DNA from: an uncultured bacterium
GTDB taxonomy: Bacteria > Patescibacteriota > Minisyncoccia > Moranbacterales > UBA2206
Assembly (NCBI GenBank): GCA_903841185.1
Contig: CAIMIV010000042.1
Span: 11,319-75,318, forward strand
Reading direction: 5' to 3'
DNA: 64,000 nucleotides
The notes under the pieces: generated by a model
What the model saw: only the letters and a program-made list of their open reading frames with translations
The model's database searches: none
Told to the model about the DNA's origin: nothing
Position numbers and translations under genes: made by a program
Shown here: positions 1 through 64,000 of the stretch, piece by piece
Layout of the letters: each line of letters starts with the position of its first letter
Position numbering within the stretch: the first letter of the stretch is position 1

Positions 1-4
1 TCGT

Positions 5-1111
5 GTGCTGGAAAATATTAAGAAAATAGTGCGGGAAGAAATGAATGCTGTCGGTGGGCAAGAAGTGATGATGACCACTTTGCAACCGAAGGATATTTGG
101 GAAAAGACAGATCGCTGGGATGATGCCAAGGTGGATAACTGGTTCAAGACAAAGCTGGTTAACGGCACCGAGCTGGGTGTGGGGCTTACTCACGAGGAGC
201 CAATAGTGGATGCGGTTAGCAACTATTTGAATTCTTATAAGGATATGCCATTTGCGGTGTATCAGATTCAAAATAAATTTCGCAACGAGCTTAGGGCTAA
301 GAGTGGATTGTTGCGCGGTCGTGAATTTGTGATGAAGGATATGTATACATTTTGTCGCAATCATGAGCAACATGATCAGGAATATGAAAAAATAGTAGCG
401 ACCTATTATAAGGTTTACGATAGATTGGGGTTGGGTGCGATTACTTATCGAACTTACGCCGATGGTGGAATTTTTACCCCACGTTTTAGCGATGAATTTC
501 AAACGCTCAGTGAAGTGGGGGAAGATACGATTTATGTTGACGAGGCCAAGCGAATTGCTATTAATGAAGAAATTTATACTGATGAAAATCTGGCGAAGCT
601 GGGACTTAATAAGAGCGAACTCGTTGCTAAAAAAGGTATTGAAGTTGGAAATACTTTTCATCTGGAATCTAAATATACGGACGCGTTAGGTTTATATTAC
701 AAAGACGAAAAGGGTGAAAAGCAGTCAATTATTATGGGATGTTATGGTATTGGCGTTAGTCGCTTAATGGGAGTAATCGCGGAACTGTTTGCGGATGATA
801 AAGGTTTGATCTGGCCGGAGGCGATTGCACCTTTTCGAGTGCATTTGCTGAGTCTCAATCAAAACGAAAAAGCCCAAGAAATCTATGATGCGCTAAATGC
901 TGCCGGCGTGGAAGTGTTGTTTGATGATCGCGAGGTGAATGCCGGGGTGAAATTTGCCGATGCGGATTTGATGGGGATGCCCTTTCAACTGGTGGTGAGT
1001 GAGAAGAATATGCGGGACAATCGTGTGGAACTTAAAAATAGAAAAACCGGAGCGGTGGAATATATCCCCTTGGATAGTTCGGAGATAGTCAAATATTTTC
1101 AGAACAAATAA
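5..1111 (+). CDS. proS: Prolyl-tRNA synthetase, 5' end outside the window; short form without an obvious editing insertion
   Basis: Motifs LTHEE, FRNELRAKSGLLRGREFVMKDMY, MGCYGIGVSR and a C-terminal anticodon domain (DDRE..GVKFADADLMG). Confidence 0.95.
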   Translation: MLENIKKIVREEMNAVGGQEVMMTTLQPKDIWEKTDRWDDAKVDNWFKTKLVNGTELGVGLTHEEPIVDAVSNYLNSYKDMPFAVYQIQNKFRNELRAKSGLLRGREFVMKDMYTFCRNHEQHDQEYEKIVATYYKVYDRLGLGAITYRTYADGGIFTPRFSDEFQTLSEVGEDTIYVDEAKRIAINEEIYTDENLAKLGLNKSELVAKKGIEVGNTFHLESKYTDALGLYYKDEKGEKQSIIMGCYGIGVSRLMGVIAELFADDKGLIWPEAIAPFRVHLLSLNQNEKAQEIYDALNAAGVEVLFDDREVNAGVKFADADLMGMPFQLVVSEKNMRDNRVELKNRKTGAVEYIPLDSSEIVKYFQNK

Positions 1112-1177
1112 CCCAAGAGAAGAAAGATACCGCTCCGCTAAAACGGGGCGGTAATTATTTGCGAATTAGAAAAATAT

Positions 1178-2965
1178 ATGAGTAAAAAAGAGAATAAGAA
1201 AAAACAGGAGGGGATTGATTTGAGGCGCTTTTGGACGCGTCTTTGGCGGCTGTTGGAACCCAGTCATAAGCAGATTATAAGATTGCTGTTCTTGACTATT
1301 GTGATAGAGATAATCAGCTTACTGGGTCCATATATGCTGAAATTGGTGATTGATAAAATTACTCATTTTGATGTGGCTCAAATAGGTAGCATCATTGGTT
1401 TGGTTATTGTAACATTTTTGGTTAATCAGTTGGTTTCAGTGACGGATTATTTTCGTGATCGAAGAGTATTTGATGTCTTGACGGATATTATCTCCTACCT
1501 GGCTAATAATGCACACAAAAAAATGGTATTTTTGAGTTTAGGCTATCACGAAAAAGAAAGCACCGGCAGTAAAATCATTAAAATCAGTCGGGGGATTGAT
1601 AAGATTGACAATTTGTTCGGCAATTTTTTCTGGGAAGTGGCGCCCACAATTTTTCAAGTGATTTTTACCGCCATTACGCTGTTTGTCATTGATTGGCGTT
1701 TTGCTATTATTATCATTATCTTTATACCGGCTTTTGTTTTTCTGACTGTGCGGGTTAATAAGATGGTATTTCCCTTTCGCAAAAAGCGTTTCGATGAGCA
1801 AGAAGTGGCTTCCGGGATGATGGCGCAATCTATTATTAATATCAATACGGTCAAATCTTTTGTGCAAGAATGGCGAGAATATGGGCGGTTTTCTCGGGCG
1901 ACGGAAAATATCAGAACAAGTATCTTGGGTGAATATCGCAAGATTTTGAAATACAACTTGTTGCGCAATTTGATCATTGATTTAGGGCGAGGATCAGTGT
2001 TGATGCTTGGCGTGTATTTGGTGATGCGTAGTCAGATTACCTTAGGAAGTTTAGTGTTTGTTTTCACTATCTCGGAAAAAGGTTTGATTTCCCTTTTCCG
2101 TGTTTCGCGATTGTATGATCGCATCATGGAATCCAGTGAAGCGGTGGAAAGATTGTATGTGCTGTCTACGGAAGAATCGGAAATAGAAAACAATCCCCAT
2201 GGTTTCAAACCGAAAAGCATTGAAGGGCAGATTGAATTCAAAGACCTTTCCTTCTATTATAACGATAGCAAAAATAGCGCCATCAGCCATGCCAGTTTTC
2301 AAATTTCTTCCAATTGTGTCACCGCGCTGGTGGGCCCTTCCGGCGGTGGCAAGACCACAGTGGTGCGTATGCTCTATCGGCATTATGATCCCAGCAGTGG
2401 ACAGATTTTGCTGGATGGCAGGGATCTGCGCGAATATGACCTATATGCTTTTCGCAAATTCATGGCTATCGTGCCTCAGGAAGTGGATATTTTTGATACT
2501 AGTGTCAAAGAAAATATTGCTTATGCCAAACCGGGAGCCAGTCAGGAAGAAATCGTGGCGGCGGCGCGCATTGCTAATGCTGAAGAGTTCATTTTGCAAC
2601 TGAATGCCGGTTATGATACGATGGTCGGCGAGCGCGGTATCAAATTGTCCGGCGGGCAAAGGCAACGGATCGGCATCGCGCGGGCCATTCTGGCTAATCC
2701 GAAAATTTTGATTTTCGACGAAGCCACGAGCAATTTGGATTCGCAAAGCGAACGCTTGATCCAGGATGCCATGGACAAGATTTCCAAAAACCGCACGGTG
2801 ATTATGATCGCTCATCGCTTGAGCACCATTCGCAAGGCGGACAAGATTATTGTCTTGGAAAAGGGACGAGTCATCGAATCCGGCAGTCATCACGAATTGG
2901 CCAAATCCGATGGCGGACTGTACCAAAAATTGCTCCAATTGCAGCAAATGGGGGAAGTGGATTAA
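1178..2965 (+). CDS. ABC exporter, fused permease and ATPase (MsbA/Sav1866-like)
   Basis: N-terminal TM helices; GPSGGGKT, LSGGQRQR, ILIFDEATS, IAHRLST. Confidence 0.93.
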   Translation: MSKKENKKKQEGIDLRRFWTRLWRLLEPSHKQIIRLLFLTIVIEIISLLGPYMLKLVIDKITHFDVAQIGSIIGLVIVTFLVNQLVSVTDYFRDRRVFDVLTDIISYLANNAHKKMVFLSLGYHEKESTGSKIIKISRGIDKIDNLFGNFFWEVAPTIFQVIFTAITLFVIDWRFAIIIIIFIPAFVFLTVRVNKMVFPFRKKRFDEQEVASGMMAQSIININTVKSFVQEWREYGRFSRATENIRTSILGEYRKILKYNLLRNLIIDLGRGSVLMLGVYLVMRSQITLGSLVFVFTISEKGLISLFRVSRLYDRIMESSEAVERLYVLSTEESEIENNPHGFKPKSIEGQIEFKDLSFYYNDSKNSAISHASFQISSNCVTALVGPSGGGKTTVVRMLYRHYDPSSGQILLDGRDLREYDLYAFRKFMAIVPQEVDIFDTSVKENIAYAKPGASQEEIVAAARIANAEEFILQLNAGYDTMVGERGIKLSGGQRQRIGIARAILANPKILIFDEATSNLDSQSERLIQDAMDKISKNRTVIMIAHRLSTIRKADKIIVLEKGRVIESGSHHELAKSDGGLYQKLLQLQQMGEVD

Positions 2966-2986
2966 GAAAAAGACTAAATTGAAATT

Positions 2987-4777
2987 ATGAAAAAAAATAA
3001 GAATCCTTTAATAAACTTGTTGAAATATTCTTGGAGGTATTCGCCAAAAAAGAAATTTTTTGTGCTGTTTGTAATTCTTTCCATCATCGCTAATGCTATT
3101 GGACTGCTGGATATCATTTTGATCGGACGTGTTTTTAACTCCGTGCAATTTGATTCAGCTGATCCGAATTTGTTGACATATATTATAAAAAATTTAGCTT
3201 TGCTTGTGTTGGTGACGTTGGGGTTTTGGATATTTCATGGTATTTCTCGGATTATTGAAACGAAAAACGCCTTCCTGGTCAGAAAAAACTACAAAAAAGA
3301 AATGTTTGATCGCGTGATGGATTTGCCGGTCGAATGGCAGAAGGATAATCACAGCGGGGATACGATCAATAAGATAAATAAGGCTTCTGAGGCTTTGTTT
3401 GCTTTTTCCGAAGAGATTTTTACTGTGGTGCAGAATATTGTCAAATTGACCGGGTCAGTTCTGATTCTGTTCTTTTTTGATTGGAAGATGGCGCTCGTCG
3501 CAGTTTTCGTTTCTGTTCTGGCAGTTCTGACTTCCATAAGATTCGACAGGGTTTTAGAGGAGGGATATGAAAAAGTTTATCGAGCTGAGAATTATTTGGC
3601 TGCAGGCATCCATGATTATGTCAGTAATATTATAACTGTCATTTCTTTGCGATTGAAAGAAAAGGTTTCGCGGGAGATCAATAGCCGGTCGATGACAGCA
3701 TTCGGAGTCTTTAAGAAAAATACAGTGATTAATGAAGTTAAATGGTTTTCTATTGCCATGTATCTTTCGGTTGTTATTTCTGGAGTCTTGATTTACAACG
3801 CCTATGTTTCGTATAAGGCGACGGGGGTGATAGTGATGGGGACGTTGTTTGTTCTATATAGTTATTTGAAAAATGTGGGAGATTTCTTTTTCAATTTTGC
3901 GTGGATGTATAACGTGATGGTGCAGAGGAATACCGCTGTTTCTTTGGCAGAAACCATTTGTGATGAGCATGAAAAAATTACTCTGAAAAATAAAACTTAT
4001 TATTTGCCGGAAAATTGGAAGGTCTTGCAAATTAAGAATTTGAAATTCAGTTACAAGAAGAAGAGTGATGAGGATTATGTCGGAGAGAATATCAATGATA
4101 TTTCAATTTGCTTGGAAAGAAAAACAAAAGTTGCTCTGATTGGAGAAAGTGGCTCCGGTAAGAGCACGGTTCTAGCGCTTATTCGGGGACTGCACAATGC
4201 AGAAAAGGCGAATGTTTATTGCGATGGGAAAAAACTGTCTAATGGGATGGAACATTTCTATGAACACTCGGCTTTGGTGCCGCAGGATCCCGAAATTTTT
4301 AATGCTTCTGTAGAGGAGAACATAACTATGGGCATAAAAAATGAGCTTTCTGAGGTTAAGAACGTTATTCGCTACGCCTGTTTTGATACGGTATTGGCAC
4401 GTTTGAAAAAAGGACTAAAAACTAATGTGCTAGAAAAAGGCGTTTCATTGAGTGGTGGAGAAAAACAGCGCTTAGCTCTGGCGCGCGGGTTGCTCATGGC
4501 TAAAAAATACGACTTTTTACTCTTAGATGAGCCGACCAGTAGCGTAGACAGTGAAAATGAGTTGAATATTTATAAACATATCTTTGAGAATTATAAAGAA
4601 AAGACCATTATTTCTGCCATTCATCGATTGCATCTATTGAGATATTTTGATTACATCTATTTTTTCGAAAAAGGAAAAATAATTGCGGAGGGAAATTTCA
4701 ATACATTATTGAATGATGAAAAATTTAAAATTCTTTGGAGTAACTATTCAAAAAGCCAATCCGATACTAACGCTTAA
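2987..4777 (+). CDS. ABC exporter, fused permease and ATPase; tandem paralog
   Basis: TM domain; GESGSGKS, LSGGEKQR, LLLDEPTS, AIHRL. Confidence 0.92.
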   Translation: MKKNKNPLINLLKYSWRYSPKKKFFVLFVILSIIANAIGLLDIILIGRVFNSVQFDSADPNLLTYIIKNLALLVLVTLGFWIFHGISRIIETKNAFLVRKNYKKEMFDRVMDLPVEWQKDNHSGDTINKINKASEALFAFSEEIFTVVQNIVKLTGSVLILFFFDWKMALVAVFVSVLAVLTSIRFDRVLEEGYEKVYRAENYLAAGIHDYVSNIITVISLRLKEKVSREINSRSMTAFGVFKKNTVINEVKWFSIAMYLSVVISGVLIYNAYVSYKATGVIVMGTLFVLYSYLKNVGDFFFNFAWMYNVMVQRNTAVSLAETICDEHEKITLKNKTYYLPENWKVLQIKNLKFSYKKKSDEDYVGENINDISICLERKTKVALIGESGSGKSTVLALIRGLHNAEKANVYCDGKKLSNGMEHFYEHSALVPQDPEIFNASVEENITMGIKNELSEVKNVIRYACFDTVLARLKKGLKTNVLEKGVSLSGGEKQRLALARGLLMAKKYDFLLLDEPTSSVDSENELNIYKHIFENYKEKTIISAIHRLHLLRYFDYIYFFEKGKIIAEGNFNTLLNDEKFKILWSNYSKSQSDTNA

Positions 4778-4788
4778 ATAATAATTTT

Positions 4789-5286
4789 ATGGAAGTATAT
4801 AAATTAAAGTCAGAAGAATGGCAGGTATATAAGAATTTACGGCTAGAGGCTTTGCAACAAGTTCCAGTAGCCTTCGGCGCCTCATATGAAGAGTCAATGA
4901 GGATGACTAATGATGAGTGGCGAGGAAAATTGGAAAATCCAAAGAGTCATGTTTTTGTCGCTCGAGATGGAGATGATTATGTCGGCATGGCGGCGGCTTA
5001 TCAAGAACAAGGTGAAAAAATGGCACATATTGGTTATATTTGGGGCGTGTATGTGCGGGACACCTATCGCGGACAAAAACTGGGCAAGCAATTGTTGCAA
5101 GCAGTGTTGGATGAATTGATGAGCAACAAGGAAATTGAAAAAGTAAACTTGAACGTGAATGTTGCGCAACTTGCGGCAGTGAAGTTATACGAAACATTTG
5201 GCTTCCAAATTGCTGGCACGTTGCACAAAGAAATGAAGATTGGTAATGAGTATATTGATGAATATGTGATGGAAAGGATATTTTAA
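4789..5286 (+). CDS. GNAT family N-acetyltransferase
   Basis: GVYVRDTYRGQKLGKQL acetyl-CoA motif; AVKLYETFGF. Confidence 0.9.
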   Translation: MEVYKLKSEEWQVYKNLRLEALQQVPVAFGASYEESMRMTNDEWRGKLENPKSHVFVARDGDDYVGMAAAYQEQGEKMAHIGYIWGVYVRDTYRGQKLGKQLLQAVLDELMSNKEIEKVNLNVNVAQLAAVKLYETFGFQIAGTLHKEMKIGNEYIDEYVMERIF

Positions 5287-5303
5287 ATGAGTAAAATGAA
5301 TAT

Positions 5304-5882
5304 ATGCATAGAAAAATAATCTTAGCCTCCGGTTCTCCTCGACGCAAGGAGTTGTTGGAGCGATTGGGTTTGGCATTTGAAGTCGTGAGCAGCAATTATG
5401 AGGAGGATATGAGTTTGACTATGTCGCCATTGGAGCTGGCTAAATTTTTGTCGCAGGGCAAGGCGCAGGAAGTAGCTCGCAAATATACTAACCACCTTAT
5501 TATCGCGGCGGATACTTTTGTAGCGTTGGGAACTGAACTGCTGGGCAAGCCTCATACGGAAGCGGCTGCAGAGAAAATGCTGGAAAAAATCAGTGGCCAA
5601 GTGGTGTCGATTATCACCGGTTACACGGTAATGGATAGTGCTAGCAATAAAATAATTTCCGAGGCGGTGGAAGCTCGGGTACATATTAAAAAACTAACTG
5701 AGGAGGAAATTGCCAATTATATCCAAACTAAAGAACCTCTGGATAAGGCCGGTGCTTTTGCGGTGCAGGGCATCGGAGCGGTGATTATTGAAAAAACAGA
5801 AGGGGATTTTTTCGGCATCGTGGGCTTACCTCTCTATGCTTTAGCTAAAACACTCAAAAAATTTGGCGTGCAGGTGATTTAG
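5304..5882 (+). CDS. maf: Maf/YhdE-family nucleoside triphosphate pyrophosphatase
   Basis: IILASGSPRRKELL, IAADT, LGKP, DKAGAF.VQG, VGLP. Confidence 0.93.
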   Translation: MHRKIILASGSPRRKELLERLGLAFEVVSSNYEEDMSLTMSPLELAKFLSQGKAQEVARKYTNHLIIAADTFVALGTELLGKPHTEAAAEKMLEKISGQVVSIITGYTVMDSASNKIISEAVEARVHIKKLTEEEIANYIQTKEPLDKAGAFAVQGIGAVIIEKTEGDFFGIVGLPLYALAKTLKKFGVQVI

Positions 5883-5976
5883 CTGCATAGCGATGAAAAT
5901 CTTCCAGGGTGTTGTAAAATAGCGGGAAATGCTGTATATTTAAGAGAGAAACTAAATCTTTAGGAACTATAAAAAA

Positions 5977-6789
5977 ATGACCAAAATTATTATTGTAGAG
6001 GATGACCCGATGATCTCGGAAATCTATCATCGAAAATTTTCTGAATCCGACTTTGAGGTGTTGATTGCCACTAGTGCGGAACAGGCGCTTAATTTGGCGA
6101 AAACCGAGGAGAATGTTGATTTGGTTATGACGGATCTCATTATGCCCAAGATGGATGGCTTTGAATTGATTGAAGCTTTGCGGGGTGGGGATTATGATGA
6201 AAATATCAAAATCATCGTGACCAGCAACCTGAGCGAGCAGGCAGATCGGGAACGGGCGGCGACGCTCGGCGCCAATGGTTTTGTAGCGAAATCGGATTAT
6301 AGTCCCAGTGAGCTGGTGACTGAAGTGGAGAGATTAATGGATCAATATCAGCAACAGCAGAAAAATTCATCTAAGATAGAAAATTCTCAAAAGGGCGAAG
6401 GACATTCCAACGGCAAGAAAGTGTTATTGATTGAGGATGAGGAGATTTTCATCGAGATGTTTGGGGATAAATTGCGGCAAGATGGTTTCATAGTAGAAGC
6501 GGCCAGGAACGGGGCTTGGGGGGTGAAAGAAGTCATGAAAAATCCTTATGATCTTTTGGTGGTCGACATGGTCATGCCGGCCATGACGGGAGAGGAAATG
6601 GTGGCCAGAATCAAACTTAATGAAGATACGAAAAACATCCCCATTATTGTCCTATCAGCTTCTGTTGAGGAAGATGTGGCTAAGCGAGTGAAGGAGATGG
6701 GAGTGCAAGCTTTTTTTGTGAAAACCCAAATCACCCCAAGCATGTTGAGTCGAAAAGTTGAGGAGCTGCTAGGCATATTAGCAGCATAA
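5977..6789 (+). CDS. Response regulator with two tandem receiver domains and no output domain
   Basis: REC1 EDD..DLIMPKMDG..K; Q/S-rich linker; REC2 EDE..DMVMP..K. Confidence 0.88.
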   Translation: MTKIIIVEDDPMISEIYHRKFSESDFEVLIATSAEQALNLAKTEENVDLVMTDLIMPKMDGFELIEALRGGDYDENIKIIVTSNLSEQADRERAATLGANGFVAKSDYSPSELVTEVERLMDQYQQQQKNSSKIENSQKGEGHSNGKKVLLIEDEEIFIEMFGDKLRQDGFIVEAARNGAWGVKEVMKNPYDLLVVDMVMPAMTGEEMVARIKLNEDTKNIPIIVLSASVEEDVAKRVKEMGVQAFFVKTQITPSMLSRKVEELLGILAA

Positions 6790-6862
6790 AAATAATTATA
6801 TATAGACCTGTCGCGTAATAACTCACTACTGCAACTTATTAAGCAACAGATCTAAAAAAGAT

Positions 6863-8182
6863 ATGGAAAGAACATTGATTGAAAAAACCCCCGGTTTAGT
6901 GGGTCAGATAATTAAGTTGAGAGGCTGGGTCAGTATTCGTCGTGACCATGGCAAGCTGATCTTTATTGATTTACGTGATCGCACTGGCAAGATTCAAATG
7001 GTGATTATCCCGGACAAGGAAGAAGCCTACAACGCGGCCAAGGAAGTACGCAATGAATATATTATTGAAGTGGAAGGCTTGGTGAAAGCCCGTCCGGGAG
7101 GAGCCAAGAACGAAAAAACCCCCACCGGTGGCGTGGAGATTGAGGTGGAAAAATTATTGGTGATTACCAAACCAGAGGTGGAATTTCCTGTTAATATCGC
7201 GGATGAAGAAATGAATTTGCAACTGGAAACTTTGCTGGATAATCGGACGGTTACTTTGCGCAACGAAAAAATCAAAGCTATTTTCAAGATCTATGCCGAG
7301 ATGGTGGGTGCTTATGCCAGATTTATGAAAGGCGAGAGTTTTGTGGAAATCAAAACGCCTAAAATTCTTAATTCCGCCACGGAAGGAGGGGCAAATTTTT
7401 TCAAAATAAAATATTTTGACCAGGATGCCTATCTGGCGCAAAGTCCGCAGTTCTATAAGCAAGCCGGAGCGGCGGTTTTTGAACGTGTGTTTGAAATAGG
7501 TTCTGTTTTTCGCGCCGAGCCTCACTATACGACCAGGCACGTCAATGAATATATTGGACTGGATGCAGAAATGGCTTTTATCGACAGTTTCGAGGAGGTG
7601 ATGGACGAGCTGGAAAAAACTATGCAATATGTGATAGGTGAAATTGCCAAAAATTGTCCAGCAGAGCTGGCTCTATACGGAGTGGAAATCTCGCCGGTAG
7701 AAAAAATCCCCAGAATGAAATTGACAGAAGCTTTGGAAATTTTAGATAAAGAATATGGGAAAAAAATGGAAGACGTGGATATTGATGCGGAAGGGGAACG
7801 CTTGATTTGCGAATGGGTGAAGAAAAATCACAACAGTGATTTCGTGTTTTTGACGCACTATCCGACCAACATCCGGCCGTTTTATTCTATGCCCAGTCCT
7901 GATCCGCAATACACCGAAACTTTTGACTTGTTATTTATGGGCGTGGAAATCGCCAGTGGTGGCCAGCGGATTCATGACTACAACCAACTGGTGGCCAGCA
8001 TGAAAAAACATCATCTCAATCCGGAAGATTTTGCGCATTATTTGGATATTTTCAAATATGGCATTCCTCCACATGGCGGATGGGGATTGGGTTCAGAGCG
8101 CATCGTGCAAAAAATTCTTGGCTTGGGCAGCATCAAAGAGGCGGTGCTTTTCCCGCGAGACGTGAAAAGACTGACGCCCTAA
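6863..8182 (+). CDS. aspS: Aspartyl-tRNA synthetase, archaeal-type short form, probably non-discriminating
   Basis: OB fold (RDHGKLIFIDLRD), ATEGGA, LAQSPQFYKQ, FRAE, SGGQRIH, PPHGGWGLGSER, FPRD; 439 aa with no GAD insert. Confidence 0.92.
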   Translation: MERTLIEKTPGLVGQIIKLRGWVSIRRDHGKLIFIDLRDRTGKIQMVIIPDKEEAYNAAKEVRNEYIIEVEGLVKARPGGAKNEKTPTGGVEIEVEKLLVITKPEVEFPVNIADEEMNLQLETLLDNRTVTLRNEKIKAIFKIYAEMVGAYARFMKGESFVEIKTPKILNSATEGGANFFKIKYFDQDAYLAQSPQFYKQAGAAVFERVFEIGSVFRAEPHYTTRHVNEYIGLDAEMAFIDSFEEVMDELEKTMQYVIGEIAKNCPAELALYGVEISPVEKIPRMKLTEALEILDKEYGKKMEDVDIDAEGERLICEWVKKNHNSDFVFLTHYPTNIRPFYSMPSPDPQYTETFDLLFMGVEIASGGQRIHDYNQLVASMKKHHLNPEDFAHYLDIFKYGIPPHGGWGLGSERIVQKILGLGSIKEAVLFPRDVKRLTP

Positions 8183-8232
8183 ATAGCCAATAATCTTATT
8201 GCCCAACAGGTTTAATAAAAACAAAAAAAATT

Positions 8233-9405
8233 ATGCACACAGAACACTTGGACGAAAATAAATTGCGCCTAACCAGTTTTGTTACTTTCTTGATGGGCTT
8301 TGCCCAAGCCATGTTGGCCTACATCCTGTCTTCCTATTTTAAGTTGGCCAGCGGTACTGAGAGTATCGGCATATTCTACGGTTTTTCCTATATCGTTTTT
8401 TTGTTGATAGTGCTCAATTTGCATAAGCTGGTGCGCTGGTGGGGGAAAGCGAGTATTTTTTATTTTTCCCTGCTGGCAAAAATTGTTATTTTGACCTTGC
8501 TGATTTTCGTGGATCCCTCCAAAATGGCTGTTTTTTTGATGATGCTATACATTATTTTTGGCAGTCTGGAATGGGTGGCGTTGGATACGATTGTGGAAAG
8601 TTTTTCCGTGGACCGAATGTCCGGACGAATTCGCGGTTTGCATTTGACGATTGTCAATGCGGGATTTTTGTTTGGGCCGTTTGTTTCAACTTTCATTTTG
8701 GGGAAGATGGATTTTTACGGGGTTTTTGTCATGGCGCTAGTTTTTAACTGCTTTGTTTTTATCTTCTCTTTGATAGGCTTCCGTCATGTGAATCATAAAT
8801 TTGAGCAAAAATTGAAGATAGCCGATGTCTTGCGGAAAATTGTGGTGCGAAAAAATATTCTGCGCATCTACTATATCTCATTGGTACTTGATTTTTTCTA
8901 CGCCTTGATGACCATCTATACCCCTATTTATCTGAAGGATCTGGGTTATTCTTGGGAGCAGATTGGTGTTATTTTCACTATCATGCTATTGCCTTTTGTG
9001 GTGGTGCAATATCCGATGGGCCGGTTGGCGGACAAGCGAACCGGGGAAAAAGAATTTATCATTTTATCGCTTTTGGTGATGGCCGCCTCCACTATCGCGA
9101 TTTATTTCATCGGTACGGGAACGGTTTTTCTTTGGGCACTGGTGCTCTTTGTTACCAGAATCGGAGCGGCTCTTTTGGAAATTCTGCGGGATTCTTATTT
9201 TTTCAAAAAAATTGATGCGGCTGACGTCGACATTATCGGCTTCTTTCGTACTTCGGTTCCGGTGGCCTATATTGCCGCCACGCTGTTTTCCGCCTTGATC
9301 GTTTTTTTCTTATCCATGCGATATGCTTTTATTTTGTCCGGACTGGTGACGCTTTCTGCTTTGTATCCGGCTTTTAAGCTCCGGGATAATAAAGCGGAGA
9401 AATAA
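8233..9405 (+). CDS. MFS transporter
   Basis: About 12 hydrophobic segments; MGRLADKRTG motif A. Confidence 0.85.
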   Translation: MHTEHLDENKLRLTSFVTFLMGFAQAMLAYILSSYFKLASGTESIGIFYGFSYIVFLLIVLNLHKLVRWWGKASIFYFSLLAKIVILTLLIFVDPSKMAVFLMMLYIIFGSLEWVALDTIVESFSVDRMSGRIRGLHLTIVNAGFLFGPFVSTFILGKMDFYGVFVMALVFNCFVFIFSLIGFRHVNHKFEQKLKIADVLRKIVVRKNILRIYYISLVLDFFYALMTIYTPIYLKDLGYSWEQIGVIFTIMLLPFVVVQYPMGRLADKRTGEKEFIILSLLVMAASTIAIYFIGTGTVFLWALVLFVTRIGAALLEILRDSYFFKKIDAADVDIIGFFRTSVPVAYIAATLFSALIVFFLSMRYAFILSGLVTLSALYPAFKLRDNKAEK

Positions 9406-9540
9406 ATTATAGAGTGGAAAAAATGGAGAATACCCCCATTTCAAGGTTATTTGGAGTAATTTGAAAAAAAAGAGAATTAGTGCTATGATAGATGAGTATT
9501 TAACCTCATTGGCGGGCAAGACAGATGGATATTTTGAATT

Positions 9541-10263
9541 ATGATTTATAACGTAAAAACGGACAAATTTGAAGGCCCCATGGAGTTGCTCTTGGAGCTG
9601 ATTGAAAAGGAAAAGCTCAGTATCACTGAACTGAGTTTGGCGCATGTCGCCAATCAATATCTGGAATATATCCGGCAGGAAGAGGGCATTAAGTTGGAGC
9701 ATTTGGCGGAATTTCTGGCGGTCGCTGCTAAGCTGATTTTGATAAAATCCAGAGCGCTTCTGCCTATGCTGGAGTTCACAGAAGAAGAGGAGGAGGAAAT
9801 CAAGGATCTAGCTCAACAACTGGCGGAATATAAAAAGTTCAAAGAGGCGTCGCTGGTGCTGGGCAATATGAGTGAGGCGGGAAAGATTAGTTATAACCGA
9901 CCTAATTTTGTCGGAGTGCAAACTATTTTCTATCCCCCGGAGGATATTAATATCTATGATTTCAGAAAATATTTTCAGCTGGTGTTGCAAGAAATTCCCA
10001 TTATTGAAAAGCTAGACGAAGAAACGGTGCGCGAAGTGATTACGCTGGAAGAGAAGATTAATGACCTGCAGAACACGTTGCGACAAAGAGTGGAAATGTC
10101 CTTTGCGGAACTGACACAGGGTGCTGTGGACAAAATTGACGTCATTCTCTCCTTTCTGGCGATGCTGGAAATGGTGAAGCAACGTATTATTGACGTGGAG
10201 CAGGGTGAGCTATTCCAGGAAATACGACTAAAACATAAAACTGTTAATAATAGTAGTGTATAA
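9541..10263 (+). CDS. scpA: Segregation and condensation protein A
   Basis: FEGPMELLLELI, LILIKSRALLP, FLAMLEMVKQ; upstream of scpB. Confidence 0.93.
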   Translation: MIYNVKTDKFEGPMELLLELIEKEKLSITELSLAHVANQYLEYIRQEEGIKLEHLAEFLAVAAKLILIKSRALLPMLEFTEEEEEEIKDLAQQLAEYKKFKEASLVLGNMSEAGKISYNRPNFVGVQTIFYPPEDINIYDFRKYFQLVLQEIPIIEKLDEETVREVITLEEKINDLQNTLRQRVEMSFAELTQGAVDKIDVILSFLAMLEMVKQRIIDVEQGELFQEIRLKHKTVNNSSV

Positions 10264-10271
10264 AAGTTAAA

Positions 10272-10408
10272 AGATACAATAATCAAGACACAATAACCCT
10301 GCCTACCGGCAGGCAGGCAAACAAATCTCATCCGCCAGCTGGCGGACAATAATCAAAATTTGTTTATTAAATATTGTTTGTACCTTGTTTCTTGGTAATT
10401 GATTATTG
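10272..10408. repeat. Heptamer-periodic imperfect inverted repeat carrying two GC-rich mini-palindromes (10298-10317, 10331-10346)
   Basis: acaataa/tcaagac units with core caaacaaatctca, mirrored by ttgttt...ttgattattg; inserts cctgcctaccggcaggcagg and tccgccagctggcgga. Confidence 0.75.
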
Positions 10409-10413
10409 TTTTT

Positions 10414-10953
10414 ATGGATCAAGAAAAAATAAAATCTATTCTCGAGAGCGTGCTGTTTGTGAGCGGCGAGGCTATTAGCGTGGCCAAGCTGGTGAAGATT
10501 ACGGGTGTAGTTGAAGAGGAAATTGAAGCGGCTATCATATCCTTGCAAGCAGATTATGGAAAAGATCGGGGCATAGTAATCATCCGCAAAGAGCAGGAGT
10601 TACAAATGGCCACTAATCCCGAAAATGCGGCTATGGTGGATCAATTGATTAAAAGTGAGATTCAAGAAAATCTCAGCCGAGCCGCTTTGGAAGTGTTGTC
10701 CATCATCGCGTATCGGGGACCAATTACGCGCGTCGAAGTGGAGGCCATTCGCGGAGTCAATTGCAGTTTCACGGTTCGATCGCTCATGATGCGAGGTCTG
10801 TTGGAGCGCATGGAAAATCCCAAGGATAATCGGGGCTATTTGTATAAAATTTCTTTTGATTTTTTGCGCAAGCTGGGCATCGATAGTATTGACAAATTGC
10901 CTGATTACGAAACGCTTTCTGTGGATGCGCGAATAGAAAGCATTATTGCCTGA
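10414..10953 (+). CDS. scpB: Segregation and condensation protein B
   Basis: LESVLFVSGE, LSRAALEVLSIIAYRGPITR, IRGVN; ATG at 10414 preferred. Confidence 0.93.
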   Translation: MDQEKIKSILESVLFVSGEAISVAKLVKITGVVEEEIEAAIISLQADYGKDRGIVIIRKEQELQMATNPENAAMVDQLIKSEIQENLSRAALEVLSIIAYRGPITRVEVEAIRGVNCSFTVRSLMMRGLLERMENPKDNRGYLYKISFDFLRKLGIDSIDKLPDYETLSVDARIESIIA

Positions 10954-10991
10954 CGGCAATTTAAAATTATAAATTTAAATTTTTTTCGCAT

Positions 10992-12032
10992 ATGTTACAA
11001 GCAATCATCACTTTTCTCATCATGCCCTTAGCGCCATTTTGGTTCTATGGGGATATGGCGGCTAGTTTGCAAAATGAGCCTGTTTCCAACGGGGAGGTTT
11101 TTCAGTTGGATCAGCGGGCTTCCGCGGCTTCTCTAGAGGAGACGACCTTTGATTCTGAAGCCTTGGCGAGTCACAGTATTTTCCCGGTGGATTCTGCGCT
11201 GGCCGCCGGACTGGTTCCTATAAGAAAAGCGGATGTAGCTGATCTCAAGGTTTGGGCGGGGTCCTCCGTGGCTATTGATGTGGATACCGGCACGATCATT
11301 CACTACGATGACGGTCGAAAGCGAACGCAGATTGCCTCGCTCACAAAAATGATGACAGCTGTTTTGGCAGTAGAAAATATCAAAGACCTTAACGAAGACG
11401 TGGTGATTACCAAGGAGGCCTTGAATATGGTCGGCACAGTAGTGGGTTGTCCGACGAGTGTTTTTTGCAACGGAAATCGGATGTACGTGGGGGAAAAAGT
11501 GCGGGCTATGGATCTTTTGAAAGTGATGCTGATGAACAGTGCGAATGATTCCGCTACGGCGCTGGGCATTCATATCGCCGGTACGCCCGAAAAATTTGTG
11601 GAAATGATGAACAAAAAAGCCAAAGACTTGGGATTGAAAGACACGAATTTTTGTACTCCCTCAGGACTGGAAATCGATGGCAAAGAGGATCAATGTTATT
11701 CGTCAGCCTATGACATCGCTCGCATTGCCGCCTATTCTTTGAAATATGATGTTATTTGGGATATTATGAAAATTCCGGAAGGCAAATTCTATTCTACTGA
11801 TGGAAAATATGTGCATGAACTGAAAAATACGGATATGCTATTAAATACCCTGCCCAATTGTATTGGAGGAAAGACGGGTTTTACTCCTTTGGCGGGCAAA
11901 TCGCTTATGTTGGGCACGGAAGATCCTACTGGAAAGCACAAAGTCATAGCGGTGTTGCTCAATGATGAACAACGTTGGGATGATATGCGAACCTTGGTCG
12001 GTTGGGTATTTAATAATTATAAATGGCAATAA
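10992..12032 (+). CDS. D-alanyl-D-alanine carboxypeptidase (peptidase S11)
   Basis: IASLTKMM (SxxK), SAND (SxN), GKTGFT. Confidence 0.92.
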   Translation: MLQAIITFLIMPLAPFWFYGDMAASLQNEPVSNGEVFQLDQRASAASLEETTFDSEALASHSIFPVDSALAAGLVPIRKADVADLKVWAGSSVAIDVDTGTIIHYDDGRKRTQIASLTKMMTAVLAVENIKDLNEDVVITKEALNMVGTVVGCPTSVFCNGNRMYVGEKVRAMDLLKVMLMNSANDSATALGIHIAGTPEKFVEMMNKKAKDLGLKDTNFCTPSGLEIDGKEDQCYSSAYDIARIAAYSLKYDVIWDIMKIPEGKFYSTDGKYVHELKNTDMLLNTLPNCIGGKTGFTPLAGKSLMLGTEDPTGKHKVIAVLLNDEQRWDDMRTLVGWVFNNYKWQ

Positions 12033-12033
12033 T

Positions 12034-13134
12034 ATGGAAATTGCACAAATACAAAACATCCCTATCGTGATGAATGTGTTGAAAGTGTTGGTAACCGGTT
12101 TTTCCGCGTTTGTACTGGCCTTTGTTTTTACTCCGCTGCTAACGAATTTCTTATACAATAATAAGATTGGCATCAAGATTAAGAAAAATTCCGTCGATGG
12201 AGAGAAGTTGACCTATGTCAGTCAAATGCATAAAAGCAAGGAAGGCACACCCACGATGGGAGGAATTTTGATCTGGCTAACAGTGACTATCCTAATCTTT
12301 GCTTCGCACTACATCTTTCCATTCCTAGCTCAATGGTTAGGTATTGATTTCATTGCTCGGCTGGATTTTTTACACCGCTCAGAAACTTGGCTGCCTCTGT
12401 TTGCGCTGGTTTCGGCAGGAATTTTGGGTCTTTTTGATGATTGGATGAGCGTCAAGGGGATTGGAAAAAATAAAGGTGGCGGGATGCGCTTTATGATGCG
12501 TTTTGGCTGGTTGATTTTGATTGCTATTTTAGGGGCGTGGTGGTTCTATTTCAAACTTAATTGGAATATTATTCACATTCCGGCTGTGGGCAACTTTGGT
12601 ATTGGGCTGTGGTATATACCCCTTTTTATTTTCGTTATTCTATTTACAGCTGTCTCATCTAACGAGACTGATGGATTGGATGGACTTAATGGGGGGATCA
12701 TGCTGATTGCTTTCAGCTCCTTCGCCTTGATTTCCTTTTTTCACAATATGATGGACATGGCGGCTTTTTGTGCGGCGATTTCCGGCGCTCTCCTGGCTTT
12801 TTTGTGGTTTAATATTTACCCCGCTCGATTTATTATGGGGGACACCGGCGCCATGGCCTTAGGTACGGCCTTAGGAGTGGTGGCTTTGATGACCAACTCA
12901 GTACTGGTACTTTTCGTGATTGTTTTTATCTATATTATTGAATCCGGATCAGTTTGTATTCAGCTGACATCTAAAAAATTATTCAAGAGAAAGGTTTTTC
13001 TAGCCGCTCCAATCCATCATCACTTTGAGGCCTTGGGATGGCCGGAAACCAAGGTGACTATGCGGGCCTGGATTTTTACCGTAGTGACGGCTACTATCGG
13101 CACTATCATCGCTATTTTAGGAATGGGAAAATGA
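12034..13134 (+). CDS. mraY: Phospho-N-acetylmuramoyl-pentapeptide transferase
   Basis: KEGTPTMGG, GLFDD, NETDGLDGL, MGDTG, APIHHHFEALGWPE. Confidence 0.94.
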   Translation: MEIAQIQNIPIVMNVLKVLVTGFSAFVLAFVFTPLLTNFLYNNKIGIKIKKNSVDGEKLTYVSQMHKSKEGTPTMGGILIWLTVTILIFASHYIFPFLAQWLGIDFIARLDFLHRSETWLPLFALVSAGILGLFDDWMSVKGIGKNKGGGMRFMMRFGWLILIAILGAWWFYFKLNWNIIHIPAVGNFGIGLWYIPLFIFVILFTAVSSNETDGLDGLNGGIMLIAFSSFALISFFHNMMDMAAFCAAISGALLAFLWFNIYPARFIMGDTGAMALGTALGVVALMTNSVLVLFVIVFIYIIESGSVCIQLTSKKLFKRKVFLAAPIHHHFEALGWPETKVTMRAWIFTVVTATIGTIIAILGMGK

Positions 13135-13185
13135 ACGCACAGAGTGCGTAAGGATAAATTTTTAATTTTTAATTTTTAAAGTACT

Positions 13186-14223
13186 ATGGAGATTAAAAAA
13201 ATACAAGACATGGACATTGCCGGCAAGAATGTTATTTTGCGGGTGGATTTTAATGTGGCCATGGAAGACGGCAAGGTAAAAGAAATGTTTAAGATTATAG
13301 CGGCCAAAGAAACAATTGACTATTTGCTCAGTCGCGATTGTCAGATAGCGCTGATTACTCATCTGGGAAGGCCTGATGGCAAAGTGGATTCGAAATTTTC
13401 TCTGGATCAAATTGCTACGGAGGTGGAAATTATCCTGGGGAGAAAAGTGACTTTTGTTCCGGACTGCATTGGAGAAAAAGTGCAAGCCGCCCTGGAAAAT
13501 TTGGAGGAAGGCGTGCTGCTGCTGGAAAATGTCAGATTTTATGCGGGTGATGAAACCAATGACGCCGCCTTTGCCGGCCAACTGGCGGAGCATTTTGAGG
13601 TGTTTGTGCAGGATGCCTTTAGTGTTTGTCATCGCGACCAGGCTTCAGTGACGGGCATCGCCAAGGTCTTGCCGAGCTGTGCCGGCTTTCGCTTGCTGGA
13701 AGAACTCCATGGCATGACCATTATCAAAGATCATCCCGTGCATCCGGCGGTGGCCATTATCGGTGGCGCTAAGATTGAAACCAAACTTCCGGTGATTAAA
13801 TTTTTTGAAGAAAAATATGATTATATTTTGGTGGGCGGGAAAATTGCCAACGAAGCCTTGGATCAGAAAATTGAATTTTCCGAGAAAGTAATTTTGCCGG
13901 TGGATTTTGTGGATGACCGTCTAGACATCGGACCCAAGACAGTGGAAAAATTCAAAGAGATTATTGCTACGGCCAAGACCATTGCTTGGAACGGGCCGAC
14001 CGGAAAATTTGAAGAGGAAAAATATGCCGTCAGTTCCAATGCGATTTTGGAAGCGGTGATTGACAGCGGGGCTTTTGTTTTGGTGGGCGGAGGAGAAACG
14101 CTGGAAATTTTGGAGAAAAATATCGCCATGGATAAAATCTCCTTTGTTTCCACCGGTGGCGGGGCGATGCTGGACTATTTGTCCGGAGCGGCGATGCCGG
14201 GCATTGATATTTTGCAAAAATAG
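13186..14223 (+). CDS. pgk: Phosphoglycerate kinase, shortened (345 aa)
   Basis: RVDFNV, THLGRP, LLENVRF, GGAK, WNGPTG, GGGET, STGGGA. Confidence 0.93.
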   Translation: MEIKKIQDMDIAGKNVILRVDFNVAMEDGKVKEMFKIIAAKETIDYLLSRDCQIALITHLGRPDGKVDSKFSLDQIATEVEIILGRKVTFVPDCIGEKVQAALENLEEGVLLLENVRFYAGDETNDAAFAGQLAEHFEVFVQDAFSVCHRDQASVTGIAKVLPSCAGFRLLEELHGMTIIKDHPVHPAVAIIGGAKIETKLPVIKFFEEKYDYILVGGKIANEALDQKIEFSEKVILPVDFVDDRLDIGPKTVEKFKEIIATAKTIAWNGPTGKFEEEKYAVSSNAILEAVIDSGAFVLVGGGETLEILEKNIAMDKISFVSTGGGAMLDYLSGAAMPGIDILQK

Positions 14224-14236
14224 ATTATAAAGTAGT

Positions 14237-14270
14237 AAAAACCGCCTCTAAAAAAGATAGGGCGGTTTTT
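14237..14270. terminator. Bidirectional intrinsic terminator between convergent genes
   Basis: aaaaaccgcc(tcta)...(tag)ggcggttttt. Confidence 0.7.
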
Positions 14271-14279
14271 AATTTGGAA

Positions 14280-16490
14280 TTAGCTAAGGGGAATAATCTT
14301 TAATTCAGTTTCAGTGGAGAAATAGAAGAGATTATTTTTTTCATCTAGGAGGATACTGATCGCTTGTTGCAATTCTGGAAAATAATATTGCTTGATGATT
14401 TGGCCATCTTTGTCGAAATAGACGGCTCTTGCGTTGGCTTTATCAAGAATAAGCATATTGCCATTTTCACTTTCGATGGACAAGCGGAACATCTCCAAAG
14501 GCGTAGTGGTAGTTTCCAATGCAAAGGGCTCTTTTTTGCCTCGGAACAATTTGGTCAGCGCATCTTTTTTAGCGACAAAGACATTTTCATTGATGGAAAA
14601 GTCCATGACGCTGGCTAAATCAAAATCTTCTTTGAGCCAATTGGTTTTTTCGCCAAAGCCACCTTCTGCTCGGGGATAGCGATAGATCTGGTTGGCTTGG
14701 GAGTCTGCCAAATAGAGATAGGTGAGATAGGTGCCCATAGCCACTATATTAGCTGTTGCCGGAATGGTGATGGCATTCTCTTGAAAATTTCCTGAGGTGG
14801 GGCTGAAGGATAATACTTGCTTGTTTTTATTGATGAGAAAGATTAGATTAAGGTCGGCCATGCCTTGGGCGTAGGCGGGTGCGGAAAAACTGGGTGGCAA
14901 AGCAGATTTAGTATTTTTAGCCACATCAATAATTTCCTGAGCAGTGATGATATAGAGCCGGTCATTTAACTTGAGAGTGTTGATAATCGCATTGGTGGTA
15001 TAGACGCTAGTAGCATTTTCCACACGCGTCACATTCTTATCTTTTTCCAAGGGGAGGGCAATGGTTTCCACTATATCGGGAACGGCGGCGGTGTTTTTTT
15101 GCGCCGCTCGTTCATTGAGAAATTGCGCTACAAAAAAAGGCACTATAAAAATGAGGACTAAAACCAAGAGGCCATAGAGTCGTTGTTGATAGTCCATGCG
15201 CAAAACAATGCGTTTGATTTTTTGCAGGCTGGGGGTTAGTTTGGCAGAAAGTGGTTGGAGGACTTGAACTAGGTTTTTTCCCCAGGAAAGTAAGATAGCG
15301 GTATTTTTTTTCGGCCAAACTCGTTGAAAAAGGGAAGTTTTTTCTTTGGGGGGCAGGGATGTTATGACATGGGCAGCTTTTTTTGAAGATGCCGGCTGGG
15401 CATTGGCGGCACTTTGCTTGGGAGTGTATTTTTGCAGTTGACGTTTTCCGCTCCGTGCTACTGTTAGAATCATTTCTTTGGAAAGAGTGGCTTTTTTGAG
15501 GAGGAGTTGACTGGTGTTTTGCAAGAGGAGGGTCACTTTTTCTGTGTAGGGAGTGGTGGGTTCTTTTGGATAATTCTCAGTTTCATAATGATCTTCTTTG
15601 ATATAGATATGTCCGGTTTTTTGATCAATAAACTCAGCTTGAGATTTTTTAATTTCCTCTTGTAATTCTCCCTCCGCTATTGCGAGATTATGATCTTTTT
15701 TGCTGACGGGATGCTTGAAAGCATCATTACTGAAAGCATTAAGTGGCTGAGTGGAGGTTTTTTTGAGAGGAATTTTTTTGAGAGGGGTTTCTTTAGCGCT
15801 AAAATCCACCACCAACACCGCGGCTTTTTCCAACTCTGAACCCAGGGCAGTGCGCAGGAATTGCACGAACTCTTCCTTGGAAAAGCGGAGCGCACTTTTT
15901 TTGATTTCTTCTAGGGAAAAAATGTCAAAAATACTGGAGGTGGTGATAATAAGTTTATCCTCTTCCTCCATTCTGCCACTGGAGACATTGACAAATGTCT
16001 TCAGCGGGTTAGGCTCTCTATCTAGTGGAGAAAGGCCATCGCTGATATCGGTGAAAATTTTAGAGCGCAACAAAAAAGCCGAAGCATTGCCTGCTTGAGA
16101 AAAATGCAATCCATTTTTTTCTGTCACCGCAATCAGGGCATTGAGGTTGCCCAGCCAATCAATATTTTCGTGCTCAGCCAGATTGGAAAGAGCCAGATTG
16201 GCTTTGTGCAATGAGGCTTCCAGGCTTTCGATGGGTCCGCGTTTGGGCTTAGAAAAATATTCCTTTTTAATGATGGAAACCAAATAGTTGACGATATAGG
16301 AAGAATCTTCCGAAGAGTTTGTGACCTCGAAAACTCCTACTAACGTTCCCAGGTTATGACTATCGATGTTTTCCGGCTCCTGGATGAGAATCTGAATGTA
16401 GGGGCATAATTTCTTGTCATGACATACCAAAATACTTTCAAATTCTGGTTTGACTTCGACAATCCGATTGTGGGGTTTTTTTCTGGTCAT
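14280..16490 (-). CDS. Membrane protein with a PP2C-phosphatase-like N-terminal fold (probably degenerate), one TM helix and a beta-propeller-like C-terminus
   Basis: LHKANLAL, FSQAGNASAFLLR, DKLIITTS resemble PP2C strands without the acidic metal ligands; TM near aa 437-457; NHL-like YLYLADSQANQIYRY. Confidence 0.55.
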   Translation of the reverse strand: MTRKKPHNRIVEVKPEFESILVCHDKKLCPYIQILIQEPENIDSHNLGTLVGVFEVTNSSEDSSYIVNYLVSIIKKEYFSKPKRGPIESLEASLHKANLALSNLAEHENIDWLGNLNALIAVTEKNGLHFSQAGNASAFLLRSKIFTDISDGLSPLDREPNPLKTFVNVSSGRMEEEDKLIITTSSIFDIFSLEEIKKSALRFSKEEFVQFLRTALGSELEKAAVLVVDFSAKETPLKKIPLKKTSTQPLNAFSNDAFKHPVSKKDHNLAIAEGELQEEIKKSQAEFIDQKTGHIYIKEDHYETENYPKEPTTPYTEKVTLLLQNTSQLLLKKATLSKEMILTVARSGKRQLQKYTPKQSAANAQPASSKKAAHVITSLPPKEKTSLFQRVWPKKNTAILLSWGKNLVQVLQPLSAKLTPSLQKIKRIVLRMDYQQRLYGLLVLVLIFIVPFFVAQFLNERAAQKNTAAVPDIVETIALPLEKDKNVTRVENATSVYTTNAIINTLKLNDRLYIITAQEIIDVAKNTKSALPPSFSAPAYAQGMADLNLIFLINKNKQVLSFSPTSGNFQENAITIPATANIVAMGTYLTYLYLADSQANQIYRYPRAEGGFGEKTNWLKEDFDLASVMDFSINENVFVAKKDALTKLFRGKKEPFALETTTTPLEMFRLSIESENGNMLILDKANARAVYFDKDGQIIKQYYFPELQQAISILLDEKNNLFYFSTETELKIIPLS

Positions 16491-16500
16491 AGATTCTTTA

Positions 16501-16673
16501 GTAACTGTCTAATATCTCACCGCCATAAAATGGCTTGCCGGCTGAAATCCCGAAATTTCGGCTGCAAAACCTGTAAGCCTCGTCAGGTTGTCACAAACAG
16601 CCATTCATCACCTTCTAGGTTTTTCGCTCGAAATTTCAGGATTTAAACTCGACATGAGATATTAGACAGTTAC
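16501..16673. mobile_element. MITE with 19-bp perfect terminal inverted repeats and a probable TTA target duplication
   Basis: gtaactgtctaatatctca...tgagatattagacagttac; tta at 16498-16500 and 16674-16676; nested internal IRs. Confidence 0.8.
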
Positions 16674-16861
16674 TTAGATTCGTCTTTATTATAGCATAAA
16701 TTACCCAGAGAGGATATTTTTTGTGCCTGAGCGAGGGAAAGGATAGGAAATACCTCTATATTGTAGCATTTCTATGGGTTTACTTTTTGCCTGACAACCA
16801 CTATACTATATACATAGATAGCTTGTAACGTAGACCATTATAAATATTTAAGATTAACTCT

Positions 16862-17461
16862 ATGTCGTCAGAAGTTTTAGAAATCCTTTTTGGTTCCAAA
16901 GAAAAAGCGCGTCTGTTGAGATTTTTTTTGCAGAATCCCGGTCAAGACTATGCTTACGCTGAGGTAGTGCGGAGAAATATGTTTCGAGGGAATGTTAAAA
17001 AGGAAATGGAGAGCTTAAAAAAGATAAAGTTTATTTTAAGTCGTACTAAGAAAGGCAAAATTTCCTATGTTTTGAATCAGGAGTTTAGTTTTTATCCGGA
17101 GTTGAAAAATCTGATTTCCAAATCCAACGTCTATCCTCAATGCAAAAGCATCGCTACCGTGGAGAAAATCGGCAATATCAAGCTGGCAGCTATTAGTGGA
17201 GTGTTTATTAATTATCCCAAAAGCAAAGCGGATATGATTATTGTAGGGGATGATATCAAACGTACTAAGTTGAAGAGCTTGATGTCCAATTTGGAAGCGG
17301 AGATTGGCAAGGAAATTGATTTTGTATTGATGAACGGAGAAGAGTTTAAATATCGTTTGAATATGCTGGATAAATTTATTTTGGAATTTCTGGAAGGTCC
17401 GCATGAAGAGCTGATTAACAAGATTCCCGGACTGAAACATTTTATTGCTAAACGGAGATAA
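16862..17461 (+). CDS. Conserved hypothetical: winged-helix-like N-terminus plus minimal nucleotidyltransferase-like C-terminus
   Basis: LFGSKEKARLLRFF, YPELKNLI, SGVF..ADMIIVGD, LEAEIGKEIDF. Confidence 0.55.
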   Translation: MSSEVLEILFGSKEKARLLRFFLQNPGQDYAYAEVVRRNMFRGNVKKEMESLKKIKFILSRTKKGKISYVLNQEFSFYPELKNLISKSNVYPQCKSIATVEKIGNIKLAAISGVFINYPKSKADMIIVGDDIKRTKLKSLMSNLEAEIGKEIDFVLMNGEEFKYRLNMLDKFILEFLEGPHEELINKIPGLKHFIAKRR

Positions 17462-17547
17462 TTATAAGAGCTACGCCTTTTATCACTCAGTAACCGTATT
17501 TTCAAATATAGTCGCTGAATTCAAATGCGTAAGACATAAATTAAAAA

Positions 17548-18633
17548 ATGACCTATTTCTTAATAATAATTCTTACCTTGATCATTGCCGGGTTTTTACT
17601 GTGGCTGAGTTTTTTTCTGCAGAGTAGTCAGAGAAATAAAAATAGTGATATTGGGGCTATCGCGGAGCGTCTCAAGATGTTGTCCGAGCAAAACAATGAT
17701 TTGCGCAATATGATGGATCGCAAACTTTCCGAGACGCATCGTACCACGCAGGCGCAAATCAATCAGACCATTCAAACCGTGCAGGGCATCAGCGGGCAAT
17801 CTCACAAGCTCATCAGCGATGTTACGGAAAAACTGACTAAATTAGATGAAACTAATCGGCAGGTGGTGAATTTTTCGGCCCAGTTGCAAAGTTTGCAAGA
17901 TATTTTGAAGAATCCCAAGCAACGTGGTATCTTGGGAGAATATTTTTTGGAAGAAACTCTGAAAAATGTCCTGCCGCCCAATTCCTATCAGATGCAATAT
18001 GCTTTTGCGAACAACGTGATTGTGGACGCCGTGGTTTTTGTTAAAGATAAACTGGTGCCTATCGATTCCAAATTTTCCTTGGAGAATTACGAGCGCATTT
18101 TGAATGCCACCAGCACCAAAGAGAAGGAGGATCTGGAAAAGGTGTTCAAGCAAGATCTCAAAAATAGAATCGATGAAACTTCGAAATATATCAAGCCGGA
18201 AGAGGGGACAATGGATTTTGCCTTCATGTTCATTCCCTCCGAAGCCATCTATTATGATTTGCTCATCAATAAGGTGGGGGCGGTGAAAGTGAATACGCGT
18301 GATTTGATTGAATATGCCTTTCAGGACAAAAAAGTGATTATTGTTTCCCCGACTTCTTTTTTGGCCTATCTGCAAACAGTGTTGCAAGGTTTGCGCGCTT
18401 TTCAAATTGAGGAAAGTGCCAAGGAGATTCGGGTGAATGTGGAAAAATTAGGCAAGCATATTCTGGCTTTTGAGGAGTATATGCGCAAGGTGCAAGGCAG
18501 TCTGGGGACGACGGTCAATCATTTTAATGTGGCCTATAAGGAACTGGGTAAAATAGATAAGGACGTTTCTCGAATAACTAAAGCGGAAAAAACAATCGAG
18601 CCGGTAATGCTGGATAAACCGATCGTGGATTAA
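17548..18633 (+). CDS. rmuC: DNA recombination protein RmuC
   Basis: N-terminal TM, coiled coil, KQRGILGE, IDSKF, DFAFMFIPSE, VSPTS. Confidence 0.93.
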   Translation: MTYFLIIILTLIIAGFLLWLSFFLQSSQRNKNSDIGAIAERLKMLSEQNNDLRNMMDRKLSETHRTTQAQINQTIQTVQGISGQSHKLISDVTEKLTKLDETNRQVVNFSAQLQSLQDILKNPKQRGILGEYFLEETLKNVLPPNSYQMQYAFANNVIVDAVVFVKDKLVPIDSKFSLENYERILNATSTKEKEDLEKVFKQDLKNRIDETSKYIKPEEGTMDFAFMFIPSEAIYYDLLINKVGAVKVNTRDLIEYAFQDKKVIIVSPTSFLAYLQTVLQGLRAFQIEESAKEIRVNVEKLGKHILAFEEYMRKVQGSLGTTVNHFNVAYKELGKIDKDVSRITKAEKTIEPVMLDKPIVD

Positions 18634-18637
18634 TGTT

Positions 18638-19057
18638 ATGGATAAAAAGGTGTTGCGGAAAATGGGAGGAAGGAAGATAGAGAAGTTACGCTTAGTGTGG
18701 CAGTCTTTTTTCAGGCAGGAATATTTCCAAAGCCATATCGTGATTTGGCTTTTAATTTTGAGTGGCATTACCAATATTATCAATTGGCTGATTTTACGCA
18801 TCTGGGTGCAACCGGTGGATTTCTCAATTATCTTGCATTATAATGTGTATTTCGGGGTGGATTCAATTGGGGACTATCGCCAGGTGTATGTTTTGCCATT
18901 CATTGGGTTGATTCTATGGGGGATTAATTTTATGTTGTCGTTATATTTTTATCAGCAAAAAGAGCGCATCGCCAGCTATATTCTGCTCATCGCTATGCTT
19001 ATGGTCCAATTGAGTTTGATAGTGGCCGCAACCAGTGTGATTTTAATTAACTATTAA
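18638..19057 (+). CDS. Small three-TM membrane protein (DUF1648-like)
   Basis: IILHYNVYFGVD..G between hydrophobic helices. Confidence 0.65.
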   Translation: MDKKVLRKMGGRKIEKLRLVWQSFFRQEYFQSHIVIWLLILSGITNIINWLILRIWVQPVDFSIILHYNVYFGVDSIGDYRQVYVLPFIGLILWGINFMLSLYFYQQKERIASYILLIAMLMVQLSLIVAATSVILINY

Positions 19058-19125
19058 AAACTTGGCGGAGGTTGTCACTTCCTAACTCTTAGGAACAAAA
19101 ACTTTCGGCAGACGCAAAAAAAACG

Positions 19126-20142
19126 ATGGCAAAATACCTCATTTCTTTTCTCTTGGCTTTTCTGCTGACCGTTGCTTTTATCTTTTTGCTGAAATCTTTT
19201 ACCGGCAAGATTAAGTGGCGAGGGCGGGTTTCGGCGCGACACATTAATAGAGTAGATGTTTTTCGGGTGGGCGGCATAGCGATGATAATCGCTTTTAATT
19301 TAGCGCTACTGCTGAATAATGCTTTGGTGATCACACCGGCTTTGTCGGGCGTGATGTTAGCCTCGCTATTTGTTTTGGTGGTGGGAATTTGGGACGACGT
19401 GCGGGAAGTTTTTTGGAAAACCCAACTTTTCTATCAAGTAGCCATTGCCATGCTGGTGTATATTTTTGGTTTGCGGATTTATGCCATCACCAATCCGCTG
19501 GGAGGCGTCATAGGGTTCGATAGCAGTTGGGGAATCATAATTTCAGTGCTTTTAGTAATCGCTTGGATTGTGACCATTATCAATTCCATGAATTGGCTGG
19601 ATGGCATTGACGGTCTTTCCGGAGGGGTGTCTTTTATTTGCGCTATGACCATGGTTGTCCTCAGTCTCACGCCCGACGTCAACCAGCCGCCCGTGGCTAT
19701 TATAGCATTGGCTGTGGCCGGATCTATTCTGGGATTCTTGGTGTTTAATTTTTATCCTTCCATCATCATCGCCGGCACATCCGGATCGATGTTTATGGGA
19801 TTTTCCTTGGCCATTTTGGCTATTTTTGCCGGAACCAAAATTGCCACGGCCATTCTGGTGCTGGCTTTGCCTATTATTGATTTTGTCTGGGTGATTGGGG
19901 AGCGTCTAAAAAAGAAAAAATCTATTTTCAAAGCGGATAAGAATCATCTGCACTATAAATTGATGGAATTGGGCTGGTCGCAAAGAAAAATTGCTTTGTA
20001 TTATTATGCTGTCACGTTAGTCATTGCTATCGTGGCTTTAAATACGCGCGTGATTGGGAAAACCATTACCTTGTTAGCGGCTATGATTGTCATGACCAGT
20101 GCTCTTTTTTTTATCAATAAAAAATTGGCTCAAAAAAAGTAA
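19126..20142 (+). CDS. Undecaprenyl-phosphate GlcNAc-1-phosphate transferase (WecA/TagO family)
   Basis: GIWDD, NWLDGIDGL, ADKNHLHYKL. Confidence 0.88.
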   Translation: MAKYLISFLLAFLLTVAFIFLLKSFTGKIKWRGRVSARHINRVDVFRVGGIAMIIAFNLALLLNNALVITPALSGVMLASLFVLVVGIWDDVREVFWKTQLFYQVAIAMLVYIFGLRIYAITNPLGGVIGFDSSWGIIISVLLVIAWIVTIINSMNWLDGIDGLSGGVSFICAMTMVVLSLTPDVNQPPVAIIALAVAGSILGFLVFNFYPSIIIAGTSGSMFMGFSLAILAIFAGTKIATAILVLALPIIDFVWVIGERLKKKKSIFKADKNHLHYKLMELGWSQRKIALYYYAVTLVIAIVALNTRVIGKTITLLAAMIVMTSALFFINKKLAQKK

Positions 20143-20158
20143 ATATCTTTCTGTAAAT

Positions 20159-20193
20159 GCAAAACCCCACAACATATAGTTGCGGGGTTTTGC
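20159..20193. terminator. Intrinsic terminator-like hairpin between convergent genes
   Basis: gcaaaaccccacaac atata gttgcggggttttgc. Confidence 0.65.
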
Positions 20194-20287
20194 TATTAGA
20201 AAGTAGTAATATACTTAATTATGCAGTGGCCTGAAGCCACTAAGGAACAAGGTTATGTCTCATCATAGCTCTATCTTCTAGAAAAAA

Positions 20288-20872
20288 CTATGAGAGAGAG
20301 GGCACTCTAACGGCATATTTGTGTAGATTCTGGAGTTGCTTTTCGTTGAGAATTTTCGCTCTTCCGATGGCCTCTTGAATCAAATCTTTAGAAAATTCTA
20401 CTGAAGTTCCCACGTGGACAGAGCCAGAATGAGAAACTTTCTTTCGCAGATAGTCTTCGATGTAGATCTTGTGTTCAGCACTGAGCGTCGCATCTTGGTT
20501 TTTTTCCAGATAATTGGCCAGCGCTCGACGCGCCAATACAGTTTTTCCGTCTCCTCGTCCAGCGGTTTCCACAAAAGATTTTTCAGTCTCTTGGCTAGTC
20601 GCCTTAGGAGTTTCTTTTACATCGCCCTTCTTGGCAGTCGCAGTTTCCGCTACTTGATCGGTCGTAACAGCTAGATTTTCCGGGGAAGTGCTTTCTTCCA
20701 CGGCAGTTTCCTTAGTCAGCATAGACTGTTCGCTTCTCTTGGAGTAGGAATAGATGCCACCGGCGATAGCTACTACAATCAAAATGCTGATGATAACCCG
20801 GAGGTTATCTTGCAACCATTGCTTGGCTGTGGCTTGATTGATTTCTTCGTCAATATTGATATTATCTTGCAT
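20288..20872 (-). CDS. Single-TM exported hypothetical protein
   Basis: TM IISILIVVAIAGGIYSY, E/T-rich linker; ATG at 20872 follows a strong SD-like gaaaggtaggtgaa. Confidence 0.75.
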   Translation of the reverse strand: MQDNINIDEEINQATAKQWLQDNLRVIISILIVVAIAGGIYSYSKRSEQSMLTKETAVEESTSPENLAVTTDQVAETATAKKGDVKETPKATSQETEKSFVETAGRGDGKTVLARRALANYLEKNQDATLSAEHKIYIEDYLRKKVSHSGSVHVGTSVEFSKDLIQEAIGRAKILNEKQLQNLHKYAVRVPSLS

Positions 20873-21517
20873 TTGTTTCACCTACCTTTCTATTTTTAAT
20901 TTGTTAAGGGGCTTGCGTTGAAGCTATTTGCCCAAATAAAGGGGTTTCCTTGAGGGAAGACACCTGAATTCAAGACAATTCGACCAAAAATGTGTCTGTT
21001 TCTAAATTCTAGCAAAGCTGCCAGCGACGTCAACTAGACAAAAGGCTGTATTTTAGGTGTAATAGCGGGCGAATTTTCCCGTCTCGACTCGTGGAGGCGA
21101 CCACTCGCCGACCCGAGGCGGATAATTTTTAATTTCCAATTTTTAAAATAATGTTTAAATTTTTAATTTTCAATCCTAAATCGGGTATGATAAAAACTAA
21201 ATCTCAATCCCGAGGACTCAGGACCAAATGTCTAAATAATTAAAATTTTAAAAATTACAAAGTTATGCGGGACGTCGAATGTGAGAAAGAAAAATATGGA
21301 TAGAGGAAAATTTTTTCTAAAAAAGGGATGTGAGAAAATAAAAAGGAGGGGGTAAAAAATATTTTTTTATGTCAGAAAAAAAGAATTTATTTTTAGGGAA
21401 AAAAAATAGTCCGGCAAAATTATTTTTCACAGATTGAAAGAAAAAATAAAATGTTTATTTTAACGCAGTAAATATCGAAGAATAAAAAAAATATTTTTTG
21501 TGAAAAAATTTGGAGGC

Positions 21518-21562
21518 TGTGGATAACTTCTTCTATTGCAAAAAAAACTATTTGTTCTATAA
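21518..21562 (+). promoter_or_regulatory. DnaA box next to a sigma70-type promoter of the histone-like gene
   Basis: tgtggataa (reverse of TTATCCACA) at 21518-21526; ttgcaa...tataat downstream. Confidence 0.55.
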
Positions 21563-21674
21563 TTTAGATAGACAAAAATATTTTTTAAATAAAAAATAAA
21601 TTTGTTGAAATAAAAAAGGTCGAACAATGTATTATAAAGATAAAAATAAAATAGAAAGGAAGGTGAAATAAAAT

Positions 21675-21887
21675 ATGGCAGTAAAAAAAGCAGCAGCTAA
21701 AAAAGTTGCGAAAAAGGTTGTAAAAAAAGTAGCAGCTAAAAAAGTTGTGAAAAAGGTTGTAAAAAAAGTAGCAGCTAAAAAAGTTGTGAAAAAAGTAGCA
21801 GCTAAGAAAGTTGCTAAGAAGGTTGTGAAAAAAGCTGTAAAAAAAGCAGCTCCAAAGAAAAAAGTTGTAGCAAAAAAGAAGAAATAA
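21675..21887 (+). CDS. Histone H1-like Lys/Ala/Val-rich nucleoid protein
   Basis: Repeats KKVAAKKVVKKVV; SD-like gaaaggaaggtgaa; promoter and terminator present. Confidence 0.8.
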   Translation: MAVKKAAAKKVAKKVVKKVAAKKVVKKVVKKVAAKKVVKKVAAKKVAKKVVKKAVKKAAPKKKVVAKKKK

Positions 21888-21981
21888 TCTTTTTTTAGAT
21901 AAACTATCAACTTCTATCCAATCTACGCAGATATTATGCTTAACAGCAAATAACTATGATTGATTGAGGCAGAAGTCATAC

Positions 21982-22015
21982 ACTAAAAAACCCGCTATCA
22001 CGCGGGTTTTTTAGT
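21982..22015. terminator. Bidirectional intrinsic terminator
   Basis: actaaaaaacccgc tatcac gcgggttttttagt. Confidence 0.8.
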
Positions 22016-22024
22016 TGGCTAAAT

Positions 22025-22945
22025 TTAAACCGTGATTTGACAGAGGCGCCATTTTTGTGCCAGGTCTTTATGAAATGCGATGTGCGCTTGCGGAAGACGC
22101 TTTCGGATTAGCACCGGCAGTTGTCTTTTTTGCTCCGGACTGATCTCCATGTAACATGTTACATGTACCAAGGCATGAGTATTTTTTAGAGTTTCCATTT
22201 GCTGCAGCAGCTCCTCATAGTGTGCCAGTCCGGCAGCGGCGCTGTAGAGAGCGGATCGCGGTTCATATTTTTGCACGGTGGGGTGGGTGGCGGCATAGAT
22301 TTCGTCGGAGAGATAGGGGAGGTTGGCCAAGATTATCATCTTGGAATTTTCAATGTTCAATTTACAATTTTCAATTAGTGTTTCAAGAAGATTTCCTTGT
22401 AAGAATTTTATTTTTTTGGCCACGCCGTGGGTCTGGGCGTTTTGCTGTGCAACCGTTAGCGCTGCATTAGAAATATCCACGGCGAAGAATTTTGAATTTT
22501 GTCCGCCAGCTGGCGGATTGAATTTCGAATCAATGATTAAATTTTTTAAGATAGAAATAATAATATTGCCCGACCCAGTTCCCACGTCTACAATCATTTG
22601 ATGTTTGATGTTTGATGTTTGATGTTTGCTGGATATTTCCTGCAAGGCCATCTCGACCATCAATTCGGTCTCAGGACGGGGGATGAGCGTATCTGGGGTC
22701 ACAGCGAATGACAGGCCAAAAAACTCCCTGTAGCCCAGAATATAGGCCAAGGGCTCATCGCTCATTCTTCGCGTAATTTTTAAGTCTAAATTTTTAATTT
22801 TTAATGATGGAAGGACATATTCCGGGTAGGTCAGGACGAACTCGCGCGACTTTCCAATTTCTGCCGCAATCAGCACATCCAAGTCCAAGCGGTCAATTTT
22901 CCCGGCATATTTTTTCTGCAGGTCCGCGATGGTGGTCTTTGTCAT
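22025..22945 (-). CDS. prmC: Release factor glutamine methyltransferase carrying several in-frame repeat insertions
   Basis: EPLAYILG..EFFG, LIPRPETE, DVGTGSG, ANLPY, EPRSAL. Confidence 0.92.
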   Translation of the reverse strand: MTKTTIADLQKKYAGKIDRLDLDVLIAAEIGKSREFVLTYPEYVLPSLKIKNLDLKITRRMSDEPLAYILGYREFFGLSFAVTPDTLIPRPETELMVEMALQEISSKHQTSNIKHQMIVDVGTGSGNIIISILKNLIIDSKFNPPAGGQNSKFFAVDISNAALTVAQQNAQTHGVAKKIKFLQGNLLETLIENCKLNIENSKMIILANLPYLSDEIYAATHPTVQKYEPRSALYSAAAGLAHYEELLQQMETLKNTHALVHVTCYMEISPEQKRQLPVLIRKRLPQAHIAFHKDLAQKWRLCQITV

Positions 22946-22954
22946 AATATTTTT

Positions 22955-23815
22955 TTAATCCAGTGGGCTTTTGATAGTCTGCAAATTAGTATTGGCCACC
23001 CTGGTGTAGATCTGTGTCGTTTCAAGGCGTGCATGACCCAGCAACTCTTGGATATAGCGAATGCTCGTGCCGGCTTCTAAAAGGTGAGTGGCGAAAGAAT
23101 GGCGCAAGCTGTGGCAAGAAACTTTTTTAGCAATGCCGGCCAGCTCAACTGCTTTTTTAACTATTTTTTCAGCACTTTCAGCAGTCAGATGTCCTTGTCC
23201 ACCAGCTCCAGTAAATAAATAGTCATTTGGCTTCTTCAGGGTTAATTGTTTTTGTAATGTTGGAATGAGTTTTTCAGATAACAGTGTGCAACGATCTTTT
23301 CCTCCCTTACCTTGGCGAACCATAATCATTTTTCTATCCAAATCAAAATCGCACATTCGGATTTTGATTGTCTCACTAACGCGCAGACCTGCCGAATACA
23401 TTAGTGATATCAAAAAATTATGTTTGGGGTTAGTTGTTTTCTCGAGCATTCGTTCAATCTCTTCTTTACTAAGGATTGTCGGCAGATAGTTGGTTTTTTT
23501 GGCACCTTTTATATCAAAGAAAAATTTGCGTTTCAATATTTGACGGTAATAGAATTTAAGGGCATTAAGTGCAACATTCAGGGTGGAATTGGCACAGTCC
23601 TTGTCTTTCAAAGAGATTAGGTATTGGCGAATGTCATCATTGGTTACTAGTTTGGGGCTTTTATCAGTAAATTGCAAAAAAAGCTTATTATAAAGTACAT
23701 AAGACTTTATAGTTTTTGGGCTAAAACCCCTGATTCTCAACTCTTGTTCTAAATTATACAGAGGGTCTCGTTCTTGAGTTGTTGTTTTTCCATCCATATG
23801 ATAGTATGTGTTCAT
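22955..23815 (-). CDS. IntI-like tyrosine recombinase lacking the integron-specific insertion
   Basis: IRGFSPKTIKSY, STLNVALNALKFYY, LPTILS, GLRVSE, GKGGKDR, HSLRHSFATHLLE, QELLGH, TTQIYT, C-terminal SPLD; 286 aa. Confidence 0.9.
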   Translation of the reverse strand: MNTYYHMDGKTTTQERDPLYNLEQELRIRGFSPKTIKSYVLYNKLFLQFTDKSPKLVTNDDIRQYLISLKDKDCANSTLNVALNALKFYYRQILKRKFFFDIKGAKKTNYLPTILSKEEIERMLEKTTNPKHNFLISLMYSAGLRVSETIKIRMCDFDLDRKMIMVRQGKGGKDRCTLLSEKLIPTLQKQLTLKKPNDYLFTGAGGQGHLTAESAEKIVKKAVELAGIAKKVSCHSLRHSFATHLLEAGTSIRYIQELLGHARLETTQIYTRVANTNLQTIKSPLD

Positions 23816-23879
23816 ATGATAGTTATGATTACATCAAAATCATAGCATAAACCATTGCTCAAGCCAATAACTTAGCAGG

Positions 23880-23900
23880 TACGAATAAAACTAGTTATCG
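23880..23900 (+). other. attI-like recombination site, crossover GTT at 23894
   Basis: taaaactaGTT about 80 bp upstream of the divergent integrase, resembling the attI1 core TAAAACAAAGTT; the first cassette starts here. Confidence 0.65.
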
Positions 23901-23917
23901 GAAATAATTTATCACCT

Positions 23918-24163
23918 ATGAATGAAAAATACAAAAAAATAGCCTTATCAGCATATATTCTTACAGCTGCCTATTTATCGACCGTATATAATTTCATTGG
24001 TCTCGTGGGGGCTGATTTTATCTTGGCGATTTTGGTTGCGATTTTACTAAATAGCTTTTTAGCATATCTGATATGGTCGAGTGATAAAACGCGAAAGTAT
24101 TCGGCTATTATTTTGACGATATTATTGTTGTTGGCCGCTCTTCATTTGTTGCCAGTATTTTAA
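23918..24163 (+). CDS. Cassette 1 cargo: 81-aa three-TM membrane protein
   Basis: Hydrophobic ORF filling the space between the cassette's inverted repeats. Confidence 0.7.
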   Translation: MNEKYKKIALSAYILTAAYLSTVYNFIGLVGADFILAILVAILLNSFLAYLIWSSDKTRKYSAIILTILLLLAALHLLPVF

Positions 24164-24183
24164 AGGTGGTGATAAATTACATC

Positions 24184-24381
24184 CGATAACAAAGAATATC
24201 TGGTTCAAAAAATTTGCCACAACTAAAACTAAAAGGAGGGCAAATTTTTCTCTCCCAAATCCCGCACTTTTCCGTTTTGTTGTAATTTAGAGTATAATGA
24301 GATGAATAAATAAATAAGAATATTAAGGTTTTGTGCCTAAAAGCCAAAGTGCAGGACTTCAGATATTCTTAAACGTTAAAC
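24184..24381. repeat. attC-like site 1
   Basis: cgatAAC-a-aagaatatctg...cagatattctt-aaac-GTTaaac; near-identical copies at 24884 and 29393. Confidence 0.85.
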
Positions 24382-24441
24382 GAAATTTTGTTCAAAAATA
24401 TTTTTTCATTTTTTATTGAGCCTTTTTGAAATTTTTTTAGA

Positions 24442-24483
24442 AAAAAGAAAGCCCCAGGTGGAATTGAATTTTCCACGAGGGGC
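24442..24483 (-). terminator. Terminator of the reverse-oriented cassette 2 gene
   Basis: gcccc..gtggaa..ttccac..ggggc hairpin followed by a T tract on the minus strand. Confidence 0.6.
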
Positions 24484-24506
24484 TTAGTTGTTGGCGTGTA
24501 ATGCGC

Positions 24507-24749
24507 TTATAAGTAACAAACGGGTCCGTTCTCACCTTTTTTTGTGTAAATTAGTGAAACCATTTGTGCAATAAGGCAGACCAGAAAAAATTCATACCTG
24601 CTTCCATTGATTTTTGGAATGTCAAATACCACGCTTGTGATTGCACTTAACATTCCAATGGTCCCCATAATTACGCCGATCCAGGCAAAAAACGTGTTAT
24701 TTTTATGCCAAATTTCTTTCATTATGACATCCTCCTTTTCGAGTTTCAT
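24507..24749 (-). CDS. Cassette 2 cargo: small two-TM protein in reverse orientation
   Basis: Two hydrophobic helices; own promoter and terminator; alternative start at 24722 after aaggagg. Confidence 0.7.
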   Translation of the reverse strand: MKLEKEDVIMKEIWHKNNTFFAWIGVIMGTIGMLSAITSVVFDIPKINGSRYEFFLVCLIAQMVSLIYTKKGENGPVCYL

Positions 24750-24790
24750 GGTTTAATGTACTGTTTAACACCAAAATTAGCGTTCAAAGT

Positions 24791-24819
24791 AGCATAGCAG
24801 AAAACCAGTAACCCGTCAA
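24791..24819 (-). promoter_or_regulatory. sigma70 promoter inside cassette 2
   Basis: Minus strand TTGACG-17 nt-TATGCT with TG extension. Confidence 0.7.
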
Positions 24820-24883
24820 GCCCACGGCCAAAAAATTTCAAAAAGGCTCTTTTAATAAGGAATATATTTTTGAACAAAACATC

Positions 24884-25083
24884 GTTTAACAAAGAATATC
24901 TGGTTCAAAAAATTTGCCGCAGTTAAAAACTAAAAGGAGGGCAAATTTTTCTCTCCCAAATCCAGCACTTTTCCGTTTTGCTGTAATTTAGAGTATAATG
25001 AGATTAACAAAGTAAATAGGAATATCAAGGTTTTGTGCATAAAAACCAAAGTGCAGGACTTCAGATATTCTTAAACGTTAAGT
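24884..25083. repeat. attC-like site 2
   Basis: gtttAAC (RYYYAAC)...GTTaagt (GTTRRRY); same body as site 1. Confidence 0.88.
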
Positions 25084-25215
25084 GAAATAAATCTTTATCT
25101 TTGTGGAAATTTCGAGCCAGGTTGCGTTGAACCAAGACGAAAATTTGATTTTTTTAAAAGTTTTTCCGCCACAGGCGGGATTATTTGGGGCTATTTTATT
25201 TTTAAATATAAAAAT

Positions 25216-26001
25216 ATGGAAAAAATTAACAAAAGCACAACACTGTTATTAAGTTCTTTTGCATTACTTCTGGTGCTAATCATTGCTGGGGTCATATCTT
25301 TCAAAAAAGAAATATCAACCTTAAAAAAAACACAGCAGTCATTATTACAAGAGAATGCGAAACTAAAGCAGGTCACAATTACTGATTCTCCTCAAAAAGC
25401 TCCCGTTGCTGAAATAACGGTTGGCAGTCCATGCGATGTGAATAATGGAAATATTTTAAATTCTAAGGGTCTGCAATGTTATTTTTATGATAGCTTAGAT
25501 TCAAGTGGAAATGAAATATTTCCTCGACACGGGGTATGGATTAAGCCTGATTTACGAAATATGCAAATTGATTCAAAGCTATATGAAATATATTTTAAGT
25601 CATGGAAAAAATATGTAAGTCCGGATAAAACTATTAGTTTTTCTTACCCACAAAACTGGAAAGTTGATGAGTCAAGTTGGAAGGATGGTAACTTATCTAT
25701 ACAATCAAGTGACTATTCACCGATATCAATTTCTAAGATTGAAAATAATGCTATTACAATAGAGCAGAGAATTAGTGATGATGAAAATGATAGACCATTT
25801 GAGAGAACTATTATCGAATTAAATGGCGTTAGTGGCACGAGACTCGACATCGCCCCAAAAGATAATTTAAGTGACCAAGAGCAAATAAAATTCTATTTTC
25901 AAAAGGATAAATATTACGTTGAATTAAGTGTTGCAAAAGCTGGATATGCTGCGTATGATTTTCCGACAGAATATTTATTGAGTACGATAAAAATAAAATA
26001 G
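25216..26001 (+). CDS. Cassette 3 cargo: exported protein with N-terminal TM and a PsbP-like C-terminal domain
   Basis: TM then coiled coil; WKKYVSPDKTISFSYPQNWKV and LLSTIK are typical of PsbP-like domains. Confidence 0.7.
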   Translation: MEKINKSTTLLLSSFALLLVLIIAGVISFKKEISTLKKTQQSLLQENAKLKQVTITDSPQKAPVAEITVGSPCDVNNGNILNSKGLQCYFYDSLDSSGNEIFPRHGVWIKPDLRNMQIDSKLYEIYFKSWKKYVSPDKTISFSYPQNWKVDESSWKDGNLSIQSSDYSPISISKIENNAITIEQRISDDENDRPFERTIIELNGVSGTRLDIAPKDNLSDQEQIKFYFQKDKYYVELSVAKAGYAAYDFPTEYLLSTIKIK

Positions 26002-26114
26002 CCCCAAATAATTGTTTTGCCATTCTGCAAAACAAAAACTTTTAAAAAAAATCAAATTTTCTATTAGCATGGATAAAGTTTGTGCTAATAAAAATGAAGA
26101 TAAAAATTTACATC

Positions 26115-26294
26115 ACTTAACACGGCATATGCGGTTCAAAAATTTTGCGCTATTATATTTCAAGGAGTGCAAAATTTCCTCTCCCAAATTGCGCTGACGG
26201 AATGGCAAGTTTAGTGATATAATCAAGATAAGCGAAATTAACAAAATAATCAATCAATCCACGGCGCAACTTCGCATGTGCCGATACGTTAGAC
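26115..26294. repeat. attC-like site 3: divergent sequence, same architecture
   Basis: acttAAC-a-cggcatatgcg...cgcatgtgccg-atac-GTTagac; keeps ggttcaaaaa, aaggag, ctctcccaaat, tataat, acttc. Confidence 0.82.
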
Positions 26295-26435
26295 GAAATA
26301 AATTTATTTTATTTTTTAAATTCGCTTTTTATAATAAGAAAAAATAAGTTTTTTTATCTATTTATATAGGGGTAAAAAGGTGTTTTCTCCGCTGAGGCTG
26401 CGAAAACGGATTTATTAATATAATTTGTTTATATT

Positions 26436-28172
26436 ATGCAAAAAAATAACGAGATTGATTCATTAAAATTCAGCTGGGGTGATTTGGCGCGAGCGATTTT
26501 ATATTTATTTGGGGAAAAGAAAAATGAATATCTTTTTTCTTTGTTTGTCGTGGCTGTATTTAATTTATACGTAATTGTGCCGCCTTTGATAATTGGAAAA
26601 GTGATTGATTTTTTCAGCACATACAAATCAGGTGAATCGTTGAATACTTTTTATTTTTATGTGATTTTTCTGGGAATTTTCATTGGCGCCGTGCATTATT
26701 TCAATCTCTCCGCAATCCAGAAATTTCTACGTCTTAGCAACGAGTTAGTTTATAAGATTCGCGTCCAGGGCTTTGAGAAGTTATTGGAACAATCACTGTC
26801 CGAGCATGGTGAAGAAAATACAGGCGCCAAAAATCAAAAGATTCAAAATGGCGTGACGGCTTTTAATTTGTTTTCCGAAGCCTTGAATGACAGAATACTT
26901 CCCTCAATAGCGACGCTAGTCGGTGTTTTTGGCGTATTTTTGTATTTGAATTTTATCTATAATATTATTCTGATCGCTTATTTAATTGGCTTTGTCTACA
27001 TCCTTAGATTTTTCAGAAAGAAATTCGTAATGCTTCATTATGAAAAGAGTTTAGCTATGGAAAAATCAAGTGGTACTTATATTGAAGGTTTGAGCAATAT
27101 TACCACGATTAAGGCTAGTGGTGCAGAAAAAAATTTCAAAAGATCAGTCAGCAAAAACGAAGAGGCACGTAATTTTTTTGATCAAGAGATTTTGCGTGTC
27201 CGTGTAAATCAGTGGAAGTTATTTAACATTTATAACGGTATTTATACGGGAATATTTTTGTTTGTTATTGGTAGGGATGTAATCGCTGGCGTGGTTTCGA
27301 TCGGATCAATTGCAATTTTGTTGGCTTATTTAGAGAAAATAACCGACGCATCTGGCAAAGTGCTTGGTATGTATGGCTATTTAATTGACAAAAGAACATC
27401 TATCGCCCGCATGATGACTATTTTTTGGGCTGATAACAATATTTTAACTGGCGAAAAAGAATTCCCAGTCGATTGGCAGGAGATAAAATTAAGCAATGCG
27501 AGTTATGCTTATAAAAATGAAAAAAACACTAAAACTAATATTAACGGTGTCAATCTGGTGATTCAAAAAAACCAAAAAGTTGGCATCATTGGCACAACTG
27601 GCAGTGGCAAATCAACGCTTGTAAAATTATTGCTTGGCCTATACCCGCTTGATAAAGGAGAATACAAAATCGGCACAACTAATTTTTATGACATCAAGCA
27701 TGATGAAATATTCAAGCACATAGCAATTGTCTTACAAGAGTCGGAAATGTTCAATATTTCACTCAAAGAAAATATTGCGTTAAGTGAAAAAATTGATGAA
27801 GGGCGTTTATTGCACGCGATCAACATTGCTCAATTGGATGAGGTGGTGAAAAGCTTACCTAATGGCTTTGAAACTTTAATCGGGGAAAAGGGATACCATC
27901 TTTCTGGCGGCGAACGCCAACGCGTCGGCATTGCTCGAGCGATTTATAAAGATCCTGAAATTATGATTTTTGACGAAGCTACTTCATCACTTGATGTGCA
28001 AACAGAAAAGAAAATTCAAAAAGCACTTTTGGACAATCTTCAGCAAAAAACTATTATCATAGTCGCACATCGAACGAATACCCTGGAAAAAGTAGATGTT
28101 ATCTATAAAGTGGAAGGTGGAAAAATTGTTCAACAAGGAAGTTATGAGGAGTTTTTTGGTATTCACCAATGA
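26436..28172 (+). CDS. Cassette 4 cargo: ABC exporter (permease plus ATPase)
   Basis: GTTGSGKS, LSGGERQR, IFDEATS, VAHR. Confidence 0.92.
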   Translation: MQKNNEIDSLKFSWGDLARAILYLFGEKKNEYLFSLFVVAVFNLYVIVPPLIIGKVIDFFSTYKSGESLNTFYFYVIFLGIFIGAVHYFNLSAIQKFLRLSNELVYKIRVQGFEKLLEQSLSEHGEENTGAKNQKIQNGVTAFNLFSEALNDRILPSIATLVGVFGVFLYLNFIYNIILIAYLIGFVYILRFFRKKFVMLHYEKSLAMEKSSGTYIEGLSNITTIKASGAEKNFKRSVSKNEEARNFFDQEILRVRVNQWKLFNIYNGIYTGIFLFVIGRDVIAGVVSIGSIAILLAYLEKITDASGKVLGMYGYLIDKRTSIARMMTIFWADNNILTGEKEFPVDWQEIKLSNASYAYKNEKNTKTNINGVNLVIQKNQKVGIIGTTGSGKSTLVKLLLGLYPLDKGEYKIGTTNFYDIKHDEIFKHIAIVLQESEMFNISLKENIALSEKIDEGRLLHAINIAQLDEVVKSLPNGFETLIGEKGYHLSGGERQRVGIARAIYKDPEIMIFDEATSSLDVQTEKKIQKALLDNLQQKTIIIVAHRTNTLEKVDVIYKVEGGKIVQQGSYEEFFGIHQ

Positions 28173-28232
28173 CCTCAAACATGATAAAATAAAGATAAGT
28201 TTCACTGCCTATTTTAATAAAATACAAAATTC

Positions 28233-29255
28233 ATGTCCAAAAACAATCATAAAATTAGCATAAAAGACGAATTGACCGAATTTCTGCTTTACACAGCCCC
28301 AAGTGGCAAGGTAAAAGTAGAAATTTACTTTCATGACGAAAATATTTGGCTTACCCAAGACAAAATGGCCAAATTATTTGGCGTGCAACAACCAGCTATT
28401 GCCAAACACTTGAAGAATATTTTTGAAAGCGGTGAATTGCTGGAAAATTCAGTTCATTCCATTTTGGAATATACTGCCAGCGATGGCAAAAAGTATCAAA
28501 CCAAATTTTATAATCTTGACGCCATAATTTCCGTTGGATATCGGGTAAATTCAGCTCAAGCTACTCAATTTCGCATCTGGGCAACAGAAAGGCTTAAAGA
28601 GTACATCATAAAAGGTTTCACCATAGATGATGAGAGATTGAAGAATGGAAGATATTTTGACAAAGATTATTTTCTCGAACTTTTGGAAAGAGTCCGTTCA
28701 ATTCGTGCTAGTGAGCGAAAAATTTATCAGCAAATTACGGATATTTTTGCTGAATGTAGTATGGATTACAGTCCAACATCAGAAATTGCTAAAAATTTTT
28801 ATGCAATGATTCAAAATAAATTCCATTTTGCTATTACTGGCAAAACTGCAGCTGAGATTATTTATGAGACGGCTGACAAGCAAAAACCATTTATGGGACT
28901 TAAGACTTGGAAAAATTCACCAAATGGCAGAATTATCAAATCCGACACAGTTATCGCTAAAAATTATCTTAACGAGGATAAAATAAAAAAACTGGAAAGA
29001 GGCATTGTCGGCTATTTTGATTACATTGAAAGATTGATTGAGAATCACACCGCTCTCACGATGGAAAAGTTGGCGGAATCTGTAAATAACTTTTTGGAGT
29101 TTAACAAGTACGAAGTGCTTGAAGGAAAGGGCACGATTTCTCATGCCCAAGCAGAACAAAAAGCGTTTCAAGAATATGACGAATATAATAAGACGCAGGC
29201 AATAGAATCTGATTTTGACAAACTTGTAAAATCTTTACCGACTGGAGAAAAATAA
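28233..29255 (+). CDS. Cassette 4 cargo: RhuM-family putative DNA-binding protein
   Basis: WLTQDKMAKLF, YNLDAIISVGYRVNS..ATQFRIWAT, IRASER, QNKFHFAITGKTAAE. Confidence 0.9.
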   Translation: MSKNNHKISIKDELTEFLLYTAPSGKVKVEIYFHDENIWLTQDKMAKLFGVQQPAIAKHLKNIFESGELLENSVHSILEYTASDGKKYQTKFYNLDAIISVGYRVNSAQATQFRIWATERLKEYIIKGFTIDDERLKNGRYFDKDYFLELLERVRSIRASERKIYQQITDIFAECSMDYSPTSEIAKNFYAMIQNKFHFAITGKTAAEIIYETADKQKPFMGLKTWKNSPNGRIIKSDTVIAKNYLNEDKIKKLERGIVGYFDYIERLIENHTALTMEKLAESVNNFLEFNKYEVLEGKGTISHAQAEQKAFQEYDEYNKTQAIESDFDKLVKSLPTGEK

Positions 29256-29392
29256 GGAGTTTTGAATTTTAGGCATTCCCGCCAGAGGCGGACAGGCATC
29301 CCTGACCCCTCTGCCCAAAATCCAAAACAAAAAAACTTATTTAATCTATTTAGAATAAAAAGCGAATTTAAAAAAGAAAATAAATTTACATC

Positions 29393-29610
29393 GTCTAACA
29401 AAGAATATCTGGTTCAAAAAATTTGCCGCAGTTAAAAATACAAGGAGGGCAAATTTTTTTCTCCCCTGCCTACCGGCAGGCAGGCAAATCCCGCACTTTT
29501 CCATTTTGTCGTAATTTAGGGTATAATAGGATTAATAAATAAATAGGAATATTAAGGTTTTATGCATAAAAACCAAAGTGCAGGACTTCAGATATTCTTA
29601 AACGTTAGGT
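29393..29610. repeat. attC-like site 4, with a 20-bp palindrome inserted at 29465-29484
   Basis: gtctAAC...GTTaggt; body matches sites 1 and 2 apart from cctgcctaccggcaggcagg. Confidence 0.88.
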
Positions 29611-29652
29611 GTAATTTATTTAAAATCCCTTAAAAAATAAATTAAGAAAAAT

Positions 29653-29955
29653 ATGACAACAATAAATGAGTTTCAAGAAATGTGTGCCAAGGTGGTGGGG
29701 GAGATTGACGCAAAATATGGCATTGCTCGTGACCCGCATTTTAGCTTCACACAATTTATGGAAGAAGTTGGTGAACTGGCGAAAGAGATAAATAAGCCGA
29801 AGTTGCGCAACAAAGAAATGGATCGGGAAAATTTGAACGGTGAATTTGCCGACGTCATCTTGCAGTTTTTCACACTTGCCAGTATGCTAGAAGTAGATGT
29901 GGAAAAGGCAGTTGAAGCTAAAATGGCGATACTGAAAGAGCGACATGATTTATAA
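29653..29955 (+). CDS. MazG-like nucleotide pyrophosphohydrolase, probable last cassette
   Basis: EEVGELAKE and GEFADV motifs. Confidence 0.85.
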   Translation: MTTINEFQEMCAKVVGEIDAKYGIARDPHFSFTQFMEEVGELAKEINKPKLRNKEMDRENLNGEFADVILQFFTLASMLEVDVEKAVEAKMAILKERHDL

Positions 29956-29972
29956 TTTTAAATTACAATCCT

Positions 29973-30392
29973 ATGGGAAGGGAACAACCGCCGACATTTG
30001 ATCCGCGTGATGAGAAATATAAAAAAGTGGAGGATTTGCCGGAAGAAGAGCAGGAGAATTTTGTAAAAGTGAATGGTGGATTTATTACGCAAAAGGCCAA
30101 GCGCTTTGAGGACGCGGTTTTGAAGCAGGAGGAATTGCTTAATCCAAAGATCTTTAGGGGAAAAACTGCTGACATAATTCAAAATAGCTTGAAGGAGTCA
30201 CCGGAGGAATATATAAAGCACCATCGGCGACTAAGGCGGTGTAAAGCGTGGGCCGCTGGAGAGGAAGCCGCTGTGGCCGAAAAAAATATTATGCCGAATG
30301 AGGAGACTATTCCGGAAGACGCTAGTACGGCGGATGGACAGTCAGCTTTGACAGAAGAGGAATTGTCTGAAAAAACATGCAAAAGAATATGA
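29973..30392 (+). CDS. Hypothetical acidic protein
   Basis: ATG-started ORF overlapping the next gene; no recognised motif. Confidence 0.5.
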   Translation: MGREQPPTFDPRDEKYKKVEDLPEEEQENFVKVNGGFITQKAKRFEDAVLKQEELLNPKIFRGKTADIIQNSLKESPEEYIKHHRRLRRCKAWAAGEEAAVAEKNIMPNEETIPEDASTADGQSALTEEELSEKTCKRI

Positions 30393-30778
30393 AAAAAGAT
30401 AACAGAAAAAATAGCCGGCGCAGCCTGGTTTTTGTATTAGGTGCTATTTTGTGGTTGAGTGTTATTTTTTTATTTTCTGCCGAGCCGAATTTGCGCTCAC
30501 CTTTTTCCTATAACGTAGATTTCGTTTTACGCAAAATAGCGCACATTGTGGAATATCTTATTTTGACGGTGCTGGTATGGAAGGCTTTGTTGCCGCGAGC
30601 CAAAGGCAACTTGTTGCTGGCGGTTTTTTTGATAGTCTTGAGCGCGGCGGTTTTGGATGAATGTCATCAATTGTTTGTCGCAGGGCGGGAAGGCACGCTC
30701 CGCGACGTGTTGTTTGACGCGGGGGGAATTTTCATTGCTTGGTATTTTATTATTAGAAAAAAAAATGAAAAAAGATAG
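30377..30778 (+). CDS. VanZ-family membrane protein
   Basis: RKIAHIVEYLIL, DECHQLFVAGREG..RDVLFD. Confidence 0.85.
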   Translation: MQKNMKKDNRKNSRRSLVFVLGAILWLSVIFLFSAEPNLRSPFSYNVDFVLRKIAHIVEYLILTVLVWKALLPRAKGNLLLAVFLIVLSAAVLDECHQLFVAGREGTLRDVLFDAGGIFIAWYFIIRKKNEKR

Positions 30779-31790
30779 CATCATTGAATTGGAGATGGGT
30801 GGCGGGGGAGAAAAATCATCGCAACTGATTGCGCAGATCCGGAAAAATTTCACGGTGAAGTCCAAATGGAAAAATAGCGCCGATGATGGAGCTGTTTTTG
30901 ATCTTGGTATAAATAATGTGGAGACGCCCCGCCAGGGCGTCTCCACAGCGTCGGATAAATTGGTGTTCACCACGGATGCTTTTATTGTGGATCCGATTTT
31001 TTTTGCCGGCGGCGACATTGGCAAGATTGCTATGTGTGGCACCATCAATGATTTATGCGTGATGGGCGCGCAGCCGATTGGCATTGGTTTGAGTGTGGTA
31101 ATTGAAGAAGGCTTTCCCGTAGATGATTTGGAAAAAATTATGCAGTCTATTGGAAAAATTTCCCAGGAAACCGGCGTGCCGATTGTGACGGGCGACACTA
31201 AGGTGACGGAAAAAGGCAAGCTCGACAAAATTGAAATTACTACATCGGGTGTCGGTTTGGCTAAAATAATAATCAATAATGGTGGAGCCAAGGTGGGCGA
31301 CGCCGTGATTGCCTCGGGCAATCTCGGCGAACACGCGGTGGCGCTTTTGGCGAGCCGCTTTAATTATAAAACAAAAATCCAGAGCGATTGTCAGCCCTTG
31401 ATTAAAGAAATTCAGAATGTTTCCCCGTATCTTACCTCGTGCAAAGACCCGACCCGCGGAGGTATGGCGGCGGTGCTTAATGAAATCGCGGAAAAATCTA
31501 AAGTAAAAATTGTTCTGGAGGAAGAGCTGTTGCCGTTTGCCAAGGAAACGGTGGCACTTTCCGGACTCTTGGGCATTGATAAATTTTCCTTTCCTTCTGA
31601 AGGGCGCTTTGTGGCCACGGTGCCGGAAAAACAGGCCAAAAAAGTGATTAAAATGCTGCAAAAATTCAATCCCGAGGCTAAAATTATCGGCCACGTGGAG
31701 CGTGGACGAGGCGTGCACCTGCAAACATCGCTAGGCAGCAGCAAAAAAATCGAAGTACCGCGAGGAAAGCTAATCCCGCGAATTTGTTAG
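30765..31790 (+). CDS. hypE: Hydrogenase maturation carbamoyl dehydratase
   Basis: FTTDAFIVDPIFFAGGDIG, TGDTKV, DPTRGG, C-terminal PRIC. Confidence 0.94.
   Translation: MKKDSIIELEMGGGGEKSSQLIAQIRKNFTVKSKWKNSADDGAVFDLGINNVETPRQGVSTASDKLVFTTDAFIVDPIFFAGGDIGKIAMCGTINDLCVMGAQPIGIGLSVVIEEGFPVDDLEKIMQSIGKISQETGVPIVTGDTKVTEKGKLDKIEITTSGVGLAKIIINNGGAKVGDAVIASGNLGEHAVALLASRFNYKTKIQSDCQPLIKEIQNVSPYLTSCKDPTRGGMAAVLNEIAEKSKVKIVLEEELLPFAKETVALSGLLGIDKFSFPSEGRFVATVPEKQAKKVIKMLQKFNPEAKIIGHVERGRGVHLQTSLGSSKKIEVPRGKLIPRIC
30917..30947. repeat. REP-like palindrome inside hypE, in frame
   Basis: tgtggagacgccc-cgcca-gggcgtctccaca, perfect 13-bp stem. Confidence 0.8.
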
Positions 31791-33059
31791 AAAATATATA
31801 ATCTGCCCAAATGAAAGTCCAGCGTCGCCACGCGGAATTTGCACAACCGGTATCCTTGAGGAGGAGCCGGTTTTTTTATTTTCAAAATATTCAGAAATTA
31901 TTTTGTTGTTGGCGATTCCGCCGGCGATAAAGATTTGTGGTGAGCAACTTTTGGATTGCAGTTCAATAATCTCGCTCAAGCCTTCAGCGATGTAGCGCTG
32001 GGCAGTCGCAGCCAGCCTCCTTTTGTCTTTGTTTATATTTTTAATTAGATATTCAAACAAATAAGTTGTATTCAGTATGTAATGTTTTTTTGAAAATTTA
32101 GTCATTGAAAATTCATTGTAAATTGTAAATTGTAAATTGGAAATTGAAGGGCTTTCCATAACTTCAATCTTTGGTTTTATATCCATATAGGGCTTACCGG
32201 AGTTGCTTTCTAAGAGGTCTATCGCTTCGTGTTTGTAGGTTCTCTTATTGTCGCAAAAACCCAGTAGCAGCGAGACGGCATCTAGGATGCGACCCGTGCT
32301 GGAAGTTTCCAGACAATTAAAATTTTGTTGAAGTTGATTATACAGAACTTCAAATTCCTGCGCGGAATAATATTTTTTCGCGAAATTGTAGATAAAGTTT
32401 TTTTGAGATTTGAGATTTGAGATTTGAGATTTGTTTGTCCCTTGTTTTTTGTAGCTTGTGATTTTATCAAGTATCGCGATTAGCATTCTCGCCGGCTCCT
32501 GAATAGCCAACTCTCCTCCCAGCAATATTTGATTTTCCAAATGCCCAACGCGCTCATTGGAAATTTTAAATTTTAAATTTGTAATTTTAAATATCTCTCC
32601 TCCCCAAATTTTCTCATCTAATCCATACCCCGTTCCATCGAGAGCAATTCCGAAAAAGTTTTGAGTTTTGAGTTTTGAGTTTTGAGATTTGTTTGTATCT
32701 TGTGTCTTGTATCTTGTATCTTGCGTGAGCTCTCCCAATTGGGAGAAGATATGGGCCACGTGGTGTTGAACCTGGACATGCTCAGCTTTAAATTTTTTTG
32801 CTAATTCCTTTCCCCATAAAGTGGTGTTCATATCCGGGTGCAGGTCAGTGATGATGACATCCGGCGTAACGGATGTTTTTTTGAGAAACGCTAGGACAGT
32901 CTTTTGAAAGGCCTTGAAATTAGCGTCTTCTTGGAGATCGCCAAAATCAGGGGAGAAAAAAAGTTGACCATTTTTGAAAAAGGAAAAATTGCCAGCCGAT
33001 TCGGCTCCTAGAGAGAGGATTTGTTGAATGGTGGAATGAGGGTATTTAAAAATTTGCAT
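31770..33059 (-). CDS. hypF: HypF C-terminal (Kae1-like) half only, with repeat insertions
   Basis: DLHPD, VQHHVAH, LDGTGYG.D..IWGGE, TSSTGRILDA, GDAGLSFGQ; no acylphosphatase, Zn-finger or YrdC domains. Confidence 0.85.
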   Translation of the reverse strand: MQIFKYPHSTIQQILSLGAESAGNFSFFKNGQLFFSPDFGDLQEDANFKAFQKTVLAFLKKTSVTPDVIITDLHPDMNTTLWGKELAKKFKAEHVQVQHHVAHIFSQLGELTQDTRYKTQDTNKSQNSKLKTQNFFGIALDGTGYGLDEKIWGGEIFKITNLKFKISNERVGHLENQILLGGELAIQEPARMLIAILDKITSYKKQGTNKSQISNLKSQKNFIYNFAKKYYSAQEFEVLYNQLQQNFNCLETSSTGRILDAVSLLLGFCDNKRTYKHEAIDLLESNSGKPYMDIKPKIEVMESPSISNLQFTIYNEFSMTKFSKKHYILNTTYLFEYLIKNINKDKRRLAATAQRYIAEGLSEIIELQSKSCSPQIFIAGGIANNKIISEYFENKKTGSSSRIPVVQIPRGDAGLSFGQIIYFLTNSRD

Positions 33060-33112
33060 GATTCGGGTAAAAAGATTATATATGTATGTAGTGTATAATA
33101 GAAATAATGAAT

Positions 33113-33294
33113 TTGACAAATCACGTCACTGTGTTATAAATAAGATTAAGAAGAAAAAAACTATGAATTATTCTTATACACAACAAAATAACTGGCGGCA
33201 TATTCAACTCTTGTAGGAAGAGCTTGGTTATGTTTTGTTATGTATAAAAACAATCACACATAAATATCCAACCCCTTCCTGGAAGGGTTTTTTT
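33113..33294 (+). promoter_or_regulatory. Promoter, 17-codon leader ORF (33163-33216) and terminator: attenuator-like leader
   Basis: ttgaca..tataaa; MNYSYTQQNNWRHIQLL*; hairpin over the uORF; cccttc-ctg-gaaggg followed by T7. Confidence 0.6.
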
Positions 33295-33403
33295 GTATGC
33301 AAAAAAGGTTTTTCTTGGAAGGCAGTTCTTTTAAAAGGTCTATTTCAATAGATAAATTGTTTGTCAAAAATTTAAGTGTGTCTGAGGCACAAGGAGGTGG
33401 AAA

Positions 33404-34195
33404 ATGGGTAAATATGGCGCATGGCAAGTGGGTGCAGGCATGGCGACATTGGGAGATTTGTCAATACCAATTACCCGGGACAAGCCGGGGGTATATGCTC
33501 GCGGAGAATATGGCGCGTTTTCTTCGGAAAGACGTGTAGCGATTTCAGGAGTGTGTTTGTTTGACGCTCGTTGGAGCGTGGAGTTCTCTACGGGCGGTGT
33601 GCGGTCAATCGCTTTGCCGTTGGATCGCTCGCGGGTACAAGATCGTATCCGGGAGCGGGGTTTTGAAGTCTCGCGGGTGATTTTTCCGTTGACGCTGACG
33701 GATTATCACACCAAGCTGTTGCATTTTGTTGCCAATACGGTGGAAAAATTGCAACCGGAAAAGTTGCTTTTCCATATTCCAATTGATGAATATTACGTGT
33801 ATATCCAGGAACTGGAAACGTTGATTGGGGGTGTGATTCCCGATGCCCAGGAGATTCTGGCGGGTTTTGCCGGGAAAGTGACGGACTGTTTTCGGGCAGA
33901 AATGCAGCGGGTCAAATTCGAGCGCTTTGAATTGATCCGGCCGATGCAGTGTGGCGCGGCGGATACGGAGCAATCCTATGCTATGCCCTACCAACAGCCA
34001 GAAGTTTTTGGCACAAACAAGGAGGCAATTTATGCTATTGAGGACCTGGTCGAAATGAAGATTGCTTTATTGACAGAGCAATGTCAGGGATACACCGTGC
34101 CAGTGAAATTCTGCGTGCTGGATATCCCGCATCCCTACGTAACTTTTTCAAAGAAGAATGTTATGCGGGGTGACATGGCAACGGTTTCTCTCTAG
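33404..34195 (+). CDS. Hypothetical protein
   Basis: 263-aa ORF with SD aaggaggtgg; followed by a 16-bp hairpin. Confidence 0.75.
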   Translation: MGKYGAWQVGAGMATLGDLSIPITRDKPGVYARGEYGAFSSERRVAISGVCLFDARWSVEFSTGGVRSIALPLDRSRVQDRIRERGFEVSRVIFPLTLTDYHTKLLHFVANTVEKLQPEKLLFHIPIDEYYVYIQELETLIGGVIPDAQEILAGFAGKVTDCFRAEMQRVKFERFELIRPMQCGAADTEQSYAMPYQQPEVFGTNKEAIYAIEDLVEMKIALLTEQCQGYTVPVKFCVLDIPHPYVTFSKKNVMRGDMATVSL

Positions 34196-34222
34196 GGAGT
34201 GGTCTTCATGGCGACATGTCTA

Positions 34223-34261
34223 ACCATACCTCATCTGTTATTATTACAGATGAGGTATGGT
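34223..34261. terminator. Perfect 16-bp stem-loop, probable terminator or RNA stabiliser
   Basis: accatacctcatctgt-tattatt-acagatgaggtatggt. Confidence 0.55.
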
Positions 34262-34344
34262 ATATTAAATGAATGCAGGAGTTTTAAAAATTAACAATAG
34301 GCCTATTGTGTAATGAGTTGCGTAACAGGTCTAATATTTGTTTT

Positions 34345-35328
34345 ATGAAAATTACAAAGTACAATGTGGATACATATATCCAGGGGAGTGTCTTTTTTGG
34401 CACCGGGGGTGGCTTGCCGGGTGATTTGCACCAAAAAATATTTCAAGATTTACTGGACAGTACGGATGAAATCAATGCGCATCCATTGGAAGCATTCCCG
34501 GATGAGGCGATATTGGTTTCGGCGTATGGCGTGGGCGACCCGTCAAAAATTCCGGAGAATTTCGTGGACAAGGTGCGAGAGGGATTTGCAAAATATAAAA
34601 AATTGACAGGCATAAAAATTGCCGGAATTGTTCCAGGGGAAATCGGTGCAGAGGGATTGGCTTTTCAAGTGGGGGCGTGTGTGGATCTGCCTATTGTGGA
34701 CGCCGATCTTGTAGGTGGGAGAGCTGCTCCGGAAATACAACTAGATGTTTTTAGTGTTTTCGGATTGCCAATAGTCCCAGTGGTTTTGTATGCCATGAAT
34801 GACAAGAGTATTTTTCTGGAAGGCAATTTTAGCGCGCAGGAAATAGAGCATATTTCACGTAATTTCTTCGCGCAAAATGGAGACAGCGGCTTCTTGATCG
34901 GTTATGGCATGTCAGCAGGAGAATATAAGAAATATGCGATGGCAGGCACTTTGTCGCAGACGATGCGAGCAGGGGAATTATTGCACGCTAAAAATAGCGC
35001 CGGCCTGGTAAGTTTGTTTGACGGGAAGATTATGAGCGAGGGGGTTATAGAGGCAGTAGAATTGAAGAGTCAGGATGGTTTTTTGGTAGGAAAAATTAAG
35101 CTCGCAGGAGGCGTGATGGAGGTCAAGAATGAGAACATTTCTTTTTTGCAAAAAAATGGTTCATTGGTGCAAGCACCGGACATCCTGATATTGCTTGCTG
35201 ATGATGGCACTCCTATACATAATACAAAAATAGCTGCCATGGTTGGACAGCACGTACGATTGATTTATCTGCCGGCGCAGGGATACTGGAATAGTGTCAT
35301 AGGGCGAGAACTATGGGAATTGCGGTAG
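34345..35328 (+). CDS. DUF917-family protein
   Basis: FGTGGG, EIGAEG, PIVDADLVGGRAAPE, KNENI, PDILI. Confidence 0.8.
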   Translation: MKITKYNVDTYIQGSVFFGTGGGLPGDLHQKIFQDLLDSTDEINAHPLEAFPDEAILVSAYGVGDPSKIPENFVDKVREGFAKYKKLTGIKIAGIVPGEIGAEGLAFQVGACVDLPIVDADLVGGRAAPEIQLDVFSVFGLPIVPVVLYAMNDKSIFLEGNFSAQEIEHISRNFFAQNGDSGFLIGYGMSAGEYKKYAMAGTLSQTMRAGELLHAKNSAGLVSLFDGKIMSEGVIEAVELKSQDGFLVGKIKLAGGVMEVKNENISFLQKNGSLVQAPDILILLADDGTPIHNTKIAAMVGQHVRLIYLPAQGYWNSVIGRELWELR

Positions 35329-35428
35329 TGAATTATTACGCAGCAGGTCTGGCTTATAGATATTCAAAACATAAAAAATGTGGTAGAATATAAGTATTAA
35401 AAAGAGTGAAGAAAAAATAAAAAATATT

Positions 35429-36199
35429 ATGGAAGAAAATATTAAAAAACCCCGAGTAGCCATTGTCAGTCTGACGTCTTGTGAAGGTTGTCAATTTGCT
35501 CTCCTGGACTTGGGAGAGAAGTTTATCGAATTTGCCACGCAGGTGGAGTTGGTGGATTTTCGTTTGATCGAGGATGAGGAAGATGACGGCCGGGAATTGG
35601 ATTTGGTGTTGGTGGAAGGCAATCCGGTGACGGAAGCTAATTTGAAAACATTGCAGTCGCTGCGCAAAAGAAGCAAGCTTTTAGTGGCCTTAGGAAATTG
35701 TGCGGCCATGGGAGGAGTGCCCGAAATTAAAAATTATCACGAAGGAGTGAACACCATCAAGCACGTCTACAAATATATTCATGGCATTAACAACCCTGAA
35801 ATCAGAGAGATTGATAATTTTGTGAAAGTGGATTTCACTTTTCCGGGATGTCCGATTACGGGAGAAGAATTTTTGCAATATATCCCGTTTCTTTTACGCG
35901 GTGAGATTCCCACAATTCCCGATCAACCGGTGTGTGTGGAATGTCGCGCGGCTGGCAATCGCTGTTTGCTGCTCGATAAGAAGCCTTGTTTTGGTCCGAT
36001 GATCCAAGGAGGGTGTGGCGCGGTTTGTCCCACTTCACGTATGACCTGCCAAGGTTGTCGCGGTTTGCGCCCCACGGGAAATGTCAAGGCGATGCGAGCG
36101 GCGCTTAAGAATATGATTAGTGACCATGAGTTTGAAAATATCGCGGAGATTTTCGGTTTGCGCGATGATATTGAGGCTAGGGAAAAAGAAACGAAATAA
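35429..36199 (+). CDS. [NiFe] hydrogenase small (delta) subunit, group 3b-like
   Basis: LTSCEGC, VEG, GNCA..GG, PGCP, VCVEC, PCFGP, CGAVCP, CQGCRG. Confidence 0.9.
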   Translation: MEENIKKPRVAIVSLTSCEGCQFALLDLGEKFIEFATQVELVDFRLIEDEEDDGRELDLVLVEGNPVTEANLKTLQSLRKRSKLLVALGNCAAMGGVPEIKNYHEGVNTIKHVYKYIHGINNPEIREIDNFVKVDFTFPGCPITGEEFLQYIPFLLRGEIPTIPDQPVCVECRAAGNRCLLLDKKPCFGPMIQGGCGAVCPTSRMTCQGCRGLRPTGNVKAMRAALKNMISDHEFENIAEIFGLRDDIEAREKETK

Positions 36200-36244
36200 A
36201 TTTAGTTAACTAATTAGGAGGAATAATCACTACTTATCAAAAAT

Positions 36245-37504
36245 ATGCAAATAAAAATCAATCATATTGCAAAGATGGAGGGACATACCGGCTTTATGGC
36301 CAGTGTCATTCATGGGGATGTGCGGAGTGCTAAATTGGAAGTGCAAGAAGGCATCCGCCTGATTGAAGGTGTGTTGATTGGCCGGCACTATGTGGACATG
36401 CCTATTATCGCTCAGCGCATCTGTGGCATCTGTCCGGTAGTGCACAATCTGACTTCCATCAAAGCCTTGGAGAATGCGATGGGGGTGACAGTGACGCCGG
36501 AAACAGAGAAGTTGCGTTCCGTCATGGAGTTGGGACAATTTATTCATTCTCATGCACTGCATCTTTTCTTTTTGTCGTTGGCCGATTTCTTGGATATGGA
36601 TAATGACATCCAGCTGATCAGCACTTATCCGGAAGAAACCAAAATTGCGGTGCGGTTGCGAGAGTTTGGTATGAGCATCGTCAAAGTGATTGGTGGGAGA
36701 GTGATTCATCCGATGAACAACGAGGTGGGCGGATTCAAAAAAGCGCCTGACGCAGAAGCTTTGCGCAAGATTGTGGAGAATAGTGAAGCTATTTTACAAG
36801 ACGCCTTGGCCTTGGGGGAATTTTTCAGAACCATAAAAATTCCGGATTTTCAAAGAAAAACCGAATATATCGCTTTGGGAAAGAAGGGAGAATATGCTAT
36901 TTATGCCGGGGATATTATTTCTTCGGAAGGGTTGCACATCGGTGTGGATAAGTTTGAAAATAATTTCCAGGAATTGCAAAAACAAAAAGAGGTGATTAAG
37001 CGCGTGGAGCATGAGGGCAAGAGTTATATGACCGGGGCCATCGCTCGCATCAATTTGAATCGCGATAAGCTCAATCCTCAAGCGAGTGCCTATTTGGACA
37101 GTTTGGGATTTGTTTTTCCGGATTACAATCCTTTTCATAATATCCTGGCGCAAATGGTGGAAGTGATTCATTGTGTGGAAGAAACCAGTCGCAAATTGAA
37201 AGAAATTTTGCAGAGTGATTTGGAAAAAGTGGTTACACAGCCTTATGAAGTGGCGGAAGGCGTGGGTGTCGCGGCCGTGGAAGCTCCGCGCGGAACACTC
37301 TATTATCACGTGGAAGTGGATGGTAATGGTTATATTAAAAATGCCAACATCATCACTCCCACCGCGCAGGTGCTGGCTAATCTGGAAGATGATATTGCGG
37401 ATTATATCAAGCAAATTATCGATTTGGAAGACGGGACGCGCCAAAAGAAATTACGGGCTTTCATTCGGGCGTATGATCCCTGTATTTCTTGCGCGGTACA
37501 CTAG
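36245..37504 (+). CDS. [NiFe] hydrogenase large (alpha) subunit, group 3b-like
   Basis: EGH, RICGICPVVH (L1), EAPRG, DPCISCAVH (L2) then stop. Confidence 0.93.
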   Translation: MQIKINHIAKMEGHTGFMASVIHGDVRSAKLEVQEGIRLIEGVLIGRHYVDMPIIAQRICGICPVVHNLTSIKALENAMGVTVTPETEKLRSVMELGQFIHSHALHLFFLSLADFLDMDNDIQLISTYPEETKIAVRLREFGMSIVKVIGGRVIHPMNNEVGGFKKAPDAEALRKIVENSEAILQDALALGEFFRTIKIPDFQRKTEYIALGKKGEYAIYAGDIISSEGLHIGVDKFENNFQELQKQKEVIKRVEHEGKSYMTGAIARINLNRDKLNPQASAYLDSLGFVFPDYNPFHNILAQMVEVIHCVEETSRKLKEILQSDLEKVVTQPYEVAEGVGVAAVEAPRGTLYYHVEVDGNGYIKNANIITPTAQVLANLEDDIADYIKQIIDLEDGTRQKKLRAFIRAYDPCISCAVH

Positions 37505-37632
37505 ATGCGAATGGGGTGCGAATGTTAAGAAAATAAATGCGAATAGTATATAATTTAATAATTTTTTTAATAAGTTGTTTGTGTTGAAATTAGAATAAAT
37601 TCGTTTTAGCATTAGCAATTATTTGCGAATAT

Positions 37633-38007
37633 ATGACAGAACTAAACCAGGTGTACAAATGTAATATCTGTGGCAATATGACCGAGGTCATCCATGTTGG
37701 CGGCGGGGAGTTGGTGTGTTGCGGAGCGGCGATGGAGCTGCAAGTGGAAAGAAATGATGAGGAGAGATATGAAAAACATAATCCAATAGTTGAGAGAGTG
37801 GAAGGTGGCATAATTGTGACTGTGGGAAGCATGCCTCATCCCATGGAAAGCGAGCATTATATCGAATGGATTGAAGTCATTACGGAACACCGCACTTACC
37901 GAAAAAATTTAGAGCCGGGTGGAGTGCCGGAAGCTGAATTCTTCTTTGAGGCGGAACATTTTGAAGTGCGAGCCTATTGTAATCTGCATGGAATGTGGGT
38001 GGCCTGA
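37633..38007 (+). CDS. dfx: Desulfoferrodoxin (2Fe superoxide reductase)
   Basis: CNICGN, LVCCG, EKH.P, HPM...HYIEWI, YCNLHG. Confidence 0.93.
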   Translation: MTELNQVYKCNICGNMTEVIHVGGGELVCCGAAMELQVERNDEERYEKHNPIVERVEGGIIVTVGSMPHPMESEHYIEWIEVITEHRTYRKNLEPGGVPEAEFFFEAEHFEVRAYCNLHGMWVA

Positions 38008-38014
38008 AGATATT

Positions 38015-38173
38015 ATCCCAGCACTAATTCCGATATAGTTTGTAGGTAATATGGGGATGCGTGTGCGAATTCGCCTCCGGCTAGGTTGAAATTTAATAAA
38101 TTAATTCAAGTGCGAATTAGTGCGGGATGCTTATTTTTATAGCTACTCGTTCCTCGCAGATAAAAATAGCATG
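38015..38173 (+). ncRNA. Structured ~160-nt intergenic element, copy A (before hypA)
   Basis: Shares atccc(a)gca..aattc, attcgcc..cggcta, gtgcgggatgc and tagctactcgt.cctcgca with the copies at 56853 and 57567. Confidence 0.65.
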
Positions 38174-38446
38174 CATGATTTTTTTCTGGCCAAACAAATA
38201 TTGGAAAAAATTAGAGAGATAGTCATGGAAAAGAAGTTGGAAAGAATTTCCAAGGTGTCGCTGGAAATTGGCAGTATTGTTTTGGCGCATGACAATCTGC
38301 CGGAACACCTGGAGGATATTAATATTGAAAATCTGGTATTCGGATTGAAAAGTTTTGCGAAAGACACCGCGCTGGCGCAAGTGGAATTTGATGTCCAAAA
38401 AGTGGCGGGAGAAAGTTGGAAAATAACCAGTATTGAGGTAGAATAA
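38171..38446 (+). CDS. hypA: HypA-like nickel metallochaperone lacking the Zn-binding Cys motifs
   Basis: MHDFFLAKQI, V.LEIG, TALAQVEF, GE..ITSIEVE; no Cys residues. Confidence 0.75.
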   Translation: MHDFFLAKQILEKIREIVMEKKLERISKVSLEIGSIVLAHDNLPEHLEDINIENLVFGLKSFAKDTALAQVEFDVQKVAGESWKITSIEVE

Positions 38447-38537
38447 AATCATATAACATAAAATATATAATACAAAACATACAACATGAAACAACTTCTG
38501 AAGAAGGACTTGTTACATGCTAGATGTTGCATATCAC

Positions 38538-39554
38538 ATGACCAAGATTGCAATCAATGGCTTCGGTCGCATCGGCAGACCGGCCTTCAAAATCGCTTTT
38601 GAAAAGTCTCGCCAAGGCGGAATGGAAGTGGTGGCGATTAATGACCTGACAGATTTGAAAACCGTGGCGCATCTGCTCAAATATGATTCCAGCTATGGAC
38701 AATACAATCGCAGTGTGGAAGTGGATGAGACTAGTTCAGAGCTGATTATTGATGGACAAAGAATAAAATATCTGATGGAACCTGATCCGGAAAAGCTTCC
38801 TTGGGGAGAATTGGGAGTGGAGATTGTTTTGGAATGTACGGGAATTTTTGAAGATCGGGAAAAATCGCAAAAGCACCTGGCTGCGGGAGCCAAAAAAGTG
38901 ATTCTTTCTGCTCCGCCGAAAGGAGATATTCCGGTATATTTGATTGGTATTAATGAAGAGAAATATAATCCCGAACAGGATCATATTATTTCTAACGGCT
39001 CTTGCACGACCAATTGTTTGGCGCCGATGATAAAAATTTTGGACGAAAATTTTGGCGTAGAAAAAGGTTTTATGACTACTACGCATTCCTATACCAATGA
39101 TCAACGCTTGCAAGATTTGCCGCATCGTGATTTGCGAAGAGCCAGGGCGGCAGCGTTGAATATTATCCCAACCACTACCGGTGCTGCCAAGACGGTAGGA
39201 CTAGTAATGCCGCATCTGGAGGGAAAGTTAGATGGCATCTCTCTGCGCGTGCCGACTCCTGTGGTGTCAATTGTGGATTTCATTTGTACATTGAAAAGAG
39301 ACACTAGCGTGGAAGAATTAAATACTGCCTTTCGAGCGGCAGCTCAGGAGCAGCTAAAGGATATCTTGGCAGTGGAGGAGGGGCAACTGGTTTCTATGGA
39401 TTTCAAGGGCAACCCGCATTCAACGATTGTGGATTTGCCATTGACCATGGCCAATGGCAACCTGGTCAAGGTGGTGGGTTGGTATGATAATGAGTGGGGA
39501 TACTCAAATAGGTTGGTGGAGATGGCCGAATTAGTAGGAAGTAAATTGGCATAA
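38538..39554 (+). CDS. gap: Glyceraldehyde-3-phosphate dehydrogenase, type I
   Basis: INGFGRIGR, SNGSCTTNCLAP, WYDNEWGYS. Confidence 0.97.
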   Translation: MTKIAINGFGRIGRPAFKIAFEKSRQGGMEVVAINDLTDLKTVAHLLKYDSSYGQYNRSVEVDETSSELIIDGQRIKYLMEPDPEKLPWGELGVEIVLECTGIFEDREKSQKHLAAGAKKVILSAPPKGDIPVYLIGINEEKYNPEQDHIISNGSCTTNCLAPMIKILDENFGVEKGFMTTTHSYTNDQRLQDLPHRDLRRARAAALNIIPTTTGAAKTVGLVMPHLEGKLDGISLRVPTPVVSIVDFICTLKRDTSVEELNTAFRAAAQEQLKDILAVEEGQLVSMDFKGNPHSTIVDLPLTMANGNLVKVVGWYDNEWGYSNRLVEMAELVGSKLA

Positions 39555-39583
39555 TGTAATTTTAATAGTAATTTTTGTAACAA

Positions 39584-39695
39584 AATTTTTAATTTCCAAT
39601 TTTTAATTTTATAAATAAATCTTAATTTCTAAATTTTTAAACATTAGAAATTAAAACATTATTTAAAAATTACAAAATTAAAAATTATAAAATTA
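39584..39695. repeat. AT-rich, ~8-nt periodic imperfect palindrome
   Basis: aatttttaatttccaatttttaatttt...aaaattacaaaattaaaaattataaaatt; similar tract at 21124-21260. Confidence 0.6.
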
Positions 39696-39702
39696 TATTC
39701 TC

Positions 39703-41274
39703 ATGTACGACATCATCATAAAAAACGGCACCCTAATTGATGGCAGTGGTGAGCCGATGTATCGAGCGGATATTGGTATTAAGGATGATCGGATAGTGAA
39801 AATCGGAAAATTGCAAAATGAAAAAGGCGAGATTGAAATCGACGCCTCAGATCGTTTGGTTTGTCCGGGATTTGTGGATGTGAATAATCATAGTGATGTG
39901 TATTGGCGAATTTTTTCTAATCCGGAATTGGAAAGTCTCGTTTATCAAGGAATAACCACTATTGTGGGCGGCAACTGCGGCACCTCCCTGGCTCCGCTTT
40001 TGGGCGCCAAAGCGATTGAATCTTTGCAAAAGTGGTCTAATATTGATACAACTAGCTTGAATTGGCTGACAATGGAAGAATTTTTGGATGAAGTGGAAAA
40101 AAGAAAGTTGGCAGTCAATTTTGCCACTTTAGTGGGTCATGCGACGGTGCGTCGAAGGCTGGTAGGGGATGATATGCGCAGCCTTCATTTGAATGAGATT
40201 GATTTTTTAGCCAAAAAAATAAAGGTGGCCATCAAGGATGGGGCGCTGGGCATGTCTTCCGGGCTGGTATATACGCATGCCAGGAGCACTACGGAAGAGG
40301 AATTGTTGGCTTTGGCGAAAGTAATCAAAAAATATGATGGCGTGTACGTGACGCATATGCGCAATGAGGGAGCGGGCCTGCTGGAGTCGGTGGAAGAATC
40401 ATTGGAGATTGCCAGGAAAACAAAAGTTAAATTGCATATTTCTCATCTCAAGGCGGTCGGTGAAGAGAATTGGGGATTAATGGACGCGGCCTTAAATATG
40501 ATTACCCAGGCCAGGGATAATGGTGTCGACGTCACTTTCGATGTCTACCCCTATACTAATATTGGATCAGTACTCTATACCTTGCTGCCTATTTGGGTAA
40601 CGGATGGCGGCAAGAAGATGATGCTTAATCGCTTGAAAGATCCTGCGTTGCGTGTTCGAATAATTGATGATATGAGGGCTTCCGGAGTGGATTATGCTAA
40701 GATTGAGATTGCCAGTTCTTCTTTGGACAAAACCTTGGCTCGCAGAAAAATCGCCGAAATTGCGGCGTCGCAAGAAAAGTCAGTGGAAGAGGCGGTGTTG
40801 GACACTTTGGTTGCTTCGGACGGCCGGATGATTATCTCCATGGATGTTTTAAGCGAAGAAAATATCCAAAAGGCTCTAGTGCATCCCGCTTCAATGATTT
40901 CTACTAATGGAGCAGGGTATCGTGATATCCACGGCCGAACAGGCGAAGTGGTGCATCCCAGAAGCTTTGGGTCTTTTCCTCGAATTTTCCCCGAATATGT
41001 TTTAGGGAAAAGAATTTTGCGCTGGGAAGAGGCTGTGGCTAAAATGACTTCCCTTCCGGCGGAGAAATTTGGCATTGAAAAAAGAGGTCGGTTGAAAGAA
41101 AAATATTATGCCGATATCGTTATTTTCAATCGGGATGAAATTAGAGATTTGGCCACGACAGAGAACCCCTATCAATATAGCCAAGGCATTGATTTCGTGC
41201 TGGTTAACGGACAGGTCCTTTTGCAAGAAGGCCGGTATAATGGGAACAAGGCGGGGGAGGTAATAAGAAGGTAA
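39703..41274 (+). CDS. N-acyl-D-amino-acid deacylase-family amidohydrolase with altered active-site residues
   Basis: IKNGTLIDGSG, PGFVDVNNHSD, GNCG, THMR, SHLK, HPRSFGSFPR. Confidence 0.85.
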   Translation: MYDIIIKNGTLIDGSGEPMYRADIGIKDDRIVKIGKLQNEKGEIEIDASDRLVCPGFVDVNNHSDVYWRIFSNPELESLVYQGITTIVGGNCGTSLAPLLGAKAIESLQKWSNIDTTSLNWLTMEEFLDEVEKRKLAVNFATLVGHATVRRRLVGDDMRSLHLNEIDFLAKKIKVAIKDGALGMSSGLVYTHARSTTEEELLALAKVIKKYDGVYVTHMRNEGAGLLESVEESLEIARKTKVKLHISHLKAVGEENWGLMDAALNMITQARDNGVDVTFDVYPYTNIGSVLYTLLPIWVTDGGKKMMLNRLKDPALRVRIIDDMRASGVDYAKIEIASSSLDKTLARRKIAEIAASQEKSVEEAVLDTLVASDGRMIISMDVLSEENIQKALVHPASMISTNGAGYRDIHGRTGEVVHPRSFGSFPRIFPEYVLGKRILRWEEAVAKMTSLPAEKFGIEKRGRLKEKYYADIVIFNRDEIRDLATTENPYQYSQGIDFVLVNGQVLLQEGRYNGNKAGEVIRR

Positions 41275-41286
41275 TGTTTGAATAGT

Positions 41287-43812
41287 ATGAATCCTAATCC
41301 GAAAAGTTTTGAATTTACTTCGTACAAAATAAATAAAGAAAAGTCAGCAATAATTTTTTCTTATGAGATGGCTTTTTTTAATGCTGCTCCAATTCAATTC
41401 TCTGAAACAATTTCTTTTAGAGAATCTTTTTCGCTTGAAAATATTCCGGCAGAACTTTTAGAAAATTTATTGCAAAGTGTGCACATTGCACTCGGCGTAA
41501 GTTATTATAAATTATATTGTCCTAAGGAAATAAAAATTAATTCTATTCTCTCCCAAAAACAAGCTGAATTTTGGAATACGGTATATCGCAAGGGTTTGGG
41601 GGAGTTTTTTTATCGCAATCAAATTGATTCTGCGGGGCTGATAAATTTTCCTTTTGAAAAAGAAAAAAATGAAAAAGTATATCGACTAAAAAGAAAGACT
41701 AGATCTCTAGTGGGTATTGGTGGCGGAAAAGATTCTATTGTGGCAGTCGAGTTGCTACGAGAGCAGGGAGATGATGTGACAGCTTTTTTGGTGGAGACGC
41801 AACGGGAGGATAGCATTTCGCAGAATGTTGTATCCAAACTAGAAATTGGCTCAATTAAAATTGAGCGAAAATTGGACGAAAAACTTTTTGGAACATTTGA
41901 GGGAGCGTATAATGGTCATGTGCCCATTTCTTCTATCTTTGCTTTTCTAGGCTATTTAACGGCGATCTTGTACGATTATTCGCAAGTAGTGGTAGCTAAT
42001 GAATATAGTAGTAATTTTGGAAATATTATTTATGAAGGTCAGGAAATAAATCACCAATGGAGCAAATCTATGGAATTTGAAAAACTCTTTCAAGACTATA
42101 CTCGAGAAAATATTTGTCCAGACGTGCTTTATTTTTCTCTGTTGCGACAATTTTACGAAATTCGCATTATGGAGATGTTTGTTAAATATAAAAAATATTT
42201 CCCTATTTTTACCAGTTGCAACCGTAATTTCAGGGTGCATAAGGATAGGCCACAATCTTTGTGGTGCGGGGAATGTCCTAAATGTGTCTTTGCTTGGATT
42301 CTTTCGTCAGCTTTTTTAGAAAAAGAAGAATTGATTTCTATTTTCCATAAAAATCTCTACGATGACAAAAATCTTCTTCCACTATTCAAAGATATTTTAG
42401 GTTATGGCGAGATGAAACCTTTTGATTGCGTGGGAACTTTTGAGGAGTCTCGAGTGGCCTTGCACATGGCCAAGGAAAAATTTCCAGACAGTTTTATTGT
42501 GCAAAATTTGGAAGAAAAATTAGGTAACCAAGACGAGCATAAGCGCATTGTCTTCGGGACAAACGTTGCTCCAACGCTGCCAGACAAGTATAAATTATAT
42601 GGCGTAAAAAACGTGCTTATTGTTGGCTATGGAAAAGAAGGCCAGACGACTGAAAAATATTTGAAAAAATATTTCCCCCAAATAGCGATAGCGGTTGCGG
42701 ATGAAAAAGACGGCGAAAATTATTTAGATAATCAAAATGGTTATGATTTGGCAATAAAAACTCCAGGTTTACAAAAAGAAAAAATAACCATCCCATATAC
42801 CACCGCCACGAACCTGTTTTTTTCTCAGACAAAAAATAATTTGAAAATCGGAGTGACGGGTAGCAAAGGGAAAAGCACTACGGCATCGCTTATCTTTGTT
42901 ATCCTGAAGGAAGCTGGAAAAAAAGTGCGCTTAGTAGGAAACATTGGTGAGCCGATGTTGGAAACTCTACTAGAATCTCTGGATGAAGAAGAAATTTTTG
43001 TGATTGAACTTTCTAGCTATCAATTGGATGATCTGCACTATTCTCCAGAAATAGCTGTGGTGACCAATCTTTTTTCCGAGCATATGAATTATCATGGCAG
43101 TGTAGAAAATTATTATTTAGCTAAACAGAATATTATTAAATATCAGAATGTGGATAACCATTTTATTTTTAATGCTGCTAACGCTGATTTACAATCATGG
43201 ATTTCTCTGGCAAAAGCCAAAAAAGTAGCTTTTAATGAAATTGAAATTGCGCAGATAAAAAGTTCCCTCCTGGGTGATCATAACGCGGACAATATTAAAG
43301 CTGCTATGGCGGTGGCTGATGTTTTGGATATTCCTGATGATATCGTTGTAAGCGCGATAGAAAAATTTCAGCCACTTTTGCACCGTATGGAATTTGTGGG
43401 GGAATTCCGGCAGATAAAATTTTATAATGATGCCAATGCCACAATTCCGGAGGCCACCATAGGAGCCATAGGAGCTCTCCCTGAGGTGGAAACAATCTTT
43501 TTGGGAGGATTGGATAGGGGTTATGATTTTTCTAGCTTGGCGCAAATTATTGACGCGTCAGGAATAAAGAATATAGTATTTTTCCCTGATAGTGGCAGAA
43601 AAATAGAAGAGACATTGCAGATGATTAATCCTACAAAAAAATATAATGTTTTACATACGAAAGATATGGAGGAAGCGGTGCGGTTTGCCTATGCTAATAC
43701 AGGAAATGGAAAAGTTTGCTTGCTTTCAACAGCTTCTCCAAGCTATAGCATTTGGAAAAATTTTGTAGAAAAAGGAGAAAAATTCAAAGAGGCAATTGCA
43801 TGCCTAAAATAG
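41287..43812 (+). CDS. Fusion of MurL (UDP-MurNAc-L-Ala-L-Glu epimerase) and a MurD-type ligase
   Basis: N-half: GVSYYK, GGGKDS, NGHVP, NHQWSKS, SCNRNF, WCGECPKC, KPFDCVG. C-half: GYGKEG, GVTGSKGKSTT, GNIG, ELSSYQL, HRME, NDANAT. Confidence 0.85.
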   Translation: MNPNPKSFEFTSYKINKEKSAIIFSYEMAFFNAAPIQFSETISFRESFSLENIPAELLENLLQSVHIALGVSYYKLYCPKEIKINSILSQKQAEFWNTVYRKGLGEFFYRNQIDSAGLINFPFEKEKNEKVYRLKRKTRSLVGIGGGKDSIVAVELLREQGDDVTAFLVETQREDSISQNVVSKLEIGSIKIERKLDEKLFGTFEGAYNGHVPISSIFAFLGYLTAILYDYSQVVVANEYSSNFGNIIYEGQEINHQWSKSMEFEKLFQDYTRENICPDVLYFSLLRQFYEIRIMEMFVKYKKYFPIFTSCNRNFRVHKDRPQSLWCGECPKCVFAWILSSAFLEKEELISIFHKNLYDDKNLLPLFKDILGYGEMKPFDCVGTFEESRVALHMAKEKFPDSFIVQNLEEKLGNQDEHKRIVFGTNVAPTLPDKYKLYGVKNVLIVGYGKEGQTTEKYLKKYFPQIAIAVADEKDGENYLDNQNGYDLAIKTPGLQKEKITIPYTTATNLFFSQTKNNLKIGVTGSKGKSTTASLIFVILKEAGKKVRLVGNIGEPMLETLLESLDEEEIFVIELSSYQLDDLHYSPEIAVVTNLFSEHMNYHGSVENYYLAKQNIIKYQNVDNHFIFNAANADLQSWISLAKAKKVAFNEIEIAQIKSSLLGDHNADNIKAAMAVADVLDIPDDIVVSAIEKFQPLLHRMEFVGEFRQIKFYNDANATIPEATIGAIGALPEVETIFLGGLDRGYDFSSLAQIIDASGIKNIVFFPDSGRKIEETLQMINPTKKYNVLHTKDMEEAVRFAYANTGNGKVCLLSTASPSYSIWKNFVEKGEKFKEAIACLK

Positions 43813-44018
43813 CAGGCAAACAGAGGAAAATGGGGTTTTAGAATTTGAATCCTGTGTTTGATGTAGTGCGTTGCTTTGCCTACATGCCTATGATAGGATA
43901 AAAGTGTTGAAAATATCGGATTGTTGCTGTATGATGAAATAAATAGCGTATAATGTTGGAATAAATAACCCTCCTTGCGGCAAGCTGCGGGGAATTAACT
44001 CTAAAAGTATAAAATGAT

Positions 44019-46496
44019 ATGGAAAATTATCCGCCACACGTAAACTCCAGTTTTAAAGTTGAATCTGTAGTAGAAAAAGATGCCAGCTCTAAATTTACAG
44101 TGAAAATGATGGATGCTGTCAGTATAGTCAGCATTTTTATGCTTTTTTTCGGCTTGCCAATCTTTTTCACCGGGCTATCGCTGCAAGGTATCGTTTTTGA
44201 AAAACAAATGTATTTCTATTTCTGGACACTCCTGGCTTTGATTTGTTGGGCAGGCAAGGGAGTGCTTTTGGGCGAGATGAAAATTCGGCGAACCCCGTTG
44301 GATATTCCAATTTTGTTGTTTTGGGTGGTGTACTTATTGGCAACCGTAATCTCTGTTGACCGCTGGCACAGCTTTGTAGGCCTATCAGTTGATCCATCAC
44401 GAGGTTTCATGAATGTAACAGCTTTGGTGTTGGTATATTATGTCATTATGAGCAATTTCAGTGAAAAAATGTTTCGCTGGATTGTGGGAGCGATTACTTC
44501 TTCCAGTCTGATTGTGTTTGTTTGGTCAACTCTGGGTATTTTGGGCGTTAATTTTTTACCGGCAAAGATAGCCGCATACGCGCCGCTGAGCCTGTTGGGA
44601 ACAGTTTCCAGTTTGGGAATATTTCTGGGCATCATGTTGCCAATTGTTATTACGATCTTGTTTAAGGTACGGGGCAATGATGCAATGCGCAAATGGCTTA
44701 AGAATAGCCTAACAGTGGTGCTTTTGCTTGACTTAGCGCTGAATGTTTTTTTGCTGTTAGCCTTGTATGGATTTGTATCTTGGGTTGTCTTTATGATAGG
44801 TATTGGTTTCTTTTTGATATTTATCTTAGCTAGGATTGTGCGTCCGATCGAGAGTTGGTCATGGGTGCTGATTACAACTTTTATCCTGCTGATGGTTATT
44901 TGGATGTCGGGGGACAGTTTCAAAATAGTGCAGATTAATTTACCGACAGAGGTTAGTCCGGCATATAATCTTTCTTGGCAAGTAGCGAAAGATTCTGTGA
45001 GAAATAATTTTTTCCTGGGAACAGGCGCGGCTTCGTATGGCTATGATTTTTCTTTGTACAAACCGCAAGATTTCAATTTGAATCAGTTGTACAATCTGCG
45101 CTTCTATCAAGGCACGGGAATTGTTTTTGAAGCGCTTTCGACAATCGGTGTAATAGGAATATTGGCATTGGCTTTGATATTGCTATCTTTCATTAGTCTC
45201 AGTGTATTTTATTTGATTGTGCGGAAAGAAAAAGACAAGGTCTATTCTTTGGGATTTGTAACAGCAGCCTTGATTTTCCTTATGTCCGCTGTTTTGAACC
45301 GTGTGGAAGGATCATTGCTGATAGTCGGCAGCCTATTGGCTGTCGTGTCCTTGGCGGTTTTGATTCGGGAGAGTGACTCGGAGGAGAGATTTTTAAAATT
45401 ATCGCTTAAGGCCTCACCTAAATATGCTTTGACGCTAGCGTTTATTTTTATAGTGGTTAGTGCCGGCGTGGCCTACTCATTCGTTTTTGTGGGAAAAATG
45501 TATATCGCAGATTTGTATGCCGGAGCAGCCATGCGTCAAGCGCAAGTCACTGAAGACGGTTCTATTGCGAAAATATTGCGGGCGGCCAATCTGAATAGCA
45601 AAGAGGATAAATATTATACAAACATCGGACAACAGTATATGGTTTTGGCTAATAGTGAAATGCTTAAGCCGAGTGAACAGCGAGACGTGACGGCGGTGCA
45701 GAATTATTTAAATAATTCTATTATGGCTGTGACTCATGCTCGCGATTTGGTGCCTAATGACGTGGCTACTGTGGAAGCTTTGGCGCAAGTGTATGAAAAT
45801 GCCGGTATGTATGTGGCCGATCCTGGGTATGTGGCTGATTCGTTGAAATGGGCAGAAGATACGTATAATCAAGCGTTGAAATTAGAGCCGAACAATCCGA
45901 ATTTTAACTTGGAACTGGGGAAAATCAAGCTTAGCCAAACGGCAATTGCAAAGACTGATGATGAAAAGAAACAACTAGTGGGTCAGGCTAAGGACTTATT
46001 CCAAAAATCAATTGATGAAAAAAATAATTTCGCTCCGGGATATTATCAATTGGCCCTTGCTCAATCAGCGCTGAATGACCTTGATGCGGCCATTGAAACG
46101 ATGGGTAAAGCCAAATATTTTGATAGTGCTAATATTAACTATTTCTTTAGCCAGGCTAGATTGTATCAGCAAAGAGGCAAAGGTGATGACAATAAAACTG
46201 CTGAAGCTATTTTCAAGCAAATTCTGGGCGTGAATGACAAGGAGATCAATACACATTTCAGTTTGGCGATGTTATATGAGAAAATGAATGAAAGAGATCA
46301 GGCGATTACTGAGTACAATCGCGTGATTGAATTGTTGCCAGCGGATAACAAGGACGTGACAGACAAGGTCAAGGCAATGATTGAAAATGTGAAGAACGGA
46401 GTTTCTAATTTGCAAACCAAGGCGGCGGATGTCGCGACTGAATCAGTGCAGTCCGCTGCTCCAGCTCAACCAGCTGCGTCAAAGGTGAATCCATAG
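44019..46496 (+). CDS. O-antigen-ligase-like polytopic membrane protein with C-terminal TPR repeats
   Basis: Many TM helices, FLGTG periplasmic loop, TPR-type ALKLEPNNP and YYQLALA. Confidence 0.7.
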   Translation: MENYPPHVNSSFKVESVVEKDASSKFTVKMMDAVSIVSIFMLFFGLPIFFTGLSLQGIVFEKQMYFYFWTLLALICWAGKGVLLGEMKIRRTPLDIPILLFWVVYLLATVISVDRWHSFVGLSVDPSRGFMNVTALVLVYYVIMSNFSEKMFRWIVGAITSSSLIVFVWSTLGILGVNFLPAKIAAYAPLSLLGTVSSLGIFLGIMLPIVITILFKVRGNDAMRKWLKNSLTVVLLLDLALNVFLLLALYGFVSWVVFMIGIGFFLIFILARIVRPIESWSWVLITTFILLMVIWMSGDSFKIVQINLPTEVSPAYNLSWQVAKDSVRNNFFLGTGAASYGYDFSLYKPQDFNLNQLYNLRFYQGTGIVFEALSTIGVIGILALALILLSFISLSVFYLIVRKEKDKVYSLGFVTAALIFLMSAVLNRVEGSLLIVGSLLAVVSLAVLIRESDSEERFLKLSLKASPKYALTLAFIFIVVSAGVAYSFVFVGKMYIADLYAGAAMRQAQVTEDGSIAKILRAANLNSKEDKYYTNIGQQYMVLANSEMLKPSEQRDVTAVQNYLNNSIMAVTHARDLVPNDVATVEALAQVYENAGMYVADPGYVADSLKWAEDTYNQALKLEPNNPNFNLELGKIKLSQTAIAKTDDEKKQLVGQAKDLFQKSIDEKNNFAPGYYQLALAQSALNDLDAAIETMGKAKYFDSANINYFFSQARLYQQRGKGDDNKTAEAIFKQILGVNDKEINTHFSLAMLYEKMNERDQAITEYNRVIELLPADNKDVTDKVKAMIENVKNGVSNLQTKAADVATESVQSAAPAQPAASKVNP

Positions 46497-46583
46497 CTTT
46501 TTTATTGCGTGCAACTGACCTAAATGATATAATAAAACCACGGAAAAAGAATAAATTCCCTAAACTAAAAAACAAAGAAAAAC

Positions 46584-49500
46584 ATGTCGCAAGCTGAGGA
46601 ATCATGCTCGATTTTTGAAAAATATAAACTGCACAAAAATTACTTCTTGTTGTTTGTAGTTTTTTGTGTCTTTGCCTTACTCAAATATCTTTCTCGATAC
46701 GAATCTTTGAGCAATTTTGTCATGGGGGCAATAGCCGTTTCCCCCTTCATCCTAACCACTGCTTTTCTCACTTGGGTCTATCTGAAGGATCGCAAGAACC
46801 ATGTCTTGTATAAGCTGATGATGAAGCAGGATGTTTTTCTCAAACTGGCTTTCAAATTGACTCTATCAGTTCTGGTGATATTGGTGGTTTTGTTTCCGGG
46901 CGATTGGAAACCGCTGTTGAATTTTTTTGATGTCGTCCGCCGGTCATTTTCCCTGGAGATGTATTTTCTTATTGCCTCATATCTCGCCGCCTTCATTCTC
47001 GCCGGCGAACTGATTTCTTTTTTTGTACGCTTGTATCAAATCAGTGTAGGCACCTATCATCACAAGATTTATCATGTTTTTAAAAAAACCCTCTACTCGA
47101 CTTTTTTTGTTTTTTTCCTGTTATTGCTTTTTTCCGTCCTGACTTATCCGCAAGCTTTCTATCCGATTACCGACGCTGTGTCCGATGTCATGTTCACCGT
47201 TAGTCAAGGTACCGTGGCTTTGTCTAAGTTATCCGGCGGGGAATTGCAAAGCAATACTTCGCTACTTAATCTGGCTAAGAATGCTTTTTCCAAAACTTCC
47301 TCCAATCTAGTCCGCAAGATGGATACAACTCAGTCGGATCTGGCCAAGTCTGTAGCACTCAGCCGGGATGCCCTTGTGCAATCGGTAGCGGACACTTCCA
47401 AAAATCTGACCGAATCGACTAATGGCAAAGTATCTTCCGATGGCGGCAAGATCAGTGGGGCGGTGGTTCTGTCCGGCAAAGGTTCTGACTTGACAGTGGA
47501 GGGCACCACTATCACTAAAGACATTCTACCGGATGCATCGTTGTCATATAATTTGGGCAGCGCAGGCAAGACTTGGAACACGGTGTATGCTCATCGCCTC
47601 ATCGGAGCGTCCCCGGTTTTCATCGGCACCGGTTCTTCCGCTCAAGGTTTGACTAATGATGGCGACCTAGTCGTGTCAAGCGATTTGGAAGTGCGAGGGA
47701 AAATTTATGCCACGCAAATTATCGGACCGGTTTCGAACACAAATAAATTTGAAGGCGGAATAATAACCAGTAGCATCGTTCCGGATGGATCAAATATCAA
47801 CCTCGGCAGCGCCAGCAATCATTTTTCCACGGTCTATGCCAACAGTCTCGTGGGTGTGCCTTTGAATTTTCTGCCGCTGATCGGTGGCACGCTTTCCGGT
47901 AATTTGAATTTAGGCAATCATAGTTTTACCACTTTCAATTCAGTCCTAGTGGACAATCTCAATGCGGATTTGTTGGATGGCAGTCAGGCCAGTGCTTTTG
48001 CCATGCTCAACGGCAGAAGTGGCGGACAAACAATCACTGGCGACACAGCGGCCGGCGGTAATCTGACCTTGTCTTCTACGAACAATGCTGCCAAAGGCAA
48101 AATAGTTTTTGGCAATTCTGCCTATGATGAAAAATCTAATCGATTGGGAATTGGCACAAACACTCCGGGCGCTCTGCTGCACCTGAACAATGCCACTGCC
48201 GGCCAAAAATCTTTGATCATCCAAGGTGCGCAAAACCAATCCGCTAATTTGGTGGAAATCTATGGCTATGATTCCGGTGGCATTCCGAATGGCCAGACTT
48301 TTGACAACGCGCCGGTTTTTGATGACGCGCATACCTTTGACAACGCACCGTCTTTGATCAATCTAACTTTTGATAATAATCCTTCTAGTCTATCTGCCAT
48401 CGCCAATTACAACAGCAGTTCAGCCTACAGCGCTTACAACAATTCGCATTCGTTGAAAATATATGCCTACAAAATAATCAACGGAATTAAAATTTTTAAT
48501 CCGACGCCGATTGTAACTGCATTGAATGACGACAACAGCGGTCGTACCTACACTATCAGCTGGTCTTGGTCGCCAGCCACGGATGCGGATGGTTATCGCA
48601 TCTTCAAATCCATTAGTGACGGCTCAGCTAATTTTGATAAATTCACGGATGTAGTCGGCACGAGTTTCTACGACACTGGCGCCACTGATTTTTCTCAAGA
48701 CGGAACCTTTGACGGACGCACGAGCTTGGCCTATGCGGTCAATTACAATACCGGTTCAAGCTACGCGGCTAACGGCAGTCAGCATCAATTAGTAGTGTAT
48801 GCCTATGAATTGCATAATGGCGTCAAAATTTTCAATAACGCGCCGTTGCACATCATCCCACAGATTGATTCCAGTGGTCGAAATTTTTCTCTGGATTATT
48901 CGTGGACAGCGGCCAGTGGCGCCGACGGTTATCGGGTGTTTGACTATGACAGCTCCGCCGGAATCTATGTCAGTCGCTATGCAGACATCACGACTACGAA
49001 CTTCCATGATGCCGGTCAAAATGATTTCACGAGCAGCGGAACATTCAATGGATCTACGAGCTATACCGACGGCCATGTAGTCAATTATGGCTCCGGTTCG
49101 AGCTACGTTGCCAATGGCCAAGAACACGGCGTACGCGTCTATGCATATAAAGAATATGCCGGCACCAAGATTTTCAATCCGGATTATGCGCAAGCCCAGT
49201 TTACTGACAATAACAGCGGTCAGCACTATACCATCGATTGGTCATGGACGGCGGCCGCGGGTGCCACCGGTTATCGCGTGTTTGATTTCGACAGTGGCAA
49301 CAGCATCAATTTTGATAAATATAGCGATGTCACTAATTCCAATTTCCAAGACGCCAGTCCCGGCAGCTTCACTCACACTGGTACTTTTGACGGCATGACG
49401 GAATATACCGGTTCGATGATGGCTTCTATTTCCAAAGACGGCATTATCGACGCCGCTGGTTTTTCCATCAATGGCGTGGCGCTTAGCGTTTCCGGCTGGG

Positions 49501-52500
49501 GGAATATTGGTGGCAATCTAGCCGATCAAACTGATTTGGTGTCAGCCTTGGGAGCCAAATTGAGTCTCACAGGCGGCACGATGAGTGGTATCTTGAATTT
49601 ACCCAGCAATGGTTTGATAGTCGGCACTACTCAGATAGTCGCCCTTAACGGAGCGGTGGGCATTGGCACAGCGACCCCGTCAGCCAGTTATCAATTGACC
49701 GTCAATGGCGATGTCAATGTGACTAACGGCCTGTTGCGTTTTTCCGGCACGCAGATCGGACTTAATAATTTGAAAAATGTCGCAGTCGGTTCGCCCGCGG
49801 TCAATCAAGTACTGGCGTTCAATGGCACCAATTGGGTCAATACCACCTTAAGCAGTGTTTCCGCGGGCAATGTCGTGTCTTTCTATTTGCAAACTCAAGC
49901 TGGTGACATTTCACCTTTCAAGCAATTGCAAGCTACTCCGGGCGCGGGTTCTGAGGTGGATGTGCATGCCACAGTCAGCAACAACCTGAGCAGTCCAACT
50001 TTGCTGGAAGAATATATCTCTTCCGCCGCGGGACTTGGTGGCAATCAAATTGATGGCGGGGAGTGGGAATTTGACACCTTCGGTTTCGTTTCCGATGCAA
50101 GCGGCGATTCGGAAATTCAAATCGATGTTTTTACGCGAGCTACCAACGGCACCGAGACCTATCTATTCACCGCCAATACCGGATCAATCACCGGCACTAC
50201 CGCTGATGCACAAGCGATGGCAGTCAATTCGACTCAATCAGCTTTCAGCATCGCACCCAGTGACCGTTTAGTGGTCAAATATTCGGCTAAAACGGATTTG
50301 CTCAGCGGAACAACAATCCATCTTTTGCATAACGGTCAAGATCATTATTCACATTTTCATACGCCAATGCTCACGCGCCATAATGATATGGCCGGTTTGC
50401 AAGGCGGAACCAATCAGCAATATTATCATCTAACATCTTCTGAATACACCGGGACAGGGACAGGGACTTTTGTGCGGCAATCTTCACCGGCTTTCACCGG
50501 CACAACGACCGGTATCACCGCAACTATGGTGGGGTTGGGGAATGTGCCGAATTTGGCGTTCAGCGGTTCCAATACGGGCGACAATGCCGTCAATTCTCTG
50601 TATAGTGGCTTGATTACTAATGCCACGCACACAGGTGACGCGACGGGCGCAAGCGCTTTGACCGTGGTGGGCATCAACGGCACGCAATTGTCAGCATTAG
50701 CGACCGGCATTTTGAAAAACACCACCACCACTGGCGTGCCGAGTATCGCCGTGGCGGGAGATTTTCCGACTTTGAATCAAAACACCTCCGGCACCGCCGC
50801 CGGACTTTCTGCTATATTGGTATCTACCAGTGGCGGTTCTGGCATTAACAATTCCGGCACTTTGACTTGGGGCACAGGTGGCACCTTGGGAACAAATGCT
50901 TTCACGAGCACAGCCTATGCGCCATTGGCTTCACCGACATTTACGGGAGACATAAATTTCCCTGGTTCTGGGGTTTGGAATTCGAGTGGCAACGTGGGGA
51001 TTGGGACGATTTCGCCAAACGCACTACTAGATATAAATCATATTGGTGCAATTGCTATTCCCGGCTTTAATATTGCGGCAACAGATGCAAACAATGCCTA
51101 TCAATTAAAAATCTTGGGCCACACAGGAGGGGTCTCTCATACACAAATTGTAACGGACAATTCCAATAGCAGATTAACAGTAATGGCAGGAGCGCAAAAT
51201 GACTTTGCTCCACGCATGTTCTTTATTGGTGCGCAAGATGCAACAACATCCTTGCGAGGTTGGGGAACATTTGATTATGGTTCAAATTTATATGATTTAG
51301 ATACTGCAGAGTTCCAAGTAAGACAGGTCTCCACTGGTGGGTTCACTACCATGTTCAGATCAGTTGGAAAAGCTGGGTCATTATTTCCTTCTGGAACAGT
51401 TGGAATAGGAAGTTCTGTCATATCTGTCGCCAAATTTTCGGTAGAAAATACCGGAACTACGGATTCTTTTTTAGTTAACGATGAGGCGAGTGACACAACG
51501 CCGTTTGTAATTAATACAGATGGTAACGTTGGTATTGGGAGGACAAGTCCGGGCTATAAATTAGATATTTCTACGCCAGGAAATTCTGATGCACAATTAC
51601 ATATTAATTCATCAAATCCTTATAGTGATACGGGAGGGTATATTAGTAGCGGAGCGGCGGCTAATCTAGGTTTGGCAGGAGGAACCGCACTTAGTGGTGG
51701 GGCATGGAAAGTTAAAACAACTACCGGAGCTTCACTTATAAATTTGGGTTCAGGCGCAATGACTTTTTATACAAATGACACAAGTGCTGCTACTCCCGGA
51801 GATATCTTGAGCCTGTCAGCCCGTATGAAAATAACCAATACCGGCAACGTCGGCATCGGGGCGACGAGTCCTCTATACAAATTTGATGTATCAAATGACG
51901 GAGTAGCGAAATCCTTGCTCCACTTTTCTCAGAGCGGAACGGACGTTGGTGGATGGTTAACATCTGTGGGTGACGGTAATTTTTATATGTCATCTGGCAT
52001 GGAATATGATGCGGGAGCTGGTGGCTGGATTCAAAAATCATCAAACGGAGTTGGCAATATCATTGGCGGTGATTCGCCAGGACTGTCATTTTACACGACA
52101 AGCGGAACGGCAGTTGGATCTGTTGCAACCCTTGCTGTACGTATGAGAATAGATACGAGTGGTAACGTCGGGATTGGAACGACGGCTCCATCAACTAATT
52201 TTGAAGTTTATAGTCCCACAGTGACAAATGGTATTGTTATCCCTTTGAGAGTTAATGGAAGAATTGGAAATACGAGCGGTCAAGATGGAGTGGGAATGGA
52301 TTTTAATGGCATTTGGGATTCTTCCGGATCTGCTTTTACATTGGGTAGAATTGTCGGCAGAGAATATGGTGGTTATAAAGGAGGTTTATCTTTTTTGGTT
52401 AACAATAATGGAGCTACTGCTCCCAATTCTGCAGTAATGTCCGAGGCAATGAGAATGGATAATGTCGGTAACGTGGGGATTGGGACATCGAGTCCTGTGG

Positions 52501-55500
52501 CGAGGTTAGATGTTTCGCCAACAGTTATTACCACCACTGACCTGAAGGGGATGAATAGTGGATTGGTCTATAACGGTGGATCTACTATGACGAATTATTA
52601 CGGCCATTACATTGCCACCCCATCCGGAACAGGAATCATTACAAATAAATATGCCTTAGTAACTGAAGCTGGAGCTGGCAACGTTGGCATCGGCACGACG
52701 AGTCCAACAAACATCTTGTCTCTCGGCAACGGGGCAGCGCAAAAATTTTGGATTGAAAACTCAGTCAGTGGAACTGTCGGTCGAGCCTTGACTGTCGCTG
52801 CTGGCGGGACTGTCGCTGGCGGGACTGACATTGCGGGTGGCAATCTGATTTTGCAATCCGGTCTTGGCACGGGCACTGGCGCTAGTGCAATTTCTTTTCA
52901 AACCGGCACAACTCTCACAACCGGCACAACTTTGCAGACAATGTCTACAAAGATGACGATTTTGGGGAATGGGAATGTGGGGATTGGAACGACGAGCCCG
53001 GCAACTTTAGCGCATGTGAATCTTTCATCGGCTGCGGTGGGGACAGCGTTATATTCTTCTAATTCTGCGCTGACCCTTTCTAATCAGGATAATTCCGTGT
53101 CAGCAGATTACGTGGTTGCTGATGGAACTGCTACGCCAGGGTATCGAGGAGTTATAAGAGGTATCAGGGCGCGTGGAACTTTGGCATCTCCCACTGTGCC
53201 AGTATTAAATGATATTGTCTTTTCAGTTTTGGGTGGTATTTATGATGGTGCATCGGTTTTAAATACGGCTGCCGTAGACCTTAAAGTTGATGGTACTGTG
53301 TCTTCTGGTGTAGCTCCGCAGAGAATATCTTTTAGTACAAAGACCGGCGGGAGTGGTGGATTTGTTGAAAGGCTGACAATAAAAAATGACGGACTTATCG
53401 GGATTGGCACGACGAGCCCGGCGAGTTCTTTGAATATTGCATCATCCTTAGTGAGCACTGCTAATTATGGAACTTTGTCGGTGGGATCTTCTCCATGGGA
53501 CGGATCAACTAGTGGTAAGTTTGTTGGAGGCAGTAGTGGCACCCTAATTGCGGTTAATGCTCCTAATGTTGCAGGACTTGGATTGATTGATCTCCAATCA
53601 TTCGGCGTCAGTAGATTCAGAGTGGATTCAACGTCTGGTGTTACGATTGGAAATGCCAGTGCGGGTGCACAAAACGGTACTCACATAAGTGACCTGATGA
53701 TTTACCCTACTAGCGCTATCAATCTGACGGCCGAAGGCAGTCCAAACCTGATTATGAATGCTAATTCGTTTACAATTACTGGTGGGTATGCTACGCAAAG
53801 ATTTAATTTATTTAACCAATCAACTATCACAGCTGTTTCAGCTTTAAACATTTCAACCGAAGCGGATACATTGAATATAGCCGGCGCACCAATTTCCGCT
53901 GGTTCGGCCACGATCGCCAAATCAATTGGACTGCGGATTTCCGCCGGGACCTCGGTCGCCGCGGGGGTGACGAACGCGTACGGTTTGTATGTTGATGCTC
54001 CAACTGGTGCGAGTAATAATTATGCAGCGGTATTTAATACCGGCAATGTGGGGATTGGGACGACGAGTCCCGGATATAAATTATCAGTGGCGACACCAGG
54101 AGTGACGGCTTCACAGATGCAGATTAATTCAGCCAATCCGGCGGATGATACGGGGATGTATCTGACTTCAGCAGCGTCTGGCAATGGATTTGTTTCGGCA
54201 GGGGCTGCTTATAATGGCAGCGCTTGGGTCGCGAAGTCTGCGACCGCTTGGTCATTTGGTGGCGGAGCGTCTGGTATCAGTTGGTCTTATGATACTGGAT
54301 TAACTGCAGGCAATACTTTTACACAATCGACACGATTGAAAATTGGCACGACAGGACTGATTAGTATAGGGACTGGCAATTTATTAGCTGGGCTGGACGT
54401 TCAAAATAGCATTACTGCTACTTCGGCAGTGGCTTATGGAACAAGGCTTCAGCAAACATTAACCGCGGCGGCTAACAATGATGCGCTTGATGCCGTTTAT
54501 ATTAATCCAACTTTTACAGATGGGGCGAATACAGGCGTGACACATAACGGATTAATCGTAGTAAGTGGCAATGTCGGTATCGGGACAACGACGCCGGCCT
54601 ATACACTGGATGTCAAAGCCGCCGGCACTGGCGTCATTGCTCGCTTCAATAATAATAACAGCACCGGATGCACAGTTGCTGATGGCGGAACGATCACTTG
54701 CACTTCCGATGTCAGGCTAAAAAAGAACATCAATGATTTGAATTATGGATTGAACGAAATCATGTCTTTGCGTCCGGTTGACTATAATTGGAGATATCAA
54801 AATGACAATGGCCAAAAATATCTAGGTTTCATCGCTCAAGAAGTGGAACAACTGTTGCCACAGTTAATTATGACAGACGCTAACGGCTACAAAGAACTTA
54901 ACACAATCGGGCTTATTCCAATCCTGACTAAATCCGTGCAAGAGCAGCAGACTGAAATTGGTGTGCAGACGCAATCAATTGCGTCTCTACAGATCAAGAC
55001 TGATAGCAACATCACCACTCTGACGGATCTGCAAAAATCAGTTGACACGCAATTGAATGTGGTGGGCAAGAGTTTGAATGTGATTAACACGCAGATCAGC
55101 GCCCAGGCGCAATCGATTGCGTCGCTGCAAGGCAAATTGGATGATCAGGAAACGAGATTGAAAGATCAAGAAGCTTTGTCAATTACTTTGCAAGCACAAA
55201 TTGCCAAATTGCAAGAACTGGTTAATCCGGATGCACTGGCATTGCTAAGCAGCAAACTGGATGCTATCTCAGAATTTATTACGATTTCTGACGGAAAATT
55301 TGATTTACTGCAAGGCACATTGAAAGCTAGTGGTGTGGAGACGGGCAAATTGGTGATTTCTGTTTCTGCGGGATCTGAAAACAACACTATCGGTGAAGCG
55401 GTTATTTGTCCGGCCGGTAAAAAAATAGACTCGACTATCCTCGCGGGAGGGACTGATTATAACAAATGTATTCTGGATGACGCAAGTTCTGATGGCAAGA

Positions 55501-55682
55501 GCGTGAAGGTGAAAGCTAGCGCGGTGACCAAGGATTCCAAAGTTTTCGTAACAGCTAAGACTGTTTCCGATAAGCCTTTGGCTGTTTCTGTGATTGAAGA
55601 CGGCAAGGGCTTTACAGTGGAAACCAAAACAGTAGTCAGTGAAGATCTGAAATTTGACTGGTGGATCGTAGGTGCAAAATAA
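46584..55682 (+). CDS. Giant membrane-anchored fibre/adhesin-like protein with GNVGIGT repeats and a peptidase S74 chaperone domain
   Basis: N-terminal TMs; three ~105-aa repeats; at least 10 GNVGIGT-like units; TSDVRLKKNI..LRPVDYNW..GFIAQEV; coiled coil. Confidence 0.85.
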   Translation: MSQAEESCSIFEKYKLHKNYFLLFVVFCVFALLKYLSRYESLSNFVMGAIAVSPFILTTAFLTWVYLKDRKNHVLYKLMMKQDVFLKLAFKLTLSVLVILVVLFPGDWKPLLNFFDVVRRSFSLEMYFLIASYLAAFILAGELISFFVRLYQISVGTYHHKIYHVFKKTLYSTFFVFFLLLLFSVLTYPQAFYPITDAVSDVMFTVSQGTVALSKLSGGELQSNTSLLNLAKNAFSKTSSNLVRKMDTTQSDLAKSVALSRDALVQSVADTSKNLTESTNGKVSSDGGKISGAVVLSGKGSDLTVEGTTITKDILPDASLSYNLGSAGKTWNTVYAHRLIGASPVFIGTGSSAQGLTNDGDLVVSSDLEVRGKIYATQIIGPVSNTNKFEGGIITSSIVPDGSNINLGSASNHFSTVYANSLVGVPLNFLPLIGGTLSGNLNLGNHSFTTFNSVLVDNLNADLLDGSQASAFAMLNGRSGGQTITGDTAAGGNLTLSSTNNAAKGKIVFGNSAYDEKSNRLGIGTNTPGALLHLNNATAGQKSLIIQGAQNQSANLVEIYGYDSGGIPNGQTFDNAPVFDDAHTFDNAPSLINLTFDNNPSSLSAIANYNSSSAYSAYNNSHSLKIYAYKIINGIKIFNPTPIVTALNDDNSGRTYTISWSWSPATDADGYRIFKSISDGSANFDKFTDVVGTSFYDTGATDFSQDGTFDGRTSLAYAVNYNTGSSYAANGSQHQLVVYAYELHNGVKIFNNAPLHIIPQIDSSGRNFSLDYSWTAASGADGYRVFDYDSSAGIYVSRYADITTTNFHDAGQNDFTSSGTFNGSTSYTDGHVVNYGSGSSYVANGQEHGVRVYAYKEYAGTKIFNPDYAQAQFTDNNSGQHYTIDWSWTAAAGATGYRVFDFDSGNSINFDKYSDVTNSNFQDASPGSFTHTGTFDGMTEYTGSMMASISKDGIIDAAGFSINGVALSVSGWGNIGGNLADQTDLVSALGAKLSLTGGTMSGILNLPSNGLIVGTTQIVALNGAVGIGTATPSASYQLTVNGDVNVTNGLLRFSGTQIGLNNLKNVAVGSPAVNQVLAFNGTNWVNTTLSSVSAGNVVSFYLQTQAGDISPFKQLQATPGAGSEVDVHATVSNNLSSPTLLEEYISSAAGLGGNQIDGGEWEFDTFGFVSDASGDSEIQIDVFTRATNGTETYLFTANTGSITGTTADAQAMAVNSTQSAFSIAPSDRLVVKYSAKTDLLSGTTIHLLHNGQDHYSHFHTPMLTRHNDMAGLQGGTNQQYYHLTSSEYTGTGTGTFVRQSSPAFTGTTTGITATMVGLGNVPNLAFSGSNTGDNAVNSLYSGLITNATHTGDATGASALTVVGINGTQLSALATGILKNTTTTGVPSIAVAGDFPTLNQNTSGTAAGLSAILVSTSGGSGINNSGTLTWGTGGTLGTNAFTSTAYAPLASPTFTGDINFPGSGVWNSSGNVGIGTISPNALLDINHIGAIAIPGFNIAATDANNAYQLKILGHTGGVSHTQIVTDNSNSRLTVMAGAQNDFAPRMFFIGAQDATTSLRGWGTFDYGSNLYDLDTAEFQVRQVSTGGFTTMFRSVGKAGSLFPSGTVGIGSSVISVAKFSVENTGTTDSFLVNDEASDTTPFVINTDGNVGIGRTSPGYKLDISTPGNSDAQLHINSSNPYSDTGGYISSGAAANLGLAGGTALSGGAWKVKTTTGASLINLGSGAMTFYTNDTSAATPGDILSLSARMKITNTGNVGIGATSPLYKFDVSNDGVAKSLLHFSQSGTDVGGWLTSVGDGNFYMSSGMEYDAGAGGWIQKSSNGVGNIIGGDSPGLSFYTTSGTAVGSVATLAVRMRIDTSGNVGIGTTAPSTNFEVYSPTVTNGIVIPLRVNGRIGNTSGQDGVGMDFNGIWDSSGSAFTLGRIVGREYGGYKGGLSFLVNNNGATAPNSAVMSEAMRMDNVGNVGIGTSSPVARLDVSPTVITTTDLKGMNSGLVYNGGSTMTNYYGHYIATPSGTGIITNKYALVTEAGAGNVGIGTTSPTNILSLGNGAAQKFWIENSVSGTVGRALTVAAGGTVAGGTDIAGGNLILQSGLGTGTGASAISFQTGTTLTTGTTLQTMSTKMTILGNGNVGIGTTSPATLAHVNLSSAAVGTALYSSNSALTLSNQDNSVSADYVVADGTATPGYRGVIRGIRARGTLASPTVPVLNDIVFSVLGGIYDGASVLNTAAVDLKVDGTVSSGVAPQRISFSTKTGGSGGFVERLTIKNDGLIGIGTTSPASSLNIASSLVSTANYGTLSVGSSPWDGSTSGKFVGGSSGTLIAVNAPNVAGLGLIDLQSFGVSRFRVDSTSGVTIGNASAGAQNGTHISDLMIYPTSAINLTAEGSPNLIMNANSFTITGGYATQRFNLFNQSTITAVSALNISTEADTLNIAGAPISAGSATIAKSIGLRISAGTSVAAGVTNAYGLYVDAPTGASNNYAAVFNTGNVGIGTTSPGYKLSVATPGVTASQMQINSANPADDTGMYLTSAASGNGFVSAGAAYNGSAWVAKSATAWSFGGGASGISWSYDTGLTAGNTFTQSTRLKIGTTGLISIGTGNLLAGLDVQNSITATSAVAYGTRLQQTLTAAANNDALDAVYINPTFTDGANTGVTHNGLIVVSGNVGIGTTTPAYTLDVKAAGTGVIARFNNNNSTGCTVADGGTITCTSDVRLKKNINDLNYGLNEIMSLRPVDYNWRYQNDNGQKYLGFIAQEVEQLLPQLIMTDANGYKELNTIGLIPILTKSVQEQQTEIGVQTQSIASLQIKTDSNITTLTDLQKSVDTQLNVVGKSLNVINTQISAQAQSIASLQGKLDDQETRLKDQEALSITLQAQIAKLQELVNPDALALLSSKLDAISEFITISDGKFDLLQGTLKASGVETGKLVISVSAGSENNTIGEAVICPAGKKIDSTILAGGTDYNKCILDDASSDGKSVKVKASAVTKDSKVFVTAKTVSDKPLAVSVIEDGKGFTVETKTVVSEDLKFDWWIVGAK

Positions 55683-55861
55683 TAAGCATATTTTGCCTTA
55701 GAGCCGAAAAAGTTTGACCCGGTTGCGTCTTTGCCCTATACTATAAAGGCTATTCCAGAAGATCTTTTGGAGACTGAATTTGGCAGGGACTATAGACAAA
55801 TTTTTTATATCTGTTATAATAAATTACAGTTTTTAGAAAGCAGAATTAGGGTAAAAATTAT

Positions 55862-55935
55862 GGGCCCTTAGCTCAGTTGGCTAGAGCGCCTCGTTTGCAC
55901 CGAGGAGGTCGGGAGTTCGAATCCCCCAGGGTCCA
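55862..55935 (+). tRNA. tRNA-Ala(TGC)
   Basis: Cloverleaf; anticodon arm cctcg-tttgcac-cgagg; G3:U70 pair; CCA not encoded. Confidence 0.95.
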
Positions 55936-56065
55936 CACTTCGACTCATCTTGATTTACATCAAGATTCGCTCAGTGTAAACACCAGCCAATGAATATTCA
56001 TTGAGCTTGAGAAACAACACTGAGTCGAAGTACCATGAGCTTGTCGAATGGCAAGCGTAGTAACT

Positions 56066-56341
56066 ATGGAAATTATTGAAAAAGAGGGTCTCTGGTATGT
56101 TTATATAGCCAGAGCAAGAACAAATAAATACTACGTAGGAATCAGCAATAATGTTGAAAAAAGAATAGACAAGCACAATAGTGGGAACGGTTCCAATATG
56201 GCAAAGCAACAAGGACCATTTTGCTTGGTTTATAAATCTGGGTCATTTATAAACAAATCAGAAGCAAGAAAGAGAGAGGCTCAAATAAAAAAATGGAGTA
56301 GAGTTAAAAAAGAGAATCTCTTGAATGGAGAGTGGAAATAA
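56066..56341 (+). CDS. Small GIY-YIG nuclease
   Basis: WYVYI..KYYVGISNNVEKRIDKHNSG..ARKREAQIKKW; alternative start at 56048. Confidence 0.9.
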   Translation: MEIIEKEGLWYVYIARARTNKYYVGISNNVEKRIDKHNSGNGSNMAKQQGPFCLVYKSGSFINKSEARKREAQIKKWSRVKKENLLNGEWK

Positions 56342-56349
56342 AATAGCAC

Positions 56350-56431
56350 GGGCGTATAGCTCAGTTTCCGCCGGTAGGCGGACCAGCCTATGGCTGGGGT
56401 CGAAAAATGACGAGGCCTCTGGTTCGAGTCC
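56350..56431 (+). pseudogene. Scrambled partial duplicate of tRNA-Ile
   Basis: 5' 17 nt and aatgacgaggcctctggttcgagtcc match the tRNA at 56461; middle replaced by two mini-hairpins; no acceptor 3' strand. Confidence 0.8.
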
Positions 56432-56460
56432 GAGAAAAGCAGTTCACAATATAAAATGTA

Positions 56461-56534
56461 GGGCGTATAGCTCAGTTGGTTAGAGCGCGTCACTGATAAT
56501 GACGAGGCCTCTGGTTCGAGTCCAGATATGCCCA
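56461..56534 (+). tRNA. tRNA-Ile(GAT)
   Basis: Cloverleaf; anticodon arm cgtca-ctgataa-tgacg. Confidence 0.95.
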
Positions 56535-56661
56535 CCTATGTTTTTTGTTTATGTTGACAACATTATTTTTATAGTATACACTTATATATAGAAAAGCCTT
56601 CAGGGGCTTTTTAAAAAACCGTAAAAACGCTTTTAAGTAAAAAAGGCTTAAATAAAAGAAA

Positions 56662-56847
56662 ATGTCTAATATAACAATGTTTTTGAAAGAGGCTAAATCG
56701 GAATTGCTAAAGGTTAATTGGCCCAGCAAAAACCAAATCATTAATTATACTATTTTGGTCATCGGCATCAGCATTGCCGGCGCTATCTTTTTGGGAAGTT
56801 TAGATTTTGGATTTAGTTATTTATTAAAAACATTTATCATTAAATAA
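56662..56847 (+). CDS. secE: Preprotein translocase subunit SecE
   Basis: ELLKVNWPSK plus one TM; upstream of nusG. Confidence 0.92.
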   Translation: MSNITMFLKEAKSELLKVNWPSKNQIINYTILVIGISIAGAIFLGSLDFGFSYLLKTFIIK

Positions 56848-56852
56848 ATGCT

Positions 56853-57010
56853 GGCATCCCGCAACGAATTCCATAATAGTTTTGTGTTATGGAAAAATTT
56901 GTTTGCAGATTCGCCTGCGGCTACACTAAATTATAAAAATTAAAGATTAATTAGCGAATTCGTGCGGGACGCTCATATTTGTAGCTGCTCGTACCTCGCA
57001 AACAAATATG
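56853..57010 (+). ncRNA. Structured ~160-nt intergenic element, copy B (before nusG)
   Basis: Closely similar to 57567-57725; final hairpin catatttgt..acaaatATG. Confidence 0.7.
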
Positions 57011-57553
57011 GCGAAACAAACCCAACATCACGGAAGAGCGTGGTATGTGATTCATACCTACAGTGGCTATGAAGACAATGTGGCGCGCAACCTGAAACAA
57101 AGAATCGAATCGATGGATATGCAGGATTTGATTTTTGATGTCATGGTTCCGATTGAAAAGAAAATCAAGATCAAAGCGGGCAAGCGCACGGTGATTGAAG
57201 AGAAGATCTATCCCGGCTATGTGCTAGTGGAGATGATTGTCACCGATGCTTCCTGGTACGTGGTGCGAAACACGCCGAACGTCACTGGATTTATCGGACT
57301 CGGTACTACTCCAACCCCGGTGGATACAGCTGAAATTGAGATGTTGAAGAAACGCATGGGTGTGTCTGAACCGAAATATAAGATTGACGTGGCCGTGGGC
57401 GATTCCATCAAAGTGGTGGATGGACCCTTCAAGGATTTTGATGCCAAGGTGGATGAGGTGGATGAGGCTAAGGGCAGAGTGAAAGTTCTGGTGTCTATCT
57501 TCGGTAGAGAAACCCCGGTGGAACTAGACTTTTTACAGATACATAAATTATAA
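57008..57553 (+). CDS. nusG: Transcription factor NusG
   Basis: WYVIHTYSGYE, YPGYVLVEM, KOW DGPF, IFGRETPVEL. Confidence 0.97.
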   Translation: MAKQTQHHGRAWYVIHTYSGYEDNVARNLKQRIESMDMQDLIFDVMVPIEKKIKIKAGKRTVIEEKIYPGYVLVEMIVTDASWYVVRNTPNVTGFIGLGTTPTPVDTAEIEMLKKRMGVSEPKYKIDVAVGDSIKVVDGPFKDFDAKVDEVDEAKGRVKVLVSIFGRETPVELDFLQIHKL

Positions 57554-57566
57554 GAAATGTAGGTGT

Positions 57567-57725
57567 GGCGTCCCGCAAAGAATTCCAAAATAGCTTCTAT
57601 ATTGTGGATAAATTTGTTTGCGAATTCGCCTTACGGCTACGTGCAGTTTTAACTAAAAAAATTAATTAGCGAATTCGTGCGGGATGCTCATATTTGTAGC
57701 TACTCGTACCTCGCAGACAAATATG
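57567..57725 (+). ncRNA. Structured ~160-nt intergenic element, copy C (before rplK)
   Basis: Same motifs and pairings as copies A and B. Confidence 0.7.
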
Positions 57726-58148
57726 GCAAAAAAGATTAAAACAGTTATTAAGTTACAAATCGGAGCCGGGAAAGCAAATCCAGCGCCTCCAGTTGGTCCG
57801 GCTTTGGGTCAACATGGTTTGAATATTCAAGAATTTTGCACCAAATTTAATGAAGCTACCAAGGCTCAAATGGGAGACATTATCCCGGCAGAAATCACAG
57901 TCTATGAGGATCGCACTTTCTCATTTGTCCTAAAAACTTCTCCGGCTTCTGACTTGTTGCGCAAAGCAGCTGGCGTACCGAAAGGAGCTGGCAACCCATT
58001 GAAAGATAAGGTAGGGAAAATCAGTGAAGCGCAACTGCGAGAAATTGCCGAAAAGAAGTTGACTGATTTGAACGCCAATGATGTAGAAGCCGCCATGAAG
58101 ATCATTGCTGGCACAGCGAGATCTATGGGAATCAAAATCGAAGGATAG
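57723..58148 (+). CDS. rplK: 50S ribosomal protein L11
   Basis: [22 protein letters not shown]; ATG at 57723. Confidence 0.97.
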
Positions 58149-58245
58149 ACCCGATGCGAAACTACGAAACATGCATGAATCTACGAACTGTTCGTAGATT
58201 CGCATTTCATTCGTAGGTTCGAATCGGTTTAATAATTTAATTTAT

Positions 58246-58287
58246 GTGGAAGAAGTTTATACAAGAAAATAACTTCGCTAATACCAC
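58246..58287 (+). promoter_or_regulatory. Probable L1-binding autoregulatory hairpin
   Basis: gtgg-aa-gaagtt...aacttc-gctaata-ccac just before rplA, resembling the L1 mRNA site. Confidence 0.5.
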
Positions 58288-58296
58288 GACAAATAT

Positions 58297-58971
58297 ATGA
58301 GACACGGAAAAAAACATCGTGCAGTAGCCGAGAAAATCGACAAGAACACCATCTATTCCTTGGAAGAAGCGGTGAAGATGATGAAGGAAAACAAGATGGC
58401 TAAATTTGATGAATCAGTGGAGGTGCACATCAAAACTAGCGTGGATCCCAAGAAAGGTGATCAACAAGTTCGTTCTACAGTAGTGTTGCCACATGGCACA
58501 GGCAAGACCAAGATTGTTGCCGTTATCACTTCCACCAGCGTGGAGGAAGCTAAATTGGCCGGAGCTGACATCGTGGGTGGAGAAGAATTAATTGAAAAAT
58601 TTGCTAAAAAAATTGATTTTGACGTCTTAGTAGCTACTCCGGAAATGATGCCCAAGCTGGCGCGCGTGGCGAAAGTGCTGGGGCCAAAGGGTTTGATGCC
58701 AAATCCCAAAACAGAAACCGTGACCACCAAAATCAAGGAAGCAGTGGAAGCTTTGAAAAAAGGACGAGCGGCTTTCAAGAATGATGATTCCGCTAATATC
58801 CATCAAGCTGTGGGAAAACTTTCCTTCGATGATGCAAAAATCATTGAAAATATCAAGGCTTTTGTAGAAGCCGTGGAAAGAGCCAAGCCAGCCGGTTCTA
58901 AAGGAAAACTGATTACCAACATCACTCTTTGCTCTACTATGGGCAATGGCATCCGAGTGAAAATGGCCTAA
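58297..58971 (+). CDS. rplA: 50S ribosomal protein L1
   Basis: KFDESVE, LPHGTGK, LGPKGLMPNPK, STMG. Confidence 0.97.
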   Translation: MRHGKKHRAVAEKIDKNTIYSLEEAVKMMKENKMAKFDESVEVHIKTSVDPKKGDQQVRSTVVLPHGTGKTKIVAVITSTSVEEAKLAGADIVGGEELIEKFAKKIDFDVLVATPEMMPKLARVAKVLGPKGLMPNPKTETVTTKIKEAVEALKKGRAAFKNDDSANIHQAVGKLSFDDAKIIENIKAFVEAVERAKPAGSKGKLITNITLCSTMGNGIRVKMA

Positions 58972-58988
58972 TATTCATATAGCACAAT

Positions 58989-59024
58989 AAAAAACACTGA
59001 TTACTGAAATAATCAGTGTTTTTT
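58989..59024 (+). terminator. Intrinsic terminator after rplA
   Basis: aaaaaacactgatt..aatcagtgtttttt. Confidence 0.75.
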
Positions 59025-59103
59025 CAATTGTTGGTTTGTTGACCTGGCTTAAATTTGTTGCTAAAATAAGATGGTGTTTAATCGGCCTAAAAAATAAATA
59101 GAA

Positions 59104-59664
59104 ATGGAAAAAAGCAATAAGATTGTCATTGGCCTCTTGGGAGAAAGTGGATCCGGCAAAGACACGGTGGCGAAATATCTGCACGAAAAATATGGCGCCA
59201 AGTTGATGCGTTTTGCGGATCCCATCAAAGAGACATTGAATATTTATTTTGAAAAAAGTTCCCGGGAGGATCAGCAATGGCTGGCCTTGGAATTCCGCAA
59301 GCGGTTTGGAGCAGACATTCTGTCACGCGCGCTGGCAAAAAAAATTGCCGATACGGACGGCATTATTGTGATTAATGGGATTCGTTTTTGGGAGGATTAT
59401 GATTTCGTAGAAAGCTTTGGGCATGGAAAAACTCTCTATATCACGGCTGATCAACAGTTGCGCTGGGAAAGAATCACTACGCGCCATGAAAAATCGGATG
59501 ACGTCATGAGCTTGGCACAATTTCAAGAGCTGGAAAGAGGGGAGACAGAAGTGCATATCCCGGAGATCGGGACGAAGGCCGATTGCATCATTTGCAATGA
59601 AAAAGATTTAGCCTTTTTGCTGCAAGAAACGGACGTGTTTATGCGCAGCGTGATGTCTCAATAA
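59104..59664 (+). CDS. P-loop nucleotide/nucleoside monophosphate kinase-like protein
   Basis: GLLGESGSGKDT, INGIRF, R.ER lid motif. Confidence 0.75.
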   Translation: MEKSNKIVIGLLGESGSGKDTVAKYLHEKYGAKLMRFADPIKETLNIYFEKSSREDQQWLALEFRKRFGADILSRALAKKIADTDGIIVINGIRFWEDYDFVESFGHGKTLYITADQQLRWERITTRHEKSDDVMSLAQFQELERGETEVHIPEIGTKADCIICNEKDLAFLLQETDVFMRSVMSQ

Positions 59665-59671
59665 GACCATG

Positions 59672-59699
59672 AAATCCCTCGCTAAAAGAGGGATTTTTT
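59672..59699 (+). terminator. Intrinsic terminator
   Basis: aaatccctc-gctaaaa-gagggatttttt. Confidence 0.7.
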
Positions 59700-59767
59700 G
59701 ACTAAAAAAGCGAAAAAGGGTACGCTTGAAAGACGCAGAAGTGCCGATAAAATTTAAGATAGTCAGA

Positions 59768-60325
59768 ATGAAAAAGCAAACTATTATTGCCGTGTTGGGG
59801 CTTCCCGGATCAGGAAAATCAGTGGTGATAGACTATTTGATAAAAAAGTATGGCTGGCCGAAGATCTATTTCGGTGAGGTGACTTTTGATGAAATGCGCA
59901 GACTGGGTTTGGAGGTTAATGAAAAAAATGAAAGGCGGGTGCGGGAAGGATTGCGCAAAAAATTTGGCGAATTGTGCTATGCCAAGCGAGTGGCAAAAAA
60001 GATTTTGCAATTGGGTTCGGCACCTATCATTTTGTTGGAAAGTATGTACTCTTGGCCGGAATATTTATTTTTGAAAAAGAAATTTGGAGAGCAATTCCAG
60101 ACTATCGCGGTCTATGCTGCGCCGGAAAAAAGATATGCTCGACTGAAGGAGAGAAAGGTGCGTCCGCTGACTCCCCAGGAAGCCCAAAGTCGAGACTATT
60201 CCCAGATTGAGAATCTGTCCCAGGCGGGACCCATCGCCATGGCGGATCAGCTGATAATCAATGAGAGTTCCAAGAGGAGTTTATATAGCCAAATTGACCA
60301 GCTGATCGTGGAAGAAAATAATTAA
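59768..60325 (+). CDS. P-loop kinase (dephospho-CoA/adenylate kinase-like)
   Basis: GLPGSGKS, RYARL..R..RPL, RD..IE, IAMAD..I.NE. Confidence 0.75.
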   Translation: MKKQTIIAVLGLPGSGKSVVIDYLIKKYGWPKIYFGEVTFDEMRRLGLEVNEKNERRVREGLRKKFGELCYAKRVAKKILQLGSAPIILLESMYSWPEYLFLKKKFGEQFQTIAVYAAPEKRYARLKERKVRPLTPQEAQSRDYSQIENLSQAGPIAMADQLIINESSKRSLYSQIDQLIVEENN

Positions 60326-60404
60326 ATATAAGGTTTTTGACTAAGATGGTTAAAAAATAGTATAATGGAATAACTATAAACAGTAAGACTAGAGGCATAA
60401 AAAT

Positions 60405-61382
60405 ATGATAAACAATGAAGTTAAGGGTGGAATAGAAGGAGGCATTAATTATCTCCCTTTTGGTGAGAGAATTCCTGATTTGCAATATCAAGAATTGCTT
60501 AAAAAAATTAAAACAATAGGAAAAGATAAGGTACCTATTCATGCAAGACTTGATGAAAATGCTAATTCCGGTCATCAGAATTCAAAAGAAATAACAGGAG
60601 CTATGTTGCAATTTGAAATGAATAATGGTTTTCCTGTTTTGACAGAGCGTGATTTGAGTAAATCATTTTATGGATCAATAGGCGAACTGGTGGCGTTTTT
60701 AAATGGACAAAGCACATTGAGTGGTTTGAAAGAATATGGTTGCCCGGAAGTTTTTTGGAGAGATTGGGTTACAAAGGAAAAATGTGCAATATTTGGTTTG
60801 CCAGAGGGTGATTTGGGCGATGGATCCTATGGAGCTTCTCTGGGGTGTTTTCAATCCGCAAAAGGAGAATTTGATCAAATCAGTGCTGTTCAAAGGCAAA
60901 TGGAAAAAATGCCGTTTCTAAGAACTCACGTTCTGACGACATGGAATCCACCGCTATCAATGGGGGATGAAGAACAAGGCTTCAAGCGCAAAGTTGTTGT
61001 CGCTCCTTGTCACGGCAATTTCATTCATTTCGTACTTTTTGATGAGCAAAAAGAATTAGAAATGACACATACACAGCGATCAGCTGACGTTCCGGTAGGC
61101 TTGCAGTTCAATCTTATTGAATGGTCCGCTCTCGGACTAATGGTGGCACATCTGTTGGGTTATAAATTTACTAAGTATACTCACTTCCTATCCAATCCGC
61201 ATTATTATGACGTTCAAGCCGAATCTGTGGATAAAATTTTGGCCATTGAGCCAAGTCCTTTTCCAACGGTGACACTGAAACCAAATAGGAAAGTTACAAG
61301 GCTCCAGGATTTTCGTAAAGAGGATTTTGTGCTTGAAGATTATGATCCAAATCCTTGGTTTAAAATTCCGACACCGGTATAG
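60405..61382 (+). CDS. thyA: Thymidylate synthase, divergent
   Basis: GFPVLT, GDLG..YG, VAPCH, QRSADVPVGLQFN, HYY. Confidence 0.88.
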   Translation: MINNEVKGGIEGGINYLPFGERIPDLQYQELLKKIKTIGKDKVPIHARLDENANSGHQNSKEITGAMLQFEMNNGFPVLTERDLSKSFYGSIGELVAFLNGQSTLSGLKEYGCPEVFWRDWVTKEKCAIFGLPEGDLGDGSYGASLGCFQSAKGEFDQISAVQRQMEKMPFLRTHVLTTWNPPLSMGDEEQGFKRKVVVAPCHGNFIHFVLFDEQKELEMTHTQRSADVPVGLQFNLIEWSALGLMVAHLLGYKFTKYTHFLSNPHYYDVQAESVDKILAIEPSPFPTVTLKPNRKVTRLQDFRKEDFVLEDYDPNPWFKIPTPV

Positions 61383-61409
61383 GTCAAATAATTTACAAAT
61401 ATTATTGAT

Positions 61410-61850
61410 ATGAATAAAAGCGGATTAGACTTAAAGAATGCTCGCAAGGAGGAGCAGATTGCAGTGATGAAAAAAATTATTTCTGACGGAGTGTGTCCTT
61501 TTTGTCATGATTTTGTTGATAAAGAAAAACCAGCTTATCATTCCAATCCTGTTTTAGTAGAGACTGATTTTTGGGTGGTAACGAGAAATGCTTGGCCGTA
61601 TGAGCACACAAAAGAACATTTAATCCTTGTGATTAAACGCCATATTCTAACTCCCGAGGAGATGAAAAGTGAAGAGATTTTGGATTTATGGAATATTATT
61701 AAAAAAGTCAAGCAAGAACTTAAGATAACTCATAGTACTTTCTTGATGCGTTCGGATAGCACTGGTATGACAGGTGCAACCGTTCAGCATTTGCATGCCC
61801 AATTGGTTGTTGCTGGTGGCAAGGAACCGGTCATTACGAGGGTCGGCTAG
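61410..61850 (+). CDS. HIT-family nucleotide hydrolase
   Basis: CPFC, NAWPY, GATVQHLHAQ (HxHxQ). Confidence 0.85.
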   Translation: MNKSGLDLKNARKEEQIAVMKKIISDGVCPFCHDFVDKEKPAYHSNPVLVETDFWVVTRNAWPYEHTKEHLILVIKRHILTPEEMKSEEILDLWNIIKKVKQELKITHSTFLMRSDSTGMTGATVQHLHAQLVVAGGKEPVITRVG

Positions 61851-61870
61851 GATTGCAAGTTTATGAATTT

Positions 61871-61905
61871 AAAAAGCCCGTCGGTAAAACCGATGGGCTT
61901 TTTTT
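61871..61905. terminator. Bidirectional intrinsic terminator
   Basis: aaaaagcccgtcgg-taaaa-ccgatgggcttttttt. Confidence 0.8.
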
Positions 61906-61915
61906 GCATCCCGTG

Positions 61916-62770
61916 CTATTTAACCAAAATAAGTTCAATCCCGGCATTCTTGAGAATATCTTCAGCATCAGAAAGGGAATAACCACTTTCGTAATAAACT
62001 TTTTTGATGCCAGCTTCTGCTACCAGTTTGGCGCAAGTTGGGCAAGGAAACGTGGTAACATACAAATTAGTGTTATTTAGACTGATTCCGTCTCTAGCAG
62101 CTTTTCCGACTAGGGATGCTTCTGCATGAATAGAATTGGATAAATGATGATTTTCTCCGGCATCAAAGCACATTCTCAAGTCTCCATAAACAGCCATGTT
62201 TTCTTGGGTGGGCACATGGCGATTGAATGCCGAAAGTATGATGGAGCCTTTTGTGTCTGTGATGAGAGCACCAATTTGCCTCCACCAATTGGCACTTTTT
62301 TCTTTTAGCGCCTTGGCTTTGCTCATGAGCTCTGCATGTGCTTTTTCCTGTGTAATGATTCTGTCGCTGGAAACTTCCAGCTCTTGGGTGGACACCGGCT
62401 TGTTCCATCTCAAGAAGACATTTTCAAATTCAACTTTTTCATGCGGAAGGAATTCTTTTGCAAACCAATGAGACACATCCTCATCTGGCATAACAATAAC
62501 AATATTTTCCTCTTTTGCGTTCTTCAAATCACTTAAATTATCTAATGTCAATAAATCAACTTTTTTTAAGATAGCTGATTTTTTAATGAAATGATAAATA
62601 GTCTCTTGATCAATTGACCGTAAATCTCTTTTTAGGTTTTCAAATTTGTCCCATTTTTTCAGAATGGTGTCATCCAGAATATAAAGATGATCTGGATATT
62701 TTTTGAATAATTCTAGGTATTTAATGTGAATAACAGGAACCAAAGCGATTAAGATTTTTTTTTCAGACAT
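61916..62770 (-). CDS. dCMP-deaminase-family protein with an extra ~140-aa N-terminal domain
   Basis: RQIGA, IHAEA, TTFPCPTCAK, GIKKVYY. Confidence 0.85.
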   Translation of the reverse strand: MSEKKILIALVPVIHIKYLELFKKYPDHLYILDDTILKKWDKFENLKRDLRSIDQETIYHFIKKSAILKKVDLLTLDNLSDLKNAKEENIVIVMPDEDVSHWFAKEFLPHEKVEFENVFLRWNKPVSTQELEVSSDRIITQEKAHAELMSKAKALKEKSANWWRQIGALITDTKGSIILSAFNRHVPTQENMAVYGDLRMCFDAGENHHLSNSIHAEASLVGKAARDGISLNNTNLYVTTFPCPTCAKLVAEAGIKKVYYESGYSLSDAEDILKNAGIELILVK

Positions 62771-62787
62771 CCGTGTGATATAAGAAA

Positions 62788-63375
62788 TTATAGCTTATTG
62801 TTGTATAAGAAATTTTCTATTGATTTTTGTAATTCTTTTGCCAGATCTTCACCTCCTTTAATGGTTAGTAATCTAATTCGTGCAGTAGTGGAAGTTGTTG
62901 ATTGCGGCTTCAAGTTGATAATTTTTTTACAGAACTTGCTGTGTTCTTCTTTTACATCTTCAAAAAAACTCTTGTCCTTCTTATTGGATGCCGTGGATTC
63001 TGATATGACAAGAATATCTGGTTTGATAGTCCTAATCAATTTTCCATGATCTGTTTTTGATTCTTTCATGACAATCAAATCGACATGTTTCAAATGGGAG
63101 ATCATCTTGACCCTTTCTTTTTCCGGAACTATAGGACGATTAGGACCCTTGCGATATTTCACTACTTCATCAGTATCAACAGCCACAATTAACACGTCTC
63201 CAAGCTTTTTGGCTTTTTGAAGATATTGAGCGTGTCCTTCATGAATAAGATCCCACACGCCTTGTGTTAATACGATTTTGTAATTATTCTTCTTGAGAAT
63301 GGTTGCTATTTTGCCTATATCTTTTGTGGGAATAAGTCTTCCACTTCCCAAAATACCTGATATTGTAGTATTCAT
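62788..63375 (-). CDS. Cytidylyl/adenylyltransferase family protein (RfaE/TagD-like)
   Basis: TQGVWDLIHEGH, KGPNRPI, ER, TSTTARI. Confidence 0.85.
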   Translation of the reverse strand: MNTTISGILGSGRLIPTKDIGKIATILKKNNYKIVLTQGVWDLIHEGHAQYLQKAKKLGDVLIVAVDTDEVVKYRKGPNRPIVPEKERVKMISHLKHVDLIVMKESKTDHGKLIRTIKPDILVISESTASNKKDKSFFEDVKEEHSKFCKKIINLKPQSTTSTTARIRLLTIKGGEDLAKELQKSIENFLYNNKL

Positions 63376-63512
63376 AAGCGCTTGCAGTTATCATTTTTTT
63401 GTATAGTTATACTAGCACTTAGATATAATATTGGCAATACATTACCTTTTTGGTATAATAAATCAATAGACTTATTATACAACAGGTTTAATAACAAAGA
63501 TTAAGAAATAAT

Positions 63513-63986
63513 ATGATTTCACTTATCGTAGCGGTTGGAAAAAATAGGGCAATTGGACGTAATAACCAGTTGCTGTGGAACATTCCCGAGGACATGGCTC
63601 ATTTCAAAAAGATTACTACCGGCCACACGGTGATTATGGGGGACAGAACTTATCTTTCCATCGGCAAACCGTTGCCGAATCGAAAAAATATTGTTGTGAC
63701 ATTGAACAAAGATTTTGTGGCGGCTGGTTGTGAGGTGAGATTTGATTTGGATGAGGTTTTGCGAGAATATAAAAATAGTGCTGAAGAAGTTTTTATCATT
63801 GGCGGAGGAATAATTTATAAACTAGCTTTGCCAATGGTGGATAAATTGTACCTGACGGTGGTGGACGACGCTCCGGCAGATGCAGACACCTTCTTCCCGG
63901 ACTATGCCGAGTTTAGTCAGGTTATCAAGGAGGAGCAGGCGGATAATGGAGAGTATAAATTTTCCTTTCTAGAATTAACGAAATGA
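63513..63986 (+). CDS. folA: Dihydrofolate reductase
   Basis: IG..NQLLWNIPED, MG.RT..SIGKPLPNR, IIGGG, DTFFP. Confidence 0.95.
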   Translation: MISLIVAVGKNRAIGRNNQLLWNIPEDMAHFKKITTGHTVIMGDRTYLSIGKPLPNRKNIVVTLNKDFVAAGCEVRFDLDEVLREYKNSAEEVFIIGGGIIYKLALPMVDKLYLTVVDDAPADADTFFPDYAEFSQVIKEEQADNGEYKFSFLELTK

Positions 63987-64000
63987 AATAGCCTATGAAA

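Follow-up and report, generated by a model that had tools for sequence, protein, structure and literature searches.

The four gene cassettes in the 64,000-nucleotide stretch of DNA that we analyzed (the window), which comes from the genome of an ultra-small bacterium of the Patescibacteria, each carry a long terminal inverted repeat of their own, which begins exactly at the crossover G and runs on past the recombinase-binding arm towards the cargo gene. We propose, largely from folding models, that this gene-side extension, or clamp, closes a single-stranded recombination site and holds the two ends of the cassette together, perhaps as a pre-folded four-way junction; we give this reading an even chance of being correct.

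In anchored alignments, the start of each cassette was compared with the reverse-complemented end of the same cassette, which gave repeats of 23, 63, 128 (in three blocks) and 68 nt in cassettes 1 to 4. The arms and the genes between them are as follows.

23894..23916, plus strand: cassette 1 left arm, R' arm and 11-nt clamp, stopping 1 nt before the ATG
23918..24163, plus strand: cassette 1 cargo, hydrophobic 81-aa ORF, no Pfam family
24168..24190, plus strand: cassette 1 right arm, clamp and R'' arm
24375..24437, plus strand: cassette 2 left arm, from the anchored alignment
24507..24749, minus strand: cassette 2 cargo, 80-aa ORF in reversed orientation
24830..24890, plus strand: cassette 2 right arm, from the anchored alignment
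25077..25204, plus strand: cassette 3 left arm, blocks 25077-25101, 25139-25165 and 25180-25204
25216..26001, plus strand: cassette 3 cargo, 261 aa, weak PsbP_2 match below the cut-off
25988..26121, plus strand: cassette 3 right arm, blocks 25988-26012, 26035-26061 and 26097-26121
26288..26355, plus strand: cassette 4 left arm, from the anchored alignment
26436..28172, plus strand: cassette 4 first cargo, ABC exporter (membrane and ATPase), 578 aa
28233..29255, plus strand: cassette 4 second cargo, RhuM-family protein, 340 aa
29329..29399, plus strand: cassette 4 right arm, from the anchored alignment

The arms matched at 21/23 positions in cassette 1, at 53 in cassette 2 and at 62 in cassette 4, while the innermost block of cassette 3 matched at 25/25. 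The final 14 coding nucleotides of the cassette 3 cargo fall within its right arm, and the left block is complementary to them, including the stop. Promoter-like hexamers at 24819-24791, recognized by consensus match only, adjoin the right arm of cassette 2, and others were seen in the linkers. The initial annotation had described these repeats with coordinates that lay within 1 nt of our re-alignment, and its claim that every cassette has its own repeat was borne out: the alignment scores of the cognate ends were 36, 76, 75 and 96, compared to 8-25 in all 16 non-cognate start-end pairs, and past position 12 the observed score was reached by 0/100 dinucleotide shuffles for each of the four cassettes. 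The shared mismatch that it had noted, GTTnnnnGAAAT against ACATCnnnnAAC, was likewise found in 4/4 cassettes. The start-to-end orientation is kept by all four cassettes in the window, and for a fifth start at 29604 no partner end was found within 6.3 kb downstream.

The recombinase gene is divergent from the cassette array, and the putative recombination sites lie at the cassette borders.

22955..23815, minus strand: tyrosine recombinase, IntI/XerA-like, 286 aa, Pfam Phage_int_SAM_4 and Phage_integrase
23878..23905, plus strand: attI-like insertion site, 11-6-11 (dif-like) layout, crossover G^TT at 23894/23895
24179..24386, plus strand: attC-like site J12, E half 24179-24206 (11-6-11), variable loop, S half 24356-24386 (11-9-11)
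24879..25088, plus strand: attC-like site J23, 91% identical to J12
26110..26299, plus strand: attC-like site J34, other loop family, L stem altered on both sides
29388..29615, plus strand: attC-like site J45, 20-nt palindromic insertion, S half ending in the unpaired start at 29604
29653-29955: MazG gene, downstream of the 29604 start

We read the unpaired start at 29604 either as a fifth cassette that has decayed or as the right-hand half of the original attI. The recombinase has the catalytic residues R145, K170, H235, R238, H261 and Y270. Its score of 234 bits passed the cut-off of 220 of the NCBIfam profile recomb_XerA_Arch, while for TIGR02249 it scored 228.9, below the cut-off of 265, in two stretches (profile 3-180 and 233-313). 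The best PDB match was VchIntIA (2a3v), again in two pieces, with query residues 195-208 opposite residues 185-240 of the chain and about 42 residues fewer between the aligned blocks than in VchIntIA. These alignments indicate that the IntI-specific insertion (I2, or additional domain) is absent; the placement of the enzyme between Xer and IntI is one of profile and PDB scores. A second Xer-like gene is found in the same genome, on contig C45, and a plasmid search returned other I2-less recombinases.

The attI-like site adjoins the recombinase gene, and a similar site lies upstream of the recombinase start in 42/62 rows, a count read by eye that includes our own locus. The attC-like sites fold back as R''-L''...L'-R', with conserved AAC/GTT and a covarying L stem, and each consists of four 11-nt Xer-type arms with spacers of 6 versus 9 nt and the extra bases on the L'-R' side; as repeats they measure 190-228 nt. 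Positions 1-12 of the cassette ends make up one arm pair (R'/R''), in which the constant mismatch occupies positions 10-11. It had been suspected of being a recognition determinant outside a 7-bp box; this did not hold, as the mismatch lies inside the 11-nt arm and equals the difference between the two arm consensuses. The site motif was present in 42/71 genomes of this family, and viral contigs gave one match only. An Rfam search of positions 22500-31000 returned 0 matches at E up to 1.

Comparison of sequences showed that the downstream hairpin belongs to the cassette, which thus consists of a gene and the attC that follows it: nnnn equalled the cassette's own end at 4/4 in 65/82 and the upstream site in 4/65, and pairs with the same shell had the downstream site in common in 10/26 and the upstream site in 1/26, compared to 16/600 for random pairs. 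The population also contains a variant that lacks cassette 1; it is a deletion at G^TT and not an inversion. In contigs of runs X2 and X4 (2/4 runs), the first site was joined straight to cassette 2 (23893->24375) at the predicted crossover; the shorter side of this joint spans 26 letters at 90% likeness, a single lake study supplied both runs, and a close relative may be the source. Two further joints lie inside near-identical linkers and were not counted, namely 24886->29396 (X3), where 43 letters fit both sides, and 24217->25075.

The repeats recur across related arrays. Among 113 CPR cassettes from 56 loci, pairing at positions 13-24 was 0.68-0.81 for cognate and 0.28-0.40 for non-cognate ends, pairing at positions 10 and 11 was 0.04, and 80/113 cassettes exceeded the 95th percentile of non-cognate pairs. 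At least 10 matches at positions 13-25 were found in 73/113 CPR cassettes versus 0/15 classical control cassettes, all 15 of which had at most 5/13. The annotated contrast with classical integrons therefore stands for the long clamp, absent from the 15 classical cassettes, but not for pairing beyond 7 bp as such, since cassette-specific R pairing in the classical set extends to positions 8-11; only positions 12 and beyond are special. The near-universal part of the clamp is short, with pairing dropping after position 24-25. The clamp usually measures 12-15 bp, and further blocks in long cassettes bring it to 60-130 nt. Longer cassettes had longer repeats (rho 0.54 across 64 clusters, each represented by one cassette), a trend confounded by non-coding room, which repeat length tracked as strongly (rho 0.64); the correlation with loop length was 0.27 downstream and 0.15 upstream. 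At 32/838 paired positions (expectation 2.1) both arms had changed together; 19 of these positions lay outside the nnnn core. The count comes from 19 pairs that are not independent. One 8-nt indel was common to both arms. Two observations count against the proposed role of the clamp: one-sided changes (73) outnumbered the concerted ones (32), and in the metagenome set only 20/48 cassettes lay above the null, with a median extension of 5 nt.

The cargo of these arrays includes restriction-modification, other defence and metabolic genes, and the arms proved to be mostly shells found around unrelated genes. The cassette 2 shell is common to a cassette at L244 with an unrelated ORF, and that of cassette 4 to four cassettes of different cargo. 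The initial annotation had suggested that one arm is copied from the other when a cassette is born. The innermost few bases do track the gene end, but the arms are mostly inherited shells. Copying of the cassette 3 inner block from the ORF was mostly rejected; since two relatives carry the block as non-coding sequence, copying at birth explains at most the innermost few bases. The end of the cassette 3 ORF is invariant in 5/5 homologues, and in one homologue that lies beside a tRNA gene, the same final codons are followed by the decayed end of another shell. A leader with an exact complement of at least 14 nt overlapping the ORF 3' end occurred in 17/72 cassettes versus 0/1070 non-cognate pairs, and the mirror case in 1/72. 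Two cassettes with HIT genes, whose proteins are 60% identical, differ in a codon near the stop, and the left arm mirrors this difference; the arm reaches codons conserved in the family (G in 0.55 and L in 0.67 of 119 homologues). The terminal residues FKN are missing in most homologues, which indicates that the HIT reading frame runs into the arm.

Folding supported the earlier suggestion of a panhandle with the gene as its loop, in that this is the favoured equilibrium fold on either strand; the RNA role suggested with it found no positive support. In these equilibrium models, which leave out SSB and kinetics, the panhandle was predicted mostly with P 0.8-1.0 in cassettes 1-3 and was part of the minimum-energy fold in cassette 4, while local GTT:AAC (R) pairing in the array was predicted at 0.00. 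The two local L hairpins of cassette 2 in the array were not predicted (0.00-0.21). When the clamp was shuffled, pairing of positions 11-14 on the bottom strand of the excised circle, modelled by folding the circle junction only, fell from 0.8-1.0 to 0.0-0.3, and the panhandle core of cassette 3 fell to about 0.25 (3 shuffles). The 9-bp core panhandle persisted in cassettes 1 and 2 (0.87-0.92) and positions 1-9 of the circle junction still paired, and thus short cassettes can pair their ends without the clamp in the folding model. Core mismatches giving G-T numbered 8 on the bottom strand versus 1 on the top; the wobble bias was not significant in the clamp (17 versus 8, p 0.11) and absent from the L stem (4 versus 4).

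We suggest that the inverted repeats belong to the substrate on which the enzyme acts in an integron-like system run by an Xer-like recombinase without I2, and that the DNA is recombined as a folded single strand, probably the bottom one. Once the cassette has been excised as a circle, the clamp would seal the outer end of the arm, and the mismatch would form an internal loop in a duplex of full Xer length. In the array the clamp would pair the two ends of the cassette across the gene and, together with the two flanking L hairpins, build a four-way junction that offers four binding arms. A single pair of strand exchanges could resolve this junction into a closed circle on one side and the re-sealed array on the other, so that the clamp would take the place of the I2 domain during excision. 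Integration at the double-stranded dif-like attI might take one exchange and replication, as for attC and the CTX phage. The shell (right arm, hairpin and left arm) would be one continuous piece in the circle, inherited while the cargo is replaced, and copying between the arms would keep them matched and could extend a few bases into the gene end. We only tentatively go further, to a surviving pre-I2 integron in which DNA rather than protein solves the problem of single-strand recombination: the clamp would fold each cassette in advance, with the hairpins on either side, into a Holliday-like junction, for which a single resolution step by a plain Xer-type enzyme would suffice, and the shell would be a gene-capture device whose loop is swapped for a new gene and whose inner edge is filled in on that gene's 3' end.

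It is also conceivable, though we think it unlikely, that the clamp is of use to the excised circle alone, by making the long R arm complete for integration, and that excision is classical, between two locally folded hairpins, with the panhandle never forming in the cell. The short near-universal part of the clamp, which closes positions 11-14 in circle junctions, the pairing of the cassette 1 and 2 cores without it, and the attC x attC excision of classical integrons (PMC5027507) all agree with this. However, local R pairing in the array was predicted at 0.00, and both the blocks of 60-130 nt far from the arm and the stronger growth of the repeats with cassette length than with loop length would be left unexplained. 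That the arms pair as RNA, 5' leader with 3' trailer, to regulate or stabilize cassette transcripts is very improbable. Folding with RNA parameters gives the same stems, the ATG and promoter-like sequence enclose inner blocks, and a purine run in the left arm of the cassette 4 shell matches the loop of the right-end hairpin; against this, the repeats start at the crossover G even in cassette 2 with its reversed cargo, the core wobbles favour the non-coding strand, and promoter-like sites were not above chance (27 versus 24 +/- 5 in shuffles).

The one-sided overlap of leaders with ORF 3' ends, the mirrored HIT codon change and the reach of that arm into conserved codons could point to a scar of birth, in which an arm was copied by fold-back synthesis at gene capture and the pairing past the binding arm has had no later function. 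We consider this improbable, because identical arms enclose unrelated genes, the cassette 3 inner block is non-coding in two relatives, and the HIT frame, with FKN missing in most homologues, reads into the arm; moreover, a neutral remnant would decay rather than remain matched across diverged shells, and plain copying would wipe out the constant mismatch. Least credible of all are double-stranded inverted sites, either transposon-like ends or invertible segments, even though shells round unrelated cargo look like terminal inverted repeats, every E half has the 11-6-11 layout when read as duplex DNA and Xer-type enzymes normally act on duplex sites. The start-to-end orientation is constant in the window's four cassettes, the contigs show a deletion at G^TT instead of an inversion, covariation in the L stem is that of a hairpin, and the spacers of attI and the E halves differ, which would block a duplex double exchange.

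A clamp acting on a folded single strand would bear on the origin of gene-capture systems and on the making of new cassettes. To our knowledge, the way in which a cassette first comes into being is still debated; shells whose two ends persist through a change of cargo, with one-sided overlap on gene 3' ends, may offer a sequence record of it. Arrays of this kind would probably escape standard integron searches, which rely on IntI and attC models, and our literature search found no description of such clamped cassette ends.

Like classical integrons such as VchIntIA/VCR, the system combines a divergent tyrosine recombinase whose best PDB match is VchIntIA, an adjacent insertion site and tandem cassettes with fold-back sites that have AAC/GTT, a G^TT crossover and a hairpin that belongs to the upstream cassette; both also show cassette-specific R pairing as far as positions 8-11. 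Classical attC sites have a 7-nt R box, a 5-6-nt unpaired central spacer, extrahelical bases on the L'' arm and a length of 57-141 nt (PMC5027507), whereas the sites described here, at about 190-210 nt, have 11-nt Xer-type arms, a paired core with a 3-nt bulge, a gene-side clamp of 12-130 nt and shells reused around unrelated cargo, and the recombinase lacks the I2 insertion. The archaeal integrons of Ghaly et al. 2022 are also cassette arrays in uncultured lineages outside Proteobacteria, but the available part of that study gives their IntIs an additional domain and ordinary attC folds (PMC9668308). Resemblance to Xer/dif extends from the recomb_XerA_Arch profile to the 11-6-11 layout of the attI-like site and E halves, the dif site being described as 28 bp with two 11-bp arms around a 6-bp centre (PMC4246890, in part). 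Unlike Xer/dif and IMEX, this system has an apparently dedicated recombinase of its own beside the site and many small non-autonomous cassettes. Xer enzymes without I2 recombine the attP of the CTX phage, in which a single strand folds up from two inverted dif-like halves (sections of PMC7790495 and PMC4246890). Excision of this phage was never detected according to the portion of PMC4246890 available, in contrast to the variant without cassette 1 seen here. The I2 helix is held to enable integron integrases to act on single-stranded sites, with missing intermediates named as a limit (PMC7790495, in part). An I2-less enzyme with a dif-like attI and folded, clamped sites would be a natural candidate for such an intermediate, and one that is common in this family.

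The four tandem gene cassettes (c1-c4) occupy 23894-29399 on contig C42 of a 1.34 Mb genome, beside a recombinase gene:

22955-23815, minus strand: tyrosine recombinase of 286 aa with the full set of catalytic residues

This recombinase scored highest with VchIntIA and next with XerA, and its alignment to IntI splits into two pieces, with about 42 residues missing between them. Its closest relatives are mostly from Moranbacteria or Parcubacteria, and near-full-length homologues (41-86% identity) were present in 22 of 40 relatives. PMC8138268 describes the IntI-specific insertion (I2) as 'not fully conserved' within its integron-like subgroup.

The long inverted repeats that the initial annotation had reported at the cassette ends were confirmed at the positions claimed. 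Start-end scores were 36, 76, 75 and 96 for the cognate ends of c1 to c4 versus 8-25 in 16 non-cognate pairs, and beyond position 12 the observed score was reached by 0 of 100 shuffles in each cassette. The GAAAT/ACATC mismatch was found in 4/4 cassettes. Its proposed location outside the binding box was refuted, since in the four-arm site anatomy the outer arm pair is made up of positions 1-12 of the terminal repeats, which places the fixed mismatch inside an arm, possibly as a recognition feature akin to extrahelical bases.

The cassettes are separated by four linkers of 190-228 nt (J12, J23, J34 and J45), in which the E half is always arranged as 11-6-11 nt and the S half as 11-9-11 nt; these are the only full sites found in the genome, alongside a relic half site on contig C39. 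The inner arms form an 11-bp paired stem, both sides of which differ between J12 and J34 and likewise among relatives. The first, attI-like site has a simple 11-6-11 structure and lies 78 nt upstream of where the recombinase gene begins. Judged by eye, a similar site is present ahead of the recombinase in 42 rows of a set of 62, in which certain rows lack upstream DNA and others repeat a genome. The 11-6-11 layout, shared by the E halves, matches that of dif in PMC4246890; an Rfam search gave no match. A frequent site variant carries an extra G, a bulged base, in the L' stem. The C39 relic (about 1300-1550, minus strand; L235) is an S half without an E half, and the sequence upstream of it resembles the right end of c2 with its promoter-like sequence. 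A 20-nt palindrome inserted in J45 (29466-29485) has 27 matches in the genome when both strands are counted and as many as 2 mismatches allowed (reversed control, 0) and is a small REP-like repeat; the c4 right-end hairpin carries a similar insertion (29279-29297). Promoter-like hexamers within the loops of the linkers are oriented towards the following cassette, their overall count being not above chance:

24291-24297: promoter-like hexamers
26194-26223: promoter-like hexamers
29498-29527: promoter-like hexamers

At family level, 42 of 71 genomes contained the S-half motif when up to 2 mismatches were allowed (reversed control, 2 genomes); it occurred in a longer-spacer form in 41 of 251 order genomes, exactly in 12 of 401 phylum genomes (control, 0), and in at least 119 metagenome stretches. 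From 254 loci, 479 S halves were called (22 on reversed sequence); after removal of 13 duplicates, these gave 161 distinct cassettes, a set that retains some false pairs from missed sites. Patescibacteria (CPR) loci supplied 113 of them, and contigs of metagenomic or viral origin 48. Right ends were picked through pairing with the next site's stem, independently of the repeat under test. At positions 13-24, CPR pairing was 0.68-0.81 for cognate versus 0.28-0.40 for non-cognate ends, and at positions 10 and 11 it was 0.04. Cassette-specific repeats recur in homologous arrays, with 80 of 113 CPR cassettes above the null 95th percentile. The window's exact mismatch was present in 71/113; its left-side conservation is partly built in because the locus patterns contained GAAAT, which does not apply to the right-side ACATC. 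The metagenome set was weaker (20/48 above null, median extension 5 nt).

As a classical control, 20 stretches adjoining true IntI genes of Gammaproteobacteria yielded 28 site pairs with a crude attC finder, of which an ORF filter kept 15 from 6 loci. In this small control, ends paired at positions 8-11 (0.93, 0.87, 0.73, 0.60) with background beyond, whereas CPR cassettes pair well past position 12; at positions 13-25, all 15 classical cassettes had at most 5/13 matches and 73 of 113 CPR cassettes at least 10. The clamped cassettes, that is, those with cassette-specific pairing beyond positions 1-12, are a real, family-wide and distinct variant of integron-type cassettes.

NUDIX genes are numerous among the surveyed cargo, which also has restriction-modification sets and one Cap15-domain cluster; two cassettes contain insertion sequences. 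Some starts (L032:5960, L189, L196, L216, L223) lead into short hairpins without a gene, as empty mini-cassettes, and certain right ends lack ACATC and bear GC-rich repeats. Many right arms carry a conserved TAAGGA-type motif where they are unpaired, frequently just past the stop codon:

24850-24860: TAAGGA-type motif
29253-29261: TAAGGA-type motif

The initial annotation had suggested that one arm is copied from the other at cassette birth, a proposal that stood only in part. Clustering by both ends revealed families in which one and the same pair of left and right arms, or shell, surrounds unrelated genes:

c4 shell, other cargo: 429-aa unknown; methylase-restriction fusion; methylase, nucleotidyltransferase and Cap15-domain genes; restriction cluster
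c2 shell, other cargo: unrelated reversed ORF

Concerted arm changes numbered 32 per 838 paired positions versus 2.1 expected, with 73 one-sided, in 19 pairs that are not independent. Although 5/5 homologues share the same c3 protein end, the inner block of c3 is mostly shell, because it is entirely non-coding in L175_5918 and L225_4431. In favour of copying, leader complements of at least 14 nt overlap the ORF end in 17 of 72 plus-strand-cargo cassettes (of 83), compared with 0/1070 non-cognate pairs and 1/72 for the mirror case. In two copies of a HIT-gene cassette at 60% protein identity, a codon change near the stop is mirrored in the left arm, which extends into family-conserved codons; against copying, the last three residues are missing in most of 119 homologues, and also in the three plainly non-cassette copies among 8 loci read. 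A second family shows weak conservation (0.18-0.28) of the overlapped residues. We take it that reading frames often extend into an inherited arm, and that the arm's inner edge is fitted onto the gene end through copying or selection. A c3-gene homologue (L256:1500-2290, G477) lies near a tRNA gene, followed by the decayed right end of another shell family, with no intact site at this locus.

DNA-parameter folding recovered the proposed panhandle with the gene as its loop: P was mostly 0.8-1.0 for c1-c3, and the minimum-energy fold of c4 contained it. The GTT:AAC pairing that classical attC sites form locally was 0.00 in the folds. Both flanking L hairpins accompany the panhandle in c3 (0.98-0.99 and about 0.5) and not in c2. 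At circle junctions the entire site folds on either strand, with the clamp closing positions 11-14. Shuffling the clamp kept the core panhandle in c1 and c2 and gave about 0.25 in c3 (8, 5 and 3 shuffles). Across 64 clusters, longer cassettes had longer repeats (rho 0.54), but repeat length also rose with non-coding room (rho 0.64). Panhandle, two hairpins and outer arm pair would form a four-way junction, from which a single exchange at both AA^C bonds would free a circle. Such chemistry is plausible, since Xer enzymes recombine folded single strands without I2, according to PMC7790495 and PMC4246890. A motif pair in c4, recurring in long-shell families, may be an extra pairing or a switch:

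26364-26382: c4 leader purine run
29297-29318: loop of the c4 trailer hairpin, complementary to the purine run

Of 82 clear-clamp cassettes, 65 have four variable core bases that fully match the cassette's own end; a match to the upstream site was seen in 4/65. Same-shell pairs had the downstream site in common in 10/26 and the upstream site in 1/26 (random pairs, 16/600). In a single lake study, 2 of the 4 runs gave contigs with the joint 23893->24375, which deletes precisely c1 and its downstream hairpin; adjacent contigs begin at 23868 and 24375, the pattern expected of a bubble. As the short side of the joint is only 26 letters, it may come from a close relative. A contig of run X3 joins 24886->29396, from c2 to J45, skipping c3 and c4, which may reflect either a deletion from one repeat to another or an artefact of assembly.

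A literature search, mostly without subscription journals, found no paper on I2-less cassette arrays or on clamps beyond the R box. Judged by I2 and by attC geometry, the array lies outside the classical integron family, though its putative working is alike.

Follow-up and report, generated by a model that had tools for sequence, protein, structure and literature searches.

A putative integron-like array of fold-back recombination sites beside a short tyrosine recombinase in a Moranbacteria-like bacterium

The window (the whole 64,000-nucleotide stretch of DNA analysed here) carries on its minus strand a gene for a 286-aa tyrosine recombinase (22955–23815; catalytic residues R145, K170, H235, R238, H261 and Y270) that diverges from an array of four long repeat sites and the cassettes between them. 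The host is a Moranbacteria-like ultra-small bacterium. At the head of the array lies an attI-like site with an 11-6-11, dif-like layout (23878–23905, plus strand; putative crossover G|TT at 23894/23895). The repeat sites, delimited from AAC to GTT and assigned to the minus strand, comprise site 1 (24188–24377, 190 nt), an attC-like three-way junction with a predicted bottom-strand fold; site 2 (24888–25079, 192 nt), which is near-identical to it; site 3 (26119–26290, 172 nt), whose stems diverge with pairing unchanged; and site 4 (29397–29606, 210 nt), a member of the site-1 family with an extra 20-nt junction hairpin at about 29465–29484. The cassette bodies lie on the plus strand between inverted-repeat ends: cassette 1 (23894–24190; 23-nt ends) has an 81-aa membrane-type ORF (23918–24163), cassette 2 (24375–24890; 63-nt ends) a reverse-strand ORF (24507–24749), cassette 3 (25077–26121; 25-nt ends and pairing beyond them) a 261-aa ORF with a weak PsbP-like match (25216–26001), and the 3.1-kb cassette 4 (26288–29399; 68-nt ends) an ABC transporter (26436–28172) and a RhuM-family gene (28233–29255). 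A possible remnant fifth cassette with a degenerate start (29604–29955, plus strand) contains a MazG-like ORF (29653–29955); a search downstream of that start found no matching end or site, the best candidate agreeing at 18/31.

An earlier note on this DNA had described the sites as attC-like, branched and co-varying, and a larger alignment supports that description. Because the window offers only four copies of two sequence types, it can by itself show neither covariation nor invariance. For a set of 20 diverse sites, chosen among 49 that fall in a single length class, both sides had changed at 20 of 36 pairs and in 115 cells, an outcome reached by 0/500 shuffles, and slid-alignment controls gave only 4–8 pairs; the sites were pre-selected for at least 9/11 outer-stem pairs, which biases the percentage paired in the outer stem and leaves changes of pair type unbiased. 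Each site combines a continuous 11-bp stem, a spacer of 1 versus 3–4 nt and a three-way junction. The classical attC anatomy of an unpaired central spacer and single extrahelical L-box bases was not seen in these sites, and an Rfam scan returned no family at gathering score, with two chance-level matches (E 2.4 and 3.3).

On re-reading the window, site 3 indeed differs in its outer 11-bp stem, hairpin and inner stem, and TATAAT does stand at 24293, 24994, 26218 and 29522 in sites 1–4. The invariance claimed in the same place did not extend to relatives: of 189 distinct cores from related sites, 22 contain GGTTCAAAAA, 30 AAGGAG, 31 CTCCCAAAT and 59 TATAAT. Likewise, the 1-nt versus 4-nt spacer is correct for the window and not invariant beyond it (126/190 sites, against 1 versus 3 nt in 64/190), and the supposedly constant ctcccaaat is interrupted in site 4 by the inserted 20-nt hairpin. 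The reported ‘tt bulge’ is in fact paired, both T with the AA of CCCAAAT; one of these positions is A-T in 189/189 cores, and the following position shows A-T in 176 cores and T-A in 12. We also considered AAGGAG as a ribosome-binding site and rejected it, given its occurrence in so few cores and the absence of an ORF after it. A possible pseudoknot between the AAGGA loop motif and the CCC linker was weighed too; variation in the two elements is too slight or too loose to bear on it.

A DNA fold of the bottom strand is indicated by two kinds of evidence on that strand: positions that never vary carry G-T wobbles, and GNA loops close mini-hairpins. Top-strand A-C oppositions, equivalent to G-T on the bottom, occur at the junction in 189/189 cores (the search tolerated one mismatch per motif, and the related sequences counted are not independent of each other), and in the outer arm as AAAT/ATGT in 26/30 long-repeat cassettes and CAAT/CTGT in 2 more. 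Short third arms (the sites of the window are of the long class) are closed by GNA triloops in 50/69 cases on the bottom strand (shuffles 7.0) and 0/69 on the top, where the loops read TNC and RNA-type GNRA/UUCG loops number 1/69; the available text of PMC13037366 describes GCGNAGC as a mini-hairpin favoured by DNA. The bottom strand has the lower fold energy in 167/189 cores and pairs the AAC/GTT box with a probability of 0.35–0.42, compared with 0.02–0.03 on the top. Within the long class, whole-site energy expresses no preference (bottom favoured in 17/33), and site 3 folds better on the top strand (−24.3 versus −19.0). Wobbles at variable stem positions, bottom strand versus other, number 24 versus 11 in P1, 116 versus 89 in P2 and 29 versus 43 in P3.

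The six catalytic residues of the recombinase are unchanged across 30 homologues of 268–306 aa, one of which has a 25-aa insert at the place of the IntI insertion. With an alignment, its fold was predicted at pLDDT 82.7 (the single-sequence fold, at 44.8, was unusable), and the best sequence and fold match was VchIntIA (2A3V); XerA is also a good sequence match. The IntI-specific additional domain (alpha-I2 region) is absent: residues 185–240 of 2A3V correspond to 195–208 here, and the alignment leaves out some 42 VchIntIA residues that, according to the available text of PMC3053210, contact the extrahelical bases. The protein scores 228.9 bits against the IntI model TIGR02249, below its cut-off of 265, passes an XerA-like NCBIfam model and matches NF040815. 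A phylogeny of 33 recombinases (two Xer-like sequences left out because wrong coordinates gave them stops; L239 labelled as an array member without a neighbourhood check) places the array recombinases in their own group apart from host Xer and leaves their relation to IntI and to IS91-type short integrases without resolution; a second Xer-like recombinase gene is present in the host genome.

An AG|TT attI-like site occurs at 28/32 CPR-type integrase loci having upstream DNA. The first cassette differs from locus to locus behind an unchanged left part, the right arm changing with it, and every detected site lies downstream and on the opposite strand to the integrase. Compared by eye with E. coli dif (table in PMC2731167), the arms agree at 9/11 and 8/11 positions and the centre at 0/6. 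A replication-terminus position was not indicated, GC skew being positive in 12/12 bins of the 113-kb contig, one of 71 in the assembly. The site pattern was found in 87/301 genomes of the order and, as short variants only, in 23/201 of the phylum; the viral contigs searched gave 2 matches. A listing of sequencing runs that contain the sequence gave four DNA runs from one study and no RNA run, a result that does not bear on expression.

The two ends of a cassette are 23–68-nt inverted repeats complementary to one another and not to the ends of other cassettes, with their AAC/GTT boxes complementary in 4/4 window cassettes. They start exactly at GTT, stop at AAC, share a fixed 2×2 mismatch and, in the cassettes examined, adjoin a folded site or attI. 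In related loci, the four variable bases that follow GTT agree with the end of their own cassette in 36/64 segments and with the left side of their own site in 8/64; 28/64 lack the cassette match, some of them spanning missed sites. Elsewhere the same end pairs surround unrelated genes (restriction-modification, transporter and unknown). Across cassettes we observed non-coding ends of 120–150 nt, reverse ORFs with their own promoter-like element and up to five genes; in cassette 2 such an element (24791–24819, minus strand) sits at the 3′ end, faces the reverse ORF and recurs in 4/5 cassettes with these ends. Excised-circle junctions were computed to fold 9–37 kcal/mol lower than the array context.

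The earlier note had proposed that each site ends one RNA and starts the next, and that the cassette RNA refolds the stem, giving an RNA route to cassettes. In its favour, TATAAT is present in each of the four window sites and, in the third arm, is commoner than in shuffles (34/189 related sites versus 4.9), folding with RNA parameters prefers the top strand for sites 1–3, the arms flanking cassette 2 pair at 11/11, the host genome has four reverse transcriptases, and RNA-based cassette formation is already published for group IIC-attC introns (PMC3053210, available text). We nevertheless consider this proposal very unlikely. The 8 nt that follow the hairpin contain no more than 4 T in 189/189 cores, which is not a G+C-hairpin-plus-T-run terminator, and none of 7 terminator-like matches lies inside a site; as far as the available text of PMC8876359 reports, classical attC sites do not terminate transcription. 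Nor does every site have a promoter, since 106/106 short sites lack TATAAT in the third arm. Arms beside cassettes 3 and 4 pair at only 6/11 and 5/11, full pairing occurs in just 11/64 segments of related loci, and the conserved CCCAAAT junction, being 3′ of the proposed stop and 5′ of the proposed start, would be missing from the RNA. Cassette ends do pair with themselves as suggested, but this pairing lies outside the sites and its mismatches favour the strand opposite the proposed RNA. The long non-coding ends, reverse ORFs and multiple genes of the cassettes also argue against it, and the reverse transcriptases are on other contigs, three of the four beside repeat pairs that look typical of diversity-generating retroelements. 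A narrower idea, compatible with recombination, is that long variants carry a real forward third-arm promoter so that each cassette drives the next. The best in-site candidate (26194–26223, plus strand, within site 3's long third arm) has CTGACG, 18 nt and a TG-extended TATAAT; this −35-like motif with the extended TATAAT recurs in 5/6 members of the site-3 family, each above all 100 shuffles. Ahead of its genes the host employs TGnTATAAT (of 784, 52 sense, 6 antisense and 5 shuffled), site 4 passes the promoter scan, and long third arms have TATAAT in 16/33 on the top strand and 1 on the bottom. Most of the 11 long-arm clusters, however, do not exceed shuffles, the match in sites 1 and 2 is weak (p 0.07–0.2), and A+T-rich loops alone could yield TATAAT, which is enriched also in P2 loops (27/189) and on the reverse strand (16/189). 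Good matches to a sigma-70-type promoter were confined to the site-3 family and a few other sites, none was found in sites of other lineages (0/8), and in-silico calls failed to predict activity in Vibrio cassettes according to the available text of PMC11014356. From sequence, a promoter is plausible in long variants such as site 3 and in no others; that it drives cassette after cassette strikes us as possible but rather doubtful. Outside the sites, we noted a candidate integrase promoter with a TG extension (23839–23867, minus strand) and a weak Pc-like array promoter candidate within the integrase gene (23774–23802, plus strand; 9/12 consensus match), the region as a whole not standing out from shuffles (28 versus 25.1).

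Three further readings were considered. Double-stranded Xer-type recombination resembling that of dif modules, possibly by host Xer and with another role for the fold, would accord with the dif-like attI arms, with the XerA-like and IntI model results and with a second Xer-like gene that could act on a dif-like site. We judge it improbable, in that the double-stranded sites give one crossover arm only and the 11-6-11 form appears only after folding; moreover, the centre is unlike attI, the stems co-vary, and the array recombinases group apart from host Xer. Reuse of the 23–68-nt ends around unrelated genes, as non-autonomous elements do, could alternatively mark them as transposon or MITE ends, with the units inserting at the sites. 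Neither a transposase nor a target duplication was seen in the array, and the exact GTT and AAC bounds, the fixed mismatch and the adjoining folded site or attI make this origin extremely improbable. Equally remote, in our assessment, is a top-strand role for the repeats as structured RNAs or as regulatory elements at the RNA level: RNA folds of that strand reach z-scores between −3.0 and −5.4, but no Rfam threshold was reached, the invariant A-C oppositions cannot pair there, and the loops read TNC rather than the GNA of the bottom strand.

We therefore favour, as probable on present sequence evidence, that the repeats are single-stranded-DNA recombination sites of an integron-like array, folding on the bottom strand and acted on by the adjoining short tyrosine recombinase. 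The folded strand would copy the 11-6-11 layout, with an outer arm of TT-N4-G-A-A/T-A/G-T, a 6-bp centre containing a G-T wobble and a 2–3-nt bulge, and an inner arm that crosses the junction, hairpin P2 being looped out where classical attC has extrahelical bases. Cleavage of the bottom strands by the recombinase would fall at AA|C. The centres of attI and of the folded site agree at no position but the one adjoining the cut, so a single strand exchange is expected, with replication then resolving it as in integrons and phage CTX. In an excised circle the cassette ends would meet and lengthen the outer arm by 20–70 bp, so the circle should be a better substrate than a site in the array, and insertion should be favoured over excision. 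Expression signals may reside mainly in the cassette ends and optionally in a long third arm.

The proposed system shares with sedentary chromosomal integrons (V. cholerae VchIntIA, VCR) a divergent tyrosine recombinase, a docking site, cassettes bounded by AAC...GTT fold-back sites that are near-identical within an array, the putative G|TT crossover and bottom-strand fold, and a probable position of the bottom strand on the leading-strand template (PMC5371416). It differs in the missing IntI insertion, a simple 11-6-11 dif-like attI, a three-way junction with conserved junction sequence and a hairpin replacing single extrahelical bases, sites that reach 170–210 nt (attC, 57–141 bp; PMC5371416), cassette ends that pair over 20–70 nt, and multi-gene cassettes of up to several kb. 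With CTX-type IMEX it would share a folded single strand of about 150 nt that rebuilds 11-6-11, a single strand exchange resolved by replication, and independence from the IntI domain (PMC5357621, available text); the phage, however, uses host XerC/D and cannot excise, whereas this array has its own recombinase and inserted cassettes keep a foldable site. Single-recombinase Xer/dif systems (archaeal XerA) and dif modules have in common with it the 11-6-11 site, the NF040815 match and the XerA similarity, but here the partner site is a fold, the centres mismatch, no GC-skew switch occurs on this contig, and a further Xer-like gene is present in the host. IS91-associated short integrases of plasmids (NF040815, ‘tyrosine recombinase/integron integrase’) are of the same length class at ~40% identity and form a separate branch in the tree; of four such plasmid records, two adjoin IS91 transposases, one has no adjoining transposase and one is unannotated.

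By these comparisons the array appears to be an integron variant new to the literature searched, which yielded no description of the system (subscription journals and bioRxiv supplements lie outside that coverage); the list of integron-bearing phyla in a 2021 review omits the host group (PMC8618304, available text). The IntI insertion is held necessary for integron activity in the available text of PMC3053210; if this widespread system does handle folded sites without that domain, it would reveal the parts of single-strand recombination that depend on the domain. More tentatively, and with the balance of our judgement somewhat against it, the platform may, while lacking the IntI domain, recombine DNA folded into a three-way junction, and may also build new cassettes from reusable shells (paired ends with expression signals of their own); genes would be swapped near start and stop codons as the shell passes through a single-stranded circle in which its ends stay complementary. 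How integron cassettes first arise is, to our knowledge, an open question. If the shell reading is true, the shell, its cargo and the core of the site would each have a history of its own, and the formation of cassettes could be followed directly. Shells around restriction-modification, transporter and unknown genes may thus provide a handle on cassette formation, and their reuse a handle on how very small genomes vary defence genes.

The four repeats of the window are, in our assessment, probably single-stranded DNA recombination sites of an integron-like array, folded on the bottom strand and recombined by the neighbouring recombinase. From AAC to GTT they occupy 24188-24377, 24888-25079, 26119-26290 and 29397-29606 (sites 1-4), and each comprises an outer stem (P1), a hairpin (P2), a CCCAAAT junction and a third arm (P3). 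The earlier note, whose observation was largely right, had correctly described three stems with their replacements in site 3, a spacer of 1 versus 4 nt and the four TATAAT positions. Its claim that ctcccaaat is invariant does not hold, as site 4 carries a 20-nt hairpin insertion within this motif, and the two T of its supposedly unpaired ‘tt bulge’ pair with the AA of the same motif. Since the window holds only two sequence types, it cannot by itself show covariation or invariance; among 20 diverse related sites (out of 49 in one length class), 20 of 36 pairs had changed on both sides, a value equalled by 0/500 shuffles (slid controls, 4-8), and the covariation of the stems is real.

A pattern for the left half of the site matched 87 of 301 genomes of the order (reversed control pattern, 0), at least 140 metagenome stretches and two viral contigs, and a pattern limited to short variants matched 23 of 201 genomes of the phylum. 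From 209 loci and the window, 219 sites were extracted (190 distinct, with 189 distinct cores), a site being accepted if its junction motifs were near-exact and its outer stem had 9 or more of the 11 pairs. Because of these criteria, and because the source-locus patterns fix some bases, invariance figures are upper bounds; site 4 of the window is absent from the set because of its insertion. The extracted sites are modular and 60-200 nt long, combining P1, a short or long P2, the CCCAAAT junction and a P3 of 7 to 128 nt. Two decayed half-sites also lie outside the array in the same genome (contigs G000:C39, ~1295-1453, and G000:C53, ~13329-13372).

The strand that folds is indicated at the junction, where an A-C opposition on the top strand, found in 189/189 cores (an upper bound), is a G-T wobble on the bottom; the same opposition recurs next to the AAC/GTT box and in the cassette ends. 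Folding energy was lower on the bottom strand in 167 of the 189 cores, and the computed pairing probability of the AAC/GTT box was 0.35-0.42 on the bottom and 0.02-0.03 on the top. Of 69 short P3 arms, 50 are closed by a GNA triloop on the bottom strand (shuffles, 7.0) and none on the top, where RNA-type tetraloops occur in 1/69; GCGNAGC is described as an unusually stable DNA hairpin, a related RNA hairpin being far weaker (PMC13037366). Eight sites came from 20 loci of other lineages, six favouring the bottom strand and one the top. Several results speak against the bottom strand: the long class, which is the window’s own, is neutral in whole-site energy (17/33), site 3 folds better on the top strand, sites 1-3 favour that strand under RNA parameters, wobbles at variable stem positions are mixed between strands, and among 48 short P2 arms some carry GNRA/UUCG loops, 13 on the bottom strand and 6 on the top. 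A separate observation concerns an A+T-rich loop ending in AAGGA, possibly a protein-binding motif of the folded strand, recurrent copies of which lie in P2, in P3 arms of medium length and in the unpaired stretch of the repeats at cassette ends (24233, 24857, 24934, 26162, 29254 and 29442 in the window; 11 on the top and 2 on the bottom strand within 23878-29630).

The neighbouring enzyme is a 286-aa tyrosine recombinase encoded on the minus strand (22955-23815), pointing away from the repeats, which passed NCBIfam model NF040815 and failed the integron-integrase model TIGR02249. Its nearest relatives are Moranbacteria records, its best match in both sequence and fold is VchIntIA (2A3V), compared with which it lacks ~42 residues, and all six catalytic residues are kept in 30 homologues of 268-306 aa. 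Another Xer-like gene is present in the host; in a tree of 33 proteins, the array recombinases stood apart from host Xer (support 98/95), with no resolved order among array recombinases, IntI and IS91-type short integrases. A 28-bp attI-like site of 11-6-11 layout (23878-23905) separates the recombinase gene from the first cassette; its arms are identical to E. coli dif at 9/11 and 8/11 positions and its centre at 0/6 (compared by eye with the dif row of PMC2731167). Of 32 CPR-type integrase loci for which upstream DNA was available, 28 have an AG|TT-ending site at the attI position; two loci lacking such DNA and five more distant ones are excluded from this count. As close relatives share the left part and diverge right after GTT, the crossover is placed within GTT.

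Each cassette, the segment ahead of its site, starts with sequence complementary to its own end (23, 63, 25 and 68 nt for cassettes 1-4) and not to the ends of the others. Across 64 segments of related loci, the four variable bases that follow GTT match the end of their own segment in 36, of which 30 are paired for 20 nt or more (median 27; cross-pair controls, 11% and 14%), and a 2x2 mismatch at positions 10-11 of the paired ends is retained in nearly all. When the ends are joined as in an excised circle, the computed folding energy of the junctions is 9-37 kcal/mol below that in the array context. Where the sequence left of the AAC box is GGGGC, CCCTC or similar and not ACATC, as in other lineages (loci L212-L228), cassette ends pair over just 8-9 nt, so extensive end pairing may be a feature of certain lineages.

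These paired ends, or shells, group into families. The cassette-2 shell encloses five non-homologous reverse ORFs, with the same promoter-like element (TTGAC-17-TG-extended) facing the ORF in 4/5 cassettes. The cassette-4 shell was found on 12 cassettes (14 rows minus one duplicate and one mismatched row), carrying restriction-modification genes in 5/12 and transporters, Fic or unknown genes in the others; it has different site cores behind it in different genomes and stands first after attI in locus L008. Between cassette 4 and its closest relative, identity stops ~15 nt ahead of the start codon and restarts at the stop codon; the search for relatives of the cassette-1 shell gave none. The RhuM-family gene at 28233-29255 has 94% protein identity to L192:6870-7889, which belongs to another genome, where it sits among other neighbours inside a related shell. 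Short G+C-rich hairpins, which look like a small mobile repeat, are inserted in site 4 (29465-29484) and at the 3′ end of cassette 4 (29277-29295, missing in 11 related cassette ends), and others lie at 25164-25180 and 22501-22517; a 7-codon insert in the integrase genes of three relatives may be akin to them.

On the proposed mechanism, the folded bottom strand would present an 11-6-11 layout, with an outer arm supplied by the cassette ends, a centre containing the G-T wobble and a 2-3 nt bulge, and an inner arm made of the invariant part of P1 and the first P3 pairs, P2 being looped out. The cassette would then be inserted at G|TT by a single AA|C cut, a single exchange of strands with attI and subsequent replication. 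One strand exchange then replication is the described integron insertion route (PMC8946536), and phage CTX shows that folded single-stranded DNA can be recombined with a dif site by an ordinary Xer (PMC5357621). As judged by the positive GC skew, the bottom strand would be the template for leading-strand synthesis, which is how large stable arrays are oriented (PMC5371416); a GC skew switch was looked for on the window’s contig and none was found.

The earlier note proposed instead that each site ends the upstream transcript and starts the next, so that a cassette RNA, running from one site’s right arm to the next site’s left arm, would rebuild the recombination stem with its self-pairing ends. 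Of the promoter it placed inside every site, some part remains plausible: five of six members of the site-3 family have a -35-like hexamer with a TG-extended -10, a form used ahead of genes in the host genome, and site 4 passes a simple promoter scan. TATAAT lies within P3 in 34 of 189 cores (short 0/106, medium 18/50, long 16/33). It is also present in 27 P2 loops, and 16 cores have it on their reverse strand; the signal is borderline for sites 1 and 2 with their family, and most of the remaining long clusters were no better than shuffles. Given this distribution and the family-wise scans, a promoter would be an optional component of the site, which we consider possible though rather doubtful. 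A terminator role of the hairpin was not borne out, as five T never follow P2 in the 189 cores and 0/7 terminator-like matches fall inside a site; classical attC sites do not terminate transcription either (PMC8876359).

Of the self-pairing ends, what stands is the complementarity of each cassette’s start and end; the arms of neighbouring sites mostly pair incompletely: right arm with next left arm, 11, 6 and 5 of 11 positions in the window and full pairing in 11/64 segments of related loci. An RNA from the proposed P3 start to the proposed P2 stop would also contain neither the junction nor the 5′ side of P3, and cassettes have long non-coding ends, reverse genes and multiple genes. The host’s four reverse transcriptases (L230-L233) are on other contigs (G000:C66, C52, C32 and C18), three of them next to repeat pairs (66-128 nt, 85-88% identity) of the kind seen in diversity-generating retroelements. 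The interpretation at the RNA level is mostly not supported and looks unlikely, and nothing in these data calls for it.

Elsewhere, the window contains a 70-aa lysine/alanine-rich histone-like ORF just past prmC (21675-21887), a G+C-richer stretch of repeated 28-47 nt units (49659-54607; families D3, D5 and D9) that is probably a long repeat protein, and three copies of a 75-nt repeat bearing no relation to the array (family D7; 38100-38174, 56942-57016 and 57657-57731).

The DNA recombination system proposed here resembles integrons in its working mode but has neither the IntI insertion nor classical attC anatomy, and since both are defining it is not classed as a member; no published description of it was found in the literature searched. 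At one locus, metagenome contig L093 (77-1714), a cassette with a complete site of the same family and 22-nt paired ends lies ~35 nt ahead of an integron integrase gene that is canonical and full-length (326 aa; TIGR02249, 469 bits), which may reflect exchange between this type of system and classical integrons. The window itself contributes a test of the RNA-level interpretation, evidence from DNA mini-hairpins and putative promoters borne by cassette shells.

Follow-up and report, generated by a model that had tools for sequence, protein, structure and literature searches.

REPINs, which are mobilised by RAYT tyrosine transposases, have a pair of inverted arms that fold into a long hairpin, keep their stems by compensatory changes and are present as many extragenic copies per genome. 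Correia elements (CREE) from Neisseria and ERIC elements from enterobacteria can point either way relative to genes and lie at various distances from them. According to a review, both are MITE-like, co-transcribed and often located immediately upstream of genes, and they have post-transcriptional effects, with RNase III acting at the ends of Correia elements and RNase E at ERIC (PMC10969869). Start codons are not mentioned in this review. Other hairpins, i.e. operators and thermometers (MS2 replicase, T4 operators, fourU and ROSE), include or abut the AUG and must open for initiation; these are single-gene or phage elements whose function has been shown.

The repeat described here is an uncatalogued element of about 165 bases, found in Moranbacteria-type ultra-small bacteria directly before housekeeping genes. 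It consists of a 15-bp outer stem (P1) enclosing about 85 nt of variable, AT-rich interior sequence and, without any spacer, of a terminal hairpin (H) whose 3' arm holds the ATG of the downstream gene or stops one base short of it. Like Correia and ERIC elements (PMC10969869), it falls within 100-170 bp, is non-coding and multi-copy and has paired ends, which in its case are predicted to fold in mRNA as theirs do. However, it has no sequence relation to them, its orientation is fixed, it is in exact register with the start codon (one of two registers) in 59 of 70 distinct copies and it carries an extra ATG-containing hairpin outside the inverted repeat. As for REPINs, there are inverted arms, compensatory stem changes and many copies, but here the interior separates the arms and the RAYT-like genes are not flanked by P1. 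By comparison with the MS2, T4, fourU and ROSE hairpins, H belongs to a repeated element that can precede as many as 36 genes in one genome, has no Shine-Dalgarno (SD) site to mask and has a predicted function. Our preferred reading, to which we give about an even chance, is that this element is likely mobile (MITE-like) and that its folded form would act in mRNA; the helices themselves are borne out by compensatory changes and their function is predicted.

The window, i.e. the whole 64-kb stretch of DNA that was analysed, carries three copies on the + strand at the positions given by an earlier note on this sequence. An alignment of the three covers about 165 nt, with a mean column identity of 82%. 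As this note had claimed, each copy takes up the space from the upstream stop codon to the next ATG. Copy 1 (38009..38173 up to and including the start codon; covariance-model match 38009-38172, 163.4 bits, E 7.6e-29) lies in the spacer that runs from TGA 38005-38007 to ATG 38171-38173. Its P1 pairs 38015..38030 (ATCCCAGCACTAATTC, with a single bulged A) with 38114..38128 (GAATTAGTGCGGGAT), and its H spans 38129..38170 (GCTTATTTTTAT ... ATAAAAATAGC). This copy has a class B junction (...ATAGC then ATG): ATA replaces the conserved ATG of the family in H, and the start codon of the gene (38171..38173), which encodes a 91-aa HypA-like ORF, lies at the foot of the stem, directly after it. Copy 2 (56850..57014; 150.1 bits, E 2.9e-26) occupies the secE-nusG spacer, from TAA 56845-56847 to ATG 57008-57010, its P1 being formed by 56856..56871 (ATCCCGCAACGAATTC) and 56956..56970 (GAATTCGTGCGGGAC) and its H by 56971..57012. 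It has a class A junction, in which the ATGGCG of the element doubles as codons 1-2 of nusG (NusG identified by TIGR00922, 1.3e-61). The nusG start codon (57008..57010) is paired within the H stem with CAT 56974-56976, and the GC of codon 2 is also in the stem. Copy 3 (57564..57729; 152.8 bits, E 8.8e-27), also with a class A junction (ATGGCA), occupies the nusG-rplK spacer, from TAA 57551-57553 to ATG 57723-57725. Its P1 strands are 57570..57585 (GTCCCGCAAAGAATTC) and 57671..57685 (GAATTCGTGCGGGAT), and its H (57686..57727) includes in its stem the start codon of rplK (57723..57725), whose product L11 was identified by TIGR01632 (5.5e-60).

Besides these three copies in the window, the covariance model brings the number of copies in the corresponding genome to eight. 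Since these eight matches have E<=9e-24 whereas the next best has 0.004, and since 0 of 500 shuffles attain the covariation observed, chance is excluded. At the level of the order, 288 matches were found in 39 of 61 genomes (0 to 36 per genome). Outside the order, a phylum-wide sample of 151 genomes gave three weak matches and no others, and viral contigs gave 0 matches to an exact 22-mer of the element. When the 64-kb window with its three copies was searched against Rfam 15 at the family gathering thresholds, two tRNAs passed and nothing else, in agreement with the earlier note, which had called the element undescribed. The three copies searched at E<=10 gave chance-level matches, all below 19 bits, none of them to known ribozyme families, and a search for a tRNA-like fold found the known tRNAs alone. 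A surface-level literature search retrieved no description of such an element. What is missing from Rfam is therefore a large and well-defined RNA/DNA family (288 matches for 61 genomes searched).

Covariation of the outer stem and of the last hairpin with its ATG, both proposed in the earlier note, proved to be real. For instance, pair 22:120 of the outer stem (alignment A3, own genome) is found as UA, GC, CG and AU, in two copies each. Two-sided changes affect 10 of the 15 pairs of P1 and 13 of the 15 pairs of H, with 94.7% and 94.8% of cells paired, respectively. These values are not attained in any of 500 shuffles, and control helices slid along the alignment are 36-48% paired. Both helices were recovered by single-sequence folding in about 60 of 69 copies. 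Since the GGTG/CACC positions of P1 covary freely, mimicry of SD and anti-SD sequences by this stem was rejected. Pairing of the 5' flank ATGGCT with the 5' arm of H was also rejected, as no covariation was found.

The combination of P1 with a sequestering hairpin resembles the layout of translational riboswitches. This would fit a classical cis-regulator (riboswitch or protein-binding leader), in which a conserved sensor located within P1 would toggle H between its closed and open states. The motif TTCGCCTGCGGCTTAG, which is the best-conserved segment of the interior, could be part of such a sensor; likewise, the UCG...CUC ends of the H loop and the dinucleotide at positions 133-134 (AG in most copies, variants in the others) recur across copies, as they would for a protein operator. 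However, the rest of the interior is variable, single-sequence folds revealed no recurrent interior helix across copies, and no pairing covaries with H beyond H itself. The earlier note had proposed an alternative or pseudoknotted fold in which an internal segment, ATTTGTTTGC, pairs with the 3' arm of H. This complementarity exists in the nusG and rplK copies but not in the hypA copy. It is missing from most of the 70 members of the family, in which the internal segment is variable, and a mutual-information scan gave no signal of covariation between this segment and the hairpin; the proposed switch is thus not supported. Moreover, the downstream genes are diverse (ribosomal proteins, chaperonins, NusG, RpoD, FtsZ, UvrA, EF-G, pilus, glycolysis and hyp genes), have no pathway in common and form no coherent regulon. 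An ancient regulon would also be hard to reconcile with the close similarity of copies within a genome and with their patchy presence among relatives. We therefore consider a classical cis-regulator very unlikely.

All copies are in sense orientation relative to the downstream gene, the element being placed between a stop codon or a promoter on its upstream side and a start codon on the other. The 33 copies of genome G036 all face an ORF. The ORF starts at the conserved ATG in 41 of the 70 distinct copies and 5 nt further on in 18 others. Hence, other copies do not show the random orientation or distance to start codons that the earlier note had named as contrary evidence. Adaptation to the start of each target gene, which was also suggested by this note, is apparent in the 5' arm of H, since it matches the second codon of the gene itself (EF-G ATGCGA, galU ATGACA, nusG ATGGCG). 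As a candidate target-site duplication, ATGGC flanks just about 40% of copies on both ends and is not matched to the 3' variants. As a sufficient target, this motif was rejected: among the 648 ORFs listed for G036, 24 of which are element-led, 78 begin with ATGGC and just 17 of these are preceded by the element. In Patescibacteria, such an element will mislead the prediction of gene starts and the annotation of operons.

Presence differences between congeners, nesting, mutual overwriting and genome-specific subfamilies indicate that the element is mobile and MITE-like, one of the possibilities raised in the earlier note. Same-genus genomes have empty sites at nusG and rplK, as well as at nifU, rpmA and galU. 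Comparison of empty and filled sites reveals the replacement of about 20 nt rather than a clean insertion. A relic of the 5' arm of an older copy lies just upstream of 7 of the 33 G036 copies. These include the copies at rpoD and pilM, two sites where G036 and G010 harbor copies from different subfamilies. In two copies, a smaller P1-type element is nested within the H loop, one of these inserts (P1-only) being flanked by a duplicated CTCG. In the tree of copies, grouping follows genome and adjacency, not gene. The element shares several generic traits with MITEs (about 165 nt, non-coding, multi-copy, presence/absence polymorphism). P1 forms an inverted repeat of 15-16 bp that does not reach the 3' end of the element, the last 45 nt (H) being beyond it, whereas P1-only relatives end at the repeat.

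Such relatives are found in the same genome, as P1-type stems (CCC(A)GCAC..AATT / AATT..GTGCGGG) without H that are located next to or around tRNA genes, with a duplicate of the tRNA tail behind them. Like the element, they end in a copy of the gene part that they displace; unlike it, they have neither hairpin H nor start codon. Model R1 matches them over model positions 8-119, their homology to the element being based on the stem motif and on weak model matches (29-49 bits).

The existence of P1-only relatives outside this setting (around tRNA genes, for example), the patchy distribution with a copy number of 0 to 36 and the nesting and overwriting of copies would also be expected from a purely selfish DNA repeat. 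In such a repeat, P1 and H would be needed as single-stranded DNA hairpins for copying, target choice would set the position and there would be no RNA role, as for REPIN/RAYT, the ends of IS200/IS605 or the bottom strands of integron attC sites. Strand asymmetries go in the same direction. On the + strand, helix mismatches are more often A.C (69) than G.U (19), or 52 versus 19 without one doubtful pair, and for 64 of 69 copies H alone is more stable when folded from the antisense strand, with no difference in stability for the whole element (-46.6 kcal/mol in sense versus -46.0 in antisense). This excess of A.C and this stabler antisense H are the reverse of simple selection on a sense RNA and would fit a folded bottom-strand DNA. 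However, the H 5' arm matches gene-specific codons, which cannot be part of a transposing unit. Furthermore, no transposase linked to the element was found, and a partial scan of G036 and G000 with loose motif pairs gave no convincing autonomous unit of 0.3-4 kb with the same ends. A link with RAYT/Y1_Tnp was rejected, since Y1 (HUH) tracks the element poorly: it is encoded by 28 of the 39 element-bearing genomes versus 11 of the 22 others. The 11 element genomes lacking a Y1_Tnp match include some with 16 and 10 copies, and the small palindromes found on either side of the RAYT-like genes differ from P1. Resident copies also argue against a purely selfish repeat. In seven orthologous G010/G036 pairs, stems are identical at 390 of 402 positions (97%) and interiors at 470 of 566 (83%; Fisher p 3.7e-13); the downstream coding DNA is 75-89% identical over nine G010/G036 pairs. 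Therefore, the helices are under selection in place, although stem identity could partly result from gene conversion among copies. Altogether, a purely selfish repeat appears unlikely.

Two other types of elements were considered and found not to fit. Judged by genomic context, integron attC sites, which have RYYYAAC/GTTRRRY core sites and form cassette arrays beside an integrase, do not match copies located inside core operons (secE-nusG-rplK, groES-groEL, S10/spc) and scattered over contigs. For an archaeal-type (bulge-helix-bulge) intron, the splicing endonuclease PF01974 is absent from 5 of 5 genomes, control archaea being positive. RtcB is uninformative, as it is present in all five genomes, including G002 and G006, in which the model found no copy.

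Judged from its gene context, the element is probably transcribed in sense. Copies sit between consecutive genes of operons, such as secE/nusG/rplK in this window, groES/groEL and rplC/rplD. The rpmA copy has a 12/12 TTGACA-16-TATAAT promoter 85 nt upstream, which is kept at the empty site of a congener, and other copies are preceded, at 10-35 nt, by TGnTATAAT boxes. A consensus scan found no promoter-like site inside copies 2 or 3; the interior has AT-rich words resembling a -10 box. Leaders of most genes are A-rich and lack an SD sequence; the 3' end of 16S was not found with a short motif in either genome scanned. In G036, predicted folding of the -45..+12 region has a median of -15.7 kcal/mol for 31 element-led genes versus -5.6 for 623 other ORFs, and the predicted probability that the AUG is unpaired is 0.018 versus 0.58. 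From these models, we infer that the function would be start-codon occlusion, in a lineage mostly devoid of SD sites.

According to our preferred reading of a mobile element acting in mRNA, the element would spread as DNA, through some enzyme or recombination anchored at the start codon, and once resident would be transcribed within leader or intercistronic RNA. Pairing of P1 would confine the inserted interior to a loop, and H would occlude the initiation region, which in this lineage is normally an unstructured A-rich tract without SD site. For the downstream gene to be translated, H would then have to be opened or removed, an action for which a helicase, ribosomal protein S1, temperature, a binding protein or a nuclease could be responsible. 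The lower H stem is A-U rich. A constitutive block on the start codons of essential and presumably highly expressed genes (ribosomal proteins, EF-G, GroEL, RpoD) would be paradoxical.

The intercistronic placement within conserved operons and the direct abutment of P1 and H would also suit an RNA-processing module, in which P1, alone or stacked on H, would be cut by RNase III, by another nuclease or by itself. Such a cut would separate the cistrons and release the interior, H being kept as a protective 5' hairpin or losing its 5' arm, which would free the AUG. Correia elements, whose paired ends are cut by RNase III, provide a precedent (PMC10969869). P1-type stems also surround whole tRNA genes, i.e. 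RNAs that need excision. However, there is no match to known ribozyme families, and the two junction classes place the AUG 5 nt apart, so that no single cutting position could turn both into leaderless messages. Classical RNase III substrates are longer than P1 (15 bp plus a bulge) or H (about 16 bp plus a bulge), which also counts against processing. Hence, we consider this module quite unlikely.

If the helices act in mRNA, a mobile element would bring a ready-made translation-initiation structure, spread to dozens of core genes, including ribosomal-protein and chaperonin operons, of bacteria with minimal regulatory repertoires. A selfish repeat would thereby have rewired post-transcriptional control across a reduced genome, with a bearing on start-site choice without SD pairing. 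A more speculative extension, which we regard as rather unlikely, is that of a translational operator that propagates itself. As a mobile RNA module, it would place a start-occluding hairpin on about 4% of the genes of an SD-poor, ultra-small bacterium (ribosomal protein, EF-G, GroEL and sigma-70 genes among them) and thus create a genome-wide post-transcriptional regulon under one trans factor (nuclease, helicase or RNA-binding protein). In the sister family, the same P1 stem, placed around tRNAs, would signal their excision or processing.

The hypA label given by the earlier note to the gene downstream of copy 1 is weak, as this 91-aa ORF has no NCBIfam match at 1e-5. Two ORFs opening with the same MHDF...AKEI motif, in L023 and L030, match HypA at 1e-6 to 1e-8, under the curated cut-off.

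The window carries three homologous copies of a single element (82% mean column identity), as the earlier note had proposed, and each of them takes up nearly all of the spacer between the upstream stop and the next ATG, that of the HypA-like ORF, nusG or rplK. A covariance model built from eight copies (R1) and nhmmer found eight copies at E<=9e-24 in the genome of the window (G000), the next match reaching only 0.004. The five located outside the window precede rpmA, galU, nifU, a 15-codon ORF and a gene whose own SD lies another 55 nt downstream. The element is, as the note inferred, undescribed in Rfam 15, which contains no family matching it, whether the cut-off is the gathering threshold or E<=10. 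R1 gave 288 matches in 39 of the 61 genomes of the order, the copy number per genome ranging from 0 to 36; among genomes of the same genus, one has no match and another a single one. Our analysis indicates that the copies belong to a large and new family of leader elements that are both structured and mobile. Among 151 genomes sampled evenly across the phylum, R1 matched five: G000, one other member of the order and three with weak scores (E 1e-4 to 8e-4). Searching for an exact 22-mer of the element gave 60 stretches in the collection of species-representative genomes, mostly in records titled Candidatus Moranbacteria, Moraniibacteriota or Parcubacteria group, and no viral contig.

The anatomy of the element was established from an alignment of 72 rows (70 distinct) drawn from G000, a single locus in each of 29 further genomes and a 742-kb portion of G036, another genome of the order. 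The consensus consists of (A)TGGCT, the 5' strand of the 15-bp outer stem P1 (ATCCC(A)GCACCAATTC), an interior of ~85 nt, the 3' strand of P1 (GAATTGGTGCGGGAT) and the terminal hairpin H (GC[T]CATTTTTGT AG CYNC loop GNRG ACAAAAATG.GC A). The covariation claimed for both helices is borne out: both sides change in 10 of the 15 pairs of P1 (94.7% of cells paired) and in 13 of the 15 pairs of H (94.8%), one P1 pair occurring as CG 45, AU 12, UA 7 and GC 2 times. Shuffling reached any of the observed measures in 0 of 500 trials, and pairing falls to 36-48% when partner columns are slid. When 69 copies are folded one sequence at a time, about 60 form P1 and H, and no other helix appears in as many as 30% of the copies. 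The interior is variable and AT-rich, except for TTCGCCTGCGGCTTAG. The alternative or pseudoknotted fold that, according to the earlier note, would free the ATG is not supported, its pairing being present only where the interior reads TTTGTTTGCG and showing no covariation in the alignment.

The position of H relative to the start codon is precise. CAT in columns 124-126 is the pairing partner of the conserved ATG (columns 160-162), which is the ORF start in 41 of the 70 copies, the proteins beginning MA..., in agreement with the proposed pairing of the last hairpin with the start codon. In 18 others, the ORF starts 5 nt downstream (GGC, then ATG) and the conserved ATG has often become ATT, ATC or ATA, its partner base having changed as well. 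The other 11 include five at different offsets and six without an ORF of at least 40 aa in the available sequence. All 33 copies of G036 face an ORF, 28 of them in the two registers (21 + 7), and in the two carrying nested inserts ...ATGGCA resumes past the insert; in G010, another genome of the order, 16 of 20 copies use these registers. The second codon of each gene has its match in the 5' arm of H: ATGGCG with CGC[T]CAT for nusG, ATGACA with TGT[T]CAT for galU and ATGCGA with TC[T]GCAT for EF-G, in which the T run is shorter by one base too, matching the A run. GalU gained a codon through the element (congener ATGAAAATC vs G000 ATGACAAAGATT). At G036 C1:166730-166790, an ATGGCG-start gene has only the 3' half of H upstream (CAGCTCGCAGACAAAAATGGCG), a truncated relic in which the start codon has no pairing partner.

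Genes led by the element (NCBIfam) encode ribosomal proteins (S7, S8, S12, S14, L3, L4, L11, L15, L23, L27), EF-G, EF-Ts, NusG, RpoD, GroES, GroEL, SecY, SecG, FtsZ, FtsK, SMC, UvrA, MurA, MraY, GlyRS, Fmt, MnmA, SHMT, pyruvate kinase, aldolase, GalU, NifU, HypA/HypC-like proteins and pilus proteins, which do not form a coherent pathway. The element is likely transcribed in sense, since copies lie between neighbouring genes of conserved operons, predicted promoters lie upstream and no promoter-like site was found inside copies 2 and 3 (at nusG and rplK). The rpmA copy has a perfect TTGACA-16-TATAAT 85 nt upstream, conserved at the empty site of a congener, and several others have a TGnTATAAT box 10-35 nt upstream. 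Host leaders are A-rich and SD-free for most genes, an SD-like 4-mer preceding 16-18% of crude ORF starts; a minority of genes in G000 and G036 have a strong AAGGAGGTGA-type SD site, and a short-motif search of both assemblies did not find the 16S 3' end. Against this background, element-led starts are predicted to fold exceptionally strongly, with a median of -15.7 kcal/mol over -45..+12 vs -5.6 for other starts and a P(AUG unpaired) of 0.018 vs 0.58, other starts being crudely taken as the most upstream ATG. H would occlude the initiation region, and any mechanism past occlusion we infer. Processing of the element by a nuclease is a live alternative.

A role purely at the DNA level is also a live alternative. 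In the seven vertically inherited G010/G036 pairs, identity is 390/402 in stems vs 470/566 in the interior (p 3.7e-13), the downstream coding DNA of all nine pairs being 75-89% identical. This conservation and the gene-specific compensation in H argue that both helices matter after insertion, most simply in the mRNA. However, gene conversion among copies could inflate stem identity. Against a simple reading as sense RNA also stand the A.C mismatches, commoner than G.U in the helices, and the greater stability of H alone in antisense in 64 of 69 copies, although the two strands of the whole element do not differ in stability. No enzyme was linked to the element either: Y1_Tnp matches occur in 28 of the 39 genomes with the element vs 11 of the 22 without, RAYT-like genes carry palindromes other than those of the element, and a scan of G036 and G000 for paired motifs gave no convincing autonomous unit. 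Several of these Y1 genes (~215 aa; G000 C65:~1050, C12:~69900 and C59:~12700; G036 C1:~262200) have their own small perfect palindrome on both sides, differing per gene.

Comparison of relatives points to mobility and turnover. At nifU, two congeners (G002 and G001) have an empty site with an A-rich spacer of 16 or 22 nt, where G000 has TGCTATT and the element. At rpmA (protein 97% identical), the promoter and leader of filled and empty sites are common until ~40 nt before the ATG. The nusG and rplK spacers of G002 are unrelated to those of G000, and the secE-nusG spacer of G006 is 1 nt. In each case, the element takes the place of the final ~20 nt of the native spacer, with no clean insertion. 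In G002, which lacks the element, the nusG-rplK spacer (L039, 2040-2190; 145 nt) is unrelated and GC-richer, and may be a different rplK leader. The 5' arm of another copy (25-40 nt) sits as a relic 0-16 nt upstream of 7 of the 33 G036 copies. Nine element loci are orthologous between the congeners G010 and G036; seven hold the same copy, while at rpoD and pilM the G036 copy, in both cases with an upstream relic, belongs to a different subfamily (17-19 differences over 60 stem positions, with 8 compensated pairs at each locus). Two G036 copies have a shorter P1-type element in the H loop, one insert bearing CTCG on both flanks. In a FastTree tree (166 columns, branch support not assessed), copies cluster by genome subfamily, such as an eight-copy G036 clade, and adjacent copies cluster (nusG + rplK, groES + groEL, rplC + rplD); hypA copies from six genomes are scattered. 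The element resembles MITE-like repeats of the Correia and ERIC kind, and differs from them in its fixed sense orientation, exact start-codon register and selected hairpin containing the start codon.

P1-type stems without H are present in both G000 and G036. Three in G000 (C32:14756-14898 (-), C44:14148-14286 (+) and C25:3799-3911 (-)) end ...GCGGGATG or GCGGGGTG, this ATG or GTG being the start of the next ORF. In C44, AGGAG lies immediately 5' of the 5' arm, so that SD and ATG would come close together once the stem folds. Other P1-type stems lie in a decayed tRNA gene and surround a tRNA that is itself complete, and after further ones comes a tRNA-tail copy. The tRNA-enclosing stems (CCCCGCACC...GGTGCGGGG, flanks TTCA and CAAG) interrupt decayed tRNA gene copies outside the window at G000 C3:13950-14230 and in G036 at L075:1800-6400, L077 and L078. 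The stem at C3:14007-14160 encloses tRNA-Leu(GAG), the acceptor halves of the outer gene matching (GCCTTCG/CGAAGGC), and the same pattern occurs at several G036 tRNAs (Val, Phe, Pro, Gly, Arg, Gln). A search of five genomes for an archaeal splicing endonuclease found none.

The window also holds other repeats. A second family of ~240-nt units with long inverted repeats spans 23895-29625 (units 24153-24396, 24874-25098, 26084-26194 and 29362-29625). A 3032-aa ORF (46584-55682) contains many diverged internal DNA repeats with a period of ~300-500 nt and the motif GGnAAyGTnGGnATyGG...ACGAGyCC. The rplK-rplA spacer (58135-58243) is filled by an inverted repeat, unrelated to the element, with 54-nt arms (70% complementary) and a terminator-like core at 58176-58202.
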